Shown here one piece after another: positions 1-64,000 of a stretch of 64,000 bases of DNA; within the stretch, counting starts at the first letter, position 1; every line of letters begins with the position of its first letter. Under the pieces are notes generated by a model that saw only the letters and a program-made list of their open reading frames with translations, did not search any database and had not been told where the DNA came from. The DNA is taken from the IMG/VR virus record IMGVR_UViG_3300037067_024509, positions 18,724-82,723 of that record. One strand, given 5' to 3'. Position numbers and translations under genes: made by a program. The stretch is from a virus (taxonomy: Duplodnaviria > Caudoviricetes).

Positions 1-22
1 AAGTGAATCGAATACCAAAATA

Positions 23-316
23 ATGGAATTAACTAGTGTTACAAAATTGCCAAGACGTGTAGCCACTTTTTCAAAAGAATGTTTAGAAGATTCCATAAAA
101 TTTAACAGGACAGGTCACGATATTTATTTATCAATAAATTTTATGAATTATGTTGATAGTAAAATTAGCGGTATTCGTGGAAATGGATACAATAAACTTA
201 CTGATAAATCGAAAGAATGGTTAAAAGAAAATGTTGATGAAATAGCAAATAAATATAATGCTAAAGTTATGTTTATTGGAACTGGAGCAAAAACAGACGA
301 CAAAATAATATTATAA
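23..316 (+). CDS. Hypothetical protein
   Basis: 97-aa ORF; no recognisable motif. Confidence 0.45.
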   Translation: MELTSVTKLPRRVATFSKECLEDSIKFNRTGHDIYLSINFMNYVDSKISGIRGNGYNKLTDKSKEWLKENVDEIANKYNAKVMFIGTGAKTDDKIIL

Positions 317-802
317 TTTTGGCCATAATTTTTTATCGATTTTTAATTGTGATAATAATTTTGTAGACATTAATTTTATAATACTTATATCGTTTATCGC
401 TACTGGCGGATTATCATGGAATATTTTGTTCCATTCTATATTTTTATCGTTCCATAATGATATAATATTATTAATATATTTTTTATGATTATTTTTCATA
501 TGGCTTGGATCAATTATTATTCCAGCTAATGTTATTAATATTATAGTTTTTGGATTACCTTCTATATTATTCGTATTTATACCTGGTGTTTCAAAGAATT
601 CTGATTGATATATTTCTTTTAATACTTTTGATATTGTTATATCTTCTTTTATTTCATCAACTTTACAATATAATTCTTTATTATCATCATCCCATGTTTT
701 TGATATTATTATATAAATTTTATTATTGCTAATTATTGTATCGTTTACTATTAAATGGTCTGGTACATTGCATATACTGATTTTTTCGTTATAAACTTGC
801 AT
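311..802 (-). CDS. Hypothetical protein, divergent from the polymerase gene
   Basis: 163-aa ORF filling the gap; TATAAAT lies 6 nt upstream of its ATG on the minus strand. Confidence 0.6.
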   Translation of the reverse strand: MQVYNEKISICNVPDHLIVNDTIISNNKIYIIISKTWDDDNKELYCKVDEIKEDITISKVLKEIYQSEFFETPGINTNNIEGNPKTIILITLAGIIIDPSHMKNNHKKYINNIISLWNDKNIEWNKIFHDNPPVAINDISIIKLMSTKLLSQLKIDKKLWPKL

Positions 803-835
803 AATGTTATTTATAAATGAAAGTATATTATAAAT

Positions 836-3800
836 ATGGCTATAGAATGGGATGATATTGTAAAGTATGCGAAGCGTGAGGCTGATAAGCTTGGACCTGA
901 ATATACTAAACGATTAGAATTTGAAATAAATGAGATTGAAAAGCAAGCCGCTAGTGAATATTATATCCAACTTTTGAATGATAAAAAGAAATACGACACT
1001 AATAAAAATGGATTAGTACTGCCATTTATATTAAAAATAACAAATATAGACCCTATAAAAAATAATGTCGGTCATATTATCACATATGAAGCAGATTATC
1101 CCGATATTGACTCAGATTTCCTCCCTCATGCTCGTGATTCAGTAAAGAAATTTATATCTGATAAGTTTGGTGCTGATAAAGTTTGTACAGTTGGTAATTG
1201 GAATACCCTTGGCGTCAGGCAAGCTGTGCTCGATTCAGCACGAATTCTTGGTGCTGACCTTGATAAAGCTAATGCTGTTACAAAGAATTTATCTAAAGAT
1301 TTTGAAGAACTTATTGATCTTGATGACATGCTTTCTGCTAGTGATGAATTTAGATCTTATTATGAATCTAATAGAGAAGTAGTTGAATTAGCTCTTCGTC
1401 TTGTTGGTAAGATTAAGAGCCAGGGTCAACATGCTGGTGGTGTTATTATTAGCAGCGTTCATTTAGCTGACACTATTCCGATGAGTATTATTAAAGGTAA
1501 GCAGGTTAGTCAATGGACTGAAGGTATGGCGTCAGTTCAGCTTAGTAAATTTGGATTAGTTAAATTCGATATTCTTGGTCTAAATACTTTAGCCTATAAT
1601 ACTTATACAGAAGAATTGGTTAAGAAGAATAGAGGAGTTATTATTGATTGGAGTGAAAGTGATCCTACTTGTGAAGAACCTTACTTTGGGTATGAAACTT
1701 ATCCTGATGGTACTAAAATTAAAATTTTAATGAATGATCCATTAGCTATCAAATTAGCTGACAATGTTAAAACTGATGCTGTGTTCCAATTTGACACTCC
1801 AGTTGCTAAAGGTGTATTATCTAATGGAGTTAAAACATTTTTTGATCTTGTGACATATACGGCAATGGCCCGGCCAGGTCCAATTTCGATGATACCAGAG
1901 CTTGTTGCTCGTAGAGATGACCCTAAGCAAAGCTGGAAGAAAAAAGAAGATCCAAGAATTGTTGAAATGTTAGAGAAAACTTTTGGCATAGTTTGTGTAC
2001 ATGAAGATACAATGATATCTATGTCTAATGGGTTGGAAACTAGGATTAAAGATATTAATGTTGGTGACAAAGTTTTTTCTGTTTCTGAAAATGATAGAAA
2101 AATTAATTCAAATAAAGTTATTAACAAGATAAAAACAAAATTTGGTTATGGTTTAAGATTGACTTTAAATAATGGTATTGATGCCATCTTTACTCCTGAC
2201 CATAAAGTTTTAACTCATGATGGATATAAAGAAGTTCAACTACTTAATGAAAATGATGTAATTGCAATAGCTTATAATTTTAAATGGAAAGGCAAATCTA
2301 GAAATATTGCTGAATGGCTTGGTAATAATAATGATGTTTCTTATTTTATTGGATTGTTAGTTGGTGATGGATGTTTAACATCTTCTAATTATTGTATTGC
2401 AGTAGGATCTAAAAAAGATGCTTTGATAGTTAAAAAATTTATTGATAAAAATCTTAAATTAAATACTAATTTATTTTTTCACACTAGGTGTTGGTATATT
2501 TCATTTAATTCAAATTATAAAGATGAGTTTAAAGTTGATGAAAATGATTTTTTGAATCATAAAGACAATTATAATTGGTGGAATTTTGTATTGAACAAAT
2601 ATACGATTGATGAAATTCACAATAATTTAAAAAAATATGGTTTTAAAAGAAGTATATGGATGATTTTTCATAGAATGAATAAATTTAATATTAAGAAAAA
2701 ATTAATAAATAGATCTAAAACTAAGTTGCATAGTTGGATTGAAGAGATTGGTTTAAACTGTAATTTTTATAATAAGAGAGTGCCTGAGTGTATAATGACT
2801 GGAAATGAATCTATAAGAGCATATTTTTTGGCTGGTTTGATTGATTCAGATGGATGTATATCTAAATCAAAAAGAAATATTACATGTGTAAATATTAGTT
2901 CAATTAATAAATTATTATTAAATGATATTAGAAAAATATTAAATGGTTTTGGAATGCATTATAAATTATATAAACACAGAATATATATATGGAGCACAGA
3001 GAAATTAAAAAAATTAATTAATGATAAGTTGGTCATAAAAACAATGGGAAATGGTAAATTATTGAATGGTAAATATTTATGTGAATATCCAATATCTGCA
3101 ATGAATAGTATTGGATATCAAAAATTGATGAGCTTTGGTATACCAAAAGCAACAATAATTGGAAACAGAAATTCGGATAGGAAATTTATAATTAATAAAA
3201 CTATAAATAAACTCGGTATAAATTTAGGTGATCTGCAATTTTATTCTGTTAGATCTATTGATAAAGTCGAAAATTGCCAATTTTATGATATAACTGTTGA
3301 AAATGATCATTCTATGATATGTAATGGCATGGTTGCGCATAATTGTTACCAAGAGCAGTTAACGGCTGTTTGGATGAAATTCGGAGGATTAACAGCACCA
3401 GAAGCAGAAAAGGCTAGAAAGGCAGTTGCTAAGAAGAAGCGTGATGAAGTTTTGAAGTTGGGTCCAAAGATTATTTCTGGTATGATTAAAAATGGCTTTA
3501 AGGATGACCCATCTAAACCTGATGAAGAAGGTAAGTTTCCTCAATCTGATCCGTATTCTGCTCAGGGATATTGGTCAAGAATGGTTGATTTCGGAAGATA
3601 TTGCTTTAATCTTAGTCATGCGATGGCCTACGGAATTGTTGCTTATCGTGCTTTGTGGTTGAAGGCTCATTATCCTCCGGAGTTTTGGGCGTCTATTTTG
3701 ACTTATTGTAAGCTTGAGTCTAAACCTAAATATGTTAGTGTTGCTAAGGCTGAGGGTGTTAATTTTAGGCCATTGAGAGTTGGTATGTTTTCTGATAGAT

Positions 3801-4651
3801 TTACTGTTGATAAGGACTTGAATGTTTATCCTAGTTTGTCTATGGTTAAGGGTATAGGTGATAGTGCTGCTAAGAATTATAGTGTTGATGGTGGTTCTTG
3901 TACAAGTTTTGATGATTTTTTGGTGAAGTATGGTAAGAGTAAGGCTGTTATGGAGAGGTTGATTAAGCTTGGTGCTTTTGATGATATAGAGTCTAATAGG
4001 AATGGACTATGGAATTGGTATTTGTATAAGTATTGTTCAAAATCTGAAGATGTTGATGCTGTTAGAAAGAATATTAATGATAAGATTATTGGTGTTGAAT
4101 GGCCTGCTGATAAAATTAAAATTGAGCGTGAACGTCAGTTAGATGAATTTAAAAAATTATTTCCAAAAAAGAAGCCACTTAAAAGGATTACTGAATGGGA
4201 GCCTAAAATTGGTTATAAATATGATTATCCTACTATAAAAGAGGTTATTAATTTATTTGATGATTATACTTTAAAAGAGAAGTTAATGTTTGAGAAGGAA
4301 TATCTTGGTGTTTATTGGACTGATCCTATGCAGTTGTTTGAATATGATAGGGAATATTGTTTTGAGAATGCCAAGGTTGAAGAGGATTATTATGTTGATG
4401 GTATTGTTGAAGGATTTAATGATGCTAGAACTAAGAATGGTAAGAGGTTTAGGAATTATAATGTTAGTGATGGTGTAGAGACTAATGCTATTAAAATTTG
4501 GGAAGATTCTATTAAATATCAGGATGAAGAGGTTTATAAACCTGGATGTGGTGTAAGGGTTCCAGTTAAATGGTCTGAAAAATATCATTCATTTAGTCTA
4601 CAACGTAATTGCAGTATAGTATCATTAAGGAATAAACGTGTTACATCCTAG
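836..4651 (+). CDS. dnaE: Family C DNA polymerase (Pol III alpha/DnaE-like), lacking the PHP domain, intein-containing
   Basis: Motifs PDIDSDF, GQHAGG, KFDILGL, RPGP, YQEQ, CFNLSHA, HhH (KGIG) and a C-terminal OB-like region. Confidence 0.95.
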   Translation: MAIEWDDIVKYAKREADKLGPEYTKRLEFEINEIEKQAASEYYIQLLNDKKKYDTNKNGLVLPFILKITNIDPIKNNVGHIITYEADYPDIDSDFLPHARDSVKKFISDKFGADKVCTVGNWNTLGVRQAVLDSARILGADLDKANAVTKNLSKDFEELIDLDDMLSASDEFRSYYESNREVVELALRLVGKIKSQGQHAGGVIISSVHLADTIPMSIIKGKQVSQWTEGMASVQLSKFGLVKFDILGLNTLAYNTYTEELVKKNRGVIIDWSESDPTCEEPYFGYETYPDGTKIKILMNDPLAIKLADNVKTDAVFQFDTPVAKGVLSNGVKTFFDLVTYTAMARPGPISMIPELVARRDDPKQSWKKKEDPRIVEMLEKTFGIVCVHEDTMISMSNGLETRIKDINVGDKVFSVSENDRKINSNKVINKIKTKFGYGLRLTLNNGIDAIFTPDHKVLTHDGYKEVQLLNENDVIAIAYNFKWKGKSRNIAEWLGNNNDVSYFIGLLVGDGCLTSSNYCIAVGSKKDALIVKKFIDKNLKLNTNLFFHTRCWYISFNSNYKDEFKVDENDFLNHKDNYNWWNFVLNKYTIDEIHNNLKKYGFKRSIWMIFHRMNKFNIKKKLINRSKTKLHSWIEEIGLNCNFYNKRVPECIMTGNESIRAYFLAGLIDSDGCISKSKRNITCVNISSINKLLLNDIRKILNGFGMHYKLYKHRIYIWSTEKLKKLINDKLVIKTMGNGKLLNGKYLCEYPISAMNSIGYQKLMSFGIPKATIIGNRNSDRKFIINKTINKLGINLGDLQFYSVRSIDKVENCQFYDITVENDHSMICNGMVAHNCYQEQLTAVWMKFGGLTAPEAEKARKAVAKKKRDEVLKLGPKIISGMIKNGFKDDPSKPDEEGKFPQSDPYSAQGYWSRMVDFGRYCFNLSHAMAYGIVAYRALWLKAHYPPEFWASILTYCKLESKPKYVSVAKAEGVNFRPLRVGMFSDRFTVDKDLNVYPSLSMVKGIGDSAAKNYSVDGGSCTSFDDFLVKYGKSKAVMERLIKLGAFDDIESNRNGLWNWYLYKYCSKSEDVDAVRKNINDKIIGVEWPADKIKIERERQLDEFKKLFPKKKPLKRITEWEPKIGYKYDYPTIKEVINLFDDYTLKEKLMFEKEYLGVYWTDPMQLFEYDREYCFENAKVEEDYYVDGIVEGFNDARTKNGKRFRNYNVSDGVETNAIKIWEDSIKYQDEEVYKPGCGVRVPVKWSEKYHSFSLQRNCSIVSLRNKRVTS
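1994..3343 (+). mobile_element. Intein with LAGLIDADG homing endonuclease (450 aa) in DnaE
   Basis: Begins CVHEDT, ends VAHN followed by Cys; removal restores GIV-CYQEQ; contains GLLVGDG and LAGLIDSDG. Confidence 0.95.
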
Positions 4652-5039
4652 TAAGCGTGGTATCATATGTGATTTGTCTGGAGTTGATCATCTTATTAAG
4701 GATGATAAATTAGAATATTATGTTATTTCTATTAAGAATGGTAATGATAATTTACTTGATCTGGATATTACTTCTGATGAGATGAACAAGATTTTTAATA
4801 AGATTAATAAACCTGTATGTAAATTTTGTGGGTCTTCTGATAATGTTGTTGCAACCGTATTATCTAAGCATATTATTGCTCATTCTGATCATAATGATGT
4901 TGATGATGGTATATCGTTTAAAATTTGTATGAATTGTTTTGCTGAATTACGCCAGCAAGTACTTAATGTAGTAACAAAAGCTAATGATAGGATAAGGAAT
5001 ATTAAGAATGAAAAACCTGTACGAACTAATAACGGTTAG
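4638..5039 (+). CDS. Hypothetical protein with two CxxC motifs
   Basis: CKFC and CMNC; SD-like AAGGA before the GTG. Confidence 0.6.
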   Translation: MLHPSKRGIICDLSGVDHLIKDDKLEYYVISIKNGNDNLLDLDITSDEMNKIFNKINKPVCKFCGSSDNVVATVLSKHIIAHSDHNDVDDGISFKICMNCFAELRQQVLNVVTKANDRIRNIKNEKPVRTNNG

Positions 5040-5361
5040 AATAGCTGGTGTTGAAACTTTTGCTAGACCTGTTGAATTTGAATATGATGATAAATCACAG
5101 CCTGTTTTAGTTAAGAAAATTGTTACTACATGTCCTAAGTGTGGTTCATTAAATGAATATGAATCTAATCTTGATGATAATTCTGTTATTTTGTCTTTGA
5201 AATGTTCTAATTGTGAAAAGGAGGTTATTGATTCTAATATTATTAAAGTTGATAAAAAAATTGGTTTAGATAAACCATCAATTGTTAGTCTTGGTGAACC
5301 TGATTTTATAGATCCTATCAAAGCTGGATTATTTGAATTTGATGAAATATTAGCAAATTAA
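5008..5361 (+). CDS. Zinc-ribbon protein
   Basis: CPKC...CSNC; exact start uncertain. Confidence 0.6.
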   Translation: MKNLYELITVRIAGVETFARPVEFEYDDKSQPVLVKKIVTTCPKCGSLNEYESNLDDNSVILSLKCSNCEKEVIDSNIIKVDKKIGLDKPSIVSLGEPDFIDPIKAGLFEFDEILAN

Positions 5362-5365
5362 AAAT

Positions 5366-6319
5366 ATGTGGAGTAAGTCTAAGAAATATATTATTGGTAG
5401 TGGTATAATTGCATTGGCATGTAGAAAGATATTAGGGAATGATTGGAATATTATTCCTTTTGGACCAAGCAGATTTTATACTGATAAAGTGTCATGGGGG
5501 GATAATTATATATTGTATGATAATACTGTTGCTGATCTTATAGCTGGTTGGTCACTTGATAAAACTCCTATATTATACAAAAGACCATTTTCTTATGGTG
5601 GCAGGTTGATTTATAATATATCATTTGTTGATGAATATATTAGTAGATTAGGAATTGATTCAGATAAAATATTGAGACCTTATTTTAAGACTGATTTTAC
5701 TGTTTTTAATTTTAGTTCTACTGCATTATGGAAATATTTAGTAACTCAAAATATTGATAATATTAAATCATTTTATTCACAGTATAAAGATGTTAAAGGA
5801 ATTGATTCTATAAAGGATAATAGAATAATTTTTAAATCTGAAAATAGTGTTATTGATCTTGAATATGATCAATTAATATCTACTATTCCATATAATTCAT
5901 TTGCTGATATGACTAATTTGAGTAATGGTGAAGGTATTCAGTGTTATTACTATATAATAAAAGATGATAAGATTGATATAGAAAAAGCTAATCAAGTTTT
6001 AATATGTGATAGTGTGATTCCGTTTAATAAGTGCACTAAATTAAAAAATAATATTTATATGGTTGAAGTTTATAATGATTATTATGATAAGCCGTATGAT
6101 GTTTTTTCTCCTGTTTTTGGTAATTCTTTTGAAATTTTAGAAACGCATACTATAAGTGATGCTATAATGAAACCGTTTGATATTAATATGGAATTTGTAA
6201 ATAATAATAATATAGTATTGATAGGAAGTAATGCGCAATGCGATCCACTAATGGATATCAGCAGTTGTATAAAAAGAATAGGAAATTTGTTGAACAAGAA
6301 TCAGATTATGACTTCTTAA
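5366..6319 (+). CDS. FAD-dependent oxidoreductase-like protein (divergent)
   Basis: N-terminal Rossmann-like YIIGSGIIA, YDQLISTIP and C-terminal IVLIGSNAQ...MD. Confidence 0.55.
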   Translation: MWSKSKKYIIGSGIIALACRKILGNDWNIIPFGPSRFYTDKVSWGDNYILYDNTVADLIAGWSLDKTPILYKRPFSYGGRLIYNISFVDEYISRLGIDSDKILRPYFKTDFTVFNFSSTALWKYLVTQNIDNIKSFYSQYKDVKGIDSIKDNRIIFKSENSVIDLEYDQLISTIPYNSFADMTNLSNGEGIQCYYYIIKDDKIDIEKANQVLICDSVIPFNKCTKLKNNIYMVEVYNDYYDKPYDVFSPVFGNSFEILETHTISDAIMKPFDINMEFVNNNNIVLIGSNAQCDPLMDISSCIKRIGNLLNKNQIMTS

Positions 6320-6909
6320 CAACTAGTGATAAACCATTTCCAAAAATGCTTCCGATCACTAAGTATGATGCTGGTTTATTAGAAACTAAAGAACAGAAAT
6401 TTGAAAGATATTTAAGGCAGTTATCTAGGTGTATATATGCATGTTCATTATGTGAATTAGGTGATATAGAAGTTTTTGGCAATAATACTTATTATGATCC
6501 ACATTGTTCTAATCCAATTAAATTTAATAAAATAATGTTTTTAAAATATACTCCAAATAATAGAGATATAGAGTTTGGAATTTTTAATGAATTTAAGGAA
6601 AAATGTGAAAAATATGGATTGAAGTTTGATAATATTTATAAAACATCTATAATTAAGTGCTGTGGTGAATCTAAATTTAAATGTCCATATTTTGATATAG
6701 AGTTAAAATCAAGTAGATCTTTATTTAAATTAATTATAATTTTTGATAAAAAATCAGCTAGTTATTTAGGATTAAATTTTAAAGATGGCGAATTAGATAT
6801 TTTTGATAATTCAAGAGTTTATTATTGTAATAATAATTTAGATAATATTTTAAAATTGATTAAGTTATCAAATACTAATCAACAAATTTATAATAGTCTT
6901 TTTGTTTGA
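6238..6909 (+). CDS. Family-4 uracil-DNA glycosylase-fold protein, probably inactive
   Basis: ACSLC, IMFLKYTP, NIYKTSIIKC and KCPYF follow the UDG-4 pattern; catalytic motifs altered; start uncertain. Confidence 0.55.
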   Translation: MRSTNGYQQLYKKNRKFVEQESDYDFLTTSDKPFPKMLPITKYDAGLLETKEQKFERYLRQLSRCIYACSLCELGDIEVFGNNTYYDPHCSNPIKFNKIMFLKYTPNNRDIEFGIFNEFKEKCEKYGLKFDNIYKTSIIKCCGESKFKCPYFDIELKSSRSLFKLIIIFDKKSASYLGLNFKDGELDIFDNSRVYYCNNNLDNILKLIKLSNTNQQIYNSLFV

Positions 6910-7234
6910 TTAATTCTTTATTATGATATTTTGATGAATAATTTCTTAACAATCCTATTGTACTTATTATTTTGTTGTTTGGTAATAATTTAGTCATTTC
7001 ATCTTTAGTTATTTTACCATTTATTAATATTATTTGTACCATTTCTTCTAATTTCTTTTCTGAATCAATTTTTTCTATTGCTTTTTTATTTTCTGGTCTA
7101 TCAGCTATTTTACTAACTAAATCATTTAATTCATTTATTGTTTCTTTTGATATTTCTGAATTTAACATATTTTTAATTTCTTCACTTATATTTATACCTA
7201 TATCAACTTTATTTATTGTTATTTTGTCTGTCAT
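6875..7234 (-). CDS. Hypothetical helical protein
   Basis: 119-aa ORF; GTATTTA-N6-ATG upstream. Confidence 0.65.
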   Translation of the reverse strand: MTDKITINKVDIGINISEEIKNMLNSEISKETINELNDLVSKIADRPENKKAIEKIDSEKKLEEMVQIILINGKITKDEMTKLLPNNKIISTIGLLRNYSSKYHNKELIKQKDYYKFVD

Positions 7235-7235
7235 G

Positions 7236-7247
7236 GTATTTAAATAC
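7236..7247. promoter_or_regulatory. Palindromic putative bidirectional promoter (GTATTTAAATAC)
   Basis: Perfect 12-bp palindrome between divergent genes; presents GTATTTA on both strands. Confidence 0.55.
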
Positions 7248-7257
7248 AGGAGATCAT

Positions 7258-7986
7258 ATGAAAGAAATGTGTTTTTTAACTGATGTTGAATGTGATGTTG
7301 TTGATTTTTTGCATGATGGTCTTGTTTATAAGATTTCTGAAAGTATAGCTGATGAGAGTCCTGTTAAGGTTATTAAGAACATGATAGTTGATAAGATTGA
7401 GTCCAATAAGAGTAAAAAGACTGGGTTGTTGACTAGAATTGAAGATATGGCTAAATCTATGGGTGTTAGTAAGGATGAATTGATTAAGATGCTTGGTGGT
7501 GGTATTAATAATTCTAATAATTCTCAACCTCAACAAGTTAAGCAACAAATTAATATTAAAAAGAATGATGAAGATGATGGATTTAAAGAAGTTGATGGTA
7601 GTTTGAAATCATCTGCTGCAAAAGTTTCTGTTGACAGAGACTCTGGTGATTATATCGCTCCATCTCTTCCTGCTTATAATAGTGTTAAAGATAAGGATGG
7701 TAAACAAGTTGTTGAGTCTGATAAGAAGGTAAAGACTGTTGATAATATTATTATTTCTAAAAGTAGTATGGGTACTACTACTATAGCTATTTCTCCTACT
7801 AATTCTGAAAATGTTAATAAGTTAATATCTGAAGTGGATAGGCGTACTAATGAATTAATTAGAGGTAATGCTACTGGTGATAGGAATCAGGCTAAGGAGT
7901 GTCCACTTTGTAAGGGTACTGGTATTACTCAAATTAATAAAAAGGTTTGTACTAAATGTAATGGTTCAGGATTTATATTTTTATAA
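7258..7986 (+). CDS. Hypothetical protein with C-terminal DnaJ-type zinc finger
   Basis: CPLCKGTG...CTKCNGSG; start moved to the ATG after AGGAG. Confidence 0.7.
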   Translation: MKEMCFLTDVECDVVDFLHDGLVYKISESIADESPVKVIKNMIVDKIESNKSKKTGLLTRIEDMAKSMGVSKDELIKMLGGGINNSNNSQPQQVKQQINIKKNDEDDGFKEVDGSLKSSAAKVSVDRDSGDYIAPSLPAYNSVKDKDGKQVVESDKKVKTVDNIIISKSSMGTTTIAISPTNSENVNKLISEVDRRTNELIRGNATGDRNQAKECPLCKGTGITQINKKVCTKCNGSGFIFL

Positions 7987-7987
7987 A

Positions 7988-8431
7988 TTAAGTCATATCT
8001 GTTGTAGTTTTTTCAAAATTTACAAATATGTCTGTTAAATCTCCATAATCTTTTTGATAAACTATTGATAAGTTGTTATTATAAAATTTCCCATTTTGTA
8101 TTGATTTAACATAATTTAATGTTTTGTTAGTGTTTTGTAATGTATCAATTGATAATAAATTATTAATATAAATATAAATTCCATAATTTGGTTTTGTAAT
8201 TTTTTCTGTTTTTATTAAACTGTCTTTGATTAATTTATATAAAGTATAATTATCGACATTATTTGTTAAAATATGTCCAATTGGTTCAAATTGTATTAAT
8301 TCATATTTTTCTTTACATAATAATTCATAATGGTTAGAATTATAGTTAATTAAGCTGTCTATTTTTATTAATAAAAATAATTTATTTAATCCTATATTAG
8401 GTTGATAAATTTCCTGGTTTTGATTTATCAC
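7988..8431 (-). CDS. Hypothetical protein
   Basis: 147-aa ORF in a three-gene minus-strand run. Confidence 0.55.
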   Translation of the reverse strand: MINQNQEIYQPNIGLNKLFLLIKIDSLINYNSNHYELLCKEKYELIQFEPIGHILTNNVDNYTLYKLIKDSLIKTEKITKPNYGIYIYINNLLSIDTLQNTNKTLNYVKSIQNGKFYNNNLSIVYQKDYGDLTDIFVNFEKTTTDMT

Positions 8432-8639
8432 GGCTACCAGATATATTTGTTCCTAAAAAGTCTTGTTGTCCTGGTTTTACTGGAGTATCTTGGTTTCCAG
8501 ATCTATCAATTTTTTCTGATTCATCTTTTTGATTTGTTGCTATATCTTGATTGATAGTTGATTTAGCTGTTTTATATTTATCAACAGATTGCTGTATTCT
8601 GTTGATAGTATCTGGACCATTTATTGCACTAAGCTTCAT
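8397..8639 (-). CDS. Small hydrophilic hypothetical protein
   Basis: 80-aa ORF overlapping both neighbours. Confidence 0.5.
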   Translation of the reverse strand: MKLSAINGPDTINRIQQSVDKYKTAKSTINQDIATNQKDESEKIDRSGNQDTPVKPGQQDFLGTNISGSRDKSKPGNLST

Positions 8640-9126
8640 TTTTGGCTGGTCTAGTGTTTTTTGGTTCTATACCAGTGAATGGTTCATTTTCACCAGTAAA
8701 TGTTTCTTTCTCGGTATTGGTTGGTGGTTTATCACCTGGCTCTTCCATAGCTTTTTTAATTTTATCTAAATTAGTTGGGAATCCAACATCTTCCTCTTTA
8801 TATGATTTTGCCAATTTGGCAACGGCATCTTCTGCTATTTTTATATCTTTTTCAGGTATTCCTTGTGATTTTAATTCATTTTTTAGCATTAGTGCAAAAT
8901 GGGTATCATTTAACCATTTTATACTATGGATTTTACGAAATGAACTTGTTAATGATGTAAAATAATCAGAATTTTTTATTTCCAGTGCGAATTTGTCATT
9001 AATTTCTTCCCATTGGAATTGTACATTATGATCAGCTTCATCTGGTTTTTTGATTTCCTCTGATATAGTTCCTAATTCAACAATATTTTTAAATGTTTCA
9101 ATAAATAATTTTTCATTTTGATTCAT
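8629..9126 (-). CDS. Hypothetical protein
   Basis: 165-aa ORF with SD-like CAGGA upstream. Confidence 0.65.
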   Translation of the reverse strand: MNQNEKLFIETFKNIVELGTISEEIKKPDEADHNVQFQWEEINDKFALEIKNSDYFTSLTSSFRKIHSIKWLNDTHFALMLKNELKSQGIPEKDIKIAEDAVAKLAKSYKEEDVGFPTNLDKIKKAMEEPGDKPPTNTEKETFTGENEPFTGIEPKNTRPAKNEA

Positions 9127-9152
9127 GATGAATTCCTGTGTAATTAAATTTG

Positions 9153-9407
9153 ATGACGAGAACTACATTTGAAAGATTTGATATAGTGTCCATTTTAACT
9201 ACTAAAAATGTTAAATGGATGTGCGATATGCCAGGTAAATATCCTGATCCTAATGGATCTTGGACAATAGTATGTACATTTCCTGAATCTGGCACATTGT
9301 TAATTCAGAAAGAAACTGCTTTAGCTAAAATACCTGCTGCTGATGTTATTAAAGTTGCTAATTATGGAATTGAAAATGTATTTAAAAAGATCGATAACAA
9401 GGAATAA
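9153..9407 (+). CDS. Small hypothetical protein
   Basis: ORF directly upstream of recA; GTAATTA-N6-ATG. Confidence 0.65.
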   Translation: MTRTTFERFDIVSILTTKNVKWMCDMPGKYPDPNGSWTIVCTFPESGTLLIQKETALAKIPAADVIKVANYGIENVFKKIDNKE

Positions 9408-9410
9408 ATC

Positions 9411-10430
9411 ATGGCTAAAGAAAAAAGAGAAATAATAACTGATCTTGATAAAGTAATGGATTTAATTAATAAAGAAGATAATGGTGGCGAACTTATTAGA
9501 TATGGATCTGATTCAACACATGTTGTTGAGACAACTACTACTGGATCTATTGCAATTGATAAAGCTATAGGTGTTGGTGGATTACCAAAGGGTAGGATAA
9601 TTGAAATATTTGGTCCAGAAGCTTCTGGTAAGACTACTATAGCATTAGGTGCTATAGCTGCTGCTCAAAAAGCAGGACAAAAAGTTGCATTTTTAGATAT
9701 GGAACATGCTTTAGATCCTAAATTAGCTAAAGGTGTTGGAGTTGATTGGGATTCATTATTATTTTCGCAACCAAATTATGGTGAACAATGTCTTAATATA
9801 GCTGTGAAACTTGCTGAAACTGGAAAAGTTGGGATAGTAGTAATAGACAGTACTGCTGCACTTGTTCCAAAAGCCGAATTAGATGGTGAAATTGAAGATA
9901 ATGTTATAGGTGCAGTTGCTAGAATGATGTCAAAAGGTCTTCGTATGCTTGTTCCAGTTTGTCAAAGTAAAGGTACTACTGTAATATTTATTAACCAGAT
10001 TCGTGAAAAAATTGGAGTTTTGTATGGCAATAATGAGGTTACGCCAGGAGGTCGTGCATTAAAATTTGCTGCTTCTATTAGGCTTGATGTTAGACGTAAG
10101 GAACCAATCATGGATGGCAAGAGAATTATTGGTAATCATCTTAAGGTTAAAGTTGTTAAGAATAAGATAGCAGAACCTTTTCATGTTGCTGAAGTAGATC
10201 TTTACTTTGGTAAGGGTGTTGATAATCTTAAAGATGTTATTAATGCTGCTGTTGATCTTAAAATTATTAATAAAAAAGGATCAAGTTTTTATGAATATGG
10301 CGAAATGAAAGTTAATGGTATGGATAAGCTAATGTTATTACTAAATGAAAATATTGATAAACGTAAAGAACTTGAAGATTCTGTACGTTCAAGAATGGGT
10401 GAATTATCAGTTGAAATAGAATCTGAATGA
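9411..10430 (+). CDS. recA: RecA recombinase
   Basis: GGLPKGRIIEIFGPEASGKTT, DMEHALD, IFINQIREKIG, GGRALKF, KVVKNK. Confidence 0.97.
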   Translation: MAKEKREIITDLDKVMDLINKEDNGGELIRYGSDSTHVVETTTTGSIAIDKAIGVGGLPKGRIIEIFGPEASGKTTIALGAIAAAQKAGQKVAFLDMEHALDPKLAKGVGVDWDSLLFSQPNYGEQCLNIAVKLAETGKVGIVVIDSTAALVPKAELDGEIEDNVIGAVARMMSKGLRMLVPVCQSKGTTVIFINQIREKIGVLYGNNEVTPGGRALKFAASIRLDVRRKEPIMDGKRIIGNHLKVKVVKNKIAEPFHVAEVDLYFGKGVDNLKDVINAAVDLKIINKKGSSFYEYGEMKVNGMDKLMLLLNENIDKRKELEDSVRSRMGELSVEIESE

Positions 10431-10445
10431 TTCAAATTTATGTAA

Positions 10446-11177
10446 ATGACCACTAATTCTACTATAATATCTATACCGTTAGCTAAATTTGGTATTAGTG
10501 AGATAGTTTATATTAGAGAGAGTGCTTTAAATGGATATTTGGAACCACAAAAAGTTGCTTTAGCATATTTCGATCCTGATATTGGTAAGTATTGGTATTC
10601 GTTTAAGTTTAAGAAAAATCCACCAGTAACACAAACTGTTGGTGATATTATTGATTTGAAGACTAAAGGGCAGATACAAGTATTAGAAGATGATTTGTGT
10701 TCATATCAGGAAGCGTTAATGTTAAAGCGTAATTTTTTGAATTCTGAATTAGCAAAAACTATAACTCAAATAGATAGTATATCTGGTGGTCCAGAGATAG
10801 ATATAATAGGCCATGGAATAGATATAACTAATAATGATTTAACTCCTAATTATAATGATTATACTAATTTTGGAGAACAAACAGTTGACATTAATCCTGA
10901 TCATGGACTAATGAGGACATTTGAAATTAAAAACATTGGAAATTTTGATTTAAACTTGCTTGGTAATCCACCAGTATTATTGTCTGGAGATAATGATTTC
11001 CAGGTTATATCACAGCCTCTTTTGAATGTTATATCTTCTAATTCTTCACAATTTTTTAAAATAGCATTCAAGCCACTTAGTAAAGGTAGAAAAGTAGCAT
11101 CAGTTATAATTCATTCCAATGACAAGGAAAATAGCATTTTTGTGTTTACGATAGAAGGGCAGGGAATAGAATCGTAG
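10446..11177 (+). CDS. Protein with C-terminal ASH/choice-of-anchor-D Ig-like domain
   Basis: PEIDIIG...TDF-like YTNFG, RTFEIKNIGNFDLNL, FKIAFKP, VIIHSND...FTIEGQG. Confidence 0.65.
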   Translation: MTTNSTIISIPLAKFGISEIVYIRESALNGYLEPQKVALAYFDPDIGKYWYSFKFKKNPPVTQTVGDIIDLKTKGQIQVLEDDLCSYQEALMLKRNFLNSELAKTITQIDSISGGPEIDIIGHGIDITNNDLTPNYNDYTNFGEQTVDINPDHGLMRTFEIKNIGNFDLNLLGNPPVLLSGDNDFQVISQPLLNVISSNSSQFFKIAFKPLSKGRKVASVIIHSNDKENSIFVFTIEGQGIES

Positions 11178-11189
11178 TATTTTATAATT

Positions 11190-12497
11190 ATGGAAGAATT
11201 TAGTAAGTTTGAAGAAGAAAACATAATTTTGCTGGCTTTGGATAGTCCGGAGTTTTTTCATAAAATTGCTTCGTTTATGAAACAGGAATACTTTGCTTCC
11301 GATGAAGCGCAATTTATTATGAATATTATTTCTGACTATTTTAAAAAGCATGATGTAGTTCCAACTAAGGAAATGGTTAAAAATTTAGTTTATAAAGATT
11401 TATCAGTTGATGATCCAGTTTCTAAACCAATTATAGATATTTTGGATCGTAATATAGATCCAAGAGATTCTCCATTTATTAGAGATCATATTATAAGTTG
11501 GGCTAAACGTAAACAAATATCTATGTTGTATGATGATGAGGTAATGGAAAAGATTAAAGCTGGCGATTTTGAAACTATTGAAGAAATATTTAATGATGCA
11601 GCTAAGATAAATGATGTAATTATTAAACCATTTAATTTTTTTAAAGATGTTGATAAGTTATTTGAAGTGAATGAAAGAGATAGTTTTACTACTGGATTTC
11701 CAAGAGTTGATAAAGAAATTCATGATAAAGGACCATGGCGTAGAGAGGTATTATCGTTTATAGCTCCTACAGGTGTTGGTAAGAGTTTGATATTAGCTAA
11801 TACATCAATTTCTAATTTATTAATGGGTAGAAACGTATTGCATATTTCGCTTGAAAATGATGAGATAGTTACTGGAAATAGATATTTAGGTGCATTTACA
11901 AATTCGCCAATAAAGACTAGGTTTGATAAAAAAGAAATATTAAAAGAGCAGTTAAAGAAAATTAAATCATCAACTAATGCTGAATTATATATTGTATTCT
12001 TCCCAACAGATACGATAACTGTTGATACCATAGAACAAACTATTAAAGATTTAAAATATCAATGTAATTTTATACCTGATGTATTATGTCTTGATTATTT
12101 GGAATGTTTATTGTCTAGGGTAAATTCTAAAAATAAAGATGATTATACTAGACAAAAGGCAGTGGCCACCGAATTTAGAACTTTAACTGCTAAAACTAAT
12201 ACATTTGGTGCTACTGCAAGTCAGACTAATAGGAGTTCTGTTAAAGGAGACGATGGTCCAATTAATTTAGATAAAATGTCAGAATCATATGGTAAATCAA
12301 TGCCAACTGAATATATTATATCTTTAAATCAAACACAGCAAGAATATGCTGGTAATAATCAAGATGGTCAAGCACAATCTCATATTGGTCATTTAAGATT
12401 ATTTATGGCTAAAAATAGAAATGGTAGAAAAGGGTTCACAGTTAATGCATCAGTTAATTATGCTACAATGAAGGCAATTGAAGATACTGCGGCATAA
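11190..12497 (+). CDS. Replicative DNA helicase (DnaB/T4 gp41-like)
   Basis: Walker A APTGVGKS, HISLE, LDYLE, TASQTNR, KNRNG. Confidence 0.92.
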   Translation: MEEFSKFEEENIILLALDSPEFFHKIASFMKQEYFASDEAQFIMNIISDYFKKHDVVPTKEMVKNLVYKDLSVDDPVSKPIIDILDRNIDPRDSPFIRDHIISWAKRKQISMLYDDEVMEKIKAGDFETIEEIFNDAAKINDVIIKPFNFFKDVDKLFEVNERDSFTTGFPRVDKEIHDKGPWRREVLSFIAPTGVGKSLILANTSISNLLMGRNVLHISLENDEIVTGNRYLGAFTNSPIKTRFDKKEILKEQLKKIKSSTNAELYIVFFPTDTITVDTIEQTIKDLKYQCNFIPDVLCLDYLECLLSRVNSKNKDDYTRQKAVATEFRTLTAKTNTFGATASQTNRSSVKGDDGPINLDKMSESYGKSMPTEYIISLNQTQQEYAGNNQDGQAQSHIGHLRLFMAKNRNGRKGFTVNASVNYATMKAIEDTAA

Positions 12498-12499
12498 TT

Positions 12500-12799
12500 A
12501 TGTCAAACAAATTAATAATAAATGATTTTGAACAAGATATTTGTTTTTATTTGCTGCCAAAACAACAAAGTGACTATTTATTTTTGGAAATTCCTAGTGT
12601 TGTTATTGAATCTGTATCTGATTGGATATTAAATAAATCGTTATTGACAGTGTATTTAATAATAGGGTATTCAAAATATACATTTACTGGAGCATTTGTT
12701 GATAAATGTAAAATTTATAAAAATAGATATAATATTGAAGTACGTGAATTATTTATCAGATATAACATGATGTCAAATAATTACAAAAAACGTACTTAA
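12500..12799 (+). CDS. Hypothetical protein
   Basis: 99-aa ORF within the operon. Confidence 0.5.
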   Translation: MSNKLIINDFEQDICFYLLPKQQSDYLFLEIPSVVIESVSDWILNKSLLTVYLIIGYSKYTFTGAFVDKCKIYKNRYNIEVRELFIRYNMMSNNYKKRT

Positions 12800-12803
12800 A
12801 TAT

Positions 12804-13469
12804 ATGCCAATATATCAATATTCATGTAATAACTGCACAAATAAAAAAGATAAGAAAATTGGGTTATATAATTCTGATTCTATAAATTTAAAATTTGGTT
12901 ATCATCCTGATACCAATGAATTTTTATTTTTTGTTGAATGTCATATGAAGGATAAACCAAAAAATCCAAAATGTCCAAACTGTGGATCTAATGATACTAA
13001 TGTTAGTTATATTGATTTAGATCAGCAGTGCTATGTTAGGGGAAATGGATTGGTTAAAGATAAAGCTGGTGCTAGAAGAGATATGAATAGACATAAATTG
13101 AAGCATGAAGATCCGTATTCTTCTATGAGAGTTAGTGGCGAAAAAGATTATCTTATAGATAAGTTTAGGCGTGGTGGTATTGATATGGGTGCAAAAAGTA
13201 ATACAGATTCTATAAGAGAAGCTCAAGAAAAAAGATTAGTTGAACATAATAAAGAAATTGATTTATTGAGTGATTCTGAAAAGAAGGTTATAGTTCATAT
13301 TTTTAAGAATGGTTCTGCTACTACTTCTGAATTATCAAAATATTCTGATGATATCAATAAAGTGTTGACTAATATTAATAAACATTATGTTTATTATAAT
13401 GCTAATAAAGAAATATGGTTGCCATTAGCTGGTGGTAATAGAATATATGAAACTATAGTAGGTATTTGA
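12804..13469 (+). CDS. FmdB-like zinc-ribbon protein with possible C-terminal winged helix
   Basis: MPIYQYSCNNC...CPNCGS; LSDSEKKVIVHIFKNGSATTSELS. Confidence 0.7.
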   Translation: MPIYQYSCNNCTNKKDKKIGLYNSDSINLKFGYHPDTNEFLFFVECHMKDKPKNPKCPNCGSNDTNVSYIDLDQQCYVRGNGLVKDKAGARRDMNRHKLKHEDPYSSMRVSGEKDYLIDKFRRGGIDMGAKSNTDSIREAQEKRLVEHNKEIDLLSDSEKKVIVHIFKNGSATTSELSKYSDDINKVLTNINKHYVYYNANKEIWLPLAGGNRIYETIVGI

Positions 13470-13475
13470 CATGCA

Positions 13476-14588
13476 ATGATAGTGGCAGTTTTTTCATGGG
13501 ATAATAATAATAGGCCAATAAATTATTCTTTATATAAGGATAAAGTATTAATTAGAAGAAATGATCTTTGGAAAATTGGTTCTAAAAAGAAAATTATAGA
13601 AATAATTAAAGAACAATCTATTTTAAATAAGATTCTATCATCTGTAAATGAATTTGTGATTGTTAATTATAAAAAATATTTAGATTATTTTAAATGTGGA
13701 TTTAATGATGTTTATGATTATCCTGGGGCTGTTGAACATGATAAACATGATGAGTTTGTTAATTCTAATTGGGATGAATTTGGTAAGAATTGGCAAAAGT
13801 TAAGAGGTAATGCTGCTAAAGTTTATTATAAATTAGAAAAATGTGGTGTTATGCTTGAGTATAAAAATATGTTTCCGGTTTATGACATGAATGTTTTTAG
13901 TGGTAGATCTAGTACTACTGGATTTAATATTCAAGGTTGTAATAAAGAATTTAATATTAAACATGTTAATTCTTCAAATAATATTTTTGTTCATTTCGAT
14001 TGGATGGCTGCTGATATTAGAATTGCTGCTATTTTATCTGGTGATAAAGATTTAATTGATAGTTATTTAAAATCTGATCCATATTCACATATTGTGAATA
14101 TTTTAGATGGATCTGTTGATAGAGATCAATGCAAGAGCGAATTTATGCAGGCTATATATGGTCTTAATCCTGATCATGAGATTCTGGCTGTATTTCCAAC
14201 TTGTAAAAAGTGGATTTCTGATATGGTAATTGAACTTAATAATAATGGATTTGTTAGATCAATTCTTGGCAGAAAATACTTAACTGATGGTACAATTAAA
14301 GGTAATAGGAGGGCGTTTAATAGTATTATGCAGGGTAGTGTAGCTCATGCTATGAATAATGTGATATCAAAAATTGATAATAAATTTGAAAATATTATTT
14401 TAACTGAGCAGCATGACTCTTTGACTGCGTGTGTTAATGAATTCAATTTTCAAGATACTATTAAATATATATCTAATATAATGCTGAAACCATTTGAAGG
14501 AATTTTGGATGGCAATATTACTATGCCATTAAGAATTCATGTTGGGAAACATTGGCGTGTATATAAACAAATTAAGGAAGTAAGATGA
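13476..14588 (+). CDS. Compact family A DNA polymerase domain (no exonuclease, thumb largely absent)
   Basis: SGRSSTTGFNIQ, motif A DWMAADIRIAAILSGD, motif B RDQCKSEFMQAIYG, NSIMQGS, motif C QHDSL. Confidence 0.85.
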   Translation: MIVAVFSWDNNNRPINYSLYKDKVLIRRNDLWKIGSKKKIIEIIKEQSILNKILSSVNEFVIVNYKKYLDYFKCGFNDVYDYPGAVEHDKHDEFVNSNWDEFGKNWQKLRGNAAKVYYKLEKCGVMLEYKNMFPVYDMNVFSGRSSTTGFNIQGCNKEFNIKHVNSSNNIFVHFDWMAADIRIAAILSGDKDLIDSYLKSDPYSHIVNILDGSVDRDQCKSEFMQAIYGLNPDHEILAVFPTCKKWISDMVIELNNNGFVRSILGRKYLTDGTIKGNRRAFNSIMQGSVAHAMNNVISKIDNKFENIILTEQHDSLTACVNEFNFQDTIKYISNIMLKPFEGILDGNITMPLRIHVGKHWRVYKQIKEVR

Positions 14589-14622
14589 ATTATACTATGT
14601 ATTTTAATATTAGGAGTAATAT

Positions 14623-15087
14623 ATGAACTGGTGGGAAACTGAAGTACCTGAAGATATCGCTGATGTTTTAATTGTTTTGAATGTTAAAATAAATAATAAA
14701 AATGTTACTAGGGACTGGAGAAAGGATTGCCATATAGACTATGATAAACTTGAGGATGATTTAACCTACATGCCAAGTATTTATTCGTTTTGGACTTCTG
14801 TTTTAGCTGAGGCTAGGAAGAATCTTAGAATTAATGAAATGTCTATGGATATTAGAAAGTCAAGGGTTTTAAGAGAGATTAAGCCGCCTGAAGGTGTTAA
14901 ATTAACTGTTTCTGATAAAGAATCAATTGTTAAATTAGATCCTGAGTTGTGTCAATTAACTGTTACTAATATTCATCTTGAAAATATTGTTCAAAAATTA
15001 TTTGGTATAGTTGATTCATTAAAGATGAAATCTGAAAGTCTTAGGTCTTTAGCTGGTTTTAAACGTGCAGAACTTTCTAATAGTTAA
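14623..15087 (+). CDS. UvsY-like recombination mediator (putative)
   Basis: Size, coiled-coil pattern, IDYDKLEDDL...YSFW, and position before the SSB gene. Confidence 0.6.
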   Translation: MNWWETEVPEDIADVLIVLNVKINNKNVTRDWRKDCHIDYDKLEDDLTYMPSIYSFWTSVLAEARKNLRINEMSMDIRKSRVLREIKPPEGVKLTVSDKESIVKLDPELCQLTVTNIHLENIVQKLFGIVDSLKMKSESLRSLAGFKRAELSNS

Positions 15088-15159
15088 ATAAGTATATAAC
15101 CAAGCAACCCAGCAGAAAATGGCATAATGCCATCTGCAAGCAAACAAGGAATAACTCCC

Positions 15160-16203
15160 ATGGCAATTAGTCAGGCTGACAAGCAGAAGCTCTTAGAGCG
15201 GATGCGTGCAAAGCAGGCTGCTCAAACTGGATTTAAGGATCCATCTGAGTGGCGACCGCCCAAGATGAAGAAAGATGAAGAGAGGAAGTTTAGGGTTATA
15301 TTCCTTCCCCCTCTTAATGAAGGTGACAAGTGTGTTGGTGGCACAGCGTCATCGACATTGGATCTGTGGTATCTTCCGCATGGTCATCATTTTATCAATA
15401 AAAAGCGTTATGAATGTCCTAGAGTTCATATTGAAAAGGGTGAATGCCCACTTTGTTCAACTGGCTTTGATTTGATGCGTGAGGTTGATGATAAAGAAGT
15501 TAGATCTAAACTTGCCAAGGAATGGCTTGCTCAGTCAAATTTTGCTGTGAACGTTTATTTTGAAAATCACAAAGATAATCCTGAAGATTTGCGTGGTAAA
15601 GTATTGTGGTGGTCAATTCCAGTGTCAGTATTTAATAAATGCGATAAGGCATTTAAGAGTGACAGTGCAGGTGATGATGATAATCCGCAAGCTTTTGGAT
15701 TATTCTTTGACCCTGAAAATGCATTTCCGTTTATTGTCAATGTGACTGAGAAGAGTGGGTATAATAATTATGAGAGTTCTGTATTTACGTCTAAGTCGCG
15801 TCCTATTGCTCAGTCAGATGAGGAAATTCAGGATATTCTTGATAGAAGGCATGATTTGTATAAGAAGTTTGAGGGTCGTGATATCAAGGCTCTTGAAAAA
15901 TTGCTTAATGATAAGCTTGCTGGTGGTTCAGAACAGCCTAAGAGTAATGAAGATGGCGATGATGGATATATCGCTAAGCCTGAAACTGGATCTTCAAAAT
16001 CTGAAGTGAAGACCGAGTCTAAGGTTGAGTCTAAGGCTAAGGTTGAAGAATCTAAGCCAAAAACTGAATCAGCTAAAACTGAAACAAAACCTAAGGCAGA
16101 AGATAAACCTAAAGCTGAAACAAAGCCGAAGGTAGAAGAACCTGATAATCCTGAAGATGATCCTGAATTAAAGGCATTGTTAGCACAGCTTGCTGATAAG
16201 TAA
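15160..16203 (+). CDS. Single-stranded DNA-binding protein (T4 gp32-like)
   Basis: WRP...FRVIFLP, HGHH-CP-CPLC zinc motif, YNNYESS, Lys/Glu/Pro linker and acidic tail; SD before ATG 15160. Confidence 0.85.
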   Translation: MAISQADKQKLLERMRAKQAAQTGFKDPSEWRPPKMKKDEERKFRVIFLPPLNEGDKCVGGTASSTLDLWYLPHGHHFINKKRYECPRVHIEKGECPLCSTGFDLMREVDDKEVRSKLAKEWLAQSNFAVNVYFENHKDNPEDLRGKVLWWSIPVSVFNKCDKAFKSDSAGDDDNPQAFGLFFDPENAFPFIVNVTEKSGYNNYESSVFTSKSRPIAQSDEEIQDILDRRHDLYKKFEGRDIKALEKLLNDKLAGGSEQPKSNEDGDDGYIAKPETGSSKSEVKTESKVESKAKVEESKPKTESAKTETKPKAEDKPKAETKPKVEEPDNPEDDPELKALLAQLADK

Positions 16204-16223
16204 TAAGCAATAAGCAGTGTGAA

Positions 16224-16260
16224 ATTGACGCCCATGAGACAATATCTCATGGGCGTCAAT
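16224..16260 (+). terminator. Perfect 16-bp hairpin after the SSB gene
   Basis: ATTGACGCCCATGAGA-caata-TCTCATGGGCGTCAAT. Confidence 0.8.
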
Positions 16261-16273
16261 GTATTTTAAAATA

Positions 16274-17110
16274 ATGGACATTTTAATAGATGGTAAAAAT
16301 GTTGTTTATAGATCATTATTTGCGGCTTTAGATAAAATAACTGGTAAAGTTAAAGTTGATCCAATAATAATAGCATTACGACAATTTGTAAAATGGAGAC
16401 GTATTTATAAGCCTGATAATTGGTGTATTTTTTGGGATGTTCCAAAAAATAATTTATGGCGTAAAAAATTATATCCGCCATATAAAGAAGGTAGAGACAA
16501 ATCATTTATTGATAAATCAACATTAAGTGAATTAGTTAGCAGATTTAATACCATATTTATAAATATACTTCATAATATGAAAATGACTCAATTTATTAAA
16601 AGTGAAAATGAAGCAGATGATTTAATATATGCATATATTAAAGCTTATAATGATAAAGAATTATTGATTGTATCAAGTGATGGTGATATGGTACAAGTTT
16701 TATTAAAATGTAATAATGTTAAATTACATGATCCTAAAAATAAAGATATATTATATGTTCCAAAACCAGAATATGATCCTGTAACAGTTAAATGTTTATC
16801 TGGTGATACAAGTGACAACATTGATGGATATAGGTTGGTTGGCGATATAACTGCTAAAAAAATAATGCGTGAAAATAGAGTTGATGCTTTTTTATCTGAA
16901 AAAGGCAGAGAAATGTTTGATTTGAATAAAAAATTAGTTGATTTTGATATGAATGATGATTTGAATAGTAATATTGAGTATATTAAATCAGTTAAGAAAA
17001 ATGACAAGTTTGATATCAAAGCTATTAACAATATAATTGATAAATATAGTCTTACTGAATTAAAACAATTAATGTCTGATTTAATAATACCGTTTAAATA
17101 TAATCCTTGA
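16274..17110 (+). CDS. 5'-3' exonuclease / flap endonuclease (T4 RNase H-like)
   Basis: ILIDGKN, PPYKEGR, EADD, SSDGDM, GDTSDNIDG; start moved to ATG 16274. Confidence 0.92.
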   Translation: MDILIDGKNVVYRSLFAALDKITGKVKVDPIIIALRQFVKWRRIYKPDNWCIFWDVPKNNLWRKKLYPPYKEGRDKSFIDKSTLSELVSRFNTIFINILHNMKMTQFIKSENEADDLIYAYIKAYNDKELLIVSSDGDMVQVLLKCNNVKLHDPKNKDILYVPKPEYDPVTVKCLSGDTSDNIDGYRLVGDITAKKIMRENRVDAFLSEKGREMFDLNKKLVDFDMNDDLNSNIEYIKSVKKNDKFDIKAINNIIDKYSLTELKQLMSDLIIPFKYNP

Positions 17111-17136
17111 GGTAAATATAAATATAAGAGGTCATT

Positions 17137-17400
17137 ATGGCAGCAACAGACGTTGAGGTTGTTAATTTTATCAGAGTAAGGGTTGATACATTAGGTAATC
17201 CATATACTGCTGATACTAAAAATAGATCAATAGCTCAAAATTTGAGTTTTACTGATGAATTTAGAATTCAGCCTGACCCTGATGTTCCTGAATCTGCTGG
17301 TTATCCTACTTTAAAGACTTATTTAAAAGCTATGGCTAACAGAGCTACACCATTATATCCTAGGATGATATCTCAGACAATGGTGGTGGTGTCGAAATAA
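17137..17400 (+). CDS. Small hypothetical protein
   Basis: 87-aa ORF with GAGG SD and TAAATATA motif upstream. Confidence 0.65.
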   Translation: MAATDVEVVNFIRVRVDTLGNPYTADTKNRSIAQNLSFTDEFRIQPDPDVPESAGYPTLKTYLKAMANRATPLYPRMISQTMVVVSK

Positions 17401-18019
17401 GTTCACGTTGTTTTTTAAATTCTTCTTCATCTTTTAGGAATTTTTCACGTTCCAATCTTGATATTAATATTAATTCCCACCATTTTATTATATCATTTTT
17501 ATGAATAATTACCCAAAACCCAACTTTATTATATCCAAATAAAGCACAATGTGCAACTTGTTTATCACGATCTAGTATACTATTTTTCCATGTTGAAATA
17601 GTTGAATGATATAAAGTTAATGCAGATGGATAGTTGCCTTCCCATTCATGTACTGATAATTTATTATTAGTGTTATTTTTAAGTTGATTATATATTGTTT
17701 CTGAATCATTATTATGGAAACACCATATATCACTTGTTTTTGATATTATTTTATTATTTTTAATTATTGGTAATGTTATAATATTTATTAATTTTTTTAT
17801 TTTGTCTGTCTCTAAAAATTTTTCCCATAATTTAATTGTTGAAATATATTGTTTTGAACGTTTACATTCAACATAGATTGTTTTATGTGATGAATCTGAT
17901 TTTGTAGTTCCGCTATTAGATCCACTTAATGGTATACGTCCAGATTTCGTACCAGTCCTATATGCACCTAACCAAATACCACATTTAGATTCTGATTTTT
18001 TCCATTGAGTATTTTTCAT
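17360..18019 (-). CDS. PD-(D/E)xK nuclease, Holliday junction resolvase-like
   Basis: WKKSE...RIPLSGS...SD...IYVECKR; start moved to MKNTQW. Confidence 0.65.
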   Translation of the reverse strand: MKNTQWKKSESKCGIWLGAYRTGTKSGRIPLSGSNSGTTKSDSSHKTIYVECKRSKQYISTIKLWEKFLETDKIKKLINIITLPIIKNNKIISKTSDIWCFHNNDSETIYNQLKNNTNNKLSVHEWEGNYPSALTLYHSTISTWKNSILDRDKQVAHCALFGYNKVGFWVIIHKNDIIKWWELILISRLEREKFLKDEEEFKKQRELISTPPPLSEISS

Positions 18020-18092
18020 ATTAATATATACCAATTTGTACACATATGAACATTTATTAATATTATGAAAATATATAATTAGGAGATTATTT

Positions 18093-18311
18093 ATGGGATG
18101 TGGATGCGGAAATAAGACAGTAAAATCACAACCTGTGCAAAGGGTTAGTAGTCAAAACAGAAAAATAACCAATGTTGTATTTAATAATATTAAAAGTTGT
18201 CCTAAATGTAAATCAACTATGATTTATAAACAACAATTTGTTGCTAAATTGCGTGGATACATAAAATTGTGGGAGTGTCCTAAATGCAATTACAAGATAG
18301 TTGGTCGTTAA
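18093..18311 (+). CDS. Small Cys-rich zinc-ribbon protein
   Basis: MGCGCG N-terminus; CPKC...CPKC; AGGAG SD. Confidence 0.7.
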   Translation: MGCGCGNKTVKSQPVQRVSSQNRKITNVVFNNIKSCPKCKSTMIYKQQFVAKLRGYIKLWECPKCNYKIVGR

Positions 18312-18679
18312 TTCAATATTTATTAATCTGGATTGCTTTTGCAATATTTGTAGAATCATTTACTGAAATTATTGTTAATGCTGGGCCATTAGAAGGATTT
18401 AGAGGATTTATTGCTAGAAGGGGCAAAATATGCGGAATAGATTTTGCAGAATTAATAACATGTGGGTATTGTTGTTCTGTATGGATAGCATTTTTTGTTG
18501 CATGGATGTTGCCATCATTTATCTTTAGTGATGCAAAATTTTGGGATTACCTTAGTGTTAAACATATTATAGTATTTGTTGATAAATATTTATATTGGAT
18601 TTTTAATTGGATAGTATTACATAGATTGTCTAATATGATTCATATTAGATTAAAGCCAGTCAAGATCGAAGTACCATAA
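18284..18679 (+). CDS. Small membrane protein (DUF1360-like)
   Basis: Hydrophobic segments and LITCGYCCSVW motif. Confidence 0.6.
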   Translation: MQLQDSWSLIQYLLIWIAFAIFVESFTEIIVNAGPLEGFRGFIARRGKICGIDFAELITCGYCCSVWIAFFVAWMLPSFIFSDAKFWDYLSVKHIIVFVDKYLYWIFNWIVLHRLSNMIHIRLKPVKIEVP

Positions 18680-18691
18680 TAGAAAGATAAT

Positions 18692-19129
18692 ATGAAAAAA
18701 GAAATTAAAAGTATAGAAATTAAAACTGTTAATGATATTAGGAAAGCTTTAATTCCATTTATTAATAATTCTAAAAAAGATGATATTATTATTTCTGGAG
18801 AATTTGCATGGAACGATGAAGAAAATAATCAAAAAATGAAAACTAAATTTTCTGTTGATAATAAAAATATAGGTCTTAAGGATTTATTAATTGAGGGATT
18901 TGATCAAGTTAAGCAGCAAGAAAATACATGGAATATGTTACATGATGCTTTAGATGATGATGAATTTTCTGTAACATTGCCACGTATTGATATAGATAAT
19001 TTTCATATGCCTGTTGATAGATTGATAAAGAGCAGATTAGGTGGTAAACGTAAAGGACATTCTGTTGTTTGGAATATTAATAATCATGTATATGAGTTTA
19101 ACCCATATACATGTGAGTTTAAGGAATAA
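18692..19129 (+). CDS. Hypothetical protein
   Basis: 145-aa ORF within the operon. Confidence 0.6.
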   Translation: MKKEIKSIEIKTVNDIRKALIPFINNSKKDDIIISGEFAWNDEENNQKMKTKFSVDNKNIGLKDLLIEGFDQVKQQENTWNMLHDALDDDEFSVTLPRIDIDNFHMPVDRLIKSRLGGKRKGHSVVWNINNHVYEFNPYTCEFKE

Positions 19130-19131
19130 TT

Positions 19132-19407
19132 ATGAAAGAAGTTCAAGTAGATTTAATAAAATTTGCTGATTTAACTATTTGGGCACCAAAATTAGGTGAT
19201 GTGATATTTAGAGATGGTATCTTTTCAAGATGGTTTGCAGTGGTATGTGGTGTTGATAAAGATTTGTTATTGGTAAGAAAAGCTGGTAATATTAGATTAC
19301 TTGTAATGAATGATTATGAAGAAGTAAAGTTAAATGTGAGAAAGATAAAAAATTCCATGATAGGATCATATAATGTTATTAGTTCAGATGGTGTATATTA
19401 CGCATGA
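19132..19407 (+). CDS. Hypothetical protein
   Basis: 91-aa ORF within the operon. Confidence 0.6.
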   Translation: MKEVQVDLIKFADLTIWAPKLGDVIFRDGIFSRWFAVVCGVDKDLLLVRKAGNIRLLVMNDYEEVKLNVRKIKNSMIGSYNVISSDGVYYA

Positions 19408-19934
19408 ATAAATGTGTAATACCTGATTTTGTTGATTATCCTACATTTTTTGATGTAAAGGAATATTCTAAATTATTCAATAATTTATATTCATATATTA
19501 TTGTACCATATAGTTTAGATGATGGATACTCATTATATATTGGATTTAGGAATGGATATGTTTTTGTTAGGTTGTCTGATTTTAAATCAAATGAATATAA
19601 AATATCTGATTCAAAATATAAACCAATTTTAAAGTATGTTAGTAAACTGGTTAATTTAATGAAAACTGCTAGGATAGTTGAATCTTGTTATTATTTTTCG
19701 AATAAATCTAATCCAGTGTTAGTAGATGTTATGATATCAGCTAATAAATTCCTTGGTCCAGGAATGATAAGAGATATATATAAGAAGATTCTTCCGACAC
19801 AAGAAATAGTTGAAATAGCTACTGTATCATCTGATAACCTTTCAAAATATATGGGAAAGTTTATAAAGCCTAGTAGATTTAAATATTTAATTGAAGATAA
19901 AGAATTTAGACCACTATATGGGATAGTAAAATGA
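19404..19934 (+). CDS. Hypothetical protein
   Basis: 176-aa ORF with ATGA overlaps at both ends. Confidence 0.6.
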   Translation: MNKCVIPDFVDYPTFFDVKEYSKLFNNLYSYIIVPYSLDDGYSLYIGFRNGYVFVRLSDFKSNEYKISDSKYKPILKYVSKLVNLMKTARIVESCYYFSNKSNPVLVDVMISANKFLGPGMIRDIYKKILPTQEIVEIATVSSDNLSKYMGKFIKPSRFKYLIEDKEFRPLYGIVK

Positions 19935-22825
19935 AATATTTATTTTTAAATCATAATACATTTACTATCCAATTACCAGATAATAATGGCAGAATGGTTG
20001 TTTTTGCAAAACATCAAAAAATAGTTCTTGATGAATATTTCAAAAGATATGTTCCAAAACATTTATCAATAGTTAGAGTAGCAGATAATTCAAAACAAAA
20101 TCTGCAACAACCGAGAAGAATAGAAGTTAATAAAGTTAGAAATGTAGTATTAAATAATAAAATAATTACTAATAAAGCTAAAGTAATTGTACAAAGCAAG
20201 AATAGACCAGTAGCATTTAGTCAGAATAGAAGAATAGTTGGTAAAGTAGGTCATTCAGGAGTAAGAGCAACGGAATTTTCTGTAGCTAAAATTAAAAATG
20301 ATATAATATCTATATCAAATAATATAGGAGTAGGAATATTAAGTTACAATAGATTGCAATCATTAGCTGGACTGATTACATCAATTAGGAAATATACTGA
20401 TTTAACAAGAACAACAATATTTGTAAGTGATGAAAGTACTGATCCAAAAGTATGGGAATGGTTAAAAGATCAAAAAGACATTATAGCATTTACTAATCCA
20501 AGAATTGGCATAGCTGGTAACACAAATAGATTATTAAGATGTTTAGATAGATTTAAATATAAATTGTTGTTAAATGATGATGTAGAAATATTAGCTAATG
20601 GGTGGGATATATTTTATTTTAATAAAATGGTTGATACTAATATAAAACACTTTTGTTATAGACAAACAGGTGTTTATAATGCTACTAGACCAGTGGCTAA
20701 TAAATCAGGAATTATAACAGTCCAAGATAAACCACATGGTGCTGTATTAGCTATTCATGATGATGCATTTAGAAAAGTTGGATTTATGGATGAATCATTT
20801 GGAATTTATGGATATGAGCATGTTGATTATAGCGATAGAATAATGCGTGCAGGATTTACGCCAAATGGATATCATGATGTATTAAATTCTGATCAATATT
20901 TTAAAATTTACAATGATAAGACATCTGATGAACAAAAATCAGAACATTATCAAAAAGCTAGAACATTATATTCAGATGTAAAAAATGACAAATCAAGAAT
21001 ATATATTGGAACATCTGAAAAATCGGCTTTACCATCTGTATCATATGTTATACCATTTAGAGATATTGGTAGATCAGGCTGTATTGAAACTGTAATTCAA
21101 AATGTTAGAGCACAAAGATTCCCAATTATTCAAATAGTTTTAGTTGAACAAGATGATAATAATATAAATAAAGACAGACATTTATGTATCGATTACGTTT
21201 TTTCTAAAAATAAGAAGCAAGGATTACCATTCTGTAAATCACAAGCTTTTAATGATGGAGTTGAAATAGCTAAGAATAATAATATTATTTTACATGATGC
21301 TGATATGTTAGTACGTGGTGATTATACAACTATTATGAATGATCTTTTGAATAAAAATGAATCTGTTCATATTGGTGCAACTGTTTGTTATATGACAAAA
21401 GAATCAACAGATAAAATAATAACTGAATATAAAATAAATGAAAATAATGTATCTTCAGATAGAATAGTAAATTATTATGAAGGTGGATCACTTGGTATAA
21501 GGAAAGATGTCTACGTTAGAATTGGAGGATTTAGTGAAGAATTTGTGGGCTACGGTTGTTTTTCTAGAGGCAATTTTGTATTAACTAATAATGGAATGGT
21601 TGATATTGCAAATATCAATGTTGGTGATAGTGTGATGACTCACACTGGTAAATATCAAAAAGTTACCAAAAAGTTTAGCAGAAATTACAATGGTACTGTT
21701 TTTAATATTTTTGTACCAGGCAAATTACCAATCAAAGGAGTTACATTAGAACATCCGTTTAAAATTGAAAATAAATGGATTATGGCAAAAGATTTAAAAA
21801 TTGGAATGAATATAACTGAACAAAAAAATATTTTGGATATGGTAATTGAACAGAATTTATTAGATATAATTAGTAATGATAAATCTAAAAATAAAATAGA
21901 TAAAAAAGATTTATATTCAGATGACATGGCATTCATTATTGGATTATTTTTAGCTGAGGGAGTTGTAAAATTAAATAAAGCTGTTTATTTTTATATTCAT
22001 AAAAACGAAAAAGAATTATTAAATAAAATTGTTAAATCAATTATAAACATTTTACCTAATGCTTCAATAAAATATCATTATATAAAAAATAATTGTAGAG
22101 AAATAAGAATTTTCAATTCACAATTAGCAAAAATTGTGAATGCAATATCGCCAAAAGCTAGAGCAAGAACAAAAGTTATAGCTAAATGGTATATTGATAA
22201 ATTATCAATAAGTTCTAAATTATCTATTATTAATGGTTTAATAGATGGTGATGGTAATAAACAAAATGGTTCACAAAATAGATTTGTTTATACAACAGGA
22301 AGTATTAATTTAGCCAATACAGTTTCTACTATTATGAGTTTGTTAGGTATTAAACATTCATTTGGTAAAAGAATTACAGGAGGATTTAAAATAAATGAAT
22401 ATTATGATATTACAATTAATAAATCATCAGAACATTTATTAAATATAGCCACTGGTTGTAAACAAAGTTTCAATAAAAAAGAAGTTTCAAGACATAATCA
22501 TATTTATAAAATAACACCAGTAATTTTTGATGGTACTGTTTATAATATGGAAGTAGAAAATGATAATTCATATATTGTTAATGGTATTGTTGTACATAAT
22601 TGCGAAGACTGTGATTTCTTTTGGAAAATTAAAAATGCAACTAAATTATTTAATGAAAGATCTATTAATCTTATGCATTTGTTCCACAATAGGAATGATA
22701 ATTGGCAATCTTATCATGATAAAAATAAATTAATAGAATCTTCAAGAGTATCACAAGGAATAAATAAATCTATAGCCGATGATGTAAAGGCCAATGAAAA
22801 AAGAAATTTTTCTTGTAAAATATAG
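19931..22825 (+). CDS. Two-domain GT-A (GT2/GT7-like) glycosyltransferase, intein-containing
   Basis: Domain 1 GILSYNR...LLNDD...GFMDESFGIYGYEHVD; domain 2 YVIPFRD...LHDAD...GGFSEEFVGYG/CED. Confidence 0.88.
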   Translation: MKYLFLNHNTFTIQLPDNNGRMVVFAKHQKIVLDEYFKRYVPKHLSIVRVADNSKQNLQQPRRIEVNKVRNVVLNNKIITNKAKVIVQSKNRPVAFSQNRRIVGKVGHSGVRATEFSVAKIKNDIISISNNIGVGILSYNRLQSLAGLITSIRKYTDLTRTTIFVSDESTDPKVWEWLKDQKDIIAFTNPRIGIAGNTNRLLRCLDRFKYKLLLNDDVEILANGWDIFYFNKMVDTNIKHFCYRQTGVYNATRPVANKSGIITVQDKPHGAVLAIHDDAFRKVGFMDESFGIYGYEHVDYSDRIMRAGFTPNGYHDVLNSDQYFKIYNDKTSDEQKSEHYQKARTLYSDVKNDKSRIYIGTSEKSALPSVSYVIPFRDIGRSGCIETVIQNVRAQRFPIIQIVLVEQDDNNINKDRHLCIDYVFSKNKKQGLPFCKSQAFNDGVEIAKNNNIILHDADMLVRGDYTTIMNDLLNKNESVHIGATVCYMTKESTDKIITEYKINENNVSSDRIVNYYEGGSLGIRKDVYVRIGGFSEEFVGYGCFSRGNFVLTNNGMVDIANINVGDSVMTHTGKYQKVTKKFSRNYNGTVFNIFVPGKLPIKGVTLEHPFKIENKWIMAKDLKIGMNITEQKNILDMVIEQNLLDIISNDKSKNKIDKKDLYSDDMAFIIGLFLAEGVVKLNKAVYFYIHKNEKELLNKIVKSIINILPNASIKYHYIKNNCREIRIFNSQLAKIVNAISPKARARTKVIAKWYIDKLSISSKLSIINGLIDGDGNKQNGSQNRFVYTTGSINLANTVSTIMSLLGIKHSFGKRITGGFKINEYYDITINKSSEHLLNIATGCKQSFNKKEVSRHNHIYKITPVIFDGTVYNMEVENDNSYIVNGIVVHNCEDCDFFWKIKNATKLFNERSINLMHLFHNRNDNWQSYHDKNKLIESSRVSQGINKSIADDVKANEKRNFSCKI
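21557..22600 (+). mobile_element. Intein with LAGLIDADG endonuclease (348 aa) in the glycosyltransferase
   Basis: Begins CFSRGN, ends YIVNGIVVHN followed by Cys; contains GLFLAEG and NGLIDGDG. Confidence 0.93.
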
Positions 22826-22830
22826 CAAAT

Positions 22831-23826
22831 ATGAAAATATTAGTTTCAAAGCCAAACGGCGGTGCATTTCATTATATTTCTAAAGGATTTATTAATGCTT
22901 TTAAGTCTATTGGATGTGATGCAAAATTTTGGGAAGGTGATACTAAAACTTGGATTGAAACAAATCCAGATATACTTATTATAAGTTCTGGACATAGGAG
23001 AGTAATACCTGAAAAATATCGTGGTAATACTAAAATAGCTATTCATGTTAATCCTTATGGAACTAAATTAAATCCAATTAATGGTTCTGATATTAATGAA
23101 CCAAAAGAAGCTATTGATTGGACATTATCTCAACGTCCAACAGCAGTATTTGGATATGGATATAAAGATGATGCTAATACTTATTGGTCAAGCTGGTTAA
23201 AATTACATAATATTCCATTTGTTGGTGTACCAACTGCTGCTGATCATGTTTTATATTATCCATCAGATATAAAAACCAGAAAAATCGTGTACTTCGGAGG
23301 AAGATGGCCATACAAAGCCCATAATATTGATAAGTGGTTATTGCCAGTAATTAATTTAATTAATATTGATATTATGGGCTGGGGTGGATGGCAAGGCATT
23401 AAAGGATATATTGGACCATTATCTGAATCTGATAGTGGAAGAAATTTTATTGCATCAGGAGAAATTGGCCCTTGTATTTGTGAACCTCATACTTCACGAT
23501 ATGGTATAGATATTCCAGAAAGATTTTTTAAATTAGCTTTATGTAAAACTTTACCAATTGTTGATTATATTCCAAATTTTGATAGGTATTATAATAATGG
23601 AACTTATTTAATGGCTAGGGATCCATCTGAATATTGTAATTTGATTATTAATTATGCTAATAATAATGATTTTAAAAACAAAAAGAATGAATTAGTTGAA
23701 GAAATATATAAACAGACTAAATTAAATCATACTTATCTTAATAGAATGAGAGATTTATGTGTTGGTATGAATATACCAGAATTAGTTGAAAAATTTGATA
23801 ATAAAATTAAAGAAATAAATTCTTAA
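22831..23826 (+). CDS. GT-B fold glycosyltransferase (CgeB/YkvP-like)
   Basis: YFGGRW, DIMGWGGW, ERFFKLALC, NHTYLNR. Confidence 0.7.
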   Translation: MKILVSKPNGGAFHYISKGFINAFKSIGCDAKFWEGDTKTWIETNPDILIISSGHRRVIPEKYRGNTKIAIHVNPYGTKLNPINGSDINEPKEAIDWTLSQRPTAVFGYGYKDDANTYWSSWLKLHNIPFVGVPTAADHVLYYPSDIKTRKIVYFGGRWPYKAHNIDKWLLPVINLINIDIMGWGGWQGIKGYIGPLSESDSGRNFIASGEIGPCICEPHTSRYGIDIPERFFKLALCKTLPIVDYIPNFDRYYNNGTYLMARDPSEYCNLIINYANNNDFKNKKNELVEEIYKQTKLNHTYLNRMRDLCVGMNIPELVEKFDNKIKEINS

Positions 23827-24137
23827 TGAAATTAGAATTTTATGCTAAAATTCATAATAACTGTCTTAAAAAATCGTTTGCATTAATGTGTGGTCTGTGT
23901 ACATTAAAAATATTTTTACCTGAATTAGATTATAAAATTTTAAAGGAAGAAGTAAAAGGAATTAGTTGGTGTAATGTTAATGAAAACATGATAAAATGTA
24001 AAAATAATTTATATTTAGATGATGAACTTAAGAAAGCACTAAATCCAAAACCTGCATGGGCAAGTTATGAAGAAGAATATCCCTATTTTGAAATTTATTG
24101 TGATAAAATAATATCAAAAGCCTATATTGAATACTAA
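23826..24137 (+). CDS. Hypothetical protein
   Basis: 103-aa ORF translationally coupled to the upstream gene. Confidence 0.55.
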   Translation: MKLEFYAKIHNNCLKKSFALMCGLCTLKIFLPELDYKILKEEVKGISWCNVNENMIKCKNNLYLDDELKKALNPKPAWASYEEEYPYFEIYCDKIISKAYIEY

Positions 24138-24376
24138 CCGCCCATACTTTGAATGACGTTGTTTCTGCATGTGGCATGTGCATTTTTAAGTAATTTAGCT
24201 GCTGTTATATCATCAGGAAAATAACTCAAAATTGGTTTTCCAGCTACTATAAATATACCTGCATATTGTTGTATTTTATTCTTTTTAAGAAGATCTGATA
24301 ATTCTTTTGAGAATTTATCTATAATTTTTTCATCTTCTTTTGATATTTCTTTAGTAGTTGGCTTATTTTCGTTCAT
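24134..24376 (-). CDS. Small hypothetical protein
   Basis: 80-aa ORF; GTATATA-N7-ATG upstream. Confidence 0.6.
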   Translation of the reverse strand: MNENKPTTKEISKEDEKIIDKFSKELSDLLKKNKIQQYAGIFIVAGKPILSYFPDDITAAKLLKNAHATCRNNVIQSMGG

Positions 24377-24391
24377 AGTATTTTATATACT
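24377..24391. promoter_or_regulatory. Near-palindromic putative bidirectional promoter (AGTATTTTATATACT)
   Basis: Fills the entire 15-bp gap between divergent start codons; G-TAT motif at equal spacing on both strands. Confidence 0.55.
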
Positions 24392-25003
24392 GTGGACAGA
24401 TTTGTTCTAAAAGTAGCTTTAGAATATAAAAATGTCATTGGGTCATTTGGTGGAACATTTAAATTTCCGAAATCTAATGATATTTCTGAAACATATCCAT
24501 ATAGAACATTTAATGCTTTTATAAATAAATGCAGATCATTTTCACTGAATAATGATCAAATATTAGAGGTTATACGTATTGTTGTTAGATATATGCATAA
24601 ACATAAATTATCAAGAAGAGGTATAGGAATATTTTCAAGTCCTGATATTGTTGATATTTGTGTTGATGAGTTAAAACATAATGTTATTGTTTCAAATGAT
24701 ATTTTGAAAACATTTATTGAATGCATTAAAATATTAAATTATTATGATGATAAAATTGAATATTTAGTTACTAGGGTCAATGGTGGATTACCTAATTTAG
24801 TTATTCTTAGAAATAAAAGTATTTTTCCAGATCATTTTATATGTTTATCTAAATCTTGTGTTTCTGCATATAATATTATAGATATTTCTGATAGAAATAT
24901 GTTATTGTCTCCAAAAGAATATATTATCTTGAAAATGAAAATTATTAATATGATAGGGTTTGAGAATATAAAAAATGTACTAGGTATTGAATTTAATGCT
25001 TAA
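24392..25003 (+). CDS. Hypothetical protein upstream of primase
   Basis: 203-aa ORF overlapping the primase start. Confidence 0.65.
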   Translation: MDRFVLKVALEYKNVIGSFGGTFKFPKSNDISETYPYRTFNAFINKCRSFSLNNDQILEVIRIVVRYMHKHKLSRRGIGIFSSPDIVDICVDELKHNVIVSNDILKTFIECIKILNYYDDKIEYLVTRVNGGLPNLVILRNKSIFPDHFICLSKSCVSAYNIIDISDRNMLLSPKEYIILKMKIINMIGFENIKNVLGIEFNA

Positions 25004-26033
25004 ATTCAATCGTAATAAATATTTAGCTATTAAGAATCAACATAATGGTTATATTAAGCCGACTAATGATCAAATAGAGTCTTGGATTTCAAAACATTTT
25101 GATTATAAAACTGCAAATGATGATCAATTAAGAATATGTAATCCTGATGGTGACACTGAATATAGATTGTGGATATCAAGATCAAATGCTGCTGTTCATG
25201 ATTTTAGACCTAATCATCAACAATTTGATGGATCGTTTTTAAAATTTGTTTCAAAATATAAAAATGTTACTTTTAGTGAAGCGATTAAAGAAGTATGTGG
25301 TAATTCGCCAATTATTTCAAGATATACAAACTCTAAAGAGAATGATAACATTCAAAACGATGATCCAATAAAACTTCCTAACGGATCTGTTTTTATTAAA
25401 AATTGTAATGGTAAAGCTAGGGATATGTGTATGTCATATCTTACTAAAGTACGTGGATTATCAGAAGAAATTATTTTAAAAGCTAAAGTTAATATTCTTG
25501 GTACTGGTATGGTATTTCCATACATACAATATGACATGTTAGTATTTTGGCAAATGAGATCACTGATATCAAAAGTTTTTCAATTTCCTGATGAATCAAT
25601 TACAAATAAAAAAGCAGGTGATTTTTTATATGGATTTGATGATATAGAACCATGTTCTGAAGTAATAGTTGTTGAATCTATATTTAATAGTTTGAGTGTT
25701 AATCAAAATTGTGCTGCTACTGGTGGTGCGTCATTAAAAGATGGTCAATTAAAATTATTAAAATCTTTAAATCCAAAAACAATAATTTTAGCACCTGATA
25801 GAGATGAAGCTGGTGTAAAATCAATACAAAAAGATTTTTGTGCTCTAAATAAAATGAGATCTGGAGATTTGTTTAAAGAAATATATTATTGTCTTCCTCC
25901 AAAAGAAATAGTTCAATATGGTAAAAAGGACTGGAATGATATGTTATTACTTAAATATAATGTGTATAAATTTATTAATGAAAATAAAAAGTTGGTAACT
26001 AATAGACTATTATTTGATGGAATTAAGATTTAG
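24987..26033 (+). CDS. DNA primase (TOPRIM, DnaG/gp61-like)
   Basis: YLTKVRGLS, FLYG, VIVVES, ATGG, PDRDEAG, KDWND. Confidence 0.88.
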   Translation: MNLMLKFNRNKYLAIKNQHNGYIKPTNDQIESWISKHFDYKTANDDQLRICNPDGDTEYRLWISRSNAAVHDFRPNHQQFDGSFLKFVSKYKNVTFSEAIKEVCGNSPIISRYTNSKENDNIQNDDPIKLPNGSVFIKNCNGKARDMCMSYLTKVRGLSEEIILKAKVNILGTGMVFPYIQYDMLVFWQMRSLISKVFQFPDESITNKKAGDFLYGFDDIEPCSEVIVVESIFNSLSVNQNCAATGGASLKDGQLKLLKSLNPKTIILAPDRDEAGVKSIQKDFCALNKMRSGDLFKEIYYCLPPKEIVQYGKKDWNDMLLLKYNVYKFINENKKLVTNRLLFDGIKI

Positions 26034-26313
26034 ATGGTATTGGTACTTCATATAATGTTTCTATCCTGCTAAGATATATTTCTCTATAACCTTTTTTGTA
26101 TGCTATTGGTGTGTTTTCTCTTAACCATTTAACTTTATTTGGTAAACTATAATTATATAATTTATTCATATTATTTCTAATTATTGCTGATTCATTTTCA
26201 TTGACCATATTATCCAATATACAAATAAGTTTTTGGTTATATTCTCCTATTTTTATTACTATTAAATTTTTCTTTTCTGTTCCAAAAGTATATCTAATCT
26301 GTGCTAATATCAT
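26023..26313 (-). CDS. Hypothetical protein
   Basis: 96-aa ORF. Confidence 0.55.
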   Translation of the reverse strand: MILAQIRYTFGTEKKNLIVIKIGEYNQKLICILDNMVNENESAIIRNNMNKLYNYSLPNKVKWLRENTPIAYKKGYREIYLSRIETLYEVPIPSKS

Positions 26314-26370
26314 ATTGTTATTTTTTATTTATTAGCTATATGTGAGGATAAATATAATTAAAGGGATAAT

Positions 26371-28593
26371 ATGCGTATCAATGATAATATTAATAAGATA
26401 TATAATAAGTTTAATCGTGAGCGTTTACCATCTACATTATTCACTAAATATCCTGGTCATTATAGAGCTTTAGTAGTTGAAACTAATGATCCGTTGAACA
26501 TGCATCGTATCAGATTCATCATGCCAGAACAGCATGAACTGGAAATGAAAGAAAAACCACAGGACTGCCCTTGGGCTGTTCCAGCTTTTAAGCATGGTGG
26601 ACAGGGATGCGGTTCTTGGAGTAGTCCATGTATTGGTGATTATGTTTGGATAACTTTTGAGAAGCAACATCCATATGGTCCGATATGGGTTGGACATGCT
26701 GAACCAACTAGGAGAAGATTTTATAAACTTCATGCGTTGTTTCATAAATCCAACATATATGTAGATGATCAAGGTAAGCCTAAAGATGTTGATACAATAG
26801 ATTGGGAAAATAATTATTTATCAAAAGACAATCGTCCATATTCTCAGGGTATAACTGATAGATATGGTAATATGTTTTTGATTGATATGACTGGATTTTT
26901 TCCTGTTGAACATAAGAAAAAAGCATCAACTGCTGGATCTGATGTTATAAAAAGTACTCCTCAAGAATATCGTGAGTCAAAAGAACAACCTAAAAATAAT
27001 AAACCAGATCTTAAAATGATGGCTATGGTTTCTAAATATGGAAATTATTTTATGATAGGTGATCAAGGATATGATTGGGAATCAGAATTTTCTGGTGATT
27101 TTGATGAAGATCATGATAAAGAGAAAAAAAGAACTTATAATTTGAAAAAATTGCTTAACGAAGATGAGCCAGATAGTGAAAATCGTGATCAAAGAAGAGT
27201 AGAAATAAGAACTGGATATGGACATAAGTTAGAACTAAGAGATGTTGGATGGTCGTCTAATAATGGTTGGTCCGCTGTTAGTGGTAAAACTGAGTCAAAA
27301 AGTCGTGAGAATGATTTATTTGAAGAACAAAACAAACAATCAAAGTATGATAAAACTGATGAAAGATGGATAAAGTTACGCTCTAAAGGTGGGATGTTGA
27401 TGCAATTTATGGATATGGGATTTAATCCTAAAGATGATGAATTTATTAAAAGAGCAAGAGTTGATGAGGTAGGTGGTAAGGTTGACTCAGAAGATGACGA
27501 CTGGCAAAAACGTGATGCTAGACAAATGAGATTTATTTCTAGATGGGGATTAAAATTTGTTCTTGATGATCGTGGCAGCGACGAAAAACAAGCTGACACT
27601 AAAGAATCAACGCATGCTAATGGTATATTATTAAAAGGTAGAAGAAAAGCAAAATGGAATAAATATTTGAATAATGCTGATAATGAGTCAACTAAGTTTA
27701 GAGTGTTGTCACAAACAAGTTCTGGATCACCAGCATACACACCAAAGCATGGTGATAGTGATACTGAATTTGGATTTGGCATAGATATTAATGAAAAAAA
27801 TGATCTAAATAGGATGTTGTTATATACGCCAATGGCTAAAGCTATTGAAATGAATGATAAATTTGGATATGTGTTTATAACTACTGATATGACTAAATCG
27901 ATCAGTAGACCATGGAAGTATAAAAAAGAAAATGAATTTGCGATATCAATTTGTATGGGTAATGATCCTGAATCTAATACGTATTCATTAAAATTAGATA
28001 GATCTAATACATATACAGCATTGACCACTCCGCTTGATCAATGCTGGGAAGCCAGAGATGGGTTTAATCCTTCTGATGAAGGATTTATGGAAGCTCGTGA
28101 TATGGATAATCGTGCTCTTATTATGAGCAAATATTTGAAATTAGCTGCATTACATGATCCTTCAATTTTAAAATATCTTGTACTTGATGATAATACTACA
28201 TTTGTATTACTACATAATTTGCAAAATAAAATTCAGATATATTCAACTGCTGATATTGAATTAAAAGCTGCTGGTAATATAAGGCTGCATTCTGGTGGTA
28301 GTACATCTATTAAATGTGCTGATTTTTGTGTTGATGCTAGTGGTACTCAATTTGTTGTTAATGGTGGCGGTTTTGGTGGTAATAAACCATTATTTGCACC
28401 AGAAAGTCATGCTTATCATGTTGGTACTAAGGCCGGTCCTGGCGCTGGTCCTAGTTCGCCAATTGGCGGATCAGCACCACCAATAACACAGGCTCAAACA
28501 CCTAATCAGATACCAGCATTTAGAAAAAAGAAATCAAATAGTCCATACTCTGATGTGTCAGAAGATATTATTAAAGGTGTAGAGCAATCCTGA
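26371..28593 (+). CDS. Baseplate hub/spike protein (gp5/VgrG-like OB-fold)
   Basis: RALVVETNDP...RIR...PWA...P.IGDYVWITFE...PIWVG; beta-repeat C-terminus. Confidence 0.8.
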   Translation: MRINDNINKIYNKFNRERLPSTLFTKYPGHYRALVVETNDPLNMHRIRFIMPEQHELEMKEKPQDCPWAVPAFKHGGQGCGSWSSPCIGDYVWITFEKQHPYGPIWVGHAEPTRRRFYKLHALFHKSNIYVDDQGKPKDVDTIDWENNYLSKDNRPYSQGITDRYGNMFLIDMTGFFPVEHKKKASTAGSDVIKSTPQEYRESKEQPKNNKPDLKMMAMVSKYGNYFMIGDQGYDWESEFSGDFDEDHDKEKKRTYNLKKLLNEDEPDSENRDQRRVEIRTGYGHKLELRDVGWSSNNGWSAVSGKTESKSRENDLFEEQNKQSKYDKTDERWIKLRSKGGMLMQFMDMGFNPKDDEFIKRARVDEVGGKVDSEDDDWQKRDARQMRFISRWGLKFVLDDRGSDEKQADTKESTHANGILLKGRRKAKWNKYLNNADNESTKFRVLSQTSSGSPAYTPKHGDSDTEFGFGIDINEKNDLNRMLLYTPMAKAIEMNDKFGYVFITTDMTKSISRPWKYKKENEFAISICMGNDPESNTYSLKLDRSNTYTALTTPLDQCWEARDGFNPSDEGFMEARDMDNRALIMSKYLKLAALHDPSILKYLVLDDNTTFVLLHNLQNKIQIYSTADIELKAAGNIRLHSGGSTSIKCADFCVDASGTQFVVNGGGFGGNKPLFAPESHAYHVGTKAGPGAGPSSPIGGSAPPITQAQTPNQIPAFRKKKSNSPYSDVSEDIIKGVEQS

Positions 28594-28607
28594 CAAAGTT
28601 AACTAAG

Positions 28608-29315
28608 ATGATCATAAAATATCCAACAGCATTATATAATACAATATTACCTGGCCAAAATCAGTCAGGAAATGTTACTTATACTATATCAAACAATAAT
28701 CCACCAAAATCAAAAAGTACATTTTTGCAATTACCTAGATCTGAAGAAATAAGAAAGTCACCATCACGTATTTATACAAAATATGAAAATAGGAAATTTG
28801 TTGGTAATTTAGTATTTAATATTACCGTGCCGACATTAGCTACAGAGGGTAGTGGAATAAAGACATTTGAAATTGGTCAATTTTTAGACTTTTCAAATGA
28901 AGATATAGAAAATCCAGATCCATATTCACTTAACTCAATAGAGCTTAGACAAGATACTAATGTAGTAAATTATTCAAAATATGGTTTAAGCAAGGATGAA
29001 TATAATAATTTAGTAAAAATTGCTGAAAAGAAAATGGATGATATTAATAACCAAATTAATATCATCGCTACTAACTTAAACAATAATAAAGAAAATATTT
29101 CCTCAAATCAATCAGATATTAATGAATCAACTAAATTATATAATAATATAATATTAGTACTTGGAGTTGAAAGTACAGAAGCTAAAAAAGTAAAGTTTAA
29201 AATTGACCATTATAATGAATATGCTACTAAATTATTATCTGAAAGAGAAATCTTACTTAGTACTCTCGACACATTGAGAAATGATTTATCGAATGTTAGA
29301 GAGGTTGTAAGATAA
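28608..29315 (+). CDS. Putative baseplate-associated protein with coiled coil
   Basis: Synteny between the gp5-like and gp25-like genes. Confidence 0.55.
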   Translation: MIIKYPTALYNTILPGQNQSGNVTYTISNNNPPKSKSTFLQLPRSEEIRKSPSRIYTKYENRKFVGNLVFNITVPTLATEGSGIKTFEIGQFLDFSNEDIENPDPYSLNSIELRQDTNVVNYSKYGLSKDEYNNLVKIAEKKMDDINNQINIIATNLNNNKENISSNQSDINESTKLYNNIILVLGVESTEAKKVKFKIDHYNEYATKLLSEREILLSTLDTLRNDLSNVREVVR

Positions 29316-29725
29316 TGGCAAAGCTTTGGGGAACTAATTTTCCATTTTATAAAGGTAACACATTACTTGGAGTTACTAGTAAAATATTACCAAGACAAGA
29401 AGACTATAGATTAATAAGAAATGATTATTTACAAGGATTGTTAACAATTAAAGGTGAAAGATGGTATAGATTAGACTTTGGTGGTGATATTCCAAGAATT
29501 CAATTTGATCCAAATGATGTTAATAGTAAAACAGTACTTGAAGAGAATATAAGACAATTCACTATTAAATATCATCCAACGATTAAAATAACTAATATAG
29601 AAATAATAGATAAAGCAAGTAGTCCAAATAATGTTAACGTTAAAATATATGGAAAGTGGGATACTACATCAGCCATGAGTGACCAACTTTTAGCTAGTAT
29701 ACTAGTACCTGTGTCTGGAGCATAA
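29315..29725 (+). CDS. Baseplate wedge protein (gp25-like)
   Basis: LLTIKGERWYRLDFG...F.P...YHPTIKI pattern. Confidence 0.85.
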   Translation: MAKLWGTNFPFYKGNTLLGVTSKILPRQEDYRLIRNDYLQGLLTIKGERWYRLDFGGDIPRIQFDPNDVNSKTVLEENIRQFTIKYHPTIKITNIEIIDKASSPNNVNVKIYGKWDTTSAMSDQLLASILVPVSGA

Positions 29726-31471
29726 ATGACTACTTTAGACACTATTGCATCAGTTGGATCAGATGAAACTGTTAATGATATAATTTCATTACCAAGTTCA
29801 CCAGAAGAAATTGGAGTAGTATTACCAGCACCAAGTTTAAGACGTATTGATTTTTCAGCACTAGAATTTGAAACTGCTAGAAGAATGGCAATTGAATATA
29901 TTAAAACATATTTTAACGATGAATTTAATGATTTTATATTAAGTAATGGAACAATGATGTTTGTTGAAATAGTTTCAGCATTGACTGGATTATTATCTGA
30001 AAGATCTGATATTATCGCAGATGAATCATTCTTACCAACTGCACAGTCTGTAACAGCAGTATCAAATCATTTAAATCTTATTGGTCAATCATTGCAAAGA
30101 GCGACTCCCGCTGTAGCAGACATTGAATGTACATTGTCAATTCCAGCATCATTTGATATCTCAATTCCCGCTGGATTAATATTTTCATTAACTGGTCCAG
30201 ATGGAAGTTCACTAACATATGAATTATTTAAATCACCAGGAGATTATTCTGGATCAATAATAATTCCACGCAACAAAAGAGGAATAGTAGCATATGCAAT
30301 AGAAGGACAATTTGGATCAGATGTAGTTGTAACTTCAAATGGCAATTCAAATCAATATGTTGATATATTAAAGAATAATGTTTTAGATGACCCAATAATA
30401 GTTTATATTGAAACTGATAAAACATCAACTGAATGGAAAAGAGTTGATTTCCTAGAAACTGCACAAGCAACTGATCAAGTATTCGCAGTAGAACATTATG
30501 ATACTTTCACAAGAGTAAAATTCGGTGATAATAATAATGGTAAAGCACCAATAGATGGACAAATTATAAGAGCAAAATACAGAACTGGTGGTGGAATACG
30601 TGGTAGAATAGGTAGAAACTCAATAAATGAAAGCAGATCAATAGGCGGAACACAAACCGCATCAACAGCAGTATTATTTAATAATTCATCACCATCACGT
30701 GGCGGATATGACAATGAATCAATAGAAAGTGCAAAAAAGAGAGCACCAAGAACATACTCAGTACATGATAACATAGCAACAGCAGACGACTATTCAATAA
30801 TATCGTCAACCTTTAAACACCCAGTATATGGATCAGTATCAAAATCAGTAGTAGTAGTAAGAACAGGTATAGAATATGGAGATCCAACAGATGGAACAAC
30901 TAATTTAGATTATGTAATACAACAAATAAGAGCAGCGCCAACCGTAGAAGACGCAAAACAATACATGTTAGCAAATTATGTCAATAAAAATATTGTTGAT
31001 ATGTATTTATTACAAGAAGGAGACAATTTACCAATAACACCAAGTAATGGACTAAAAACATCATTACAAAATTATATAACAACACTTAATGTATTCACAG
31101 ATGAATTAAGAATATATGATGGATCATTATTGGCAATAGATATAGAAGCAACAGTTGTATTAACAAGAAATGCAGATGCAGCAATTGTAAAAGAACAAGT
31201 ATTATCAGCTATAAATAATGTTTTTGATATATCAAATAGGGATATGGGACAGCAATTCAATAGAAGCGACCTAATATATGCTATTAAAAATGTTGATGGC
31301 GTTAAGACAGTAGACTTATATAAACCAGTTGATGATTACCCAGCATTAAGAAAAATAGTCACAAAAAGTGAAAGAACAGCAGGAATACAAGGTGTTGGTA
31401 TAAATGAATTAATAGTCATAGGATCACAGAATATACAATTCTACCTTGAACAAGGTAATATGAATGTCTAA
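29726..31471 (+). CDS. Baseplate wedge protein (gp6/baseplate J-like)
   Basis: IDFSALEF, ESFLPTA, VKFGDNNNGKAP, YRTGGG, GGYDNESIESAK...AP, TADDY. Confidence 0.88.
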   Translation: MTTLDTIASVGSDETVNDIISLPSSPEEIGVVLPAPSLRRIDFSALEFETARRMAIEYIKTYFNDEFNDFILSNGTMMFVEIVSALTGLLSERSDIIADESFLPTAQSVTAVSNHLNLIGQSLQRATPAVADIECTLSIPASFDISIPAGLIFSLTGPDGSSLTYELFKSPGDYSGSIIIPRNKRGIVAYAIEGQFGSDVVVTSNGNSNQYVDILKNNVLDDPIIVYIETDKTSTEWKRVDFLETAQATDQVFAVEHYDTFTRVKFGDNNNGKAPIDGQIIRAKYRTGGGIRGRIGRNSINESRSIGGTQTASTAVLFNNSSPSRGGYDNESIESAKKRAPRTYSVHDNIATADDYSIISSTFKHPVYGSVSKSVVVVRTGIEYGDPTDGTTNLDYVIQQIRAAPTVEDAKQYMLANYVNKNIVDMYLLQEGDNLPITPSNGLKTSLQNYITTLNVFTDELRIYDGSLLAIDIEATVVLTRNADAAIVKEQVLSAINNVFDISNRDMGQQFNRSDLIYAIKNVDGVKTVDLYKPVDDYPALRKIVTKSERTAGIQGVGINELIVIGSQNIQFYLEQGNMNV

Positions 31472-31724
31472 CTGTAGAAAAGCTGAAAATCTTTCATTTT
31501 CACATTCAAGATTACCATTGATAAAACCAGAAATACGTGTATATATAAATGAATATGATGTCTTTCCAGATATTAAAAACTTAAATTTTGATGTTCAAAA
31601 TGAAGGAATGTTTTCAGAACTATTAATAAAAGTTGACACAATATCATGTAAACAAAAAGAAAATCAAACCATTGGAATAATGAACCAATATAATGAAATA
31701 CAAACTATTATATCAGAAACATAA
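31464..31724 (+). CDS. Hypothetical protein
   Basis: 86-aa ORF. Confidence 0.45.
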   Translation: MSNCRKAENLSFSHSRLPLIKPEIRVYINEYDVFPDIKNLNFDVQNEGMFSELLIKVDTISCKQKENQTIGIMNQYNEIQTIISET

Positions 31725-31799
31725 TTAATAAGTATTTTATAAACTTTAATAACATAAAATGTAAATAATTATAAACTTTTATGGAATAAAAAATAATAT

Positions 31800-32537
31800 A
31801 TGGCAATAACAGGCCCATCTGAAGGTCCAGTAGTATTAAAACTTGATAGTAATCCTATCAAAGCAGAAGTAATGTCCCATTTTGGACACCCAACAATACG
31901 TGTAGAATTAGAAGAAACACATTTTGAAATGATATTAAGAACTGCTGGAGACTTTCTGGCTGGATATTTTCCACACGAAGAAAAAAGAGCATATTTTTAT
32001 ACAAAACCATTAGTTGATGAATATCCACTTCCAAGTGATGCGTATTGGATAAAGCAAGTAATGTGGGATCCATCCATCACTAGAATAGGGGATGTATTTG
32101 GCAGCGAATCGTATTTATTCAATGTTGGGAACGTTACAGGTATTCAATCGTTATTGCTCGATTTTCATTTACTACAATCATATCGTAAATTTAGTCAGAG
32201 AATGTTAGCAACAGAAGGACATTGGGAAGTGAAGGGAGACAACAAGCTCAAGCTTTTGCCGTTGCCCCGTGGGAGTTACCCGTGCTTCGTGGAATATTTT
32301 CCCTACGTCAATAGTTGGAGAACACCACAAGCTAGGGAATTGACTAGAAGACTTGTTATAGCCGAGGCTTCAATTATTCTTGGTAATATTAGAACTAAGC
32401 GTGCTCTTCCGTTACCAGATGGTGGTACTACTACATTTGGTGGTGAAAATCTTATTATTAAAGGATATGAGGAAAGAGAGAAAGTTTATAAAGAAGCGTT
32501 GTTATGTGGAGAGCCACCAGGAATCTATGCTTATTAA
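31800..32537 (+). CDS. Neck/head-tail adaptor protein (gp13-like)
   Basis: FGHPTIRVEL, ILGNIRTK...LP.GG...GE...GYEERE. Confidence 0.8.
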   Translation: MAITGPSEGPVVLKLDSNPIKAEVMSHFGHPTIRVELEETHFEMILRTAGDFLAGYFPHEEKRAYFYTKPLVDEYPLPSDAYWIKQVMWDPSITRIGDVFGSESYLFNVGNVTGIQSLLLDFHLLQSYRKFSQRMLATEGHWEVKGDNKLKLLPLPRGSYPCFVEYFPYVNSWRTPQARELTRRLVIAEASIILGNIRTKRALPLPDGGTTTFGGENLIIKGYEEREKVYKEALLCGEPPGIYAY

Positions 32538-32582
32538 TTGATCAATACTTGCCGTGGCGTTCCCTATGTATATAATGAGCGA

Positions 32583-34256
32583 ATGGAATTCATACAACTA
32601 GATCTTGAATCTCTTAAGAATGAATACAATAATGGTAGTTCACTTAGAACTTTAGCATCAAAGTATGGCACATCTAAAATAACAATAAAGAGAAAATTAC
32701 TAAAGCTTGGGGTTAAGATAATAAGTTCTACTGAATTTATTGCTGATAAAGAAAGGCATAAGTTAGCATCGACTCCAATTAAAAAGTACCAAAAAAGTTT
32801 TGATGCTTTTTCTGATAAAAATACTAAAATTAATGCTTTTAATGATTTTTTAAAGAAAGCGAAATTATTACATGGTGATAAGTTTGATTATTCTAAATTT
32901 AATTATCAAGGATATAATATTAAAGGAATAATTATTTGTCCAATTCATGGTGATTTTGAGCAAACTCCAGAAATGCATATAGAAGGAGAATTTGGGTGTA
33001 ATAAGTGTTATAGAGAAGCTACAAGGATTGGATTTGCTGAATTTATTAAAAAAGCTAATGAGGTTCATCATGATAAATATACTTATACTGAACAACTTTG
33101 CAGATTCAAAGATGTTATAAAAATTATTTGTCCTATTCATGGCGAATTTGAACAAAAGGTATCAAATCATTTGAGTGGTAATGGGTGTCCACAATGTATT
33201 AATGATAGTAAAAAACTGGGACTTGATGAATTTATTAATAAAGCACAACATATTCATGGCGACAAATATGGTTATAATAATGTTGAATATATTAATAGTA
33301 AGACTAAAATAAATATTACATGCAAAAAACATGGTGAATTTAGTATTAAACCTTGCAGACATATTTATAATAACTCTGGTTGTCCAGAATGTGCTAAAGA
33401 AATTACTATATCTTCAACGCATCAACAGGTAATTGATTATATTAAATCTTTTGATATTGATTTTAAGATTAATGATAGGCATGAAATTAATCCTTATGAA
33501 TTAGATATATTTATTCCGAGTAAGATGTTGGCTTTTGAGATTAATGGTATATATTGGCATAGTTATAATAAGGTGGAATCTATTTATGAGAAGAACCGTC
33601 ATTTAATTAAGCATGATATGTGTGTTAATAAGAATATTAGGTTAATTCAGATTTTTGAATCTGAGATAATTGAGAAGTTTGAAATAGTTAAGTCATTAAT
33701 TAGGTCTAAACTTGGTGTTAATGATAGGTATTATGCTAGAAAGTGTCAGATAGTGGAATTAAATAGCAAAAGATTTAATGAATTTGTTGATATGACTCAT
33801 TTGCAGGGTAAGGTTAATACTTTATTAAAATATGGTTTAATGATGAATGATGAGTTGGTTTGTGCAATGGGATTTAATAGGCATAAAGAATATGAATGGG
33901 AAATATCAAGATTTTGTTCTAAATTGAATTTTAATACGGTTGGTGGTGCTAGTAGGTTATTTAATAAATTTATTAGTGATTGTAATCCAGGTAAAGTCAT
34001 GACTTATGCTGATAAGAGGTATTCTGATGGTAGATTATATAAAATTCTTGGGTTTAAGTTGTTAAAGTCTACTAAACCTGGATATTTTTATGTTAAGAAC
34101 TATGAAGTGTTTGATAGAAGGAAATTTCAAAAGCATAAGTTAAGTTCTATTTTAGAGAATTTTGATCCTATGTTGTCTGAAACTAATAATATGTTTAATA
34201 ATGGTTATAGGAGGTTGTGGGATGCTGGGCATTGGAAATTTATATGGGAGAAGTGA
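32583..34256 (+). CDS. Free-standing endonuclease A: HTH + 3 Zn-finger repeats + PD-(D/E)xK nuclease + GNAT-like domain (Hef-like)
   Basis: CPIHG.FEQ...GC..C repeats, YELDIFIP...FEINGIYWHS, GGASRLF, YADKRYSDG.LY..LGF. Confidence 0.8.
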   Translation: MEFIQLDLESLKNEYNNGSSLRTLASKYGTSKITIKRKLLKLGVKIISSTEFIADKERHKLASTPIKKYQKSFDAFSDKNTKINAFNDFLKKAKLLHGDKFDYSKFNYQGYNIKGIIICPIHGDFEQTPEMHIEGEFGCNKCYREATRIGFAEFIKKANEVHHDKYTYTEQLCRFKDVIKIICPIHGEFEQKVSNHLSGNGCPQCINDSKKLGLDEFINKAQHIHGDKYGYNNVEYINSKTKINITCKKHGEFSIKPCRHIYNNSGCPECAKEITISSTHQQVIDYIKSFDIDFKINDRHEINPYELDIFIPSKMLAFEINGIYWHSYNKVESIYEKNRHLIKHDMCVNKNIRLIQIFESEIIEKFEIVKSLIRSKLGVNDRYYARKCQIVELNSKRFNEFVDMTHLQGKVNTLLKYGLMMNDELVCAMGFNRHKEYEWEISRFCSKLNFNTVGGASRLFNKFISDCNPGKVMTYADKRYSDGRLYKILGFKLLKSTKPGYFYVKNYEVFDRRKFQKHKLSSILENFDPMLSETNNMFNNGYRRLWDAGHWKFIWEK

Positions 34257-34305
34257 TATTTTAGTGGTATAGTTTTTATAATGTTTCCTACGTATATAAA
34301 GTTCT

Positions 34306-35736
34306 ATGGAATTCGTTAAGTTAGATGTTGATTCTTTAAAGTCTGAGTATTTGGCTGGTTCTTCTCTTAGGTTTCTTGCTTCTAAATATGGTACGTCTAA
34401 GATGACTGTTAAGAGAAAATTGTTGAAGGTTGGTGTTAAGATTGTTAGTTCTGCTGAATTTGTTGCTGATAAAGAAAGACATAAATTATCGTCTACTCCA
34501 GTTAAAAAGTATGAAAATAATTTTATTATGTATTCAAATGATAGTATTAAGAAAGTAGCTTTTGATAATTTTGTTAATAAAGCTAAATCATTATTTGGTA
34601 ATAAGTTTGATTATTCAAAATTTGTTTATGATGGTCATAATATTAAAGGCATTATAGTTTGTCCAACTCATGGTGAATTTATTCAAACTCCTGAGATGCA
34701 TTTGCATTGTAAACGTGGATGTCCAAGTTGTTCTAAGGATTCTTTTAAGAGTAATTTAATTGAGAAAGAGTCTGAAGATAATGAACAAAGTGTTGGTAAT
34801 CCTGTTTCTTTAGAAAAGGCTTTAGATATTATTGATAAAGTGAGGGAATCGGCTAGTGTTAAACGTCAAGAGTATTTTGATAGTGAGTCTGTTAGGGATA
34901 GGGATGGTCAGCAGGAGATAGTTGATTTTATTAAGTCTTATGATATTAATTATGAAATTAAAGATGGTCGTAATATTTGTATTATGGATAAGAAGATATT
35001 CATAGAGTATTGTGGATTTTATAATCATAGTTTTAGTCATGAGGAGGTTACTAGTGACAGGAATATTCATTCTAAAAAAGCTACTTTGTGTTTGGATAAT
35101 GGTATTAGGTTGTTACAGGTTTTTGAAGATGAGTGGTTTAGTAAGAATAATGTTACTAAGTCTATTATTTTAAATAAGCTTGGGTTATCTAATAATAATG
35201 TTTATGCTAGGAAGTGTGAGATTATTGAGTTGTCTGCTTCTGATTTTAATGATTTTTGTAATGATTTTCATATTCAGGGTAAATTAAATTCTACTATTAG
35301 GATTGGTCTTTGTTTTAATGGTGAGGTTGTTTGTGTTATGGGTTTTAATAAGCATCATAAGTATTCTTTTGAGTGTACTAGGTTGTGTTCTCGTGCTAAT
35401 GTTTCTGTAATTGGTGGTCCTAGTAGGATTTTTAGCTATTTTATTGGCAAGTTTAAACCTGAATCTGTTTTGTCTTTTGCTGATAGGAGATATAGTGATG
35501 GTAATGTTTATAAGAAGCTTGGTTTTGAGTTATCTGGTATTACTGATCCTGGATATTTTTATGTGAAGGGTACTAACAGATATTCTCGTCAGATGTTTCA
35601 GAAGCATAAGCTTAGTAATAGGTTGAGTGATTTTGATGAGTCTCTTTCTGAGACTAAGAATATGTTTAATAATGGTTATCGTAGGTTGTGGGATGCTGGG
35701 CACTGGAGATTTGTTTGGAAAAATATTGTTAAGTAA
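34306..35736 (+). CDS. Paralog B of endonuclease A: 1 Zn repeat, degenerate nuclease, intact GNAT-like domain
   Basis: N-terminus near-collinear with A; the ELD segment is missing. Confidence 0.8.
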   Translation: MEFVKLDVDSLKSEYLAGSSLRFLASKYGTSKMTVKRKLLKVGVKIVSSAEFVADKERHKLSSTPVKKYENNFIMYSNDSIKKVAFDNFVNKAKSLFGNKFDYSKFVYDGHNIKGIIVCPTHGEFIQTPEMHLHCKRGCPSCSKDSFKSNLIEKESEDNEQSVGNPVSLEKALDIIDKVRESASVKRQEYFDSESVRDRDGQQEIVDFIKSYDINYEIKDGRNICIMDKKIFIEYCGFYNHSFSHEEVTSDRNIHSKKATLCLDNGIRLLQVFEDEWFSKNNVTKSIILNKLGLSNNNVYARKCEIIELSASDFNDFCNDFHIQGKLNSTIRIGLCFNGEVVCVMGFNKHHKYSFECTRLCSRANVSVIGGPSRIFSYFIGKFKPESVLSFADRRYSDGNVYKKLGFELSGITDPGYFYVKGTNRYSRQMFQKHKLSNRLSDFDESLSETKNMFNNGYRRLWDAGHWRFVWKNIVK

Positions 35737-35752
35737 TTGTCAAATTTAGTTT

Positions 35753-36163
35753 GTGAATATAACTATTAAGAATAAACTTGTTGTGATAGGGAATCAGTTA
35801 TTAGTCCCTGGTTTAGAGCCTTTGAGTACACAAACTAGTAATATGTTAACTATTTTTATGCAGGGATATAATTCTTATCTTCCTGTTGAGGAAGCTTTAA
35901 AATTGATTCCTGGTTCTAGGGTTGTTAAGGATCAACTTAGTTTTGGCACTTTTGGTAGTTATAAGTATTTTGAACTTCCTAATGGTCCATCTCCTGATGG
36001 CAGTTGTCCTAGTAAGTGTATTGATGATTGGTATAAGATTTTAAGGGATGCTGCTCAGAATGCTCCTAGTACTCAACAGGGACCAGTTGAATGTGAAGCA
36101 TATGATAATAATGCTTGTGATACTAATGATTATTCGTCTGACCTTGACCCATTTAAGAGATAA
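35753..36163 (+). CDS. Hypothetical protein (neck region)
   Basis: 136-aa ORF; TCAAATTTA-N4-GTG. Confidence 0.6.
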   Translation: MNITIKNKLVVIGNQLLVPGLEPLSTQTSNMLTIFMQGYNSYLPVEEALKLIPGSRVVKDQLSFGTFGSYKYFELPNGPSPDGSCPSKCIDDWYKILRDAAQNAPSTQQGPVECEAYDNNACDTNDYSSDLDPFKR

Positions 36164-36165
36164 AC

Positions 36166-36774
36166 ATGTCAAACCATAGATTCGATTTTGATGATGAGTT
36201 GCAACAATCATATTCATCGTTGCAGGATGCTAAAGACAATAGAACTGATGAACAGAAGAATTCTTCTAAGATTGCTATTTATGATCATTCTAATCCTGAA
36301 ATTGCTAATATGGAAATGGAGGCACTTAATTTAATTAATGATTCTGGTGCTCCTACTTTGGTATATCGTCGTTCTGATGATACTGGTCAGACTGATGATG
36401 GTTATAATGAGACTACTCCTCAATATTTAGAACCTGATAATATTAAAGCTATATTCAAGCCTGAACAGGTATCTTTGTCTAAGGTGAAATGGGGTATTGA
36501 TGTTAATATTAAAATGACTTTAAGTTATTCACGTGCTTATCTTCTTGGATTGTATGGGTCTAGGCTTATCAAAATTGGTGATGTTGTTGCTGTTCCTCAT
36601 AATACTTTGATTCAGACTCAATCTACTGAGTATCTTGAGGGTAAAGTTAATAGACTTGATAAGTTTAGAATTATTAATAGTTTTGATGCTGGTAATTTCA
36701 ATTATCGTTGGTTATATTGGAATTGTATAGCTGAACCGATAAGTGGTGATATAGTTATAATACCACGTAGATAA
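36166..36774 (+). CDS. Head closure/neck protein (gp14-like)
   Basis: EALNLINDSG, LSKVKWGID, KIGDVVAVP, plus synteny. Confidence 0.65.
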   Translation: MSNHRFDFDDELQQSYSSLQDAKDNRTDEQKNSSKIAIYDHSNPEIANMEMEALNLINDSGAPTLVYRRSDDTGQTDDGYNETTPQYLEPDNIKAIFKPEQVSLSKVKWGIDVNIKMTLSYSRAYLLGLYGSRLIKIGDVVAVPHNTLIQTQSTEYLEGKVNRLDKFRIINSFDAGNFNYRWLYWNCIAEPISGDIVIIPRR

Positions 36775-36784
36775 AATTTAATTT

Positions 36785-37948
36785 ATGCTTTTGTCTTGTA
36801 TTAACAGTGATTATATAATAATATATGAGAATATTGAGAAGAAGAAACCATATATTATCAAAGCACTAACAGATGCAGGAATAGAAGACCAAGATAATAT
36901 AGTAGACTATCTAGTTAAAGCTGATCCAGTAGCTAATAAATCAGGTGGTAAGAAAACACCATTCATTAACCTAATACTCAAATGGCTAATTAATAACAAA
37001 ATTAGATTACCAGAGGATATTGATACTGTTAGTGAAATATTAAGTAAAGCTAATGATTTAGTTAATAATAAAGGGGTTAAGTTAGATATTAATAATTATG
37101 AATCACCAGGGGATTTAAGAAAAGATGTTAATGAGAAATTGGGAGTTGTTGAGAAGGGGACTTATGATTATCTTGAGTTAGTTGATCAGATTCCTGGTTT
37201 TAAATTGTATAAGGTTAACTCATGGGAAGAAGGGGAAAGAGCATTTAAGGATAGTGGTTGGTGTGTACAACGTAAGAATCATTTTGATGGCTATGATCTT
37301 CCTTATTTTATGGTTGTTACTAGTGATGATAAGCGTTATGCGTTAATGCATAAGGATAGTAATCAGATTAAGGATGTTCATGATAATAGTTTAACAATTG
37401 ATAAAGCTATTCCAATTAAGAAATTTATATTAGAGACATGGCCAAAATTCGTTTATAGTAGTGATTTAATATCCATTAATGATTTATGGCCTGGAGCAAT
37501 AAATGAGATAAAGAAGAATCCAGAATGGGCTTATACATATGCTCATGAAGTTATTAAGGGTAAATGGCCAGAAGGTGAAGAAGCTATTAAGCAAGATCCA
37601 GAATGGGCTTATAAATATGCTCGTTATGTTATTTATGATAGGTGGCCAGAAGGTGAAGAAATCATTAAACAAGATCCAGGATGCGCTTATCATTATGCTT
37701 ATCAGATTATTGGTGGTAGGTGGCCAGAAGGTGAAGAAGCTATAAAAAAAGAACCAGAATCAGCTTATACATATGCTTGTTATATTATTAAGGATAAGTG
37801 GCCAGAAGCCGAAGAAACTATTAAAAAAGATCCACAATGGGCTTATCGGTATGCCAGTAATATTATTGAGGGCAGATGGCCAGAAGCAGAAGAAACTATA
37901 AAACAAGATCCAGAATATTGGAGTTTATATAAGGCTAAGTTTTTGTGA
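36785..37948 (+). CDS. Protein with C-terminal 26-aa helical repeats
   Basis: N-terminal domain with SGWC motif; WPEGEEAIKQDPEWAYxYA repeats. Confidence 0.75.
   Translation: MLLSCINSDYIIIYENIEKKKPYIIKALTDAGIEDQDNIVDYLVKADPVANKSGGKKTPFINLILKWLINNKIRLPEDIDTVSEILSKANDLVNNKGVKLDINNYESPGDLRKDVNEKLGVVEKGTYDYLELVDQIPGFKLYKVNSWEEGERAFKDSGWCVQRKNHFDGYDLPYFMVVTSDDKRYALMHKDSNQIKDVHDNSLTIDKAIPIKKFILETWPKFVYSSDLISINDLWPGAINEIKKNPEWAYTYAHEVIKGKWPEGEEAIKQDPEWAYKYARYVIYDRWPEGEEIIKQDPGCAYHYAYQIIGGRWPEGEEAIKKEPESAYTYACYIIKDKWPEAEETIKKDPQWAYRYASNIIEGRWPEAEETIKQDPEYWSLYKAKFL
37487..37945 (+). repeat. Six in-frame 78-bp coding tandem repeats
   Basis: Unit starts (TGGCC) at 37487, 37565, 37643, 37721, 37799 and 37877. 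Confidence 0.95.
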
Positions 37949-37964
37949 TAATAAAATTTAATTT

Positions 37965-38222
37965 ATGGCAGTAACTCACAATTGGAATGATGTTAGACAG
38001 GGTGTTATTAATACTATATCTACGCATATTAAAGATTTTAAGAAAAATGCATTAGAAGATATAAGAATTAAATTAAATGATAAAGGAATTCCAAAAGTTG
38101 ATGTTAAAAGTAGCTCTGTTGAGTTTGTTGCTATATCAAAAACTGAATATGATTTAGGTAAAGTTTATTTTGATGAGGTATTCAAAGATATTAATAGCCA
38201 ATCTTGGATTGACAATATATGA
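37965..38222 (+). CDS. Small hypothetical protein
   Basis: 85-aa ORF. Confidence 0.6.
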   Translation: MAVTHNWNDVRQGVINTISTHIKDFKKNALEDIRIKLNDKGIPKVDVKSSSVEFVAISKTEYDLGKVYFDEVFKDINSQSWIDNI

Positions 38223-39115
38223 CAGTTCACAAATTTGATTTTAATCAGGGCCAGGAAAAATTGGATCAATTTATATCTTTAACTTCTGATGATCAAAATA
38301 AGGCTAGTCCTGATCCTGGCAGCCCAGTTAATAAAGATGATAGAGATGATTTATATTATGGTAAATCTGAACCACAATTAGCTAATAATTTTGTTGATGA
38401 CAATATTGATATTAATTATGTTGAAGAAGTTAGAGAAACATATATTAATGGTTTTGAATTTATTGATATTGCTATAAAGAATTATTTTAGTGGTATTAGG
38501 ATACCTACTAATAAAAAGGGAACTGAAGAATATAGGATGATGAATGTTAAAATTGCAGGTGGTGAATCTGCTACTCTTATAACTGATAGAGAATTACGTA
38601 GTGGTAGATTATCATTACCTGCTTTGGCTATTACTAGAACTGGTGAATCTCCTGATTCTAAAAGATTTTCTCCCCCATATGGTAGTGTTGCTAAGAAATA
38701 TAAAAACAATGGTAGAAGGGTTGAGTTAATTTATAGACCTAATCCATATCTTATAGATTATTCTTTGGAAATATGGACTGAATATAAGAGTGATGCTGAA
38801 TTTGCTGTTTATTCAATATTATCTAGATTTAATCCATTAGCTTCATTTTATTTAAATGATGTTACAGGATTGTCGCTTGAAGTTGTTATGAAAATAATGA
38901 GCAGTACTGATAATAGTGATCTTGAATCTGATCTGGAAACTCATGCTAAGATTAAGAAGACTATTAATATTCAGGTAGAGGGATGGTTGCCTCTTGCGAC
39001 TAAAGTAGTTCCAACTATACTATCTAAGCCTACATCAGTTAAGGAAGCAGTTATTGGTTCTAATAACATTTTATATGGTGGAGAAACGTACTTAGTTAAT
39101 AGAGATAGGACATAA
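38219..39115 (+). CDS. Tail terminator/completion protein (gp15-like)
   Basis: LPALAITR, PNPYLIDYSLEIWT...ILSRFNP, plus synteny. Confidence 0.7.
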   Translation: MTVHKFDFNQGQEKLDQFISLTSDDQNKASPDPGSPVNKDDRDDLYYGKSEPQLANNFVDDNIDINYVEEVRETYINGFEFIDIAIKNYFSGIRIPTNKKGTEEYRMMNVKIAGGESATLITDRELRSGRLSLPALAITRTGESPDSKRFSPPYGSVAKKYKNNGRRVELIYRPNPYLIDYSLEIWTEYKSDAEFAVYSILSRFNPLASFYLNDVTGLSLEVVMKIMSSTDNSDLESDLETHAKIKKTINIQVEGWLPLATKVVPTILSKPTSVKEAVIGSNNILYGGETYLVNRDRT

Positions 39116-39116
39116 T

Positions 39117-39491
39117 ATGACTGACATGGCTACTCCATCAAAAAAACCTTTATCAATTAAAGAGATCCGTAAGATTAAGGATAATAGGCGTAAGACTGAA
39201 TTAAATAAATTGAGAATTTATAATATTTCAAAACTTCAAGTTATTAATATTCAGATGTATGGTAAGAATTCTAAGTTAGTCCCTTATCAACAGTCTATTC
39301 AAATAGCTCCTGGTAAGCATGTTGATCTTCCTGCATCAAGATTAATTAGTGAACAGATTGATAATTTAAGAAAAAGTGGGTTTATTACTACTATGAAGGT
39401 TGATAGTAGTAAGCAAATTGCTAGTTCTGATTTATTATCACAAATTTCAAAGACTGTTAAGCCTAATAAGCTTAAAATTTTAAAGAAATGA
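39117..39491 (+). CDS. Hypothetical protein upstream of the sheath gene
   Basis: 124-aa ORF. Confidence 0.6.
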   Translation: MTDMATPSKKPLSIKEIRKIKDNRRKTELNKLRIYNISKLQVINIQMYGKNSKLVPYQQSIQIAPGKHVDLPASRLISEQIDNLRKSGFITTMKVDSSKQIASSDLLSQISKTVKPNKLKILKK

Positions 39492-39495
39492 TTAA

Positions 39496-39529
39496 TAGCC
39501 CAAGTAATACTTGGGCTAAATAGTTTTTT
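39496..39529 (+). terminator. Intrinsic terminator-like hairpin
   Basis: TAGCCCAAGT-aat-ACTTGGGCTA followed by a T tract. Confidence 0.75.
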
Positions 39530-39585
39530 GAAAAACATGCTTATGGCAAAAATATTATAACTTAGCCAAATAACCGGAGTAAATA

Positions 39586-42516
39586 ATGGCCACTTTCCTT
39601 TCGCCGGCAATTTTTGTAAACGAAATCAATCTTTCTGCTTTGCCAGCGGGTTCTTCTGGAATAATTCCTGCTTTTATTGGTACTGCTAAAAAAGGATTAC
39701 TTAATAGAGTTTATACTATAACTAATGCTCAGCAATTTGTTGATGCTTTTGGTGAGCCATTTGCTGAAAGCTTCCTTGGTTATGCAGTTCTTGCTTATAT
39801 GGAAGAGGGTAATCTTGCTTATGTTATGAGAGTTGGTGTTGAATGTGAACCTGATCAGCCAGTTGAACTTTCAAGTATTTGTGTTGATACATCTGGCAAT
39901 AAAGAAAGTGGATGGGGCCGTATTCCACTTTTCAGTGGTATAGATTTTGGTAGAATTACTACACGTGTTGCTGGTGATAATGGTTGGTCATTCCATGATG
40001 CTTCATCTACATTCGTTGAATTCAATGATGCATTAGTTGATGTTGGTACTGCAGGACCTACTTCTGCTTCGTTAACATTTACCGGAACTGATTATGTTGG
40101 TTCAATAAGTGATAGTTTCATTCTTTTAATAACTGGTAAGCCAACCACAACTGGTGGTCCTCCTATGAATGGAGCTACCTATAGTGTTATAAGATCATCT
40201 GATGGCGCTGTAGTTGGTACTGGCGTAATTCAGGAGAGTTCAACTCCTGGAACCAGTGAAGATATTACTTTAACTGATGGTATAGTTATTCAAATAGTTA
40301 TGGGATCTGGTGGTGCTGAACAAACTCTTGATGTAAATGATTCGTTCAGATTCTCGGTTGAGCCTAATAACCGTAATTTCTGTTTCAGAATTGATAATGA
40401 AGATGTTTCTAATGTTAATATTTATACAATGCCAATAGCTGATTATGCTACTGCTGAAGATTTTGCTAATGCAGTAAATGCTATTTCTGGTATGTCATCA
40501 GAAAGTTATTCTGCTGTAGCAAATGATGACGATACTGTTACTTTCATGAGTAAAATTGCTGGTGAAATGATCCAGCTTTGGAATTATGAGGATGGTACTG
40601 GTACTACGACTGTTCCGCAATATCCTGCTGAAGCATTTGCTATTGAAATAGGTCAAAGTCTTTATGCGTTCGATATTCCTCGTTCCAATTTGATTGGACT
40701 TGAAACTGGTACATTTGATGTCTCAAGTATCAATAATATTGTCACGATTGAGATGAATGATGTTAATATTACTCAGTTCACTGCTACATTACCTGTTGGT
40801 ATTGATCTTACTGCTTCAACAATTGCATCGTCAATAAATGCTGCTGCTACTGTACTTGGAGATACTTTAGTAAGGTCATTTGCTCTTGCTATTCCTGGTG
40901 GTGAACAAGTAGTTGTAATAGAATCAACTGATGTTCATAAGCTTGGCACTGTCAAGATGGTTGCCAATAGTTCGCATCCTAAGACGATGAAATTTGCTGA
41001 GACTGTTGGTATTGCATATCCATACACTGAATCATATCGTGGATATCGTGACCTGCGTACTGCTCTTCCTGTTGGTGGTGAAATAGATTCACAGATACCT
41101 CTGTCGTGCGAACAGTATGCTGGTGGTGATGTAACAAAAGCTGCTCAGTGTGCACTTGATAGTAGCTATTACCAAAATATAGTTGGTTGGTTTGTTGCTA
41201 CATCACCTGGAACATGGGTTGATGGATATAAACTTGGAATAGATATTTATAAAGGATCAAATGTTCCAGCTAATCGTTTTGAAGTTACATTATATGATAC
41301 CAATGGTATTGTACTGACAAGAATACAGGATGTATCATTTGATAAGAATGATACTAACTACATTGGTACTCTTATCAATCCTACTACTAATCCTAGTAGT
41401 AGTTCAACAAATATCAATGGAAATGAATATCTGAACTGGATTGAACGTCCTTCATATTTGAATAATGATTTGAATGATCTTAACACATATGAAGTTCGTC
41501 AGCCATCACAATTTGCATCTCGTGAATTTGATGGGCAGGCTAATGGTATTCCTGCTGATCCAATATATTCAACTGAACTTGATCGGGCAATAATTGGTAA
41601 TCCTGCCGATTATACTGGTATTTATAAGTTCTCAAATCCTGAGACTTGGGATATTTCATTATTGATTACTCCTGGATTCAGCAGCGGTGCTGTTATTACT
41701 ACTGCTTTGTCAGTTTGTACTCAACGTGGTGATTGCTTCTACATAGTTGATCCTCCGTTTGGACTTACTGCTCAACAGGTTGTTGATTGGCATAATGGTC
41801 TTCTCTTTAGTGATTTGAGTGTGGCTCTTGATAGCAGCTATGGTGGTTTGTACCATCCTTGGGTACAGGTCTTTGATCAGTATAATGGTGGGAATATTTG
41901 GATTCCGCCTTCGGGCCATGTTGCTTCGGTCTTTGCTCGTACTGATCGTGTATCTGAAATGTGGTTTGCTCCTGCTGGTCTGAATCGTGGTCAGTTCATG
42001 ACTGCACTTGATGTCGAGACTGAGCATACACGTGGTCAACGTGATTTGATGTATGGTTATGGTAATGCTGTTAACCCAATTATTAAATATCCTGAACGTG
42101 GAATTTACATTTGGGGTCAGAGAACATTACAGCGTGCGAATACTGCTCTTGATCGTATAAATGTTCGTATGCTCTTGATTGCTATCAAGAAAGCTCTTGC
42201 TGGTACTCAGGGCTTGCTCAATGATTATCTCTTTGAGCAAAACGATGCGATAACTCGTCAGCTTGTTAAGAGCGCTATTGATAATTATATGTCAGATGTT
42301 GCTGCTCGTCGTGGTATTACTGCTTGGAGTACCATATGTGATGAGTCAAATAACACTGCTATAAGAATTGATAGAAATGAATTATGGGTTGCAGTCCTCA
42401 TTAAGCCAACACGTACTATTGAGTTCGTATGCTTAAATCTTGGCTTACTCCGTAGTGACCAGAGCTTTGTTTCGGAAGAAGTGCTTGCTGCTGTTGGTGT
42501 GACCACGGCTGCCTAA
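39586..42516 (+). CDS. Contractile tail sheath protein (gp18-like)
   Basis: FLSPAIFVNE, IPPSGHVA, WFAPAG.NRG, VNPI, WGQRTL, RINVRML. Confidence 0.95.
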   Translation: MATFLSPAIFVNEINLSALPAGSSGIIPAFIGTAKKGLLNRVYTITNAQQFVDAFGEPFAESFLGYAVLAYMEEGNLAYVMRVGVECEPDQPVELSSICVDTSGNKESGWGRIPLFSGIDFGRITTRVAGDNGWSFHDASSTFVEFNDALVDVGTAGPTSASLTFTGTDYVGSISDSFILLITGKPTTTGGPPMNGATYSVIRSSDGAVVGTGVIQESSTPGTSEDITLTDGIVIQIVMGSGGAEQTLDVNDSFRFSVEPNNRNFCFRIDNEDVSNVNIYTMPIADYATAEDFANAVNAISGMSSESYSAVANDDDTVTFMSKIAGEMIQLWNYEDGTGTTTVPQYPAEAFAIEIGQSLYAFDIPRSNLIGLETGTFDVSSINNIVTIEMNDVNITQFTATLPVGIDLTASTIASSINAAATVLGDTLVRSFALAIPGGEQVVVIESTDVHKLGTVKMVANSSHPKTMKFAETVGIAYPYTESYRGYRDLRTALPVGGEIDSQIPLSCEQYAGGDVTKAAQCALDSSYYQNIVGWFVATSPGTWVDGYKLGIDIYKGSNVPANRFEVTLYDTNGIVLTRIQDVSFDKNDTNYIGTLINPTTNPSSSSTNINGNEYLNWIERPSYLNNDLNDLNTYEVRQPSQFASREFDGQANGIPADPIYSTELDRAIIGNPADYTGIYKFSNPETWDISLLITPGFSSGAVITTALSVCTQRGDCFYIVDPPFGLTAQQVVDWHNGLLFSDLSVALDSSYGGLYHPWVQVFDQYNGGNIWIPPSGHVASVFARTDRVSEMWFAPAGLNRGQFMTALDVETEHTRGQRDLMYGYGNAVNPIIKYPERGIYIWGQRTLQRANTALDRINVRMLLIAIKKALAGTQGLLNDYLFEQNDAITRQLVKSAIDNYMSDVAARRGITAWSTICDESNNTAIRIDRNELWVAVLIKPTRTIEFVCLNLGLLRSDQSFVSEEVLAAVGVTTAA

Positions 42517-42543
42517 ACTCAAATTTAAAACGGAGAAATAAAC

Positions 42544-43047
42544 ATGCCCGGATTTAAGATTAATAATGGTGGCGGTGATGCTGATGCTAAGGTTGAATCA
42601 AACCGTAAGCATCGTTGGAAGTTTAGTTTGGAATCTATTCAGCAAGAATGTGTTTATTTAGCTAGTGCTCAACGTCCGCATTTTATTGCTGATGAAGTTA
42701 TAATGCACCATGACCAGGAACAGGTATATTTTGCTGGTAAGCATCATTGGGATCCAATAACATTGGTATTCTATGATGTGTACGGTGGTAATGCGGATAC
42801 TAGTAGTAAAATATGGAATTGGATTAATGAATGTATTAAAATTAATGAAGCATCAGCTAATACTCCTAGTTCCTATAAGAAAAATGCTGATCTTCAAATG
42901 ACAAATGCTGCTGGCGCTGTTAGAGAAACATGGAAGATATATAATACTTGGGCAATAGACGCAAATTTCAATGATCTTGATTATAGCGTTAGTGAAATTG
43001 CAACTATTGACGTTAGTATGAAATATGATAGAGCTAGTAGACAGTAA
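42544..43047 (+). CDS. Tail tube protein (gp19-like)
   Basis: RKHRW, YFAGK..WDPITL.FYD, W...N...DLDYS...MKYDRA. Confidence 0.9.
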   Translation: MPGFKINNGGGDADAKVESNRKHRWKFSLESIQQECVYLASAQRPHFIADEVIMHHDQEQVYFAGKHHWDPITLVFYDVYGGNADTSSKIWNWINECIKINEASANTPSSYKKNADLQMTNAAGAVRETWKIYNTWAIDANFNDLDYSVSEIATIDVSMKYDRASRQ

Positions 43048-43063
43048 TATAATTAAAATCGTT

Positions 43064-43104
43064 TTTGTCCCAGGAGTATTTAACTCCTGGGACAAATTGT
43101 TTTT
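43064..43104 (+). terminator. 14-bp hairpin after the tube gene (terminator, possibly also a translational control hairpin)
   Basis: TTTGTCCCAGGAGT-attta-ACTCCTGGGACAAA then TTGTTTTT. Confidence 0.8.
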
Positions 43105-44673
43105 ATGATAGACTGGCAAAAGACTAATGAATTATTTGGAATATTAGAAAATACAGTAACTTCAAAAGATAAAATAGTTGTAATTTGTAATAGTTGTAAA
43201 TCAATACGTAATATATCATATATTACATATAAAAATCAAATAAGATTAACTGGTAGTGATGATTGTCAATCATGTAAAGGTAAGGCTAATAGAATAAAAT
43301 ATTCAGATTCATATAAATTAAGTGATGAAAATAGGTCAAAATCATTATCATTAACAATGAAGAAAAAATGGGAAAATGAACAATATAAAAATGAACAAAT
43401 AAATATATTTAATTCTGACATTAATAAAGAAAAATTGTCGAATGCATTAAAGGATAAATGGAAAGATGAAAATTATAAAAATAAAATAATTTCATCTATT
43501 AGATATAATTGGAATGATGAAGAATATAAAAATAAAATGAAGATTATACATGATAGTAAAGAGTTTAAGGTAAAATCAAAACCAAAATTGTCAAAAGAAC
43601 AGTTATTAAAATTAAAAAATGGTGTAAAAGAAAAATGGAAAGATAAAGATTATAAAAATATTCAATCATTATCTAGAATAGGTAAAATTACTAGTGATAA
43701 AACTAAAAAGAAATTACATGATATAATGTTATCAAAATGGCAAGAACATGAATATAAAACAAATGTTTGTATTGGAAGAGAAAAAATTAAAGGTAATGAA
43801 TCATCAATAGAAATTATTTTATATAGTATATTGGATGATCTTGGATTAAAATATATTAAGCAATTTAGAATTGGTTTTTATTTATTTGATTGTTTTTTAC
43901 CTGATTATAATATTTTAATTGAATGTAATGGTGACTATTGGCATTCATTAAATAAAGCGATTAAAAATGATAAAACTAAATCTTCATATATTATTAATAA
44001 TTTTCCGCAATATAAATTATACACAATATGGGAACATGAATTTAAATGTAAGGATAAAATAATTGAATTAATTAAATATTGGACTGGTGTTAATATTGAT
44101 TTGATTGATTTTGAATTTAATAATTTAATTATTAAAGATATTAGTTTGAAGGACGCTAAATTATTTGTTGATAAATATCATTACTCTGGAACTATTGGCA
44201 ATACTGTATATAGGTTTGGTTGCTATCTTGGCAATGAATTGATAGCTTTGTGTAATTTTGGTAATACTACTAGAAATGAATCTGCTACTAGATTAAATAT
44301 TAAGTTTTGTGAACTTCTTGAATTGACTAGATTTTGTATTCACCCAAAATATCAAAAGAAGAATTTTGCATCATGGTTTATTAGTAGATGTATTAATGAT
44401 ATTAAACATTTAAATAAATATAAATGTTTAATATCATTTGCTGATAATACCTATAATCATGATGGTATTATTTATAAAGCATCAAATTGGAAAATAGATG
44501 GTATTGTTGATCCTTCTTACTGGTATGTTGATACTAATGGTTATGTCATGCATAAGAAAACTTTATGGAATCATGCAACTCAGATGAAAATGTCCGAGAA
44601 TGAATTTGCAAATAAATATGGATATATTAAAGTTATTGGTAAGGAGAAAATTAGATATATTTATTGGTTATAA
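43105..44673 (+). CDS. Free-standing endonuclease C: Zn ribbon + basic helical repeats + Vsr/DUF559-like nuclease + Mom-like GNAT domain
   Basis: SSIE...QFRIG.YLFD...IECNGDYWH; YHYSG, ELTRF, ISFAD...HDGIIYKASNW. Confidence 0.8.
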   Translation: MIDWQKTNELFGILENTVTSKDKIVVICNSCKSIRNISYITYKNQIRLTGSDDCQSCKGKANRIKYSDSYKLSDENRSKSLSLTMKKKWENEQYKNEQINIFNSDINKEKLSNALKDKWKDENYKNKIISSIRYNWNDEEYKNKMKIIHDSKEFKVKSKPKLSKEQLLKLKNGVKEKWKDKDYKNIQSLSRIGKITSDKTKKKLHDIMLSKWQEHEYKTNVCIGREKIKGNESSIEIILYSILDDLGLKYIKQFRIGFYLFDCFLPDYNILIECNGDYWHSLNKAIKNDKTKSSYIINNFPQYKLYTIWEHEFKCKDKIIELIKYWTGVNIDLIDFEFNNLIIKDISLKDAKLFVDKYHYSGTIGNTVYRFGCYLGNELIALCNFGNTTRNESATRLNIKFCELLELTRFCIHPKYQKKNFASWFISRCINDIKHLNKYKCLISFADNTYNHDGIIYKASNWKIDGIVDPSYWYVDTNGYVMHKKTLWNHATQMKMSENEFANKYGYIKVIGKEKIRYIYWL

Positions 44674-44719
44674 TTTTATATTGTGTTTTATAAGTAATTA
44701 TGTAACAAGGATATAAACA

Positions 44720-45652
44720 ATGGCCGACAAAGATAGTCTTCCTGAGGCTGTGAAAGAAAATGTTGCTAGAGTATTTTCAAATAAGGAATCTGACGCTTTA
44801 GATAATATTCTGAGCCAAGAAGATGATTATTTCATGCCATGGGAGGATGTCGTTCTTCCTAGTAAGGGTGTTTATTATGATAATTTAATGCCTGATGGTA
44901 TTATTAAAGTTAAACCTATGGGCATAGATGTCGATAAGATGATGGCTAATCAGAGAATAGTTGCTAGTGGTGAATTATTGAATAAGATTATTGAAGCATG
45001 CGTTAAACTTCCTGATGGAATGACTGTTAATGATTTACTGGCAGGTGATCAATATTTCTTATTATACTATTTAAGAGGTATTACACATGGTAATGATTAT
45101 GAATTCGTAAGTGATTGTCCATCGTGTGGTACTAAGAGCACATACGACTATAATCTTTCTGATTTGTCTAAGACTATAAAAGGTCCAAATCCAGATTATC
45201 CAGTTGAGCCTATGGAAGTTGAATTACCATATATTAGTGAGAAAACTAAGAGTTCTGTTTCAGCAATGGTTAGGCTTTTACGTGTTAAAGATATGAGGGA
45301 CATGGTTAGAGGAAATGTTGTTATTGATCCTATTAAAAAAGGTAAAGCTAGATCGCGTGGTCAATCAAATGGTATTTCTAAGCAGAGTGCTGATGATATT
45401 TATACTAAGAATATTACAACTGCTGTTATTGGATTTAAAGTTGACGGTAAAGTATTTAGCGATGATAGAAAGGATAAATTAATTGAAAAGTTGCATCAGA
45501 AAGATACTGTTACTATTCGTGAATTCATTGATTCAATAACTCCTGGAATTGATACTTCTGTAGATGTAACATGTCAAAATAATGAATGTAATCGGGACTA
45601 CTCTATAAGCCTCCCCTTTGGGGAAAACTTTTTTCGTCCATCTAAGAAGTGA
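44720..45652 (+). CDS. Baseplate hub/tail assembly chaperone (gp26-like)
   Basis: LPSKGVYY, VKPM, GDQYFLLYYLRGIT.G..Y, CPSC, PGID...C...C. Confidence 0.8.
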   Translation: MADKDSLPEAVKENVARVFSNKESDALDNILSQEDDYFMPWEDVVLPSKGVYYDNLMPDGIIKVKPMGIDVDKMMANQRIVASGELLNKIIEACVKLPDGMTVNDLLAGDQYFLLYYLRGITHGNDYEFVSDCPSCGTKSTYDYNLSDLSKTIKGPNPDYPVEPMEVELPYISEKTKSSVSAMVRLLRVKDMRDMVRGNVVIDPIKKGKARSRGQSNGISKQSADDIYTKNITTAVIGFKVDGKVFSDDRKDKLIEKLHQKDTVTIREFIDSITPGIDTSVDVTCQNNECNRDYSISLPFGENFFRPSKK

Positions 45653-45854
45653 ATCCCTAGAGTCACAGTATTGGGCGATATGGGAGCATATATTTATACT
45701 TAAGGAATATTGTGACTTTAGTTTACAAGAATTAAAATTAATGACTGGTGAAGAAAGAACGTGGTATATTGAGAGATATAATAAGGAGCAAGAAAAGAGA
45801 CAGGCAGAGGAAAAGAAGGCTTATAGAAGATCTTCACCTAATGTTAGACGATAA
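45618..45854 (+). CDS. gp51-like small chaperone ORF, probably reached by frameshift
   Basis: SLESQY...F.L...FSLQEL..M...ERTWY; no in-frame ATG/GTG or SD before the conserved part. Confidence 0.7.
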
Positions 45855-47857
45855 TGAATATATTAGAATTTATTGATAAGGCTAATTATATTCATAATAA
45901 TAAATATAATTATTCAATAGTTAACTATATAAATAATAAAATTAAAGTTAAAATTATTTGTAAAATTCATGGTGAATTTGAGCAGACACCAAATAGTCAT
46001 CTTTGTGGTAGTGGTTGTCCAAAATGCTACATTAATAATATGATGTTATCACAACAAGAATTTATTGATAAAGCTATAAAGGTTCATGGTAATAAATATA
46101 ATTATTCTAAAGTTGATTATAATGGTAGTCATAATAAAGTTAAAATTATTTGTCCAATTCATGGAGAATTTGAACAAATTCCTACTGGTCATCTTTGTGG
46201 TAAAGGGTGTCAAAAATGTAAGATTGATAAGATAACATTGTCACAACAAGAATTTATTGATAAAGCTATAAAGGTTCATGGTGATAAATATGATTATTCT
46301 AAAGCTAATTATAAATGTAGTGATTATAAAGTTAAAATTATTTGTAAAATTCATGGTGAATTTGAGCAGACGCCAAATAGTCATCTTCGTGGTAAAGGAT
46401 GTCCAAAATGTGGTATTGAAAAATTATCTTCAACTGGACAAAGATTTATTGATAGGGCCAAAAAAGTTCATGGTGATAAGTACGATTATTCTAAAGTTAA
46501 TTATACTCGTCATCATAATAAAGTTAAAATTATTTGTCCGATTCATGGAGAATTTGAACAGACACCATTTGGTCATTTAAATGGTCAGGGATGTAAAAAA
46601 TGTGCTATTGATAATATGATATTATCGGAACAAGAATTTATTGATAAAGCTAAGAAAGTTCATGGTGATAAATATAATTATTCTAAAGTTAATTGTAAAT
46701 ATGTTCATAATAAAGTTAAAATTATTTGTCCAATTCATGGAGAATTTGAACAAAGAACATCTAGCCATTTAGATGGCAGTGGATGTAAAAAGTGTGCTAT
46801 TGAAAAATCTTCTTTATCAAAACAAGAATTTATTGATAGGGTTATAAAGATTCATGATAATAAATATGACTATTCAAAAGCTAATTATATTGGTTGTCAT
46901 AACAAGATTAAAATTGTATGTCCTGTTCATGGAGAATTTGAACAAATAGCTGGCTATCATTTAATTGGTCGTGGTTGTAAAAAATGTGGTAATGAAGTTA
47001 CTATTTCTAAATCACATCAAGAAATAATTGATTTTATTAAAGAAGATAAAAATATAAATGATCGAGAAATTATAAAGCCATATGAATTAGATATTTTTAT
47101 TCCTTCTAAAAATATCGCAATTGAATTTAACGGTGTATACTGGCATAGTTATGGTGAATTGGAAACTAAAAAAGAACGTTATAAACATTATGATAAAACA
47201 TCTACCTGTTTTGATAAAGGAATTAAATTAATTCAAATTTTTGAAGATGAGTGGATTAACAAAAAAGATATTATTAAATCTATTATTAATTCTAAATTAG
47301 GAATTAATAATAGATTATTTGCTCGTGAATGTGAAATTAAAGAATTAAATAATAAAGAATTTAATATTTTTTGTAATAATAATCATATTCAGGGCAAATT
47401 AAACTCAATAATTAAATTAGGATTAATTTATAACAATAAAATAGTTTGTATAATGGGTTTTAATAGGCATAAAAAATATAGTTATGAATGTACTAGATTT
47501 TGTAATATGTTAAATATTAATGTAATTGGTGGTGCGAGCAAATTATTTAAATATTTTATTAATAAATATAAACCAAATTCTGTTTTGTCTTATGCAGATA
47601 GAAGATATAGTAATGGTAATTTATATGAAAAACTTGGATTTAAATTGGCTGGAATTACTAATCCAGGCTATTTTTATATTAAAGGTATATGTAAATATTC
47701 ACGTAAACAATTTCAAAAATATAAATTAAAAAAGAAATTAGACAATTTTAATAATGATTTGTCAGAAGCACAGAATATGTTTAATAATGGTTATCGTAGA
47801 TTATGGGATGCTGGACATTGGAAATTTGTTTATAATTTTGGAAAATATATTATATGA
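45854..47857 (+). CDS. Free-standing endonuclease D: 6 Zn-finger repeats + PD-(D/E)xK nuclease + GNAT-like domain
   Basis: Six CxxHGEFEQ...GCxKC units; YELDIFIP...[10 protein letters not shown]; RRLWDAGHW. Confidence 0.82.
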
Positions 47858-48687
47858 GTGATAGATTAAGTGCTGCTGCTGGTGGAGTTGTTGCTTTAAA
47901 TGCTGCATTTTTAAAAAATGGTATTCCATCAGATCCATATGCTATACGTGCAGTAAGAATATATCGTCAATCTGTACGTGAAGAAAATAAAGTAATGGAA
48001 ATTTTGTTACCATATCCAGATTCGACAGATTATCAATCAGTATTTAATTCTCTTTTTCAAAGAGTACCTTCAACACCAGATTTAACTGGTGTATGTGGGA
48101 CAGAAACCCCTCCAGTATACATTCCAGGATCATATATATTAAATTTAGAATTGCCTTGTAGTTTAAGCCCTGGTGTTTACTTTGATGTTTGGTGTTTTAT
48201 TGGCGATTTAGCATGTTATCCAAACCCAAGTGATATTAATTGGGATGATGAATCATTATGGACATGTCAATGTAACAAATTTTATGTTGGAAGTGAAAAT
48301 GGTTGGACTATTGATGATAATTTAACTAATATTAGACTTGGATTTGAACCTCTTGATTCTAAATTTTTACAGCCAGAGAAGAGATCATTAGAAATAGGTA
48401 TGATGCCATTACCCTTGTATGACTATGACTACAAAAAAATGCAGGCGATATTACCTACGTTAAGAGCTACTATTTCAATAGAGACTCAGAATTGTGAAAC
48501 AATAATTAATGATGTTCCAATGAGTATTGGACTTAGATCTGGATCGTATAGATCTAATCCATATGTTTTAAAATATCTTGTTGATACTACTAAATTTTTA
48601 AAGGGAACATATAAGTATAAAGTGGTTGTTTCTCTTCCAAATGGTGAGACTAGATCATCTGATTATTTTTATCTTACGGTGCGTTAA
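47854..48687 (+). CDS. Hypothetical, probably virion structural protein
   Basis: 277-aa beta-rich ORF in the late region. Confidence 0.6.
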
Positions 48688-49121
48688 TGAAAGTATTAAA
48701 TGAAAGTGGATTGGTTAAGTTAAATAATTATATAAGTCTTGAATATGGTGATTCATTTGCATTAATGAATAAAGATGGTAAAAGTATATTGCATGGTGAA
48801 AAATCAGAAAAAATTTTTGAAGATCTTAAGTTATATGGTATAATTTTTGAATCAATTGGAGATAGAGAATATGTTGTTAAAACTATTTCAGAGGAAGATG
48901 AACAATTAGATGATAAAAGTGAAATTAAAAATAGATCTACTGATTATGATGATGAAAAAAGAATAAAAGAAACTGTAACTAAAATGTTACCATTTTTGTC
49001 GCAACATTTTGCTACAAAAGAGGAAATTAATAACGCTTTAAATGAGTTACGTTCGCAGTTGATTGATCCAAAGAAATTAACTGAATTATTTGATGATATG
49101 GCTAAGAAAGTTAATAAATGA
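48687..49121 (+). CDS. Hypothetical protein
   Basis: 144-aa ORF. Confidence 0.6.
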   Translation: MKVLNESGLVKLNNYISLEYGDSFALMNKDGKSILHGEKSEKIFEDLKLYGIIFESIGDREYVVKTISEEDEQLDDKSEIKNRSTDYDDEKRIKETVTKMLPFLSQHFATKEEINNALNELRSQLIDPKKLTELFDDMAKKVNK

Positions 49122-49369
49122 AGCTCAAAGATTTGAATGTTAATAATATAACATTAGGGTTGAAAAAGACTGATCCTAATTTTAGGGTTCCAACTTCTAA
49201 TACATTAGTTGTACCAAACAAAGAGGGCGATAAAGAATCTTCTGATGTATCAACTTCTGATGAAGCGTTGAGATCTAAAGATATAATAGATACACAAACT
49301 ATAAGTGCACCTAGTAGAAACACTCCTGATATTAGAAGACCTCCTCAAATTTATAATATTCCTGCATAA
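49118..49369 (+). CDS. Small hypothetical protein
   Basis: 83-aa ORF. Confidence 0.5.
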   Translation: MKLKDLNVNNITLGLKKTDPNFRVPTSNTLVVPNKEGDKESSDVSTSDEALRSKDIIDTQTISAPSRNTPDIRRPPQIYNIPA

Positions 49370-49407
49370 TTTTATGCATCAAATTTAAAGAAAATACGGA
49401 GATTAAT

Positions 49408-51531
49408 ATGGATTTCATTGACCGGTTAAAATTAATTCTTGAAGCGCCTGAAGATGATATTGATTCTGGAATTGAGCCAGAAGATGAAGGCGATATTGAG
49501 CCAGAAGGTGAATCAGATGTTCCTGAAACAGCTAAATCTGAAGATGGTGAAAGTGAAAAATCTGAAGTTGAAAAATTAGTTGATAAAGAGCAAGGTGTTG
49601 TTGATTGGACAGGTATACCAGATCCTACTCCTGGTAAGAGTATAGTTGATTTAAAAAGTGTAAGGAAACCGCTTGAAAATGGTTGGACTACAGAAGAGGT
49701 TATTTCAGCGCTTAAACCTACTATTCTTTTCTTTGCTAAGAAATATTCTACACCGACATTTAGTGTAGAAGATGGTATTGCTGAATGTATGACTGGTGTT
49801 CTTACAGCATTAAAAAATGATAAAGGATTATCAGCATTTACTACTCATGTATATCGTTATCTTTCAACATCTGCTCAAAGAGGGGCTGGTAAAGCTTCTA
49901 ATGTATCTGGAGTACCACAGACTAAGGGTGGTAAATATGACTTTTTAGCTGCTTCTCGTGCTACTGTTAGTGCTGATACTCCAATGCCTTCAGAAGGAGA
50001 TAAAGAAGAAACTTATTCTAGTCAAATTGAGAGTCACTATGGTAAAGCTGGTGAGTCAGCAGCAAAACAGCGGTCAATGGCTAAACTTATTAAGCATTTC
50101 CTTAATGCACCATCTGTTGGATTATCAGATAAAGAAAAATTGATATTACAATTAACTTATGGTATATCTGAAGATGGTAAAATTAAAGAACCTAAATCGA
50201 CTAAAGAATTAGCTGATACTCTTGGAGTATCATTAGTTAGAATAAGTCAAATTCGTACTGGTGCTATTAATAAAATTAAAGAATATATTGATGCACGTAA
50301 ATTCTCAAGTGAAGAGCAAGCAGCGGAGAAACTTGGACTTGAAGAATCTAAATTATTAGCAATAGCTAAAGGATTATTGAATATAATTAAAGAAACAATT
50401 CAGCTTGAAATAGATATATTATCAGAAAATCAAATAATAAAAATTGAATCAAACCATCGTGGAATTAATGAGACAGTATCAATTATAGTTGATACTGTCT
50501 CATTAGAAGTTAAAAATGCAATAAGTGAAAACAATGAAAGTGTACTTGGTGAAATTAGTAAATCATTACTTGATGAAGCTACTAGTATTGCTAAATCAAG
50601 AGTATCAAAAGAATATTTCTGTGAGATGGTCAACAATGTTATTAGCATGCAAGCTCAACCAATTTTAGCAACTATTAATAATTCATTATCAGTTAATCAG
50701 ATACCATTTAGATTTTTAAGAAATCGTGGTATAGAGAAAGCAATGGGCGATGCTGAAAAGAAAGTATTTGGCAAAAGAAATATTGAAGATGCTGTATATG
50801 AAAGTAATGGAGATGTTAGAGAAATAACATGGTGGTATCCAATTAAGTATAGATCAGAAATTAGCAAAATGCGTGATATAATGGGTAAAAAAGGTTTTAT
50901 AATGAAGGAAAATGTTGGCAGTAAATTAAGAAGTGGAACTTATGTAACTGAAGTAAATGTTCCATATTTAAATAATGAAGGTAATACAACATATAGAGTT
51001 GAATTTTTAATATATGGTGAATTTTTAGAAGAAACTGAAATAATAAGAATTGATGATGTTGATACTGGTGATAGGAATATTGATTTAGTAACTGTTGATC
51101 TTGATACAATTGAAAAAGCTATTAATGAGAAAATTAAGTCTGGTGAGATACATAAAATATCAGATGATGAAGATAATGAAGATAATTTAACAGTAAGAGA
51201 GAATATAGAAGATTTAGCACCTGTTGCTAAAGAATCCCCAAGATATGAAAGAATGTTTTACGAATTATCGCCAGAAGAGCAGAATGTTTTGAATAATATT
51301 AAAACAGTTGATGATTTAAAATCAGTTGAAGTTGTTGGTGAATGGTCTGATGATCATGTTCCTTGTGTTGGTGTTAAAATAAATGGTGTAGAGATAGGGT
51401 TTTGGTGGTTAGATAATAGTGGTATAGCTGCTTTTCATTATCCTGATAGTGGAAAAGCGAAGCAGACTATTGTTGATATCATAATTGATCAAATTAAAAT
51501 GTATAACGAGGATCCAGACAATAATATTTAA
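49408..51531 (+). CDS. Sigma-70-family factor (regions 2 and 4) with acidic N-terminus and ~400-aa C-terminal extension
   Basis: AKKYS...VEDGIAE...GVLTAL...FTTHVY; LSDKEKLILQLTYG...STKELADTLGVSLVRISQI...AINKIK. Confidence 0.8.
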   Translation: MDFIDRLKLILEAPEDDIDSGIEPEDEGDIEPEGESDVPETAKSEDGESEKSEVEKLVDKEQGVVDWTGIPDPTPGKSIVDLKSVRKPLENGWTTEEVISALKPTILFFAKKYSTPTFSVEDGIAECMTGVLTALKNDKGLSAFTTHVYRYLSTSAQRGAGKASNVSGVPQTKGGKYDFLAASRATVSADTPMPSEGDKEETYSSQIESHYGKAGESAAKQRSMAKLIKHFLNAPSVGLSDKEKLILQLTYGISEDGKIKEPKSTKELADTLGVSLVRISQIRTGAINKIKEYIDARKFSSEEQAAEKLGLEESKLLAIAKGLLNIIKETIQLEIDILSENQIIKIESNHRGINETVSIIVDTVSLEVKNAISENNESVLGEISKSLLDEATSIAKSRVSKEYFCEMVNNVISMQAQPILATINNSLSVNQIPFRFLRNRGIEKAMGDAEKKVFGKRNIEDAVYESNGDVREITWWYPIKYRSEISKMRDIMGKKGFIMKENVGSKLRSGTYVTEVNVPYLNNEGNTTYRVEFLIYGEFLEETEIIRIDDVDTGDRNIDLVTVDLDTIEKAINEKIKSGEIHKISDDEDNEDNLTVRENIEDLAPVAKESPRYERMFYELSPEEQNVLNNIKTVDDLKSVEVVGEWSDDHVPCVGVKINGVEIGFWWLDNSGIAAFHYPDSGKAKQTIVDIIIDQIKMYNEDPDNNI

Positions 51532-51546
51532 AGTATTTTAACATTA

Positions 51547-53454
51547 GTGTTAATAGTATTAGAAGATAATCATAAGCTTAGACTGTCTCAAGTATTTCCT
51601 CAACAAGAGGAAATACTATATAAACATTTTAGTGTACGTGATCCAAAAGCTATATATGCTAAAAGTGCTAAAAGCGGAGGATGGGATGGTATATGGCGAA
51701 AATACAATAGAAATTCTCAAACTCTTAGAAGACCATTTTTAGCAGAATTAATAGAATTATGTAAAGAACATAATTTTCCATATGAAATAATAGATCAAAG
51801 AGAGAAATCTAAATATCCAAGACCATCAGTTGGATCATTTGATAATACGTTAATAGATGGAATTGTATTACGTGATAATCAAATGGATGCATTAAATGCA
51901 GTATCATTAAATGGAAATAGTGAAAAAGATATAATCTCAGAAGTAGGGATGATAGCTCATACAACTGGAAGTGGTAAAACTAATACAATGGCCGGAATAA
52001 TAAAATTATTTAGATGCCCAACAGTAATAATAACTGAACAAGTTGTAGTATTAGACCAAATAGTTAAAAATATGCAGTTAAAAAATGTTGTTCATAATAA
52101 TGACATAGGATTATTCACATCAGGGTTCACTCCAAATAATAATATTGTAATAATAGGATCAGTACAAGCATTACAAACACCAAAAAAACCAATATGGTCA
52201 GAATTTGAAGTAAAATTGACTACTGTAGAAAGAGATTTTTATAAACTAATGATAGACAATTGTAATAAAGCATATGCTAGTGTTGGTGAACTAAATGCTA
52301 AATGCTGGTTTAGAACCATATTCATTGATAAATTTATAAAAAACAATCAAGAAAATGTAGAAACAATTCATCCAGAAATAAAAAATGATTATTTTAAAGC
52401 ATATAATATATTAATAAATAATAAAGAATATTTATCGAAATATAAAGAAGAAGAGATAGAATTATTTTTATTAGATATAAATATAAAGCCAAAAGAATTT
52501 GAACTTTGTATAGAAAAAGCCATTAATATATTTATGCCAGTAATAAAAGATAAGTATTTTCAAATAGCTATAAAAGGATATCATTCAAGATTCGAAAAAT
52601 CACAATTAGTACAAAAATTAGTTGAAAAATGTGAGTTATTAATGATAGATGAAGCTGATAAAGGATCATCAAAATACTATGAACCATTATTTAATACATG
52701 GTTCAATGGAAGATATATATATGGATTTAGTGGAACACCATATGATAGAGATAAGCCAGTAGAAAACTTAATACTCAGAGAAAGATTTGGATCAATATTA
52801 TCAGAAACAGATAGAAAAGAAATGACAGAAGTAGGAAATATACAACCAATAAAATACTATATGATCCAATTTGGAAAAGAAGATCCAATGGATAAAACAG
52901 CATTTGATATAGCAGAAAAAAGAGAAATAATTAACAATAATGAATTTCATAAAAAAATTGAAGCAATAATAAATTCATTTAAAGAAGAAAGATTCTTAAT
53001 ATTAATTGATACCGCAGCAGTAGAAGAATTTGGAAAAACATTAGAACAAAAAATTAATGGATCAATATTTATATCAGGACAAACAATACGATCAAAAAGA
53101 AATAAAGTACTAAAAGACTTTGAAGAAGGAAACCTAAAAGTATTAATAGGCAGTAAAATACTTAAAAGAGGATTAGACTTACATGCTATAGATAATATGA
53201 TAATGATTGGTGCAGGTAAAAAAGAATCTAATATAGATCAAATAATAGGAAGAGCAGTAAGAAAAACAGAAAGAGGATGGAGCAGAGTATTCGCATTTTA
53301 CCATACAGCAAATTATTATTTACTAACACACTCAAGAAGACAACTAAAATTTGTGGTAGGATTAAAACAATATCCAGTAACAATAATATATGGAAATAAA
53401 CAAATAACAGGCGAAAAATTCATAAAAAATAGATATAAAATAAAACTATATTAA
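51547..53454 (+). CDS. Superfamily 2 DNA helicase (UvsW-like)
   Basis: TTGSGKT, IDEAD, FSGTP, RGLD, QIIGRAVR. Confidence 0.9.
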   Translation: MLIVLEDNHKLRLSQVFPQQEEILYKHFSVRDPKAIYAKSAKSGGWDGIWRKYNRNSQTLRRPFLAELIELCKEHNFPYEIIDQREKSKYPRPSVGSFDNTLIDGIVLRDNQMDALNAVSLNGNSEKDIISEVGMIAHTTGSGKTNTMAGIIKLFRCPTVIITEQVVVLDQIVKNMQLKNVVHNNDIGLFTSGFTPNNNIVIIGSVQALQTPKKPIWSEFEVKLTTVERDFYKLMIDNCNKAYASVGELNAKCWFRTIFIDKFIKNNQENVETIHPEIKNDYFKAYNILINNKEYLSKYKEEEIELFLLDINIKPKEFELCIEKAINIFMPVIKDKYFQIAIKGYHSRFEKSQLVQKLVEKCELLMIDEADKGSSKYYEPLFNTWFNGRYIYGFSGTPYDRDKPVENLILRERFGSILSETDRKEMTEVGNIQPIKYYMIQFGKEDPMDKTAFDIAEKREIINNNEFHKKIEAIINSFKEERFLILIDTAAVEEFGKTLEQKINGSIFISGQTIRSKRNKVLKDFEEGNLKVLIGSKILKRGLDLHAIDNMIMIGAGKKESNIDQIIGRAVRKTERGWSRVFAFYHTANYYLLTHSRRQLKFVVGLKQYPVTIIYGNKQITGEKFIKNRYKIKLY

Positions 53455-53491
53455 TAGTAAATCAAGTCAAATATTAATAGTAAATAATTTT

Positions 53492-54232
53492 ATGCCAGTC
53501 CCAGATAAAACTATAACAATAACAGAAATTAAAATAAAACCTAAAAACCACTATTTTGACAATGAATTAGTACAAAACCTATTAAAAAAATACAACTTAA
53601 GAGGATGCGTAGATATAGAATTACGTGACGAAATAATGTCACATGCAGATGAATTAATAAGACAAGTAATAAGAGCACATAATTTCGAACACATATTCCC
53701 AAACAGAGACAAATCATCATTCTTTGAATTACACCAAGTAGCATGGATGCAAATCGAAAAAGTATTATATAAATACGATCCACGTCCAGGATCTCCAAAA
53801 CTTTTTAATCTTTTTTCTCAGATTGCTAAAACTAGGATTTTGGCCTATTTGAAAAAAGAAAAGAGAGATAAAAAGAATGTTGTTAATTATAAAGACTTTT
53901 TGAATAGGAAACAAAAAGTAAAACTCAAAAATTCTGCAGATGTCGAAACATGGCTACAAGAAGCCAGAGAAATGATGCAATATAATGAAGATTTTATAAA
54001 AATACTAAATTCAATAGAATACATATGGTATAATGATGAAAAACCACATGATGGGTTAATAGGCAAAATAGAACAAAGCAGTGGTAAAAGTAGAAATGTT
54101 ATAAGCAACTTCTTTAAAACATTAAGACTAAGAAGAGATGAGTTCACAGCTAACTTAATGGAAATAAAAGACTACAAAGAAAATGATCCAAGTGATGGAA
54201 ATGAATTCTTTTACGTAGATCAAGATCAATAA
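53492..54232 (+). CDS. Late sigma factor (T4 gp55-like)
   Basis: YFDNE, KYDP...KLFNLFSQIAKTRI (region-2 type). Confidence 0.75.
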   Translation: MPVPDKTITITEIKIKPKNHYFDNELVQNLLKKYNLRGCVDIELRDEIMSHADELIRQVIRAHNFEHIFPNRDKSSFFELHQVAWMQIEKVLYKYDPRPGSPKLFNLFSQIAKTRILAYLKKEKRDKKNVVNYKDFLNRKQKVKLKNSADVETWLQEAREMMQYNEDFIKILNSIEYIWYNDEKPHDGLIGKIEQSSGKSRNVISNFFKTLRLRRDEFTANLMEIKDYKENDPSDGNEFFYVDQDQ

Positions 54233-54242
54233 AATATAGTTT

Positions 54243-54827
54243 ATGGCAATACCTAAATCAGTACGTGAAAGAATACATCGGAGAACTAGATCAAAAAAAG
54301 TTACTCCACAAGGTACTGATTTACCAGGAAGAATAGCAGTAAAAAAAACAGCTAATAATGATCCCAAAAATAGTGATGTAGATGAAAAGAAATTTATGGA
54401 AGACATAATAAAATTTTATAAAGGTGGAGAACCAATAATAGATGAAGACATAATAAAATTAATAGATATATTAATAAATGAATCAATTGAAGGAAATGGA
54501 ACATCGCCATTAAAAATTGAACGTTTAAATGAAATGAAAGATATTGTAAAAAACAAATTATTCAAAGAATCATCAGATGATCCAGAAATACAATTATCAT
54601 TCAAAATAAGTACGCGTAATAAATCAACTGCTCAGGGAATAAAAGATTTAATAATAGCATTAGAAGCATTAGGATCATGGGGATGCAGTAGAGAAGTAAA
54701 ATTATATTTTGATGGCGATGGTCATAATAGATTAAAAATAAATGAATTACAAGTAACTGGTGCAGAACTTGAAGATAATAAAATAAACTCTGATATGGAT
54801 ATAATAACTATTGGATCTTTTGATTAG
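54243..54827 (+). CDS. Hypothetical protein
   Basis: 194-aa ORF; AAAATATA-N4-ATG. Confidence 0.6.
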   Translation: MAIPKSVRERIHRRTRSKKVTPQGTDLPGRIAVKKTANNDPKNSDVDEKKFMEDIIKFYKGGEPIIDEDIIKLIDILINESIEGNGTSPLKIERLNEMKDIVKNKLFKESSDDPEIQLSFKISTRNKSTAQGIKDLIIALEALGSWGCSREVKLYFDGDGHNRLKINELQVTGAELEDNKINSDMDIITIGSFD

Positions 54828-54839
54828 TATATATAATAT

Positions 54840-55418
54840 ATGGCAGATCAAGAGGAAAAATTAGATCCTGACTTACAAGCTTTAATGTCTGAGCTTGGTA
54901 AAGTAGAAGGTGAAATAAAGACAGAAATAGAATCGAAACAAATAGAAGAACAAAAACCAGTAGAAGAGCAAAAACCAATAGAAGAAATAGCTGTAGAAGA
55001 ACCAAAATTAATATCACCAGAAATAGTAAAACATGTTGAAGTTGAACAGGTAGGTATAGCAGATAAAGAGAAGGTAAGAATACAATCAAAACTTATAGGA
55101 TTAATAGATATACACTGTGATAACGCTGTTAAAATAATAGAAGATGTTGAATCAGATAGAAGAAAATGTGATGATGTATACAATATATTATACGCAAAAG
55201 TCCAAGATGGTGATTATAGAGCATCTGATATTGCAGCATTAGTATCAGTTTTACAGACAAAGGGTGACATCAGCAAGACTAGATCGGATATGATGGATTC
55301 TGTTGCAAAGATGTTGGCATCAATTAAGAATAATAATACTGTTCCTACAGATCCTAATAATGGGAATGGAGATTTGTCACAAGAAGATATTAAAAAATTA
55401 TTATCTAATGAACCATAA
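54840..55418 (+). CDS. Possible terminase small subunit
   Basis: Helical protein immediately upstream of TerL once the inserted endonuclease gene is ignored. Confidence 0.4.
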   Translation: MADQEEKLDPDLQALMSELGKVEGEIKTEIESKQIEEQKPVEEQKPIEEIAVEEPKLISPEIVKHVEVEQVGIADKEKVRIQSKLIGLIDIHCDNAVKIIEDVESDRRKCDDVYNILYAKVQDGDYRASDIAALVSVLQTKGDISKTRSDMMDSVAKMLASIKNNNTVPTDPNNGNGDLSQEDIKKLLSNEP

Positions 55419-55419
55419 A

Positions 55420-56784
55420 TTATATTTTTAGAATATACTTGATAAGACCGGCATCCCAATATTTTTGAAATTTATAATTTACTTTTACTTTGTTTTTGTT
55501 ATATTGTCGATCTCCTTTAATATAAAAATAATTAGGCTTTGTAATTTTTAATAATTTGAATCCTGATTTTTTATGAAAATTATCAATATTATATCTTCTA
55601 TTTATATTGCTTATTATTACTTTTGGTTTTGTTTTATTAATAAAATAACGTAATAATTTATTTGCTCCATTTATAATATTAATGTTTAATTCGCTTGAAT
55701 ATCTTGTTAATTTCCATTCGTATTTTTTATACTTATTGAATCCCATAACGTATACTAATTTATTATTAATTATTAGTCCTAATTTGACATGTGTATTAAT
55801 TTTACCTTGTAAATTAGTTCTTATAGTAAATTCATTAAATTCTTTATTTGATAATTCTTTTACTTTACATTTAGATGCATTAACTTTAGTTGATATGTTA
55901 ACTTGTGATAATATTATTGATTTGATTATATCTTTATAATATCTCCATTCATAATCGGTTATTTGTAATAATTTTATTCCTAATTTATCACATAGATCAT
56001 GTTTTAAGTTATGTTTAAATTTTGATTTATTAAAATATGAGTGCCAGTATACTCCGTTATATTCTATAGCTAATTTGTAATCTGGTAAATATATATCTAA
56101 TTCATATGGCTTAATTATTGATCTTGAATTTCTAATTATTTTTATATTGTTTAATAAATTAGTTATTTCGCTTTCTCCTTTTGATATTATATTAATACAT
56201 TTTGGACATCCATGACCTTTCAAATGGTTACTTGGTGTTTGTTCAAATTCACCATGAATTTGACATATAATTTTAACTTTAATACGATTAGTATCATAAT
56301 TTATTAATGAATAATTATATTTATTACCATGAATTAATTTAGCTTTATTAATAAAGATATCTTTTGTTGATTTATTATATAAATTGGATTTTATATGGCC
56401 ACATTTTGGACATCCTTGTCCACATATATGTTTATTCGCTAATTGAATAAAATCTCCATGTATTGGACATGTTATAATTAATTTATTTTTTAATCCTGTA
56501 TATATTGTTTTTGTATAGTCGTATTTATTTTTATGTTTAATATTGGATTTTAATATAAAATGTTCTTTATTATTGATTTTATGTGAACAACAACATTTTA
56601 TACACCCATGTCCTTTTAAATGTGAATTTAAAACTTGTTCAAATTTACCATGTACTGGACATACTATATTGTTTTTATATGATGTTAATATTTCATTTGA
56701 TGTTTTAGAATAAATAAGTTGTGAATAATCATATTTATTACCATGTATTTGTTTGGCTTTTTCAATAAACAAATTTATATTCAT
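55420..56784 (-). CDS. Free-standing endonuclease E: 3 Zn-finger repeats + PD-(D/E)xK nuclease + degenerate GNAT-like domain
   Basis: YELDIYLP...IEYNGVYWHS; WDAG; inverted relative to its neighbours. Confidence 0.8.
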   Translation of the reverse strand: MNINLFIEKAKQIHGNKYDYSQLIYSKTSNEILTSYKNNIVCPVHGKFEQVLNSHLKGHGCIKCCCSHKINNKEHFILKSNIKHKNKYDYTKTIYTGLKNKLIITCPIHGDFIQLANKHICGQGCPKCGHIKSNLYNKSTKDIFINKAKLIHGNKYNYSLINYDTNRIKVKIICQIHGEFEQTPSNHLKGHGCPKCINIISKGESEITNLLNNIKIIRNSRSIIKPYELDIYLPDYKLAIEYNGVYWHSYFNKSKFKHNLKHDLCDKLGIKLLQITDYEWRYYKDIIKSIILSQVNISTKVNASKCKVKELSNKEFNEFTIRTNLQGKINTHVKLGLIINNKLVYVMGFNKYKKYEWKLTRYSSELNINIINGANKLLRYFINKTKPKVIISNINRRYNIDNFHKKSGFKLLKITKPNYFYIKGDRQYNKNKVKVNYKFQKYWDAGLIKYILKI

Positions 56785-56786
56785 AT

Positions 56787-58709
56787 ATGATTACTAAAGA
56801 ACAAAAGAAGGAGATTCTTAGGAGATGTAAAGAGTCTCCTACATACTTTATTGAAAATTTTTGCAAAATCAAGCATGCAAACGCCGGTATTATTCCTTTT
56901 AGGCTATTTAAATACCAAAAAGCTTCTATTAAAAAGTTTCAGGAGAATGATAGGTTAATTTATTTAAAATGCCGTCAGAGTGGTATTTCCACCCTTACTG
57001 GTGCTTATTCGTTGTGGACGGCGATGTTTCATCCTAATAAGAAGATTTTGATTGTTAGTAAGAGGGATGAGGATGCTATTGGATATTTAGATAGGAATAT
57101 TAAGTTTGTTTATGAAAATTTGCCTTCTGAGATTTTTCATTGTGTTTTTGGTGATCCTAGGTCTGGTATTAATAGGAGATATCCACCGCCTAAGTTGTGG
57201 AATGAGCATACTGTTGGGTTTTTTCATGGGTCTGAGATTAAGTCTTTAACTAGTTCTAAGGATACTCTACGTTCTAATACTGCTTCACTTGTCATTATTG
57301 ATGAGGCTGCTTTTATTCCTGAAATGGAATCGATGTGGACCTCTGGCCAACCTACATTAATGCACGGTGGCCGGGTTATAGTAATAAGCACGACTAATGG
57401 ACGTGGTGGATGGTACCATAATACTATTGAGGATGCTAAAGAACATAAAAATTCGTTTGAAGTTATAGAAATTCCATGGTATAATATGGATTGGAGTATA
57501 GAATATACTGATGATATTACAAAGAGGAAAATAAGAATTGCACCTTGTGATGGTATAACAAAGTGTGTAACTGAAGAAGATAAAGCAAGATATGGTGAAT
57601 ATAAGAGTCCATGGTTAGAAATACAATATAGGGAGTTACAAGAGAAAGGTGAACCATGGAAATTCAGACAAGAAATATTAATGGAATTTATTGGAGCAGG
57701 AAATACGGTTCTTGATACTAATGCAATAATAAGAGTATCAGAAGAAGTTGATAGTAATTTTAAAGTAGTTGAAAGACCAATATCGTATGTAAATCCAAAT
57801 CTTAGCGAAAAATATTATTTAGATTTTGCTAAATGTTTATGGATATGGAATATGCCAGAAAGAAGAAGATCACCAATAATAGATGCATTAAGTAAAATAA
57901 TAAAACCAGGAGATGATGGACATAGATATGTAATAGGTGCTGACGTTTCAACTGGAGAATCAACAGACTATCATGCAGCAGAAATAATAGATGTAACATC
58001 ATCGGAACAAGTAGCAGAATTAAAAATTAGATGTACAATAGATGAATATTCAAGAATGCTAGATTATTTAGGAAGATATTATAATAATGCATTATTGGTA
58101 GTAGAACGTACAGGCGTAGGGGAAGCAGTATTACAAGATCTTAGAAATATATTATATTACCAAAACTTATTTTATAGAAGATTGCCAAATGGTAAAAAAG
58201 ATAAGAAACCAGGATTCCCAACTGGATCAACAACTAAGGGATTTATCGTAAAAGCAATAACTGAAAATATAGGTGCAGAAGATAATAGAGGAATAAAATT
58301 CAAATCATCAAGATTAATAAGAGAGTTAAATTGCTTTATTCATTTAGGAAATGGCAGAATAGGAAATGAACCAGGAGCAGGAAATAATGATGACTTAGTA
58401 ATAGCTGCTGGACTTGCATGTATGGCAATAGTTGAAGCAATGCAAACACCAGATGGTTTATTGCCAGTAAATTCTAAAAATATAACAGACTCAATTGATG
58501 AAAAAATAGATGCAACACTTGATGATATGATACAAAAAGGTGGACATGGATTAATGTATCCAATAATGTCAACCAGTGATGAATCATTAGAAAAAACTTC
58601 AGAAGAAATGATAATGCAATTTGTAACTCAATTAGGTGGAATATCACCAGAAATGATAGAAAAAAAGAAAGCATTGCTACCAGTTAAACCATCTAAAAAA
58701 TATTTCTAA
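56787..58709 (+). CDS. terL: Terminase large subunit (gp17-like)
   Basis: LKCRQSGIST, IIDEAAF, ISTTNG, IGADVS.G, VER.GVG, DDLV. Confidence 0.95.
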   Translation: MITKEQKKEILRRCKESPTYFIENFCKIKHANAGIIPFRLFKYQKASIKKFQENDRLIYLKCRQSGISTLTGAYSLWTAMFHPNKKILIVSKRDEDAIGYLDRNIKFVYENLPSEIFHCVFGDPRSGINRRYPPPKLWNEHTVGFFHGSEIKSLTSSKDTLRSNTASLVIIDEAAFIPEMESMWTSGQPTLMHGGRVIVISTTNGRGGWYHNTIEDAKEHKNSFEVIEIPWYNMDWSIEYTDDITKRKIRIAPCDGITKCVTEEDKARYGEYKSPWLEIQYRELQEKGEPWKFRQEILMEFIGAGNTVLDTNAIIRVSEEVDSNFKVVERPISYVNPNLSEKYYLDFAKCLWIWNMPERRRSPIIDALSKIIKPGDDGHRYVIGADVSTGESTDYHAAEIIDVTSSEQVAELKIRCTIDEYSRMLDYLGRYYNNALLVVERTGVGEAVLQDLRNILYYQNLFYRRLPNGKKDKKPGFPTGSTTKGFIVKAITENIGAEDNRGIKFKSSRLIRELNCFIHLGNGRIGNEPGAGNNDDLVIAAGLACMAIVEAMQTPDGLLPVNSKNITDSIDEKIDATLDDMIQKGGHGLMYPIMSTSDESLEKTSEEMIMQFVTQLGGISPEMIEKKKALLPVKPSKKYF

Positions 58710-58733
58710 TCATTTTGTTGGTATTTCATAAAT

Positions 58734-60035
58734 GTGATTAATTGGGTTAGAACTAAAGAAGTATTTCCAAATTTTACGTTTAATATTTTTAGACCTAAAA
58801 TTGTAGTTAATTGTGATAAATGTAATAAAGAGGCAATATATACTGTAAGAGTAAAATCGAAATTAATAAATAATAATATAAATTGGATATGTCAAAAATG
58901 TATTTGTATTAAAATAAGCAATCAATTAAGTAAATTAACTAAAAAATCATGGAAAAACAAAGAATATAAAGAAAAAATAACAAATCTTAGTAAAGAACTA
59001 TGGAAAAATGAAGAATATAAAATAAAGCATAACATAGCAGTTAATACTAAATTAAATAAAAAGAAATGTTCAGATTCAGCCATAAAAGCATGGACCGACA
59101 AAGAATATAGAATTAAACATGTAAATGCAACAATTAACCAATTCAGAAAAGTACCAAGTACAACTGAATTGGTATTAATAAAAATACTTGATGACCTAAA
59201 AGTAAAATATCAGCATCAATATTTAGTTGGACCATATTCATTTGATTTTATAATATATACAAATAAAAAACCAATATTATTAGAAGCTAATGGAGATTAT
59301 TGGCATACAAGACCAAATATTGTTAAAAAAGACAAAGCTAAAGAATCATATATAAATTCAATAGACTTATATAATTTTAAAGTAATTTGGGAATCAGAAT
59401 TAGTTGATCATGAAAAAATAATAACATTATTAAAAGATTGGGTAGGCATATCTAAATTAAAATCTAAAAATATAAAATTTAATGATTTAAGTTTTTCTGA
59501 AATAGATAGATCAATATATAGCAGATTTTTTGGTTGTTATCATTATTTAGGTAGTTCAGGTAGAGATGGAATATCTTATGGTGGATATGTGAACGATGAT
59601 TTGGTGTGTTGTGCTATATTATCACATCCAATAAAGACAGAATTGTATTCAAAATTTTCATTAATTAAAAAGCAATGTTATGAATTGACTAGGATAGCTA
59701 TATCACCATTTTATTTTAATAAAAATTTAAAATCATTATTTCTGTTAAAATTAATAGAATATATTAAACAGCATCATAAAGATATTAAATTAATTAGTTT
59801 TGTTGACCAAATTGATAGTGAAGAAATATACCAAAATTGGGAATTTGATGAAGTTATAAAATCGTCATATTTTTATATTAATGATAAAGGCTGGAAAATG
59901 CATGTTGATACATTATATAAGAAAGCAAGAGGAATGCATTTAAGTGTAGATGAATATGCTAAATTATATAAGTATAAAATAGTTGATCAAAAATTGTTTA
60001 AAAGGTATATTTACCATATTGATAATTCAAAGTAA
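58734..60035 (+). CDS. Free-standing endonuclease F, paralog of C, with degenerate Mom-like domain
   Basis: PSTTE...QYLVGPYSFD...LEANGDYWH; YHYLG, ELTRI. Confidence 0.78.
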   Translation: MINWVRTKEVFPNFTFNIFRPKIVVNCDKCNKEAIYTVRVKSKLINNNINWICQKCICIKISNQLSKLTKKSWKNKEYKEKITNLSKELWKNEEYKIKHNIAVNTKLNKKKCSDSAIKAWTDKEYRIKHVNATINQFRKVPSTTELVLIKILDDLKVKYQHQYLVGPYSFDFIIYTNKKPILLEANGDYWHTRPNIVKKDKAKESYINSIDLYNFKVIWESELVDHEKIITLLKDWVGISKLKSKNIKFNDLSFSEIDRSIYSRFFGCYHYLGSSGRDGISYGGYVNDDLVCCAILSHPIKTELYSKFSLIKKQCYELTRIAISPFYFNKNLKSLFLLKLIEYIKQHHKDIKLISFVDQIDSEEIYQNWEFDEVIKSSYFYINDKGWKMHVDTLYKKARGMHLSVDEYAKLYKYKIVDQKLFKRYIYHIDNSK

Positions 60036-60044
60036 ATATAAAGC

Positions 60045-61742
60045 ATGAGTTTCGTTTTATTTGATAAGATTAGACTATATTTTAAACGTGCTAATATATA
60101 TTCTCATGAAAATATTCTTCAAAACCAATCTAATGTTGATAAAATCTATAGTAATCCAAATGGATTAATTAATCTTTCTGATCCATCTTTTTATATTGAG
60201 CAGAGTAATGTTCAGATTAATAGATTAGAAAGGATGAAAGACTTCGATCAGATGGATGAGGTTGGTGAGATGACGTTGGCACTAGATTTGTATGCTGATG
60301 AGTGTTCTTTGAGAGATCCTGAAAGGAATCATTCGGTTTTTGTTAAGACTTCTAGTATTAGATTGAAGAATGAGGTTGAGGATTTTTTATATAATGTTTT
60401 GAATATTGATGCTCAGATTAGACCTATAGCTAGGTATTTGGCTAAGTATGGTGATTATGCTTGTGAGGTTGTTCCTACTGCTAATAGGGATGGTGTTGCA
60501 TCGATTAAGACTATGTTTATGTATAATTTTACTAGGGTTGAGACTAAATATGGTGATTTAGTTGGATTTTTTTATCAGCTTCCTGGTGAGCAGCCTGTTT
60601 TTTATAATCCTTGGCAGGTTTCTCATATTAGATTGGTTAATTTTGAGCAGTTAAATTTACCCTACGGGAGATCCGTCCTAGATGGTGCTCGTCGTGATTG
60701 GCGTAGATTGAGATTGATGGAGGATGCTGCTCTTGTTTATCGTTTGACACGTTCTGCTGAAAAGAGAGTTTTCAAAGTTCCTGTTGGTAATCTTCCTCCT
60801 AAAGAACGTGAACAATATATACAAATAATTGCTAGAAGGTTTAAGAAGCAGAAATTTATTGATCCTGCAACTGGTGCGATGAATGAAAAATATGCACCAC
60901 ATATTCAAGATGATGATTATTTTATACCAGTAACCGCTGATGGCGCTGGTGTTGAGATTGACACTTTGAAGGGCGCTGAAAATCTTGATGCTATAGCTGA
61001 TATTGAATATTTCAAGAAGAAAATGGTATCTGCTCTTAAAATACCATTTAATAGGGTTGGTCTTTCCCAAGAGGGTTCTGATTCTTCTAAAACAGTTGCT
61101 CAACAATCTCCAGAATTTGCTAAAGCTATTCAATGGATTCAGGATCAATTGATTGTTGGTATTAAGAAGATTGTTCTTGTTCATTTGGCTTTAAGGGGAT
61201 ATGGTGTTGATGATATGAAGAATTTTGAGCTTAGTATGACTTCTGCTAGTGCTATAGATGAATTATATAGGATAGAAACATGGGCTAGTAGAGTTGATAT
61301 AATGGGTGGTCTTAAGGAACTTAAAATATTCCCTGATAGTTGGATAGTTGAAAAGTTTACTGACCTTACTAAAGATGAGCTTGAAGTTATTAAGAGAACT
61401 ATGGAAATAAGTAGTAATAAAGAAGAAAGTAGTGAAGATGAAGAAGATTTCTTTGAAGATATTAATATTAAAAAACTTGTAATAAATGAGAAAAAAGAAT
61501 TACTTAAAGATGCTGTTAATAGGGTTAATGACTCTAAAATAAAATTTGGACCACATGCATCATTTAATAAGTTGCTTAATGAAAATGAATTTGATGGTAT
61601 AGTTCATAATAATATTGAACTTAAATCTTCTGTAACTGACAAAGATAAAGTTATTTCTGAAATGAAAGTATTCTTGGCATCAATTGACGATGAGTTATTA
61701 TTAGAGGATACTACTATTAAGGCTTCAGATATTATTTCATAA
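60045..61742 (+). CDS. Portal protein (gp20-like)
   Basis: ALDLYADE, PYGRSVLDGARR, MEDAALVYR..R..E.RVF, DDYFIP, DIEYFKKK...ALKIP. Confidence 0.95.
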   Translation: MSFVLFDKIRLYFKRANIYSHENILQNQSNVDKIYSNPNGLINLSDPSFYIEQSNVQINRLERMKDFDQMDEVGEMTLALDLYADECSLRDPERNHSVFVKTSSIRLKNEVEDFLYNVLNIDAQIRPIARYLAKYGDYACEVVPTANRDGVASIKTMFMYNFTRVETKYGDLVGFFYQLPGEQPVFYNPWQVSHIRLVNFEQLNLPYGRSVLDGARRDWRRLRLMEDAALVYRLTRSAEKRVFKVPVGNLPPKEREQYIQIIARRFKKQKFIDPATGAMNEKYAPHIQDDDYFIPVTADGAGVEIDTLKGAENLDAIADIEYFKKKMVSALKIPFNRVGLSQEGSDSSKTVAQQSPEFAKAIQWIQDQLIVGIKKIVLVHLALRGYGVDDMKNFELSMTSASAIDELYRIETWASRVDIMGGLKELKIFPDSWIVEKFTDLTKDELEVIKRTMEISSNKEESSEDEEDFFEDINIKKLVINEKKELLKDAVNRVNDSKIKFGPHASFNKLLNENEFDGIVHNNIELKSSVTDKDKVISEMKVFLASIDDELLLEDTTIKASDIIS

Positions 61743-61784
61743 ATATCTATCAATGCAAAAATACCCTAAATTAAGGTGATCAGC

Positions 61785-63950
61785 ATGAATAAGTCACAAA
61801 GCCTGATAACTTCCAAAGTAACGATGGATGCTCGCAAGTTGCTGAGCACTATCAATCAGGGATATGCTGGTCAATTAAAAATAGTTGAATCTAAACTACA
61901 AAAGTTTGGATCAGATATTGATAGAAAACTGAAATTAGTATCATTAACCAATAACTCATTAATGTTCGAAGATATTAAATCAAATAATATATATCGTGCT
62001 GATTATAAATTTGTTGAGCATCAAGTTGTCTTTGAAAACGTTAAACAAATCCAAGTTGTTGATGAAAAGAAATCAGAAATATTTAACAAAGCTTGTAAAG
62101 AATTAGTTGAATCATTAGAAGATGAAAATACTGTAAAAGCTGATAAAATATTTAGTCAATTAGAAAAGGGATTCTGCACTCCTAAAGTAATACCTGAAAG
62201 CGGAATGGTAAAAACCCGTGATGGTATAACACACAGAATTAATGTAAGTGAATCAATTATACCTGAATCAATATTCCCAATAGTTGTTAAAACTATTAAA
62301 GAATCGTTAATATCATCTAAAATTGTTATTAAAGAAGGCATTCTTAGTTATAATGAAAAGAATGTCAAGATGCCAATTTCTAAATTAACACTGCGTCAGG
62401 TTAATGCTCGTCATATGAAGAGCGTTGCTGAAAGTGCCTATAAGAGTGATAATTTTGGCAAACTCATTAAAGCATGTGCTGCACATATATCAAATAACAA
62501 TATTAAAGAAGCCATTAAACTTTCTAAAGGGTTCTTCACTGAGGAACAGGAATTTACCCTCCTTAATAAATCAGAATTTAAAACACTTATTGAAAATTCA
62601 TTATTTTCAATTGGCGTATTCAACCACAAAGTAATTGATGACACTACTTCTGTATTATGGGAAACTACCTGCTTTGTTAATAAAGACGATATCATTAGCG
62701 AATGGAAGACTGCTGCTAATGATACTAAATCAAAGGCTCTTCAAAATAACGTTAAACTGCTTGAAGAAGTATCAAATGATCCCAAGAAATTCTCTGATAC
62801 CTATGATTCATTTATAAAATCAATTCTTTCTGAAGATATGTCATCTAAAGCTGTAAAGGCCCAAGCATATCTTAATATGCTTAAACTGGTCAAGAATGTT
62901 GTTAGTGGTTCTGATGCTGATGCTGCTGTACAGGGTGCTGTAGATGACCTTGTTATACGTCTTGAAAGTGATATCAATAATATAGATGATGCTACTCTTT
63001 ATGAAGTTGAAGACTTATTGGCCACGGTTGGTTCTGACCTTATCAGTGATGTTCAAACCCTTGGCGATTTTGATAAAGTTCCTGAGCCACAGGCCACTGA
63101 TGAATTTGGTTCTGGTGTTGCTGATTTAGAGGGTGATTTTGCTGGTGATATGGGTGATGACTTTGTTGCTCCATCAGTTGGTGGTGACATAGGTGGTGGT
63201 GATATAGGTGGTGTTGGTGCTGACATAGGTGGAGGGGCAAGTGATGAAATAGGTGGAGGCGCTGGTCCTGACGTAGGTGGTGATGTTGCCGACATTGGTG
63301 GAGAAGCCAAACCAGGATTAGAAAATGCTACTGATGCTGAAACCAATCTTCCTGCTGAAAAAGAAGAGGAAGAAATCGTCGCAGATAGTAAAAAACAAAA
63401 AGACGAAGCAATAGTCGAAAACTCAGACTATAAAACACCTGAAATAGATGAAACAATAAAAATAAATGAATCATATGGCCAAAAACCATGGGAAAAAGAC
63501 AATAAAGATGATAAAGAATGTAAAGAGGATGACAAGAAAAATGATAAAGAATGTGATAAAAAAGAAGACAAAAAAGAAGACAAAAAAGTAGAAGAATCAA
63601 TGATAGCAGTAGCAGATAGTGACGAAAAATTAATTGAGTTAATCAGTAAAGCCATGGAAACTGACACTGGATCAGACGATCAAAATAAAGATGAAGGAGA
63701 ATTAATAATTGATGGAGACAAGAAACCAGTTGAAGAATGCGATGACAAAAAGCCTGTAAAAGAAGATAGTGATATAACCGATCCAGACAGCAAGAAATTT
63801 GCTGGACATCAAGACGATAAAAAAGATCATGAAGGACAAAAGAGAAATAATCCGCCAAAATTCAGTGATGAAGACTATGATGGAACAGGAAAATTCAAAA
63901 ATGGTAAAGAGAAGCCGGAAGCTGGGCTTTCAAGCGCCACCAAGGAATAA
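61785..63950 (+). CDS. Large acidic protein after portal (putative prohead scaffold/core)
   Basis: Synteny; helical N-terminus and acidic low-complexity C-terminus with GGDIG repeats; SD AAGGTG before ATG 61785. Confidence 0.55.
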   Translation: MNKSQSLITSKVTMDARKLLSTINQGYAGQLKIVESKLQKFGSDIDRKLKLVSLTNNSLMFEDIKSNNIYRADYKFVEHQVVFENVKQIQVVDEKKSEIFNKACKELVESLEDENTVKADKIFSQLEKGFCTPKVIPESGMVKTRDGITHRINVSESIIPESIFPIVVKTIKESLISSKIVIKEGILSYNEKNVKMPISKLTLRQVNARHMKSVAESAYKSDNFGKLIKACAAHISNNNIKEAIKLSKGFFTEEQEFTLLNKSEFKTLIENSLFSIGVFNHKVIDDTTSVLWETTCFVNKDDIISEWKTAANDTKSKALQNNVKLLEEVSNDPKKFSDTYDSFIKSILSEDMSSKAVKAQAYLNMLKLVKNVVSGSDADAAVQGAVDDLVIRLESDINNIDDATLYEVEDLLATVGSDLISDVQTLGDFDKVPEPQATDEFGSGVADLEGDFAGDMGDDFVAPSVGGDIGGGDIGGVGADIGGGASDEIGGGAGPDVGGDVADIGGEAKPGLENATDAETNLPAEKEEEEIVADSKKQKDEAIVENSDYKTPEIDETIKINESYGQKPWEKDNKDDKECKEDDKKNDKECDKKEDKKEDKKVEESMIAVADSDEKLIELISKAMETDTGSDDQNKDEGELIIDGDKKPVEECDDKKPVKEDSDITDPDSKKFAGHQDDKKDHEGQKRNNPPKFSDEDYDGTGKFKNGKEKPEAGLSSATKE

Positions 63951-63953
63951 GCC

Positions 63954-64000
63954 ATGGCAATTGGTGAAATAACAAAAGGACAAATGATAAGGGATTACTT
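63954..64000 (+). CDS. Start of the next gene, truncated by the window edge
   Basis: AAGGA SD then ATG GCA ATT (MAIGEITKGQMIRDY...). Confidence 0.5.
   Translation, partial: MAIGEITKGQMIRDY

Follow-up and report, generated by a model that had tools for sequence, protein, structure and literature searches.

Probable Hef-type homing endonuclease genes with Mom-like C-terminal domains in the virion gene cluster of an uncultured jumbo phage

Analysis of the 64,000-nt window, the whole stretch of phage DNA under study, revealed six paralogous genes (A to F) encoding a nuclease fused to a Mom-like GNAT domain, which are very probably free-standing homing endonuclease genes of the Hef (Vsr-like, 'EDxHD') type, belonging to two sublineages and inserted between genes of the late virion cluster. 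All six gene products consist of an N-terminal DNA-binding array, a nuclease of the Vsr/EDxHD type and a C-terminal GNAT domain. Both the Hef family and the nuclease-Mom fusion (Iyer, Anantharaman, Krishnan, Burroughs and Aravind, 2021; PMC7824862) have been described previously, and the window contributes new members and no new kind of element. An earlier note on this DNA had treated such fusions and ordinary Hef-like homing endonucleases as alternatives; this opposition dissolves, since the six genes are Hef-like and the Mom-like tail is part of the normal architecture of the family. In large phages, Hef-like genes rank with the commonest mobile genes, and the label 'homing endonuclease' attached to almost all of their products conceals a conserved Mom-type domain. 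As Mom has been shown to modify DNA with a charged tRNA (PMC13219725), the presence of working Mom chemistry in thousands of homing endonucleases becomes a testable question.

Gene inventory and genomic setting

All six open reading frames were found at the limits given in Table 1, and their summed length of 9,345 bp agrees with the earlier description of six such genes occupying about 9 kb between 32583 and 60035, the former position being the ATG start of gene A and the latter the end of the stop codon of gene F. The TTG at 32538, further upstream, is an unlikely start for A because B opens with a homologous MEF... sequence. The six genes are packed tightly in operons with overlapping stops and starts, both ends of D overlapping the adjacent genes (TAATG and ATGA), and their GC content is 20-30%, compared with 32% in the surrounding genes. 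Full-length matches to PHROG 559/3339 ('HNH/homing endonuclease') were obtained for A, B, D and E at E-values between 1e-86 and 1e-165, the latter for D.

Table 1. Positions, predicted domains and surroundings of the six genes; the state of each domain is judged from its conserved residues
Gene	Coordinates	Strand	Length (aa)	N-terminal region	Nuclease	GNAT domain	Remarks
Hef A	32583..34256	+	557	HTH, three treble-clef Zn repeats	~33411-33734	Mom-like, ~33735-34253	PHROG 559 at 2.6e-117; weak HTH_58 match; conserved residues of nuclease and GNAT all kept
Hef B	34306..35736	+	476	HTH, one Zn repeat, acidic linker	~34900-35205, decayed	Mom-like, 35206-35733, intact	tandem paralogue of A
Mom-type C	43105..44673	+	522	Cys4 zinc ribbon ahead of W/E/Y/K helical repeats	~43798-44094	Pfam Mom, 44095-44670	tail tube terminator on one side, hub-like gene on the other; family consensus residues retained
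Hef D	45854..47857	+	667	six treble-clef Zn repeats	47006-47320	Mom-like, 47321-47854	
Hef E	55420..56784	-	454		~55879-56184, motif intact	Mom-like, 55423-55878, degraded	antisense, tight between a 192-aa gene and TerL
Mom-type F	58734..60035	+	433	Cys4 zinc ribbon ahead of helical repeats	~59160-59453, intact	Pfam Mom, 59454-60032	between TerL and portal

Neighbouring genes encode a baseplate wedge protein, a gp15-like sheath stabiliser, sheath, tube, a hub-like protein, TerL and a T4-type portal. The tube, terminase and portal genes had been named as neighbours before and were recovered here; a chaperone gene was not, nor was a neck gene by name beyond that for the gp15-like protein. The phage belongs to an uncultured jumbo T4-like lineage, its portal being at most 32% identical to that of any isolate, and a megablast search of 4.7 kb against sequenced phages returned zero matches; the phage has no close cultured relative. 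A tRNA scan of the window detected none, and so no clue from a phage tRNA-Gly, and a promoter scan gave no excess over shuffled sequence.

A nuclease and Mom-like module common to both sublineages

The A/B/D/E and C/F subfamilies share one homologous Vsr/EDxHD nuclease and Mom-like module and differ only in their N-terminal DNA-binding arrays. A profile of 31 Hef sequences aligned with C across both nuclease and Mom domains in hhalign (probability 98.9%, E-value 1e-17), and the same profile matched the catalytic domain of I-Bth0305I (3r3p) among PDB sequences at 8e-6. Similarly, an AF2 model of the nuclease of D (residues 383-490, pLDDT 90) had 3r3p as its top fold match (TM 0.68-0.76), followed by Vsr (1vsr, 1cw0), with D413 aligning with D196 and H431 with H213 of I-Bth0305I. 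Residues E411, D413, E424 and H431 are conserved in 96-100% of 124 Hef sequences, and the catalytic residues (metal-binding Asp, general-base His and flanking acidics) are present in A, C, D, E and F; in B the equivalent of E411 is missing and the metal-binding Asp (equivalent to D413) is Asn. The earlier suggestion that two different nuclease chassis carry the tail is therefore not upheld, and the argument from convergence that the tail is functionally central falls with it. That the tail matters to the protein is indicated instead by its strong conservation over thousands of homologues, at least 2,706 proteins matching the Hef tail at 90% clustering.

Regarding the tail itself, structural modelling identifies it as a GNAT fold, with Mu Mom as the nearest relative of solved structure, as had been surmised from the sequence. 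With the AF2 model of residues 385-667 of D (pLDDT 95.5), the top Foldseek match was Mu Mom (8bv8), followed by GNATs (probability 1.0), and residues 491-667 (model residues 107-283) aligned with many GNATs at VIA-align Z-scores of 11.5-13 and an rmsd of 2.2-3.6 over 120-140 residues. Against the Pfam Mom model (PF25680; gathering cut-off 27.1 bits), C scored 107 bits (1e-30) and F 42.9 bits (5.8e-11), and C also matched the PDB sequence 8bv8 at 2.6e-7. Scanned by themselves against Pfam, the tails of A, B, D and E matched no family, the Mom model included, and the Hef profile reached only the nuclease (3r3p) and not Mom among PDB sequences, so that the link between A/B/D/E and Mom rests on hhalign and structure; the six tails are mutually alignable.

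The closest known genes are hef of the T-even phage U5 and the Hef-like genes (PHROG 559/3339), and the same nuclease and C-terminal module, at 30-47% identity, occurs in 415 sequenced phages. The Hef-like genes include the Campylobacter Hef genes, F-LimIII/VII/VIII/X of LIMEstone1, and genes of AR9 and of T4-like phages of Acinetobacter and Proteus. Like A to F, these genes are free-standing and intergenic, often lie beside virion genes and are often present in several copies; in LIMEstone1 they adjoin baseplate and tail tube genes, and in a T-even-like coliphage a family member is located between nrdA and nrdB, where the hef gene of U5, which has been studied by experiment, also lies (PMC2988022). 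The link to U5 Hef is made through this locus of the related coliphage and through secondary citations. Compared with the known Hef-like genes, those of the window belong to an uncultured jumbo lineage and differ in the number of N-terminal repeats, and three of the six copies lack key residues of one domain.

Hef-type enzymes have been assigned to the EDxHD family (PMC3239194), and I-Bth0305I shares with A to F the nuclease fold, the catalytic residues and the modular build with a separate DNA-binding region; unlike them, it is encoded in an intron, binds DNA by NUMOD/HTH elements and lacks a GNAT domain. Mu Mom, which modifies adenine at N6 in a Gly-tRNAGly-dependent manner, shares the GNAT fold with its helical insertion between the last strands, and the equivalents of its H58, R111, D149 and Y159 are common to the family, with that of R151 also found in A, B and D. 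The tails differ from Mu Mom in being fused behind a nuclease and, in Hef-type proteins, in having a more canonical GNAT G-G-A loop; C-type proteins differ also in having Thr at the position of R151.

Active-site residues and possible roles of the tail

In Mu Mom, R111, S124, D149 and R151 are essential and the co-substrate is Gly-tRNAGly, not acyl-CoA (PMC13219725); an acyl-CoA pocket, which had been proposed as a check, is thus not the test to expect. Among 124 Hef sequences, the equivalents of H58, R111, R151 and Y159 are 95-100% conserved, a Ser beside the position of S124 is conserved in 92%, and the D149 position is occupied by Asp in 78% and by Asn in 20%; the corresponding C-type residues are invariant among 141 C-type representatives. 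A, B and D carry equivalents of R111, D149 and R151 together with the conserved Ser, placed one position off S124 in a single pairwise alignment. C has kept the R, S and D, its Thr at the R151 position being conserved throughout the C-type subfamily. This near-invariance makes it most likely, as far as residues can indicate, that the tail is an enzyme acting on DNA beside the nuclease, while the Thr of C-type proteins and the Asn in a fifth of Hef sequences mean that chemistry identical to that of Mom is not assured.

The Mom-like sites of two copies are degraded. That of E has undergone five changes (H to N, G to N, S to N, D to N and Y to H), by which the S and D equivalents are gone as well as those of H58 and Y159, and has a deletion of about 16 aa in the helical insertion; in F the conserved T and H of the family are gone, two subfamily-invariant positions are occupied by Ile and Glu, and two 2-aa deletions lie close to the active site. 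As both genes have open frames and intact nuclease motifs, persistence does not require Mom-like activity in cis, and the two copies argue against an obligatory coupling in cis of the two putative activities. Judged by such residues, the copies appear to be at different stages of a homing life cycle, with A, C and D intact, B having lost its nuclease metal site, and E and F having degraded Mom-like sites.

The Mom-like domain might instead have ceased to be an enzyme and serve as a module for DNA binding, base flipping or dimerisation, in which case the genes would encode homing endonucleases of the ordinary kind whose GNAT fold has been exapted; this is possible, although the balance of the evidence leans against it. 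The persistence of E and F with degraded sites, the missing R151 equivalent in C-type proteins and the Asn that 20% of Hef proteins have in place of the D149 equivalent are consistent with such a role, and Mu Mom dimerises and has an HTH-like insertion that binds DNA (PMC13219725), so that the fold could supply both functions. A non-catalytic role is, however, difficult to reconcile with near-invariant equivalents of R111, R151, Y159 and H58 and of the Ser beside S124 among sequences that are only about 50% identical. It also fits poorly with gene B, which keeps all these residues after losing the metal-binding Asp of its nuclease, and whose Mom-like domain is less diverged than its nuclease (55-65% versus 39-47% identity; 55% and 39%, respectively, in the comparison with A).

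Regarding what an active tail would do, the most economical role, and a purely conjectural one, would be that the Mom-like domain modifies the carrier's own target and so confers immunity. The further proposal, that the Mom-like domain of Hef-type endonucleases is an active local DNA base modifier, using an aminoacyl or acyl donor, that immunises the target site of the carrier, is offered tentatively and is on present evidence rather doubtful. If true, self-protection by chemical modification, instead of by a change in target sequence, would be seen here for the first time in homing elements; B, with a dead nuclease and an intact Mom-like domain, would be a protection-only antidote, and E and F would need either protection supplied in trans or a diverged target. 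The window holds a natural experimental set, predicted to comprise two to three intact copies, one dead nuclease and two dead Mom-like domains.

Junction occupancy among related phages and the case for homing

The occupancy of C, D, E and F among relatives is sporadic and junction-specific, which is the behaviour of free-standing homing endonuclease genes and bears out the placement suggested before. The closest colinear relative (G001), with proteins 60-86% identical, lacks all four at the junctions of the window, where it has direct adjacencies of tube and hub, of the small gene upstream of D and the gene u47854, of u54840 and TerL, and of TerL and portal; its own copies occupy different junctions, and one of these, of the C type, stands where the window has an unoccupied site. 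The A/B slot is filled by different genes in this relative, and a clean insertion is not demonstrable for these two copies. D is also missing in L004, and E in L001, L002 and L004. Genes of the F type at the TerL-portal junction are patchy among more distant relatives, with 49-67% portal identity. Orthologues are present there in L006, L007, L013 and L018, and the gene is missing in L001, L002, L004, L011, L016, L020 and L033.

A strain about 98% identical, from another metagenome (run X5), lacks E: in its contig, 6 other letters separate position 55435 from 56775. The joints used were that of this contig and those of long contigs spanning F and C; most others were set aside, as their sides measured 20-26 letters and they linked paralogous Hef sequences or other organisms. 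A second X5 contig has an 'opposite strands' joint inside E, which is unexplained.

If the genes act like U5 Hef, I-Bth0305I and the T4 seg/mob genes, the DNA-binding array would, during co-infection, bring the nuclease to a target within or beside the neighbouring conserved gene of a genome lacking the element, and recombinational repair would then copy the gene with its flanks into that genome; the phage encodes UvsX. The T4 seg/mob genes are likewise patchy and intergenic between conserved genes, with spread presumed to depend on recombination, although they encode unrelated nucleases (GIY-YIG, HNH) and have no modifying domain.

The cut-and-protect and weapon models of the earlier note had already been published for Mom-REase fusions of jumbo phages, five copies of which occur in PA5oct (PMC7824862). 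Those fusions have the same domain architecture and copy multiplicity and embody the same idea of protection and attack; they were read as conflict systems resembling restriction-modification, whereas occupancy here points to mobility of the homing type. The literature search found no biochemistry for any fused nuclease-Mom protein. As a single-chain weapon, the Mom domain would modify adenines of the phage genome and the fused nuclease would destroy unmodified DNA of the host or of competing phages, the paralogues widening the sequence range, in keeping with several copies per genome and with conserved catalytic residues of the Mom type. This reading is unlikely, since the long arrays of three to six Zn repeats suggest rare, long targets, the patchy occupancy of different sites in close relatives is more in line with selfish mobility than with a defence set that is being maintained, and three of the six copies lack one of the two activities, judged from residues; U5 Hef, moreover, is reported to make its cut close to where its own gene lies (PMC2988022; PMC3322345). 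That the genes have been domesticated and now serve the phage, for instance in competitor-marker exclusion or late-gene regulation, is very improbable, for the tight operon packing with overlapping stops and starts and the intact copies kept at the TerL-portal junction of several relatives are outweighed by absence from the closest relatives, where nothing has visibly taken their place, by low GC content and by the decay of B, E and F. For the preferred reading as homing genes, the element-less junction sequences of the close relatives are candidate targets.

Gene set and shared domain architecture

The six open reading frames (A to F) that the earlier note had proposed in the window were borne out with exact limits and together comprise 9,345 bp, while no further copies or remnants of this family were found in the window or in the remainder of the record. 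The GC content of the six genes is 20-30%, versus 32% in the surrounding virion genes. Gene D overlaps its neighbors at both ends (TAATG and ATGA), and the tail tube gene is followed by a 14-bp, GC-rich, strong terminator hairpin (window 43064-43096), with C beginning 9 bp later. A hairpin of different sequence is found in the same place after the tube gene of G001, the closest colinear relative.

Positions of the six nuclease-Mom genes in the window
Gene	Position	Strand	Description
A	32583-34256	+	ORF among virion genes
B	34306-35736	+	ORF among virion genes
C	43105-44673	+	ORF among virion genes
D	45854-47857	+	ORF among virion genes
E	55420-56784	minus	ORF among virion genes
F	58734-60035	+	ORF among virion genes

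PHROG 559 and 3339 ('HNH endonuclease', 'homing endonuclease') match A, B, D, and E (the Hef-type genes) end to end (E 1e-86 to 1e-165); these proteins have one to six treble-clef zinc repeats each (DUF723/DUF4379), with an additional N-terminal HTH in A and B. C and F (the C-type genes) begin with a Cys4 ribbon, behind which come W/E/Y/K-rich helical repeats, and the Pfam Mom domain was detected C-terminally in both C (E 1e-30) and F (6e-11), exceeding the curated cut-off in each; C also directly matches the Mu Mom crystal sequence 8bv8 (2.6e-7). The motif (E)xD ... ExNGxxWH(S/T) and the C-terminal domain are common to all six in alignment, and a 31-sequence Hef-type profile aligned with C across nuclease and Mom (hhalign probability 98.9%, E 1e-17). 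Both subfamilies thus contain one nuclease-plus-Mom module and differ solely in the DNA-binding front end, and the suggestion of two nuclease chassis was wrong.

Regarding the nuclease, the Hef profile matches the catalytic domain of the homing endonuclease I-Bth0305I (3r3p, 8e-6), D413 and H431 of protein D aligning on its D196 and H213, and a nuclease-only model (pLDDT 90) matches the fold of 3r3p best and that of E. coli Vsr next. On these sequence and model comparisons the nuclease is of the Vsr/EDxHD type, the family to which phage Hef-type enzymes were assigned by Taylor et al. (2011; PMC3239194). For a model of D 385-667 (pLDDT 95.5), Mu Mom tops the Foldseek list, followed by many GNATs, with VIA-align Z of 11.5-13 against GNATs over residues 107-283; the tail is therefore a GNAT with Mom as its nearest solved relative, and the GNAT/Mom-like tail of the earlier note is real.

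Patchy distribution among relatives

A portal search yielded 80 related viral contigs. The closest relative, G001 (169.6 kb), remains colinear with the window for ~45 kb, and protein identities are 60-86%. In G001 the tube-hub gap (C site) is 117 bp, 16 bp separate the small gene upstream of D from the homolog of u47854 (the gene downstream of D), the homolog of u54840 overlaps TerL (E site), and the TerL-portal gap (F site) is 42 bp; from these spacings, C, D, E, and F are all missing there. G001 carries its own family copies at other places; one of them, a C-type gene with 53% identity to C, lies at a junction where the window has 58 bp and no gene. The A/B slot is variable (window 32537-35753 versus G001 66180-71791, L083 4181-9792), and since G001 has tail-fibre-like genes in this slot (one of 297 aa, next to a 1130-aa gene of unknown family), the comparison is silent on A and B. 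The 387-aa gene at window 36785-37948 has no counterpart in G001.

F-type genes occupy the same TerL-portal junction in L006, L007, L013, and L018, whose portal identity is only 49-67%, and L006 and L007 also have a plus-strand Hef gene before TerL; neither gene is found in L011, L016, L020, and L033. Public runs of other studies, on landfill and groundwater, contain contigs of the same phage. One contig of metagenome run X5, ~98% identical, lacks E: six other letters are all that separates 55435 from 56775 in it. Other public-run contigs span TerL-F-portal intact. A second X5 contig has 'opposite strands' and 'goes back' joints inside E (window 55418-56355), and may come from another strain whose Hef copy at the E site is rearranged or lies in a different orientation. 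The phage encodes a UvsX recombinase. Taken together, the patchy junctions, low GC, tight packing, and UvsX are what one would expect to see with free-standing homing endonuclease genes, and the homing-type placement among virion genes that had been proposed is real.

According to papers citing Sandegren et al. (2005) (PMC2988022, PMC3322345), Hef ('homing endonuclease-like function') of T-even phage U5 is encoded between nrdA and nrdB and cuts the latter, and coliphage FL18 has a family member at exactly the nrdA-nrdB locus, the match covering the query nuclease and most of the Mom-like domain. In Dickeya phage LIMEstone1, Hef-like genes adjoin baseplate and tail tube genes (PMC3296691). The module was found in 415 sequenced phages; matches to the Hef-type tail come from at least 2,706 protein clusters, and those to the C-type Mom domain from 2,112 representative clusters.

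State of the copies and role of the Mom-like domain

Mom moves glycine from Gly-tRNAGly onto adenine N6; R111, S124, D149, and R151 are essential and H58, Y59, and Y159 important, and Mom also requires its helical insertion (PMC13219725). Among 124 Hef-type sequences, conservation is 99-100% at the equivalents of H58, R111, and Y159, 95% at that of R151, and 92% for a Ser adjoining the S124 position; at the D149 equivalent, 78% have D and 20% have N, and the nuclease residues reach 96-100%. In C-type representatives (n=141), H, Y, R, N, S/T, D, H, and Y are near-invariant, with a conserved Thr at the R151 position.

A, C, and D match their own family consensus in both domains. B alone among the 124 sequences lacks the equivalents of nuclease E411 and D413 and has an acidic linker in place of two zinc repeats; its identity to A and D is 39-47% in the nuclease and 55-65% in the Mom-like domain, the nuclease thus being the more diverged. 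At four near-invariant Mom-like positions E alone deviates (H to N, G to N, S to N, Y to H); it further shows D to N and has lost ~16 residues of the helical insertion, with an intact nuclease motif. F has lost the conserved Thr and His of its subfamily and has two 2-residue deletions, while its orthologs at the same junction retain the consensus. Judged by these residues, the copies would comprise intact, nuclease-dead, and Mom-dead states, and the best reading is of six free-standing homing endonuclease genes of the Hef type that have reached different stages of decay. Three roles were weighed for the conserved Mom-like domain, each rated rather unlikely: a non-catalytic helper ranks first, a locally acting, self-protecting modifier slightly lower, and a genome-wide restriction-modification-like weapon last.

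The interpretation in the earlier note is supported in part. The functional models proposed for the nuclease-Mom fusion are not new: Iyer et al. (2021; PMC7824862) described Mom-REase fusions in jumbo phages and read them as restriction-modification-like conflict systems. One GenBank record names a member 'putative nuclease/acetyltransferase protein'; our literature search found no published test of the function of the Mom-like half. The window itself contributes a natural allelic series of putatively intact, nuclease-dead, and Mom-dead copies, as well as candidate element-less target junctions from close relatives.

Source phage and inteins

The window (GC ~29%) is the final 64 kb of an 82.7-kb IMG/VR record with a CheckV completeness of 23%, which indicates a jumbo phage. 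The T4 gp20-type portal shares at most 32% identity with the portal of any sequenced isolate, and the genes between 29.7 and 64 kb encode baseplate wedge, gp15-like sheath stabilizer, sheath, tube, hub-like, and sigma-like proteins, an SNF2-type helicase, TerL, and portal. The sigma-like protein (49408-51531, +; 707 aa, versus 537-679 aa in homologs among relatives) has sigma-70 region 4, region 2 weakly, and a NUMOD-like motif, and could be a phage sigma factor that has gained a DNA-binding module. Metagenome runs of four studies, groundwater and landfill among them, contain DNA near-identical to window 54800-61000, so the lineage is widespread in subsurface or leachate habitats.

Within a DNA polymerase III alpha-like gene (836-4651, +; 1271 aa), ~residues 395-836 make up an intein that includes a LAGLIDADG homing endonuclease (Pfam Intein_splicing 6e-17, LAGLIDADG_3 6e-13). 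A glycosyltransferase gene (19931-22825, +; 964 aa) has a Hint/intein and LAGLIDADG insertion at ~residues 543-890; as its homolog in G001 is only 626 aa, relatives also differ in whether they have this intein. The terminase large subunit ORFs of L013 (4916-8653, 1245 aa) and L020 (6569-9982, 1137 aa), versus 640 aa in the window, probably contain inteins.

Follow-up and report, generated by a model that had tools for sequence, protein, structure and literature searches.

Our analysis of the tail genes in a genome fragment of a large, uncultured myophage indicates that a gp26-like gene encodes two proteins, its conventional product and a longer one for which ribosomes would slip by +1, in a programmed way, at UUU_UUU_CGU, a reading which is drawn from comparative sequence data and to which we give a probability of about 85%. 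The window (the whole stretch of 64,000 nucleotides that was analysed) is part of an IMG/VR virus record of 82.7 kb, estimated to be 23% complete, and its gene content includes a DNA polymerase, baseplate wedge, sheath and tube genes and several homing endonucleases. The gene in question, ORF1, lies downstream of the sheath and tube genes (Table 1), with an endonuclease/Mom-domain gene interposed between the tube gene and ORF1.

Table 1 Features of the gp26-like locus and its predicted extension, in window coordinates.
Feature	Position	Strand	Remarks
Sheath gene	39586-42516		Upstream of ORF1
Tube gene	42544-43047		Upstream of ORF1
ORF1, gp26-like tail/hub assembly chaperone, short form of 310 aa	44720..45652	+	Standard decoding to TGA 45650-45652
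Overlap, 0 and +1 frames both open	45609..45652	+	+1 TAA 45606-45608; 0-frame TGA 45650-45652
Small hairpin TCCCC-TTT-GGGGA	45612..45624	+	Directly 5' of the T run; terminator-like; window-specific
Conserved putative recoding signal C TTT TTT CGT CC	45628..45639	+	TTT TTT CGT itself at 45629-45637
Predicted +1 extension, 72 codons plus TAA, C-terminal domain of the long form	45636..45854	+	Alignment, substitution pattern, wobble periodicity

ORF1 belongs to the T4 gp26-gp51 family (PF12322 / phrog_150). It matches the Pfam model PF12322 T4_baseplate with 47.3 bits (cut-off 24.5) over profile positions 9-218 of 219 and phrog_150 'baseplate hub' with an E-value of 3.7e-17, and T4 gp26 and gp51 match the same two models. 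Homologues number at least 194 in public metagenomes, are 280-364 aa long and are found in many cases on contigs of 140-408 kb; in their alignment a Phe-Phe pair near the C terminus and four cysteines (C133, C136, C285, C290) are invariant. An AF2 model of ORF1 (pLDDT 83, pTM 0.76) retrieved 64 matches from BFVD at E <= 0.001, which were baseplate hub proteins, the best being the baseplate hub subunit of phage SP-15 (E 1e-18, TM 0.61/0.75). Searches of a phage collection with the locus by blastn and with the extension by tblastn gave no matches, and the distant cultured relatives in that collection were reached by the ORF1 protein query only.

The 3' end of ORF1 reads GAA AAC TTT TTT CGT CCA TCT AAG AAG TGA, with the stop seven codons past TTT TTT CGT. 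The +1 frame is open from 45609 up to a TAA at 45852-45854 and both frames are open solely within the overlap given in Table 1, so the change of frame must occur there; the -1 frame shuts after four codons, and an X_XXY_YYZ heptamer with an open -1 frame is not present here. An in-frame TTTC occurs once in ORF1, at the slip site, and reading it as one step gives a 377-aa product. A first-pass annotation of this DNA had described the same ORF1 end, the same site and a +1 frame open across it, all of which we found in place, and had put the slip at 45632-45635, where TTTC read as one step does give the junction it had written out. It had also remarked that neither ATG, GTG nor SD precedes the conserved +1 segment, which we confirmed in the window: the only canonical start before that segment is TTG 45618, the CCTCCCC upstream of it is not SD-like, and the first ATG in the +1 frame comes 37 codons past the slip site.

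To place the site among its homologues we scanned IMG/VR, which yielded 80 loci of 32-73% identity, 77 of them evaluable; three loci truncated before the site and one locus with a disrupted ORF were left out of the site count. TT[T/C] TTT CGN was present near the end of the gene in 77/77 evaluable loci, followed by the 0-frame stop 4-13 codons past the site and by a +1 frame open for 64-107 more codons, and the -1 frame shut quickly. Both the motif and the +1 overlap, which the first-pass annotation had proposed to look for in homologues, were thus present in every evaluable locus, and UUU_C was also found in distant cultured relatives.

Codon statistics were drawn from 65 non-redundant genes with a GC content of 29-62%. 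The slip codon was TTT in all 65, a codon which makes up 49% of Phe codons elsewhere in the same genes and, in the GC-rich subset, just 13% of those away from the site; the preceding Phe codon was TTT in 61 of the 65. The Arg codon after the slip was CGT, CGC or CGG in 65/65 and never AGR, compared with 57% CGN elsewhere in the same genes. If independence is assumed, log10 P comes to about -25 (TTT) and about -17 (CGN), values which are overstated because the sequences are related. Across 66 loci, positions 0-7 (TTTTTTCG) and 9-10 (CC) of the signal were invariant or nearly so, and the Phe wobble positions at the site carried 1.6 and 2.0 bits, against 0.05-0.3 bits at neighbouring wobble positions. 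The codon register of the run was strictly conserved, and the variable (wobble) positions lay at 2 mod 3 before the site and at 0 mod 3 after it, a switch which indicates that the coding frame changes exactly there. TTC TTT C variants occurred in 4/65 genes, phages HSE3 and GXN1 have TTC TTT CGT, and the architecture is kept in these. The pattern is that of a UUU_Y site, with a P-site UUU and a following pyrimidine that would allow re-pairing kept at synonymous positions.

The Phe-Phe pair is also conserved as a protein motif, so that part of the conservation lies at the amino-acid level. In-frame TTT_C occurs elsewhere in the ORF1 homologues about 0.65 times per gene, and UUU_C is therefore not unique to the site. 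C follows 13% of TTT codons and 28% of TTC codons, a difference suggestive of avoidance but confounded by GC content.

Downstream of the site, 60 distinct extensions could be aligned, with F22, L24, E34, M38, E41, R43 and W45 conserved and a consensus of ..E.EW..LMEQ.F.LK..G.LSLFEQ..MTAEER.WW..RL.KE.., after which comes a tail that varies and is basic or Pro-rich. Pairwise differences within the clade of the window sit at third positions of the +1 frame: between the window and locus L002 they are distributed 9/2/20 over the three +1 codon positions and amount to 15 synonymous and 9 non-synonymous codons, whereas in the 0 frame these differences would count as 3 synonymous and 24 non-synonymous, a substitution pattern which shows protein-level selection on the predicted +1 ORF. 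When a profile built from the extensions was run against 1.84 billion representative proteins, 265 matches came back, and among the best 150 of these no in-frame fusion of the extension was found; the same 150 were small ORFs of 37-133 aa, bar two long proteins. These two (P0160 and P0198) were considered as fusions and rejected, as they have many matched stretches and look unrelated to fusion. In public data the extension is called as a separate ORF, often from the conserved internal Met, and GenBank records annotate the downstream ORF as a small hypothetical protein or omit it.

Cultured relatives place the pair in a recognisable tail module. In Bacillus phages HSE3 and SP-15 and Flavobacterium phage immuto the gene order is sheath, tube, 'baseplate hub' (PF12322 family), small ORF and tape measure, and the small hypothetical ORF is the +1 extension. 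The site is TTT TTT CAC in SP-15, TTT CTT in immuto and TTT CTA in LR756508, with UUU_C and the +1 ORF kept. In three jumbo phages, namely Agrobacterium phage Atu_ph07, Sinorhizobium phage Phosso and the huge-phage assembly LR756511, the U-run is one base out of register, reading CAT TTT TTC or GGT TTT TTC, which makes a T_TTT_TTC heptamer, and the extension domain lies in the -1 frame. Relatives without endonuclease insertions have sheath, tube, the ORF1 homologue and a conserved ~280-aa protein of no assigned function, and each of the four relatives of 341-408 kb that are essentially complete carries a single PF12322 gene.

By the mechanism we propose, most ribosomes would read TTT TTT CGT and stop seven codons on, giving the 310-aa chaperone, and a fraction would slip by +1 with tRNA-Phe in the P site on the second UUU (45632-45634), its GAA anticodon re-pairing with the overlapping UUC (45633-45635), which is the better match. 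Decoding would then resume at GUC in the +1 frame and add 72 residues, yielding the 377-aa long form. The upstream UUU would permit the E-site tRNA-Phe to re-pair too, and a C required after UUU would explain why the Arg codon is never AGR. In bacteria UUU_Ynn is a known +1-prone site, and the influenza shift cassette is built around UUU_CGU (PMC5009743). If lambda gpG/gpGT and T4 gp26/gp51 are a guide, the short and long forms would act together in a ratio set by the slip frequency, both serving as chaperones of the tape-measure/hub complex, with the extension as a second binding surface and as the analogue of the lambda 'T' part.

The putative site shares with Yersinia YopN-TyeA (UUU_Y) and influenza PA-X (UCC_UUU_CGU) a P-site UUU followed by a pyrimidine, on which tRNA-Phe re-pairs to UUC. 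The first-pass annotation had drawn the comparison with PA-X, and it holds in so far as the P- and A-site codons, UUU_CGU, are identical and strong RNA structure is absent from both; it departs in the E-site codon (UUU rather than UCC), in the bacterial hosts, where CGU/CGC need not be slow, and in an A-site codon that varies in distant relatives (CAC, CUU, CUA). A rare CGN in the A site as stimulator, an idea that goes with the PA-X comparison, finds no support in codon usage, CGN making up 48-93% of the Arg codons elsewhere in these phage genes. Because CGN is common (48-57% elsewhere) and distant relatives vary at this codon, the constraint is better read as UUU then C than as a rare CGN. 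The search for downstream RNA structure was not convincing, 60-nt windows of sequence giving a mean z of -0.98 against -0.46 in controls, RNAalifold on 33 sequences predicted zero pairs, and an Rfam search gave no match. Upstream of the site no SD-like element is constrained, and the wobble positions there are free. The region of the small hairpin 5' of the T run folds at -8.4 kcal/mol in a 50-nt segment, the alignment shows that the hairpin is not conserved in relatives, and it is probably incidental. As neither a conserved stimulatory structure nor an SD-like element was found, slip efficiency may be low, like that of lambda G/GT.

The same run of U could serve a -2 ribosomal frameshift, in which the P-site tRNA-Phe would move back two bases on U6, from UUU to UUU, and leave an extra Phe at the junction. 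Such shifts occur in the tail chaperone genes of phage Mu and so have a precedent, and the uninterrupted T6 in 61/65 genes permits perfect re-pairing; yet this re-pairing is impossible in 4/65 loci, HSE3, GXN1, immuto and LR756508, where the architecture is the same, and the invariant C past the run is needed for +1 (UUC) and not for -2, so that we regard a -2 shift as quite unlikely. A polymerase that dropped one U or added two on T6, leaving a subset of mRNA to encode the fusion, would suit a site that is a homopolymer run, and its stuttering could in principle give both the +1 direction seen here and the -1 direction of Atu_ph07, Phosso and LR756511 on one run. Sites of transcriptional slippage are, however, long homopolymers, usually of 8 or more, and independent of register, whereas the run is T6 here and T3 in several members. 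T6 is below the run lengths known for efficient slippage (reviewed in PMC5009743), and members with T3 (TTC TTT C, AGC TTT CTT, AAC TTT CTA) keep the architecture nonetheless. The conserved codon register, moreover, matters to the ribosome and not to the polymerase, and in the -1 members a canonical X_XXY_YYZ heptamer stands in the proper register. Transcriptional slippage is very unlikely on these grounds, and we infer that the ribosome rather than the polymerase slips, and by +1 rather than -2.

Translation of the downstream ORF in its own right, from TTG 45618, from an internal Met or by termination-reinitiation past the ORF1 stop, would agree with the separate ORFs of 37-133 aa that gene callers give, often starting at the conserved internal Met, with the small hypothetical protein in GenBank and with a nearly invariant Met 37 codons into the ORF. 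Initiation at TTG 45618, or homologues with an ATG of their own and without the motif, were the observations that the first-pass annotation had named as contrary to a frameshift. What the window offers is just a non-SD TTG at -4, which turned out to be a by-product of the 0-frame Pro-Phe-Gly codons, present in the nearest relatives only, and in the clade the motif is invariant and neither a start codon nor an SD is conserved across loci. In several loci the first start codon comes only at +26 to +37 codons (L006 and L007 are startless before +36, L057 and L069 before +28) while the upstream segment is conserved as protein, including residues ahead of any Met (E34 invariant; F22 and L24 nearly so). 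In loci with a long overlap the conserved segment lies partly upstream of the 0-frame stop, which argues against termination-reinitiation, and the invariant synonymous sites of the Phe-Phe-Arg codons would be left unexplained, all of which makes independent translation highly improbable. Homopolymers are also error-prone in sequencing, and a single-base indel in the run could have split one gene, as a true break or as an assembly error; nevertheless, 77/77 independently assembled loci, drawn from many samples, show the same split, as do finished genomes of cultured phages, an in-frame version was absent from the best 150 of the 265 profile matches, and the identical 310-aa ORF1 on 3 contigs excludes a sequencing error. 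A broken gene or assembly error is effectively refuted by these comparative data, and we give it next to no weight.

A programmed +1 slip in ORF1 would invite comparison with lambda gpG/gpGT, whose frameshift, and its conservation in the tail assembly chaperones (TACs) of long-tailed phages, were reportedly described by Levin in 1993 and by Xu, Hendrix and Duda in 2004. As in lambda G/GT, two overlapping ORFs come after the tube gene, the second without a start of its own, in cultured relatives the pair directly precedes the tape-measure gene, and the N-terminal domain appears TAC-like (HK97 TAC, YqbN) in the predicted model. Foldseek of the ORF1 model against the PDB returned nothing at E <= 0.001. 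VIA-align, a search independent of Foldseek, against 48,161 chains ranked first 3klu YqbN (Z 5.7, 80 aligned, rmsd 2.9), which we take to belong to the XkdN-like TAC family, followed by 2ob9, the HK97 TAC (Z 5.5, 88 aligned, rmsd 4.4), and 3fgx, a related protein (Z 5.2), and the fourth match had a Z of 3.7. The TAC matches have modest Z (below 6) and cover model residues about 23-133 only; coincidence seems an unlikely reason for three chaperone-type chains to lead the fold search, and the modelled N-terminal domain appears to resemble the HK97/YqbN tail assembly chaperones.

The differences from lambda are several. The predicted shift goes in the +1 direction, at UUU_UUU_CGN, where lambda-type genes shift by -1 at G_GGA_AAG-type heptamers, and ORF1, with 310 aa and a Cys4 site, is about twice the size of gpG and falls in Pfam T4_baseplate, not in a Phage_TAC family. 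The tie to G/GT that the first-pass annotation had suggested gains from the order of tube, chaperone, small ORF and tape measure in cultured relatives and from the TAC-like predicted fold. Its picture of a tail chaperone downstream of a tube gene fits the window, where ORF1 does come after the tube gene; no tape-measure gene is adjacent to ORF1 there and none follows.

Both T4 proteins, gp26 and gp51, have been catalogued as hub assembly chaperones, and assembly requires gp51, although the protein is absent from virions (PMC3004832). T4 gp26 (208 aa) ends EFFELL just past the homologous Phe-Phe, and as the codons there are TTC TTT GAG a +1 shift is impossible; gp51 (249 aa) runs about 41 residues further. 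On the phrog_150 profile, T4 gp26 covers positions 14-235 and ORF1 of the window 16-233, and T4 gp51 covers 13-280 and the predicted frameshift product 16-273. The ~41 extra C-terminal residues of gp51 align with the extension (S-x5-M-x-A/P-E-R...L-x-K-E/D). An hhalign comparison put the extension profile on gp51 residues 222-254, weakly (E 0.024), and single-sequence hhalign of ORF1 and the extension against T4 gp26 and gp51 was weak as well; an HMM widened with eight distant extensions reached the C termini of the gp51 family (residues ~215-253) at E 0.003-0.02, real sequences giving 110 rows below E 1 and the reversed or shuffled controls not one. The gp51-like label which the first-pass annotation had attached to the downstream ORF is moderately supported.

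In T4 the two proteins come from two separate, divergently transcribed genes with no frameshift, unlike in the lineage of the window. The profile coverage, the extension matches and the single PF12322 gene in relatives as against two in T4 suggest that the two genes of T4 have their equivalent here in a single gene with two products, which on these sequence comparisons we regard as an evenly balanced proposition; of the T4 pair, gp26 resembles the short form and gp51 a long form encoded in frame. A two-gene chaperone has a precedent in phage 0305phi8-36 (PMC2147016): there the G/GT shift is replaced by two paralogs sharing a G-like domain, as we propose for T4, though the protein family is a different one and the window has the predicted frameshift form. 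In its broadest form, a proposal that could with equal chance prove right or wrong, the gp26/gp51 family would, in T4-like and jumbo myophages, be the so far unrecognised equivalent of lambda G/GT, derived from an ancestral single gene slipping on a Phe-Phe U-run, mostly by +1 and by -1 in Atu_ph07-like phages, with T4 having swapped the shift for two genes.

Programmed frameshifting in tail chaperones is already known as a general phenomenon, and what sets this case apart is the +1 direction, the signal UUU_UUU_CGY_CC, the protein family and the depth of conservation. The G/GT frameshift is described in a review as conserved in long-tailed phages 'except T4' (PMC5009743), and our literature search found no prior report of a +1 shift in the gp26/gp51 family, subscription-only papers being possible exceptions. 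G/GT frameshifting is among the most conserved recoding events in tailed phages, and the comparative data suggest that the T4 gp26/gp51 family carries such a frameshift too, in a very large uncultured jumbo-phage clade and in several cultured phages, by which the roles of gp26 and gp51 become directly testable. The site would also provide a deep phylogenetic example of a bacterial +1 shift at UUU_C in which neither a stop codon nor RNA structure takes part, and the sister -1 lineages on the same run a natural comparison of two mechanisms. For annotation, the gene should become a joined CDS with ribosomal slippage.

On the evidence of reading frames, members of a single protein family exploit the U-run at the end of the gp26-like chaperone gene both ways, as the jumbo phages Atu_ph07 (L083), Phosso (L086) and the huge-phage assembly LR756511 (L087) carry a -1 arrangement in this gene family, alongside the +1 shift proposed for the window. 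In these three the 0 frame is read as xxT TTT TTC, which contains a canonical heptamer, and it is the -1 frame that encodes the conserved domain of the extension. The gp26-like open-reading frame of another homologous locus, L078, is broken in mid-gene and the remainder of the protein continues in another frame; the break suggests a pseudogene or a fault in the assembly rather than anything connected with the conserved site of the proposed shift.

A hairpin in front of the T6 run, terminator-like by score, could modulate slipping or bring about some termination; it is probably incidental, however, because it is specific to the window and was not found in the relatives. Within the chaperone itself four cysteines are invariant (C133, C136, C285 and C290), forming two distant CxxC-like pairs, which suggests a putative structural zinc site, and the weak fold matches of the protein include zinc-ribbon proteins.

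Features in and around the chaperone locus (window coordinates)
Feature	Position	Remarks
Upstream homing-endonuclease-type gene	43105-44673	Mom-family domain
Chaperone gene (ORF1)	44720-45652	
TCCCC-TTT-GGGGA hairpin, then AAAC and T6 run	45612-45634	terminator-like by score
TAATG overlap	45852-45856	extension stop TAA (45852-45854) shares a base with endonuclease ATG
Downstream homing-endonuclease-type gene	45854-47857	667 aa; repeated treble-clef zinc-finger units
277-aa protein gene	47854-48687	after chaperone locus

In the window the chaperone gene has homing-endonuclease-type genes on both sides, neither of which is present in the syntenic region of the homologous locus L002, where, the downstream insertion being absent, a gene of ~280 aa begins 16 nt past the extension. 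The 277-aa protein is without a match in Pfam or PHROG, has counterparts of 279-280 aa in the same position in L002 and L013, and may be a further tail or hub assembly component. The downstream endonuclease directly follows the +1 extension in the window, and their TAATG overlap means that its translation may be coupled to the proposed, rarely used +1 frame, in which case low endonuclease expression would follow.
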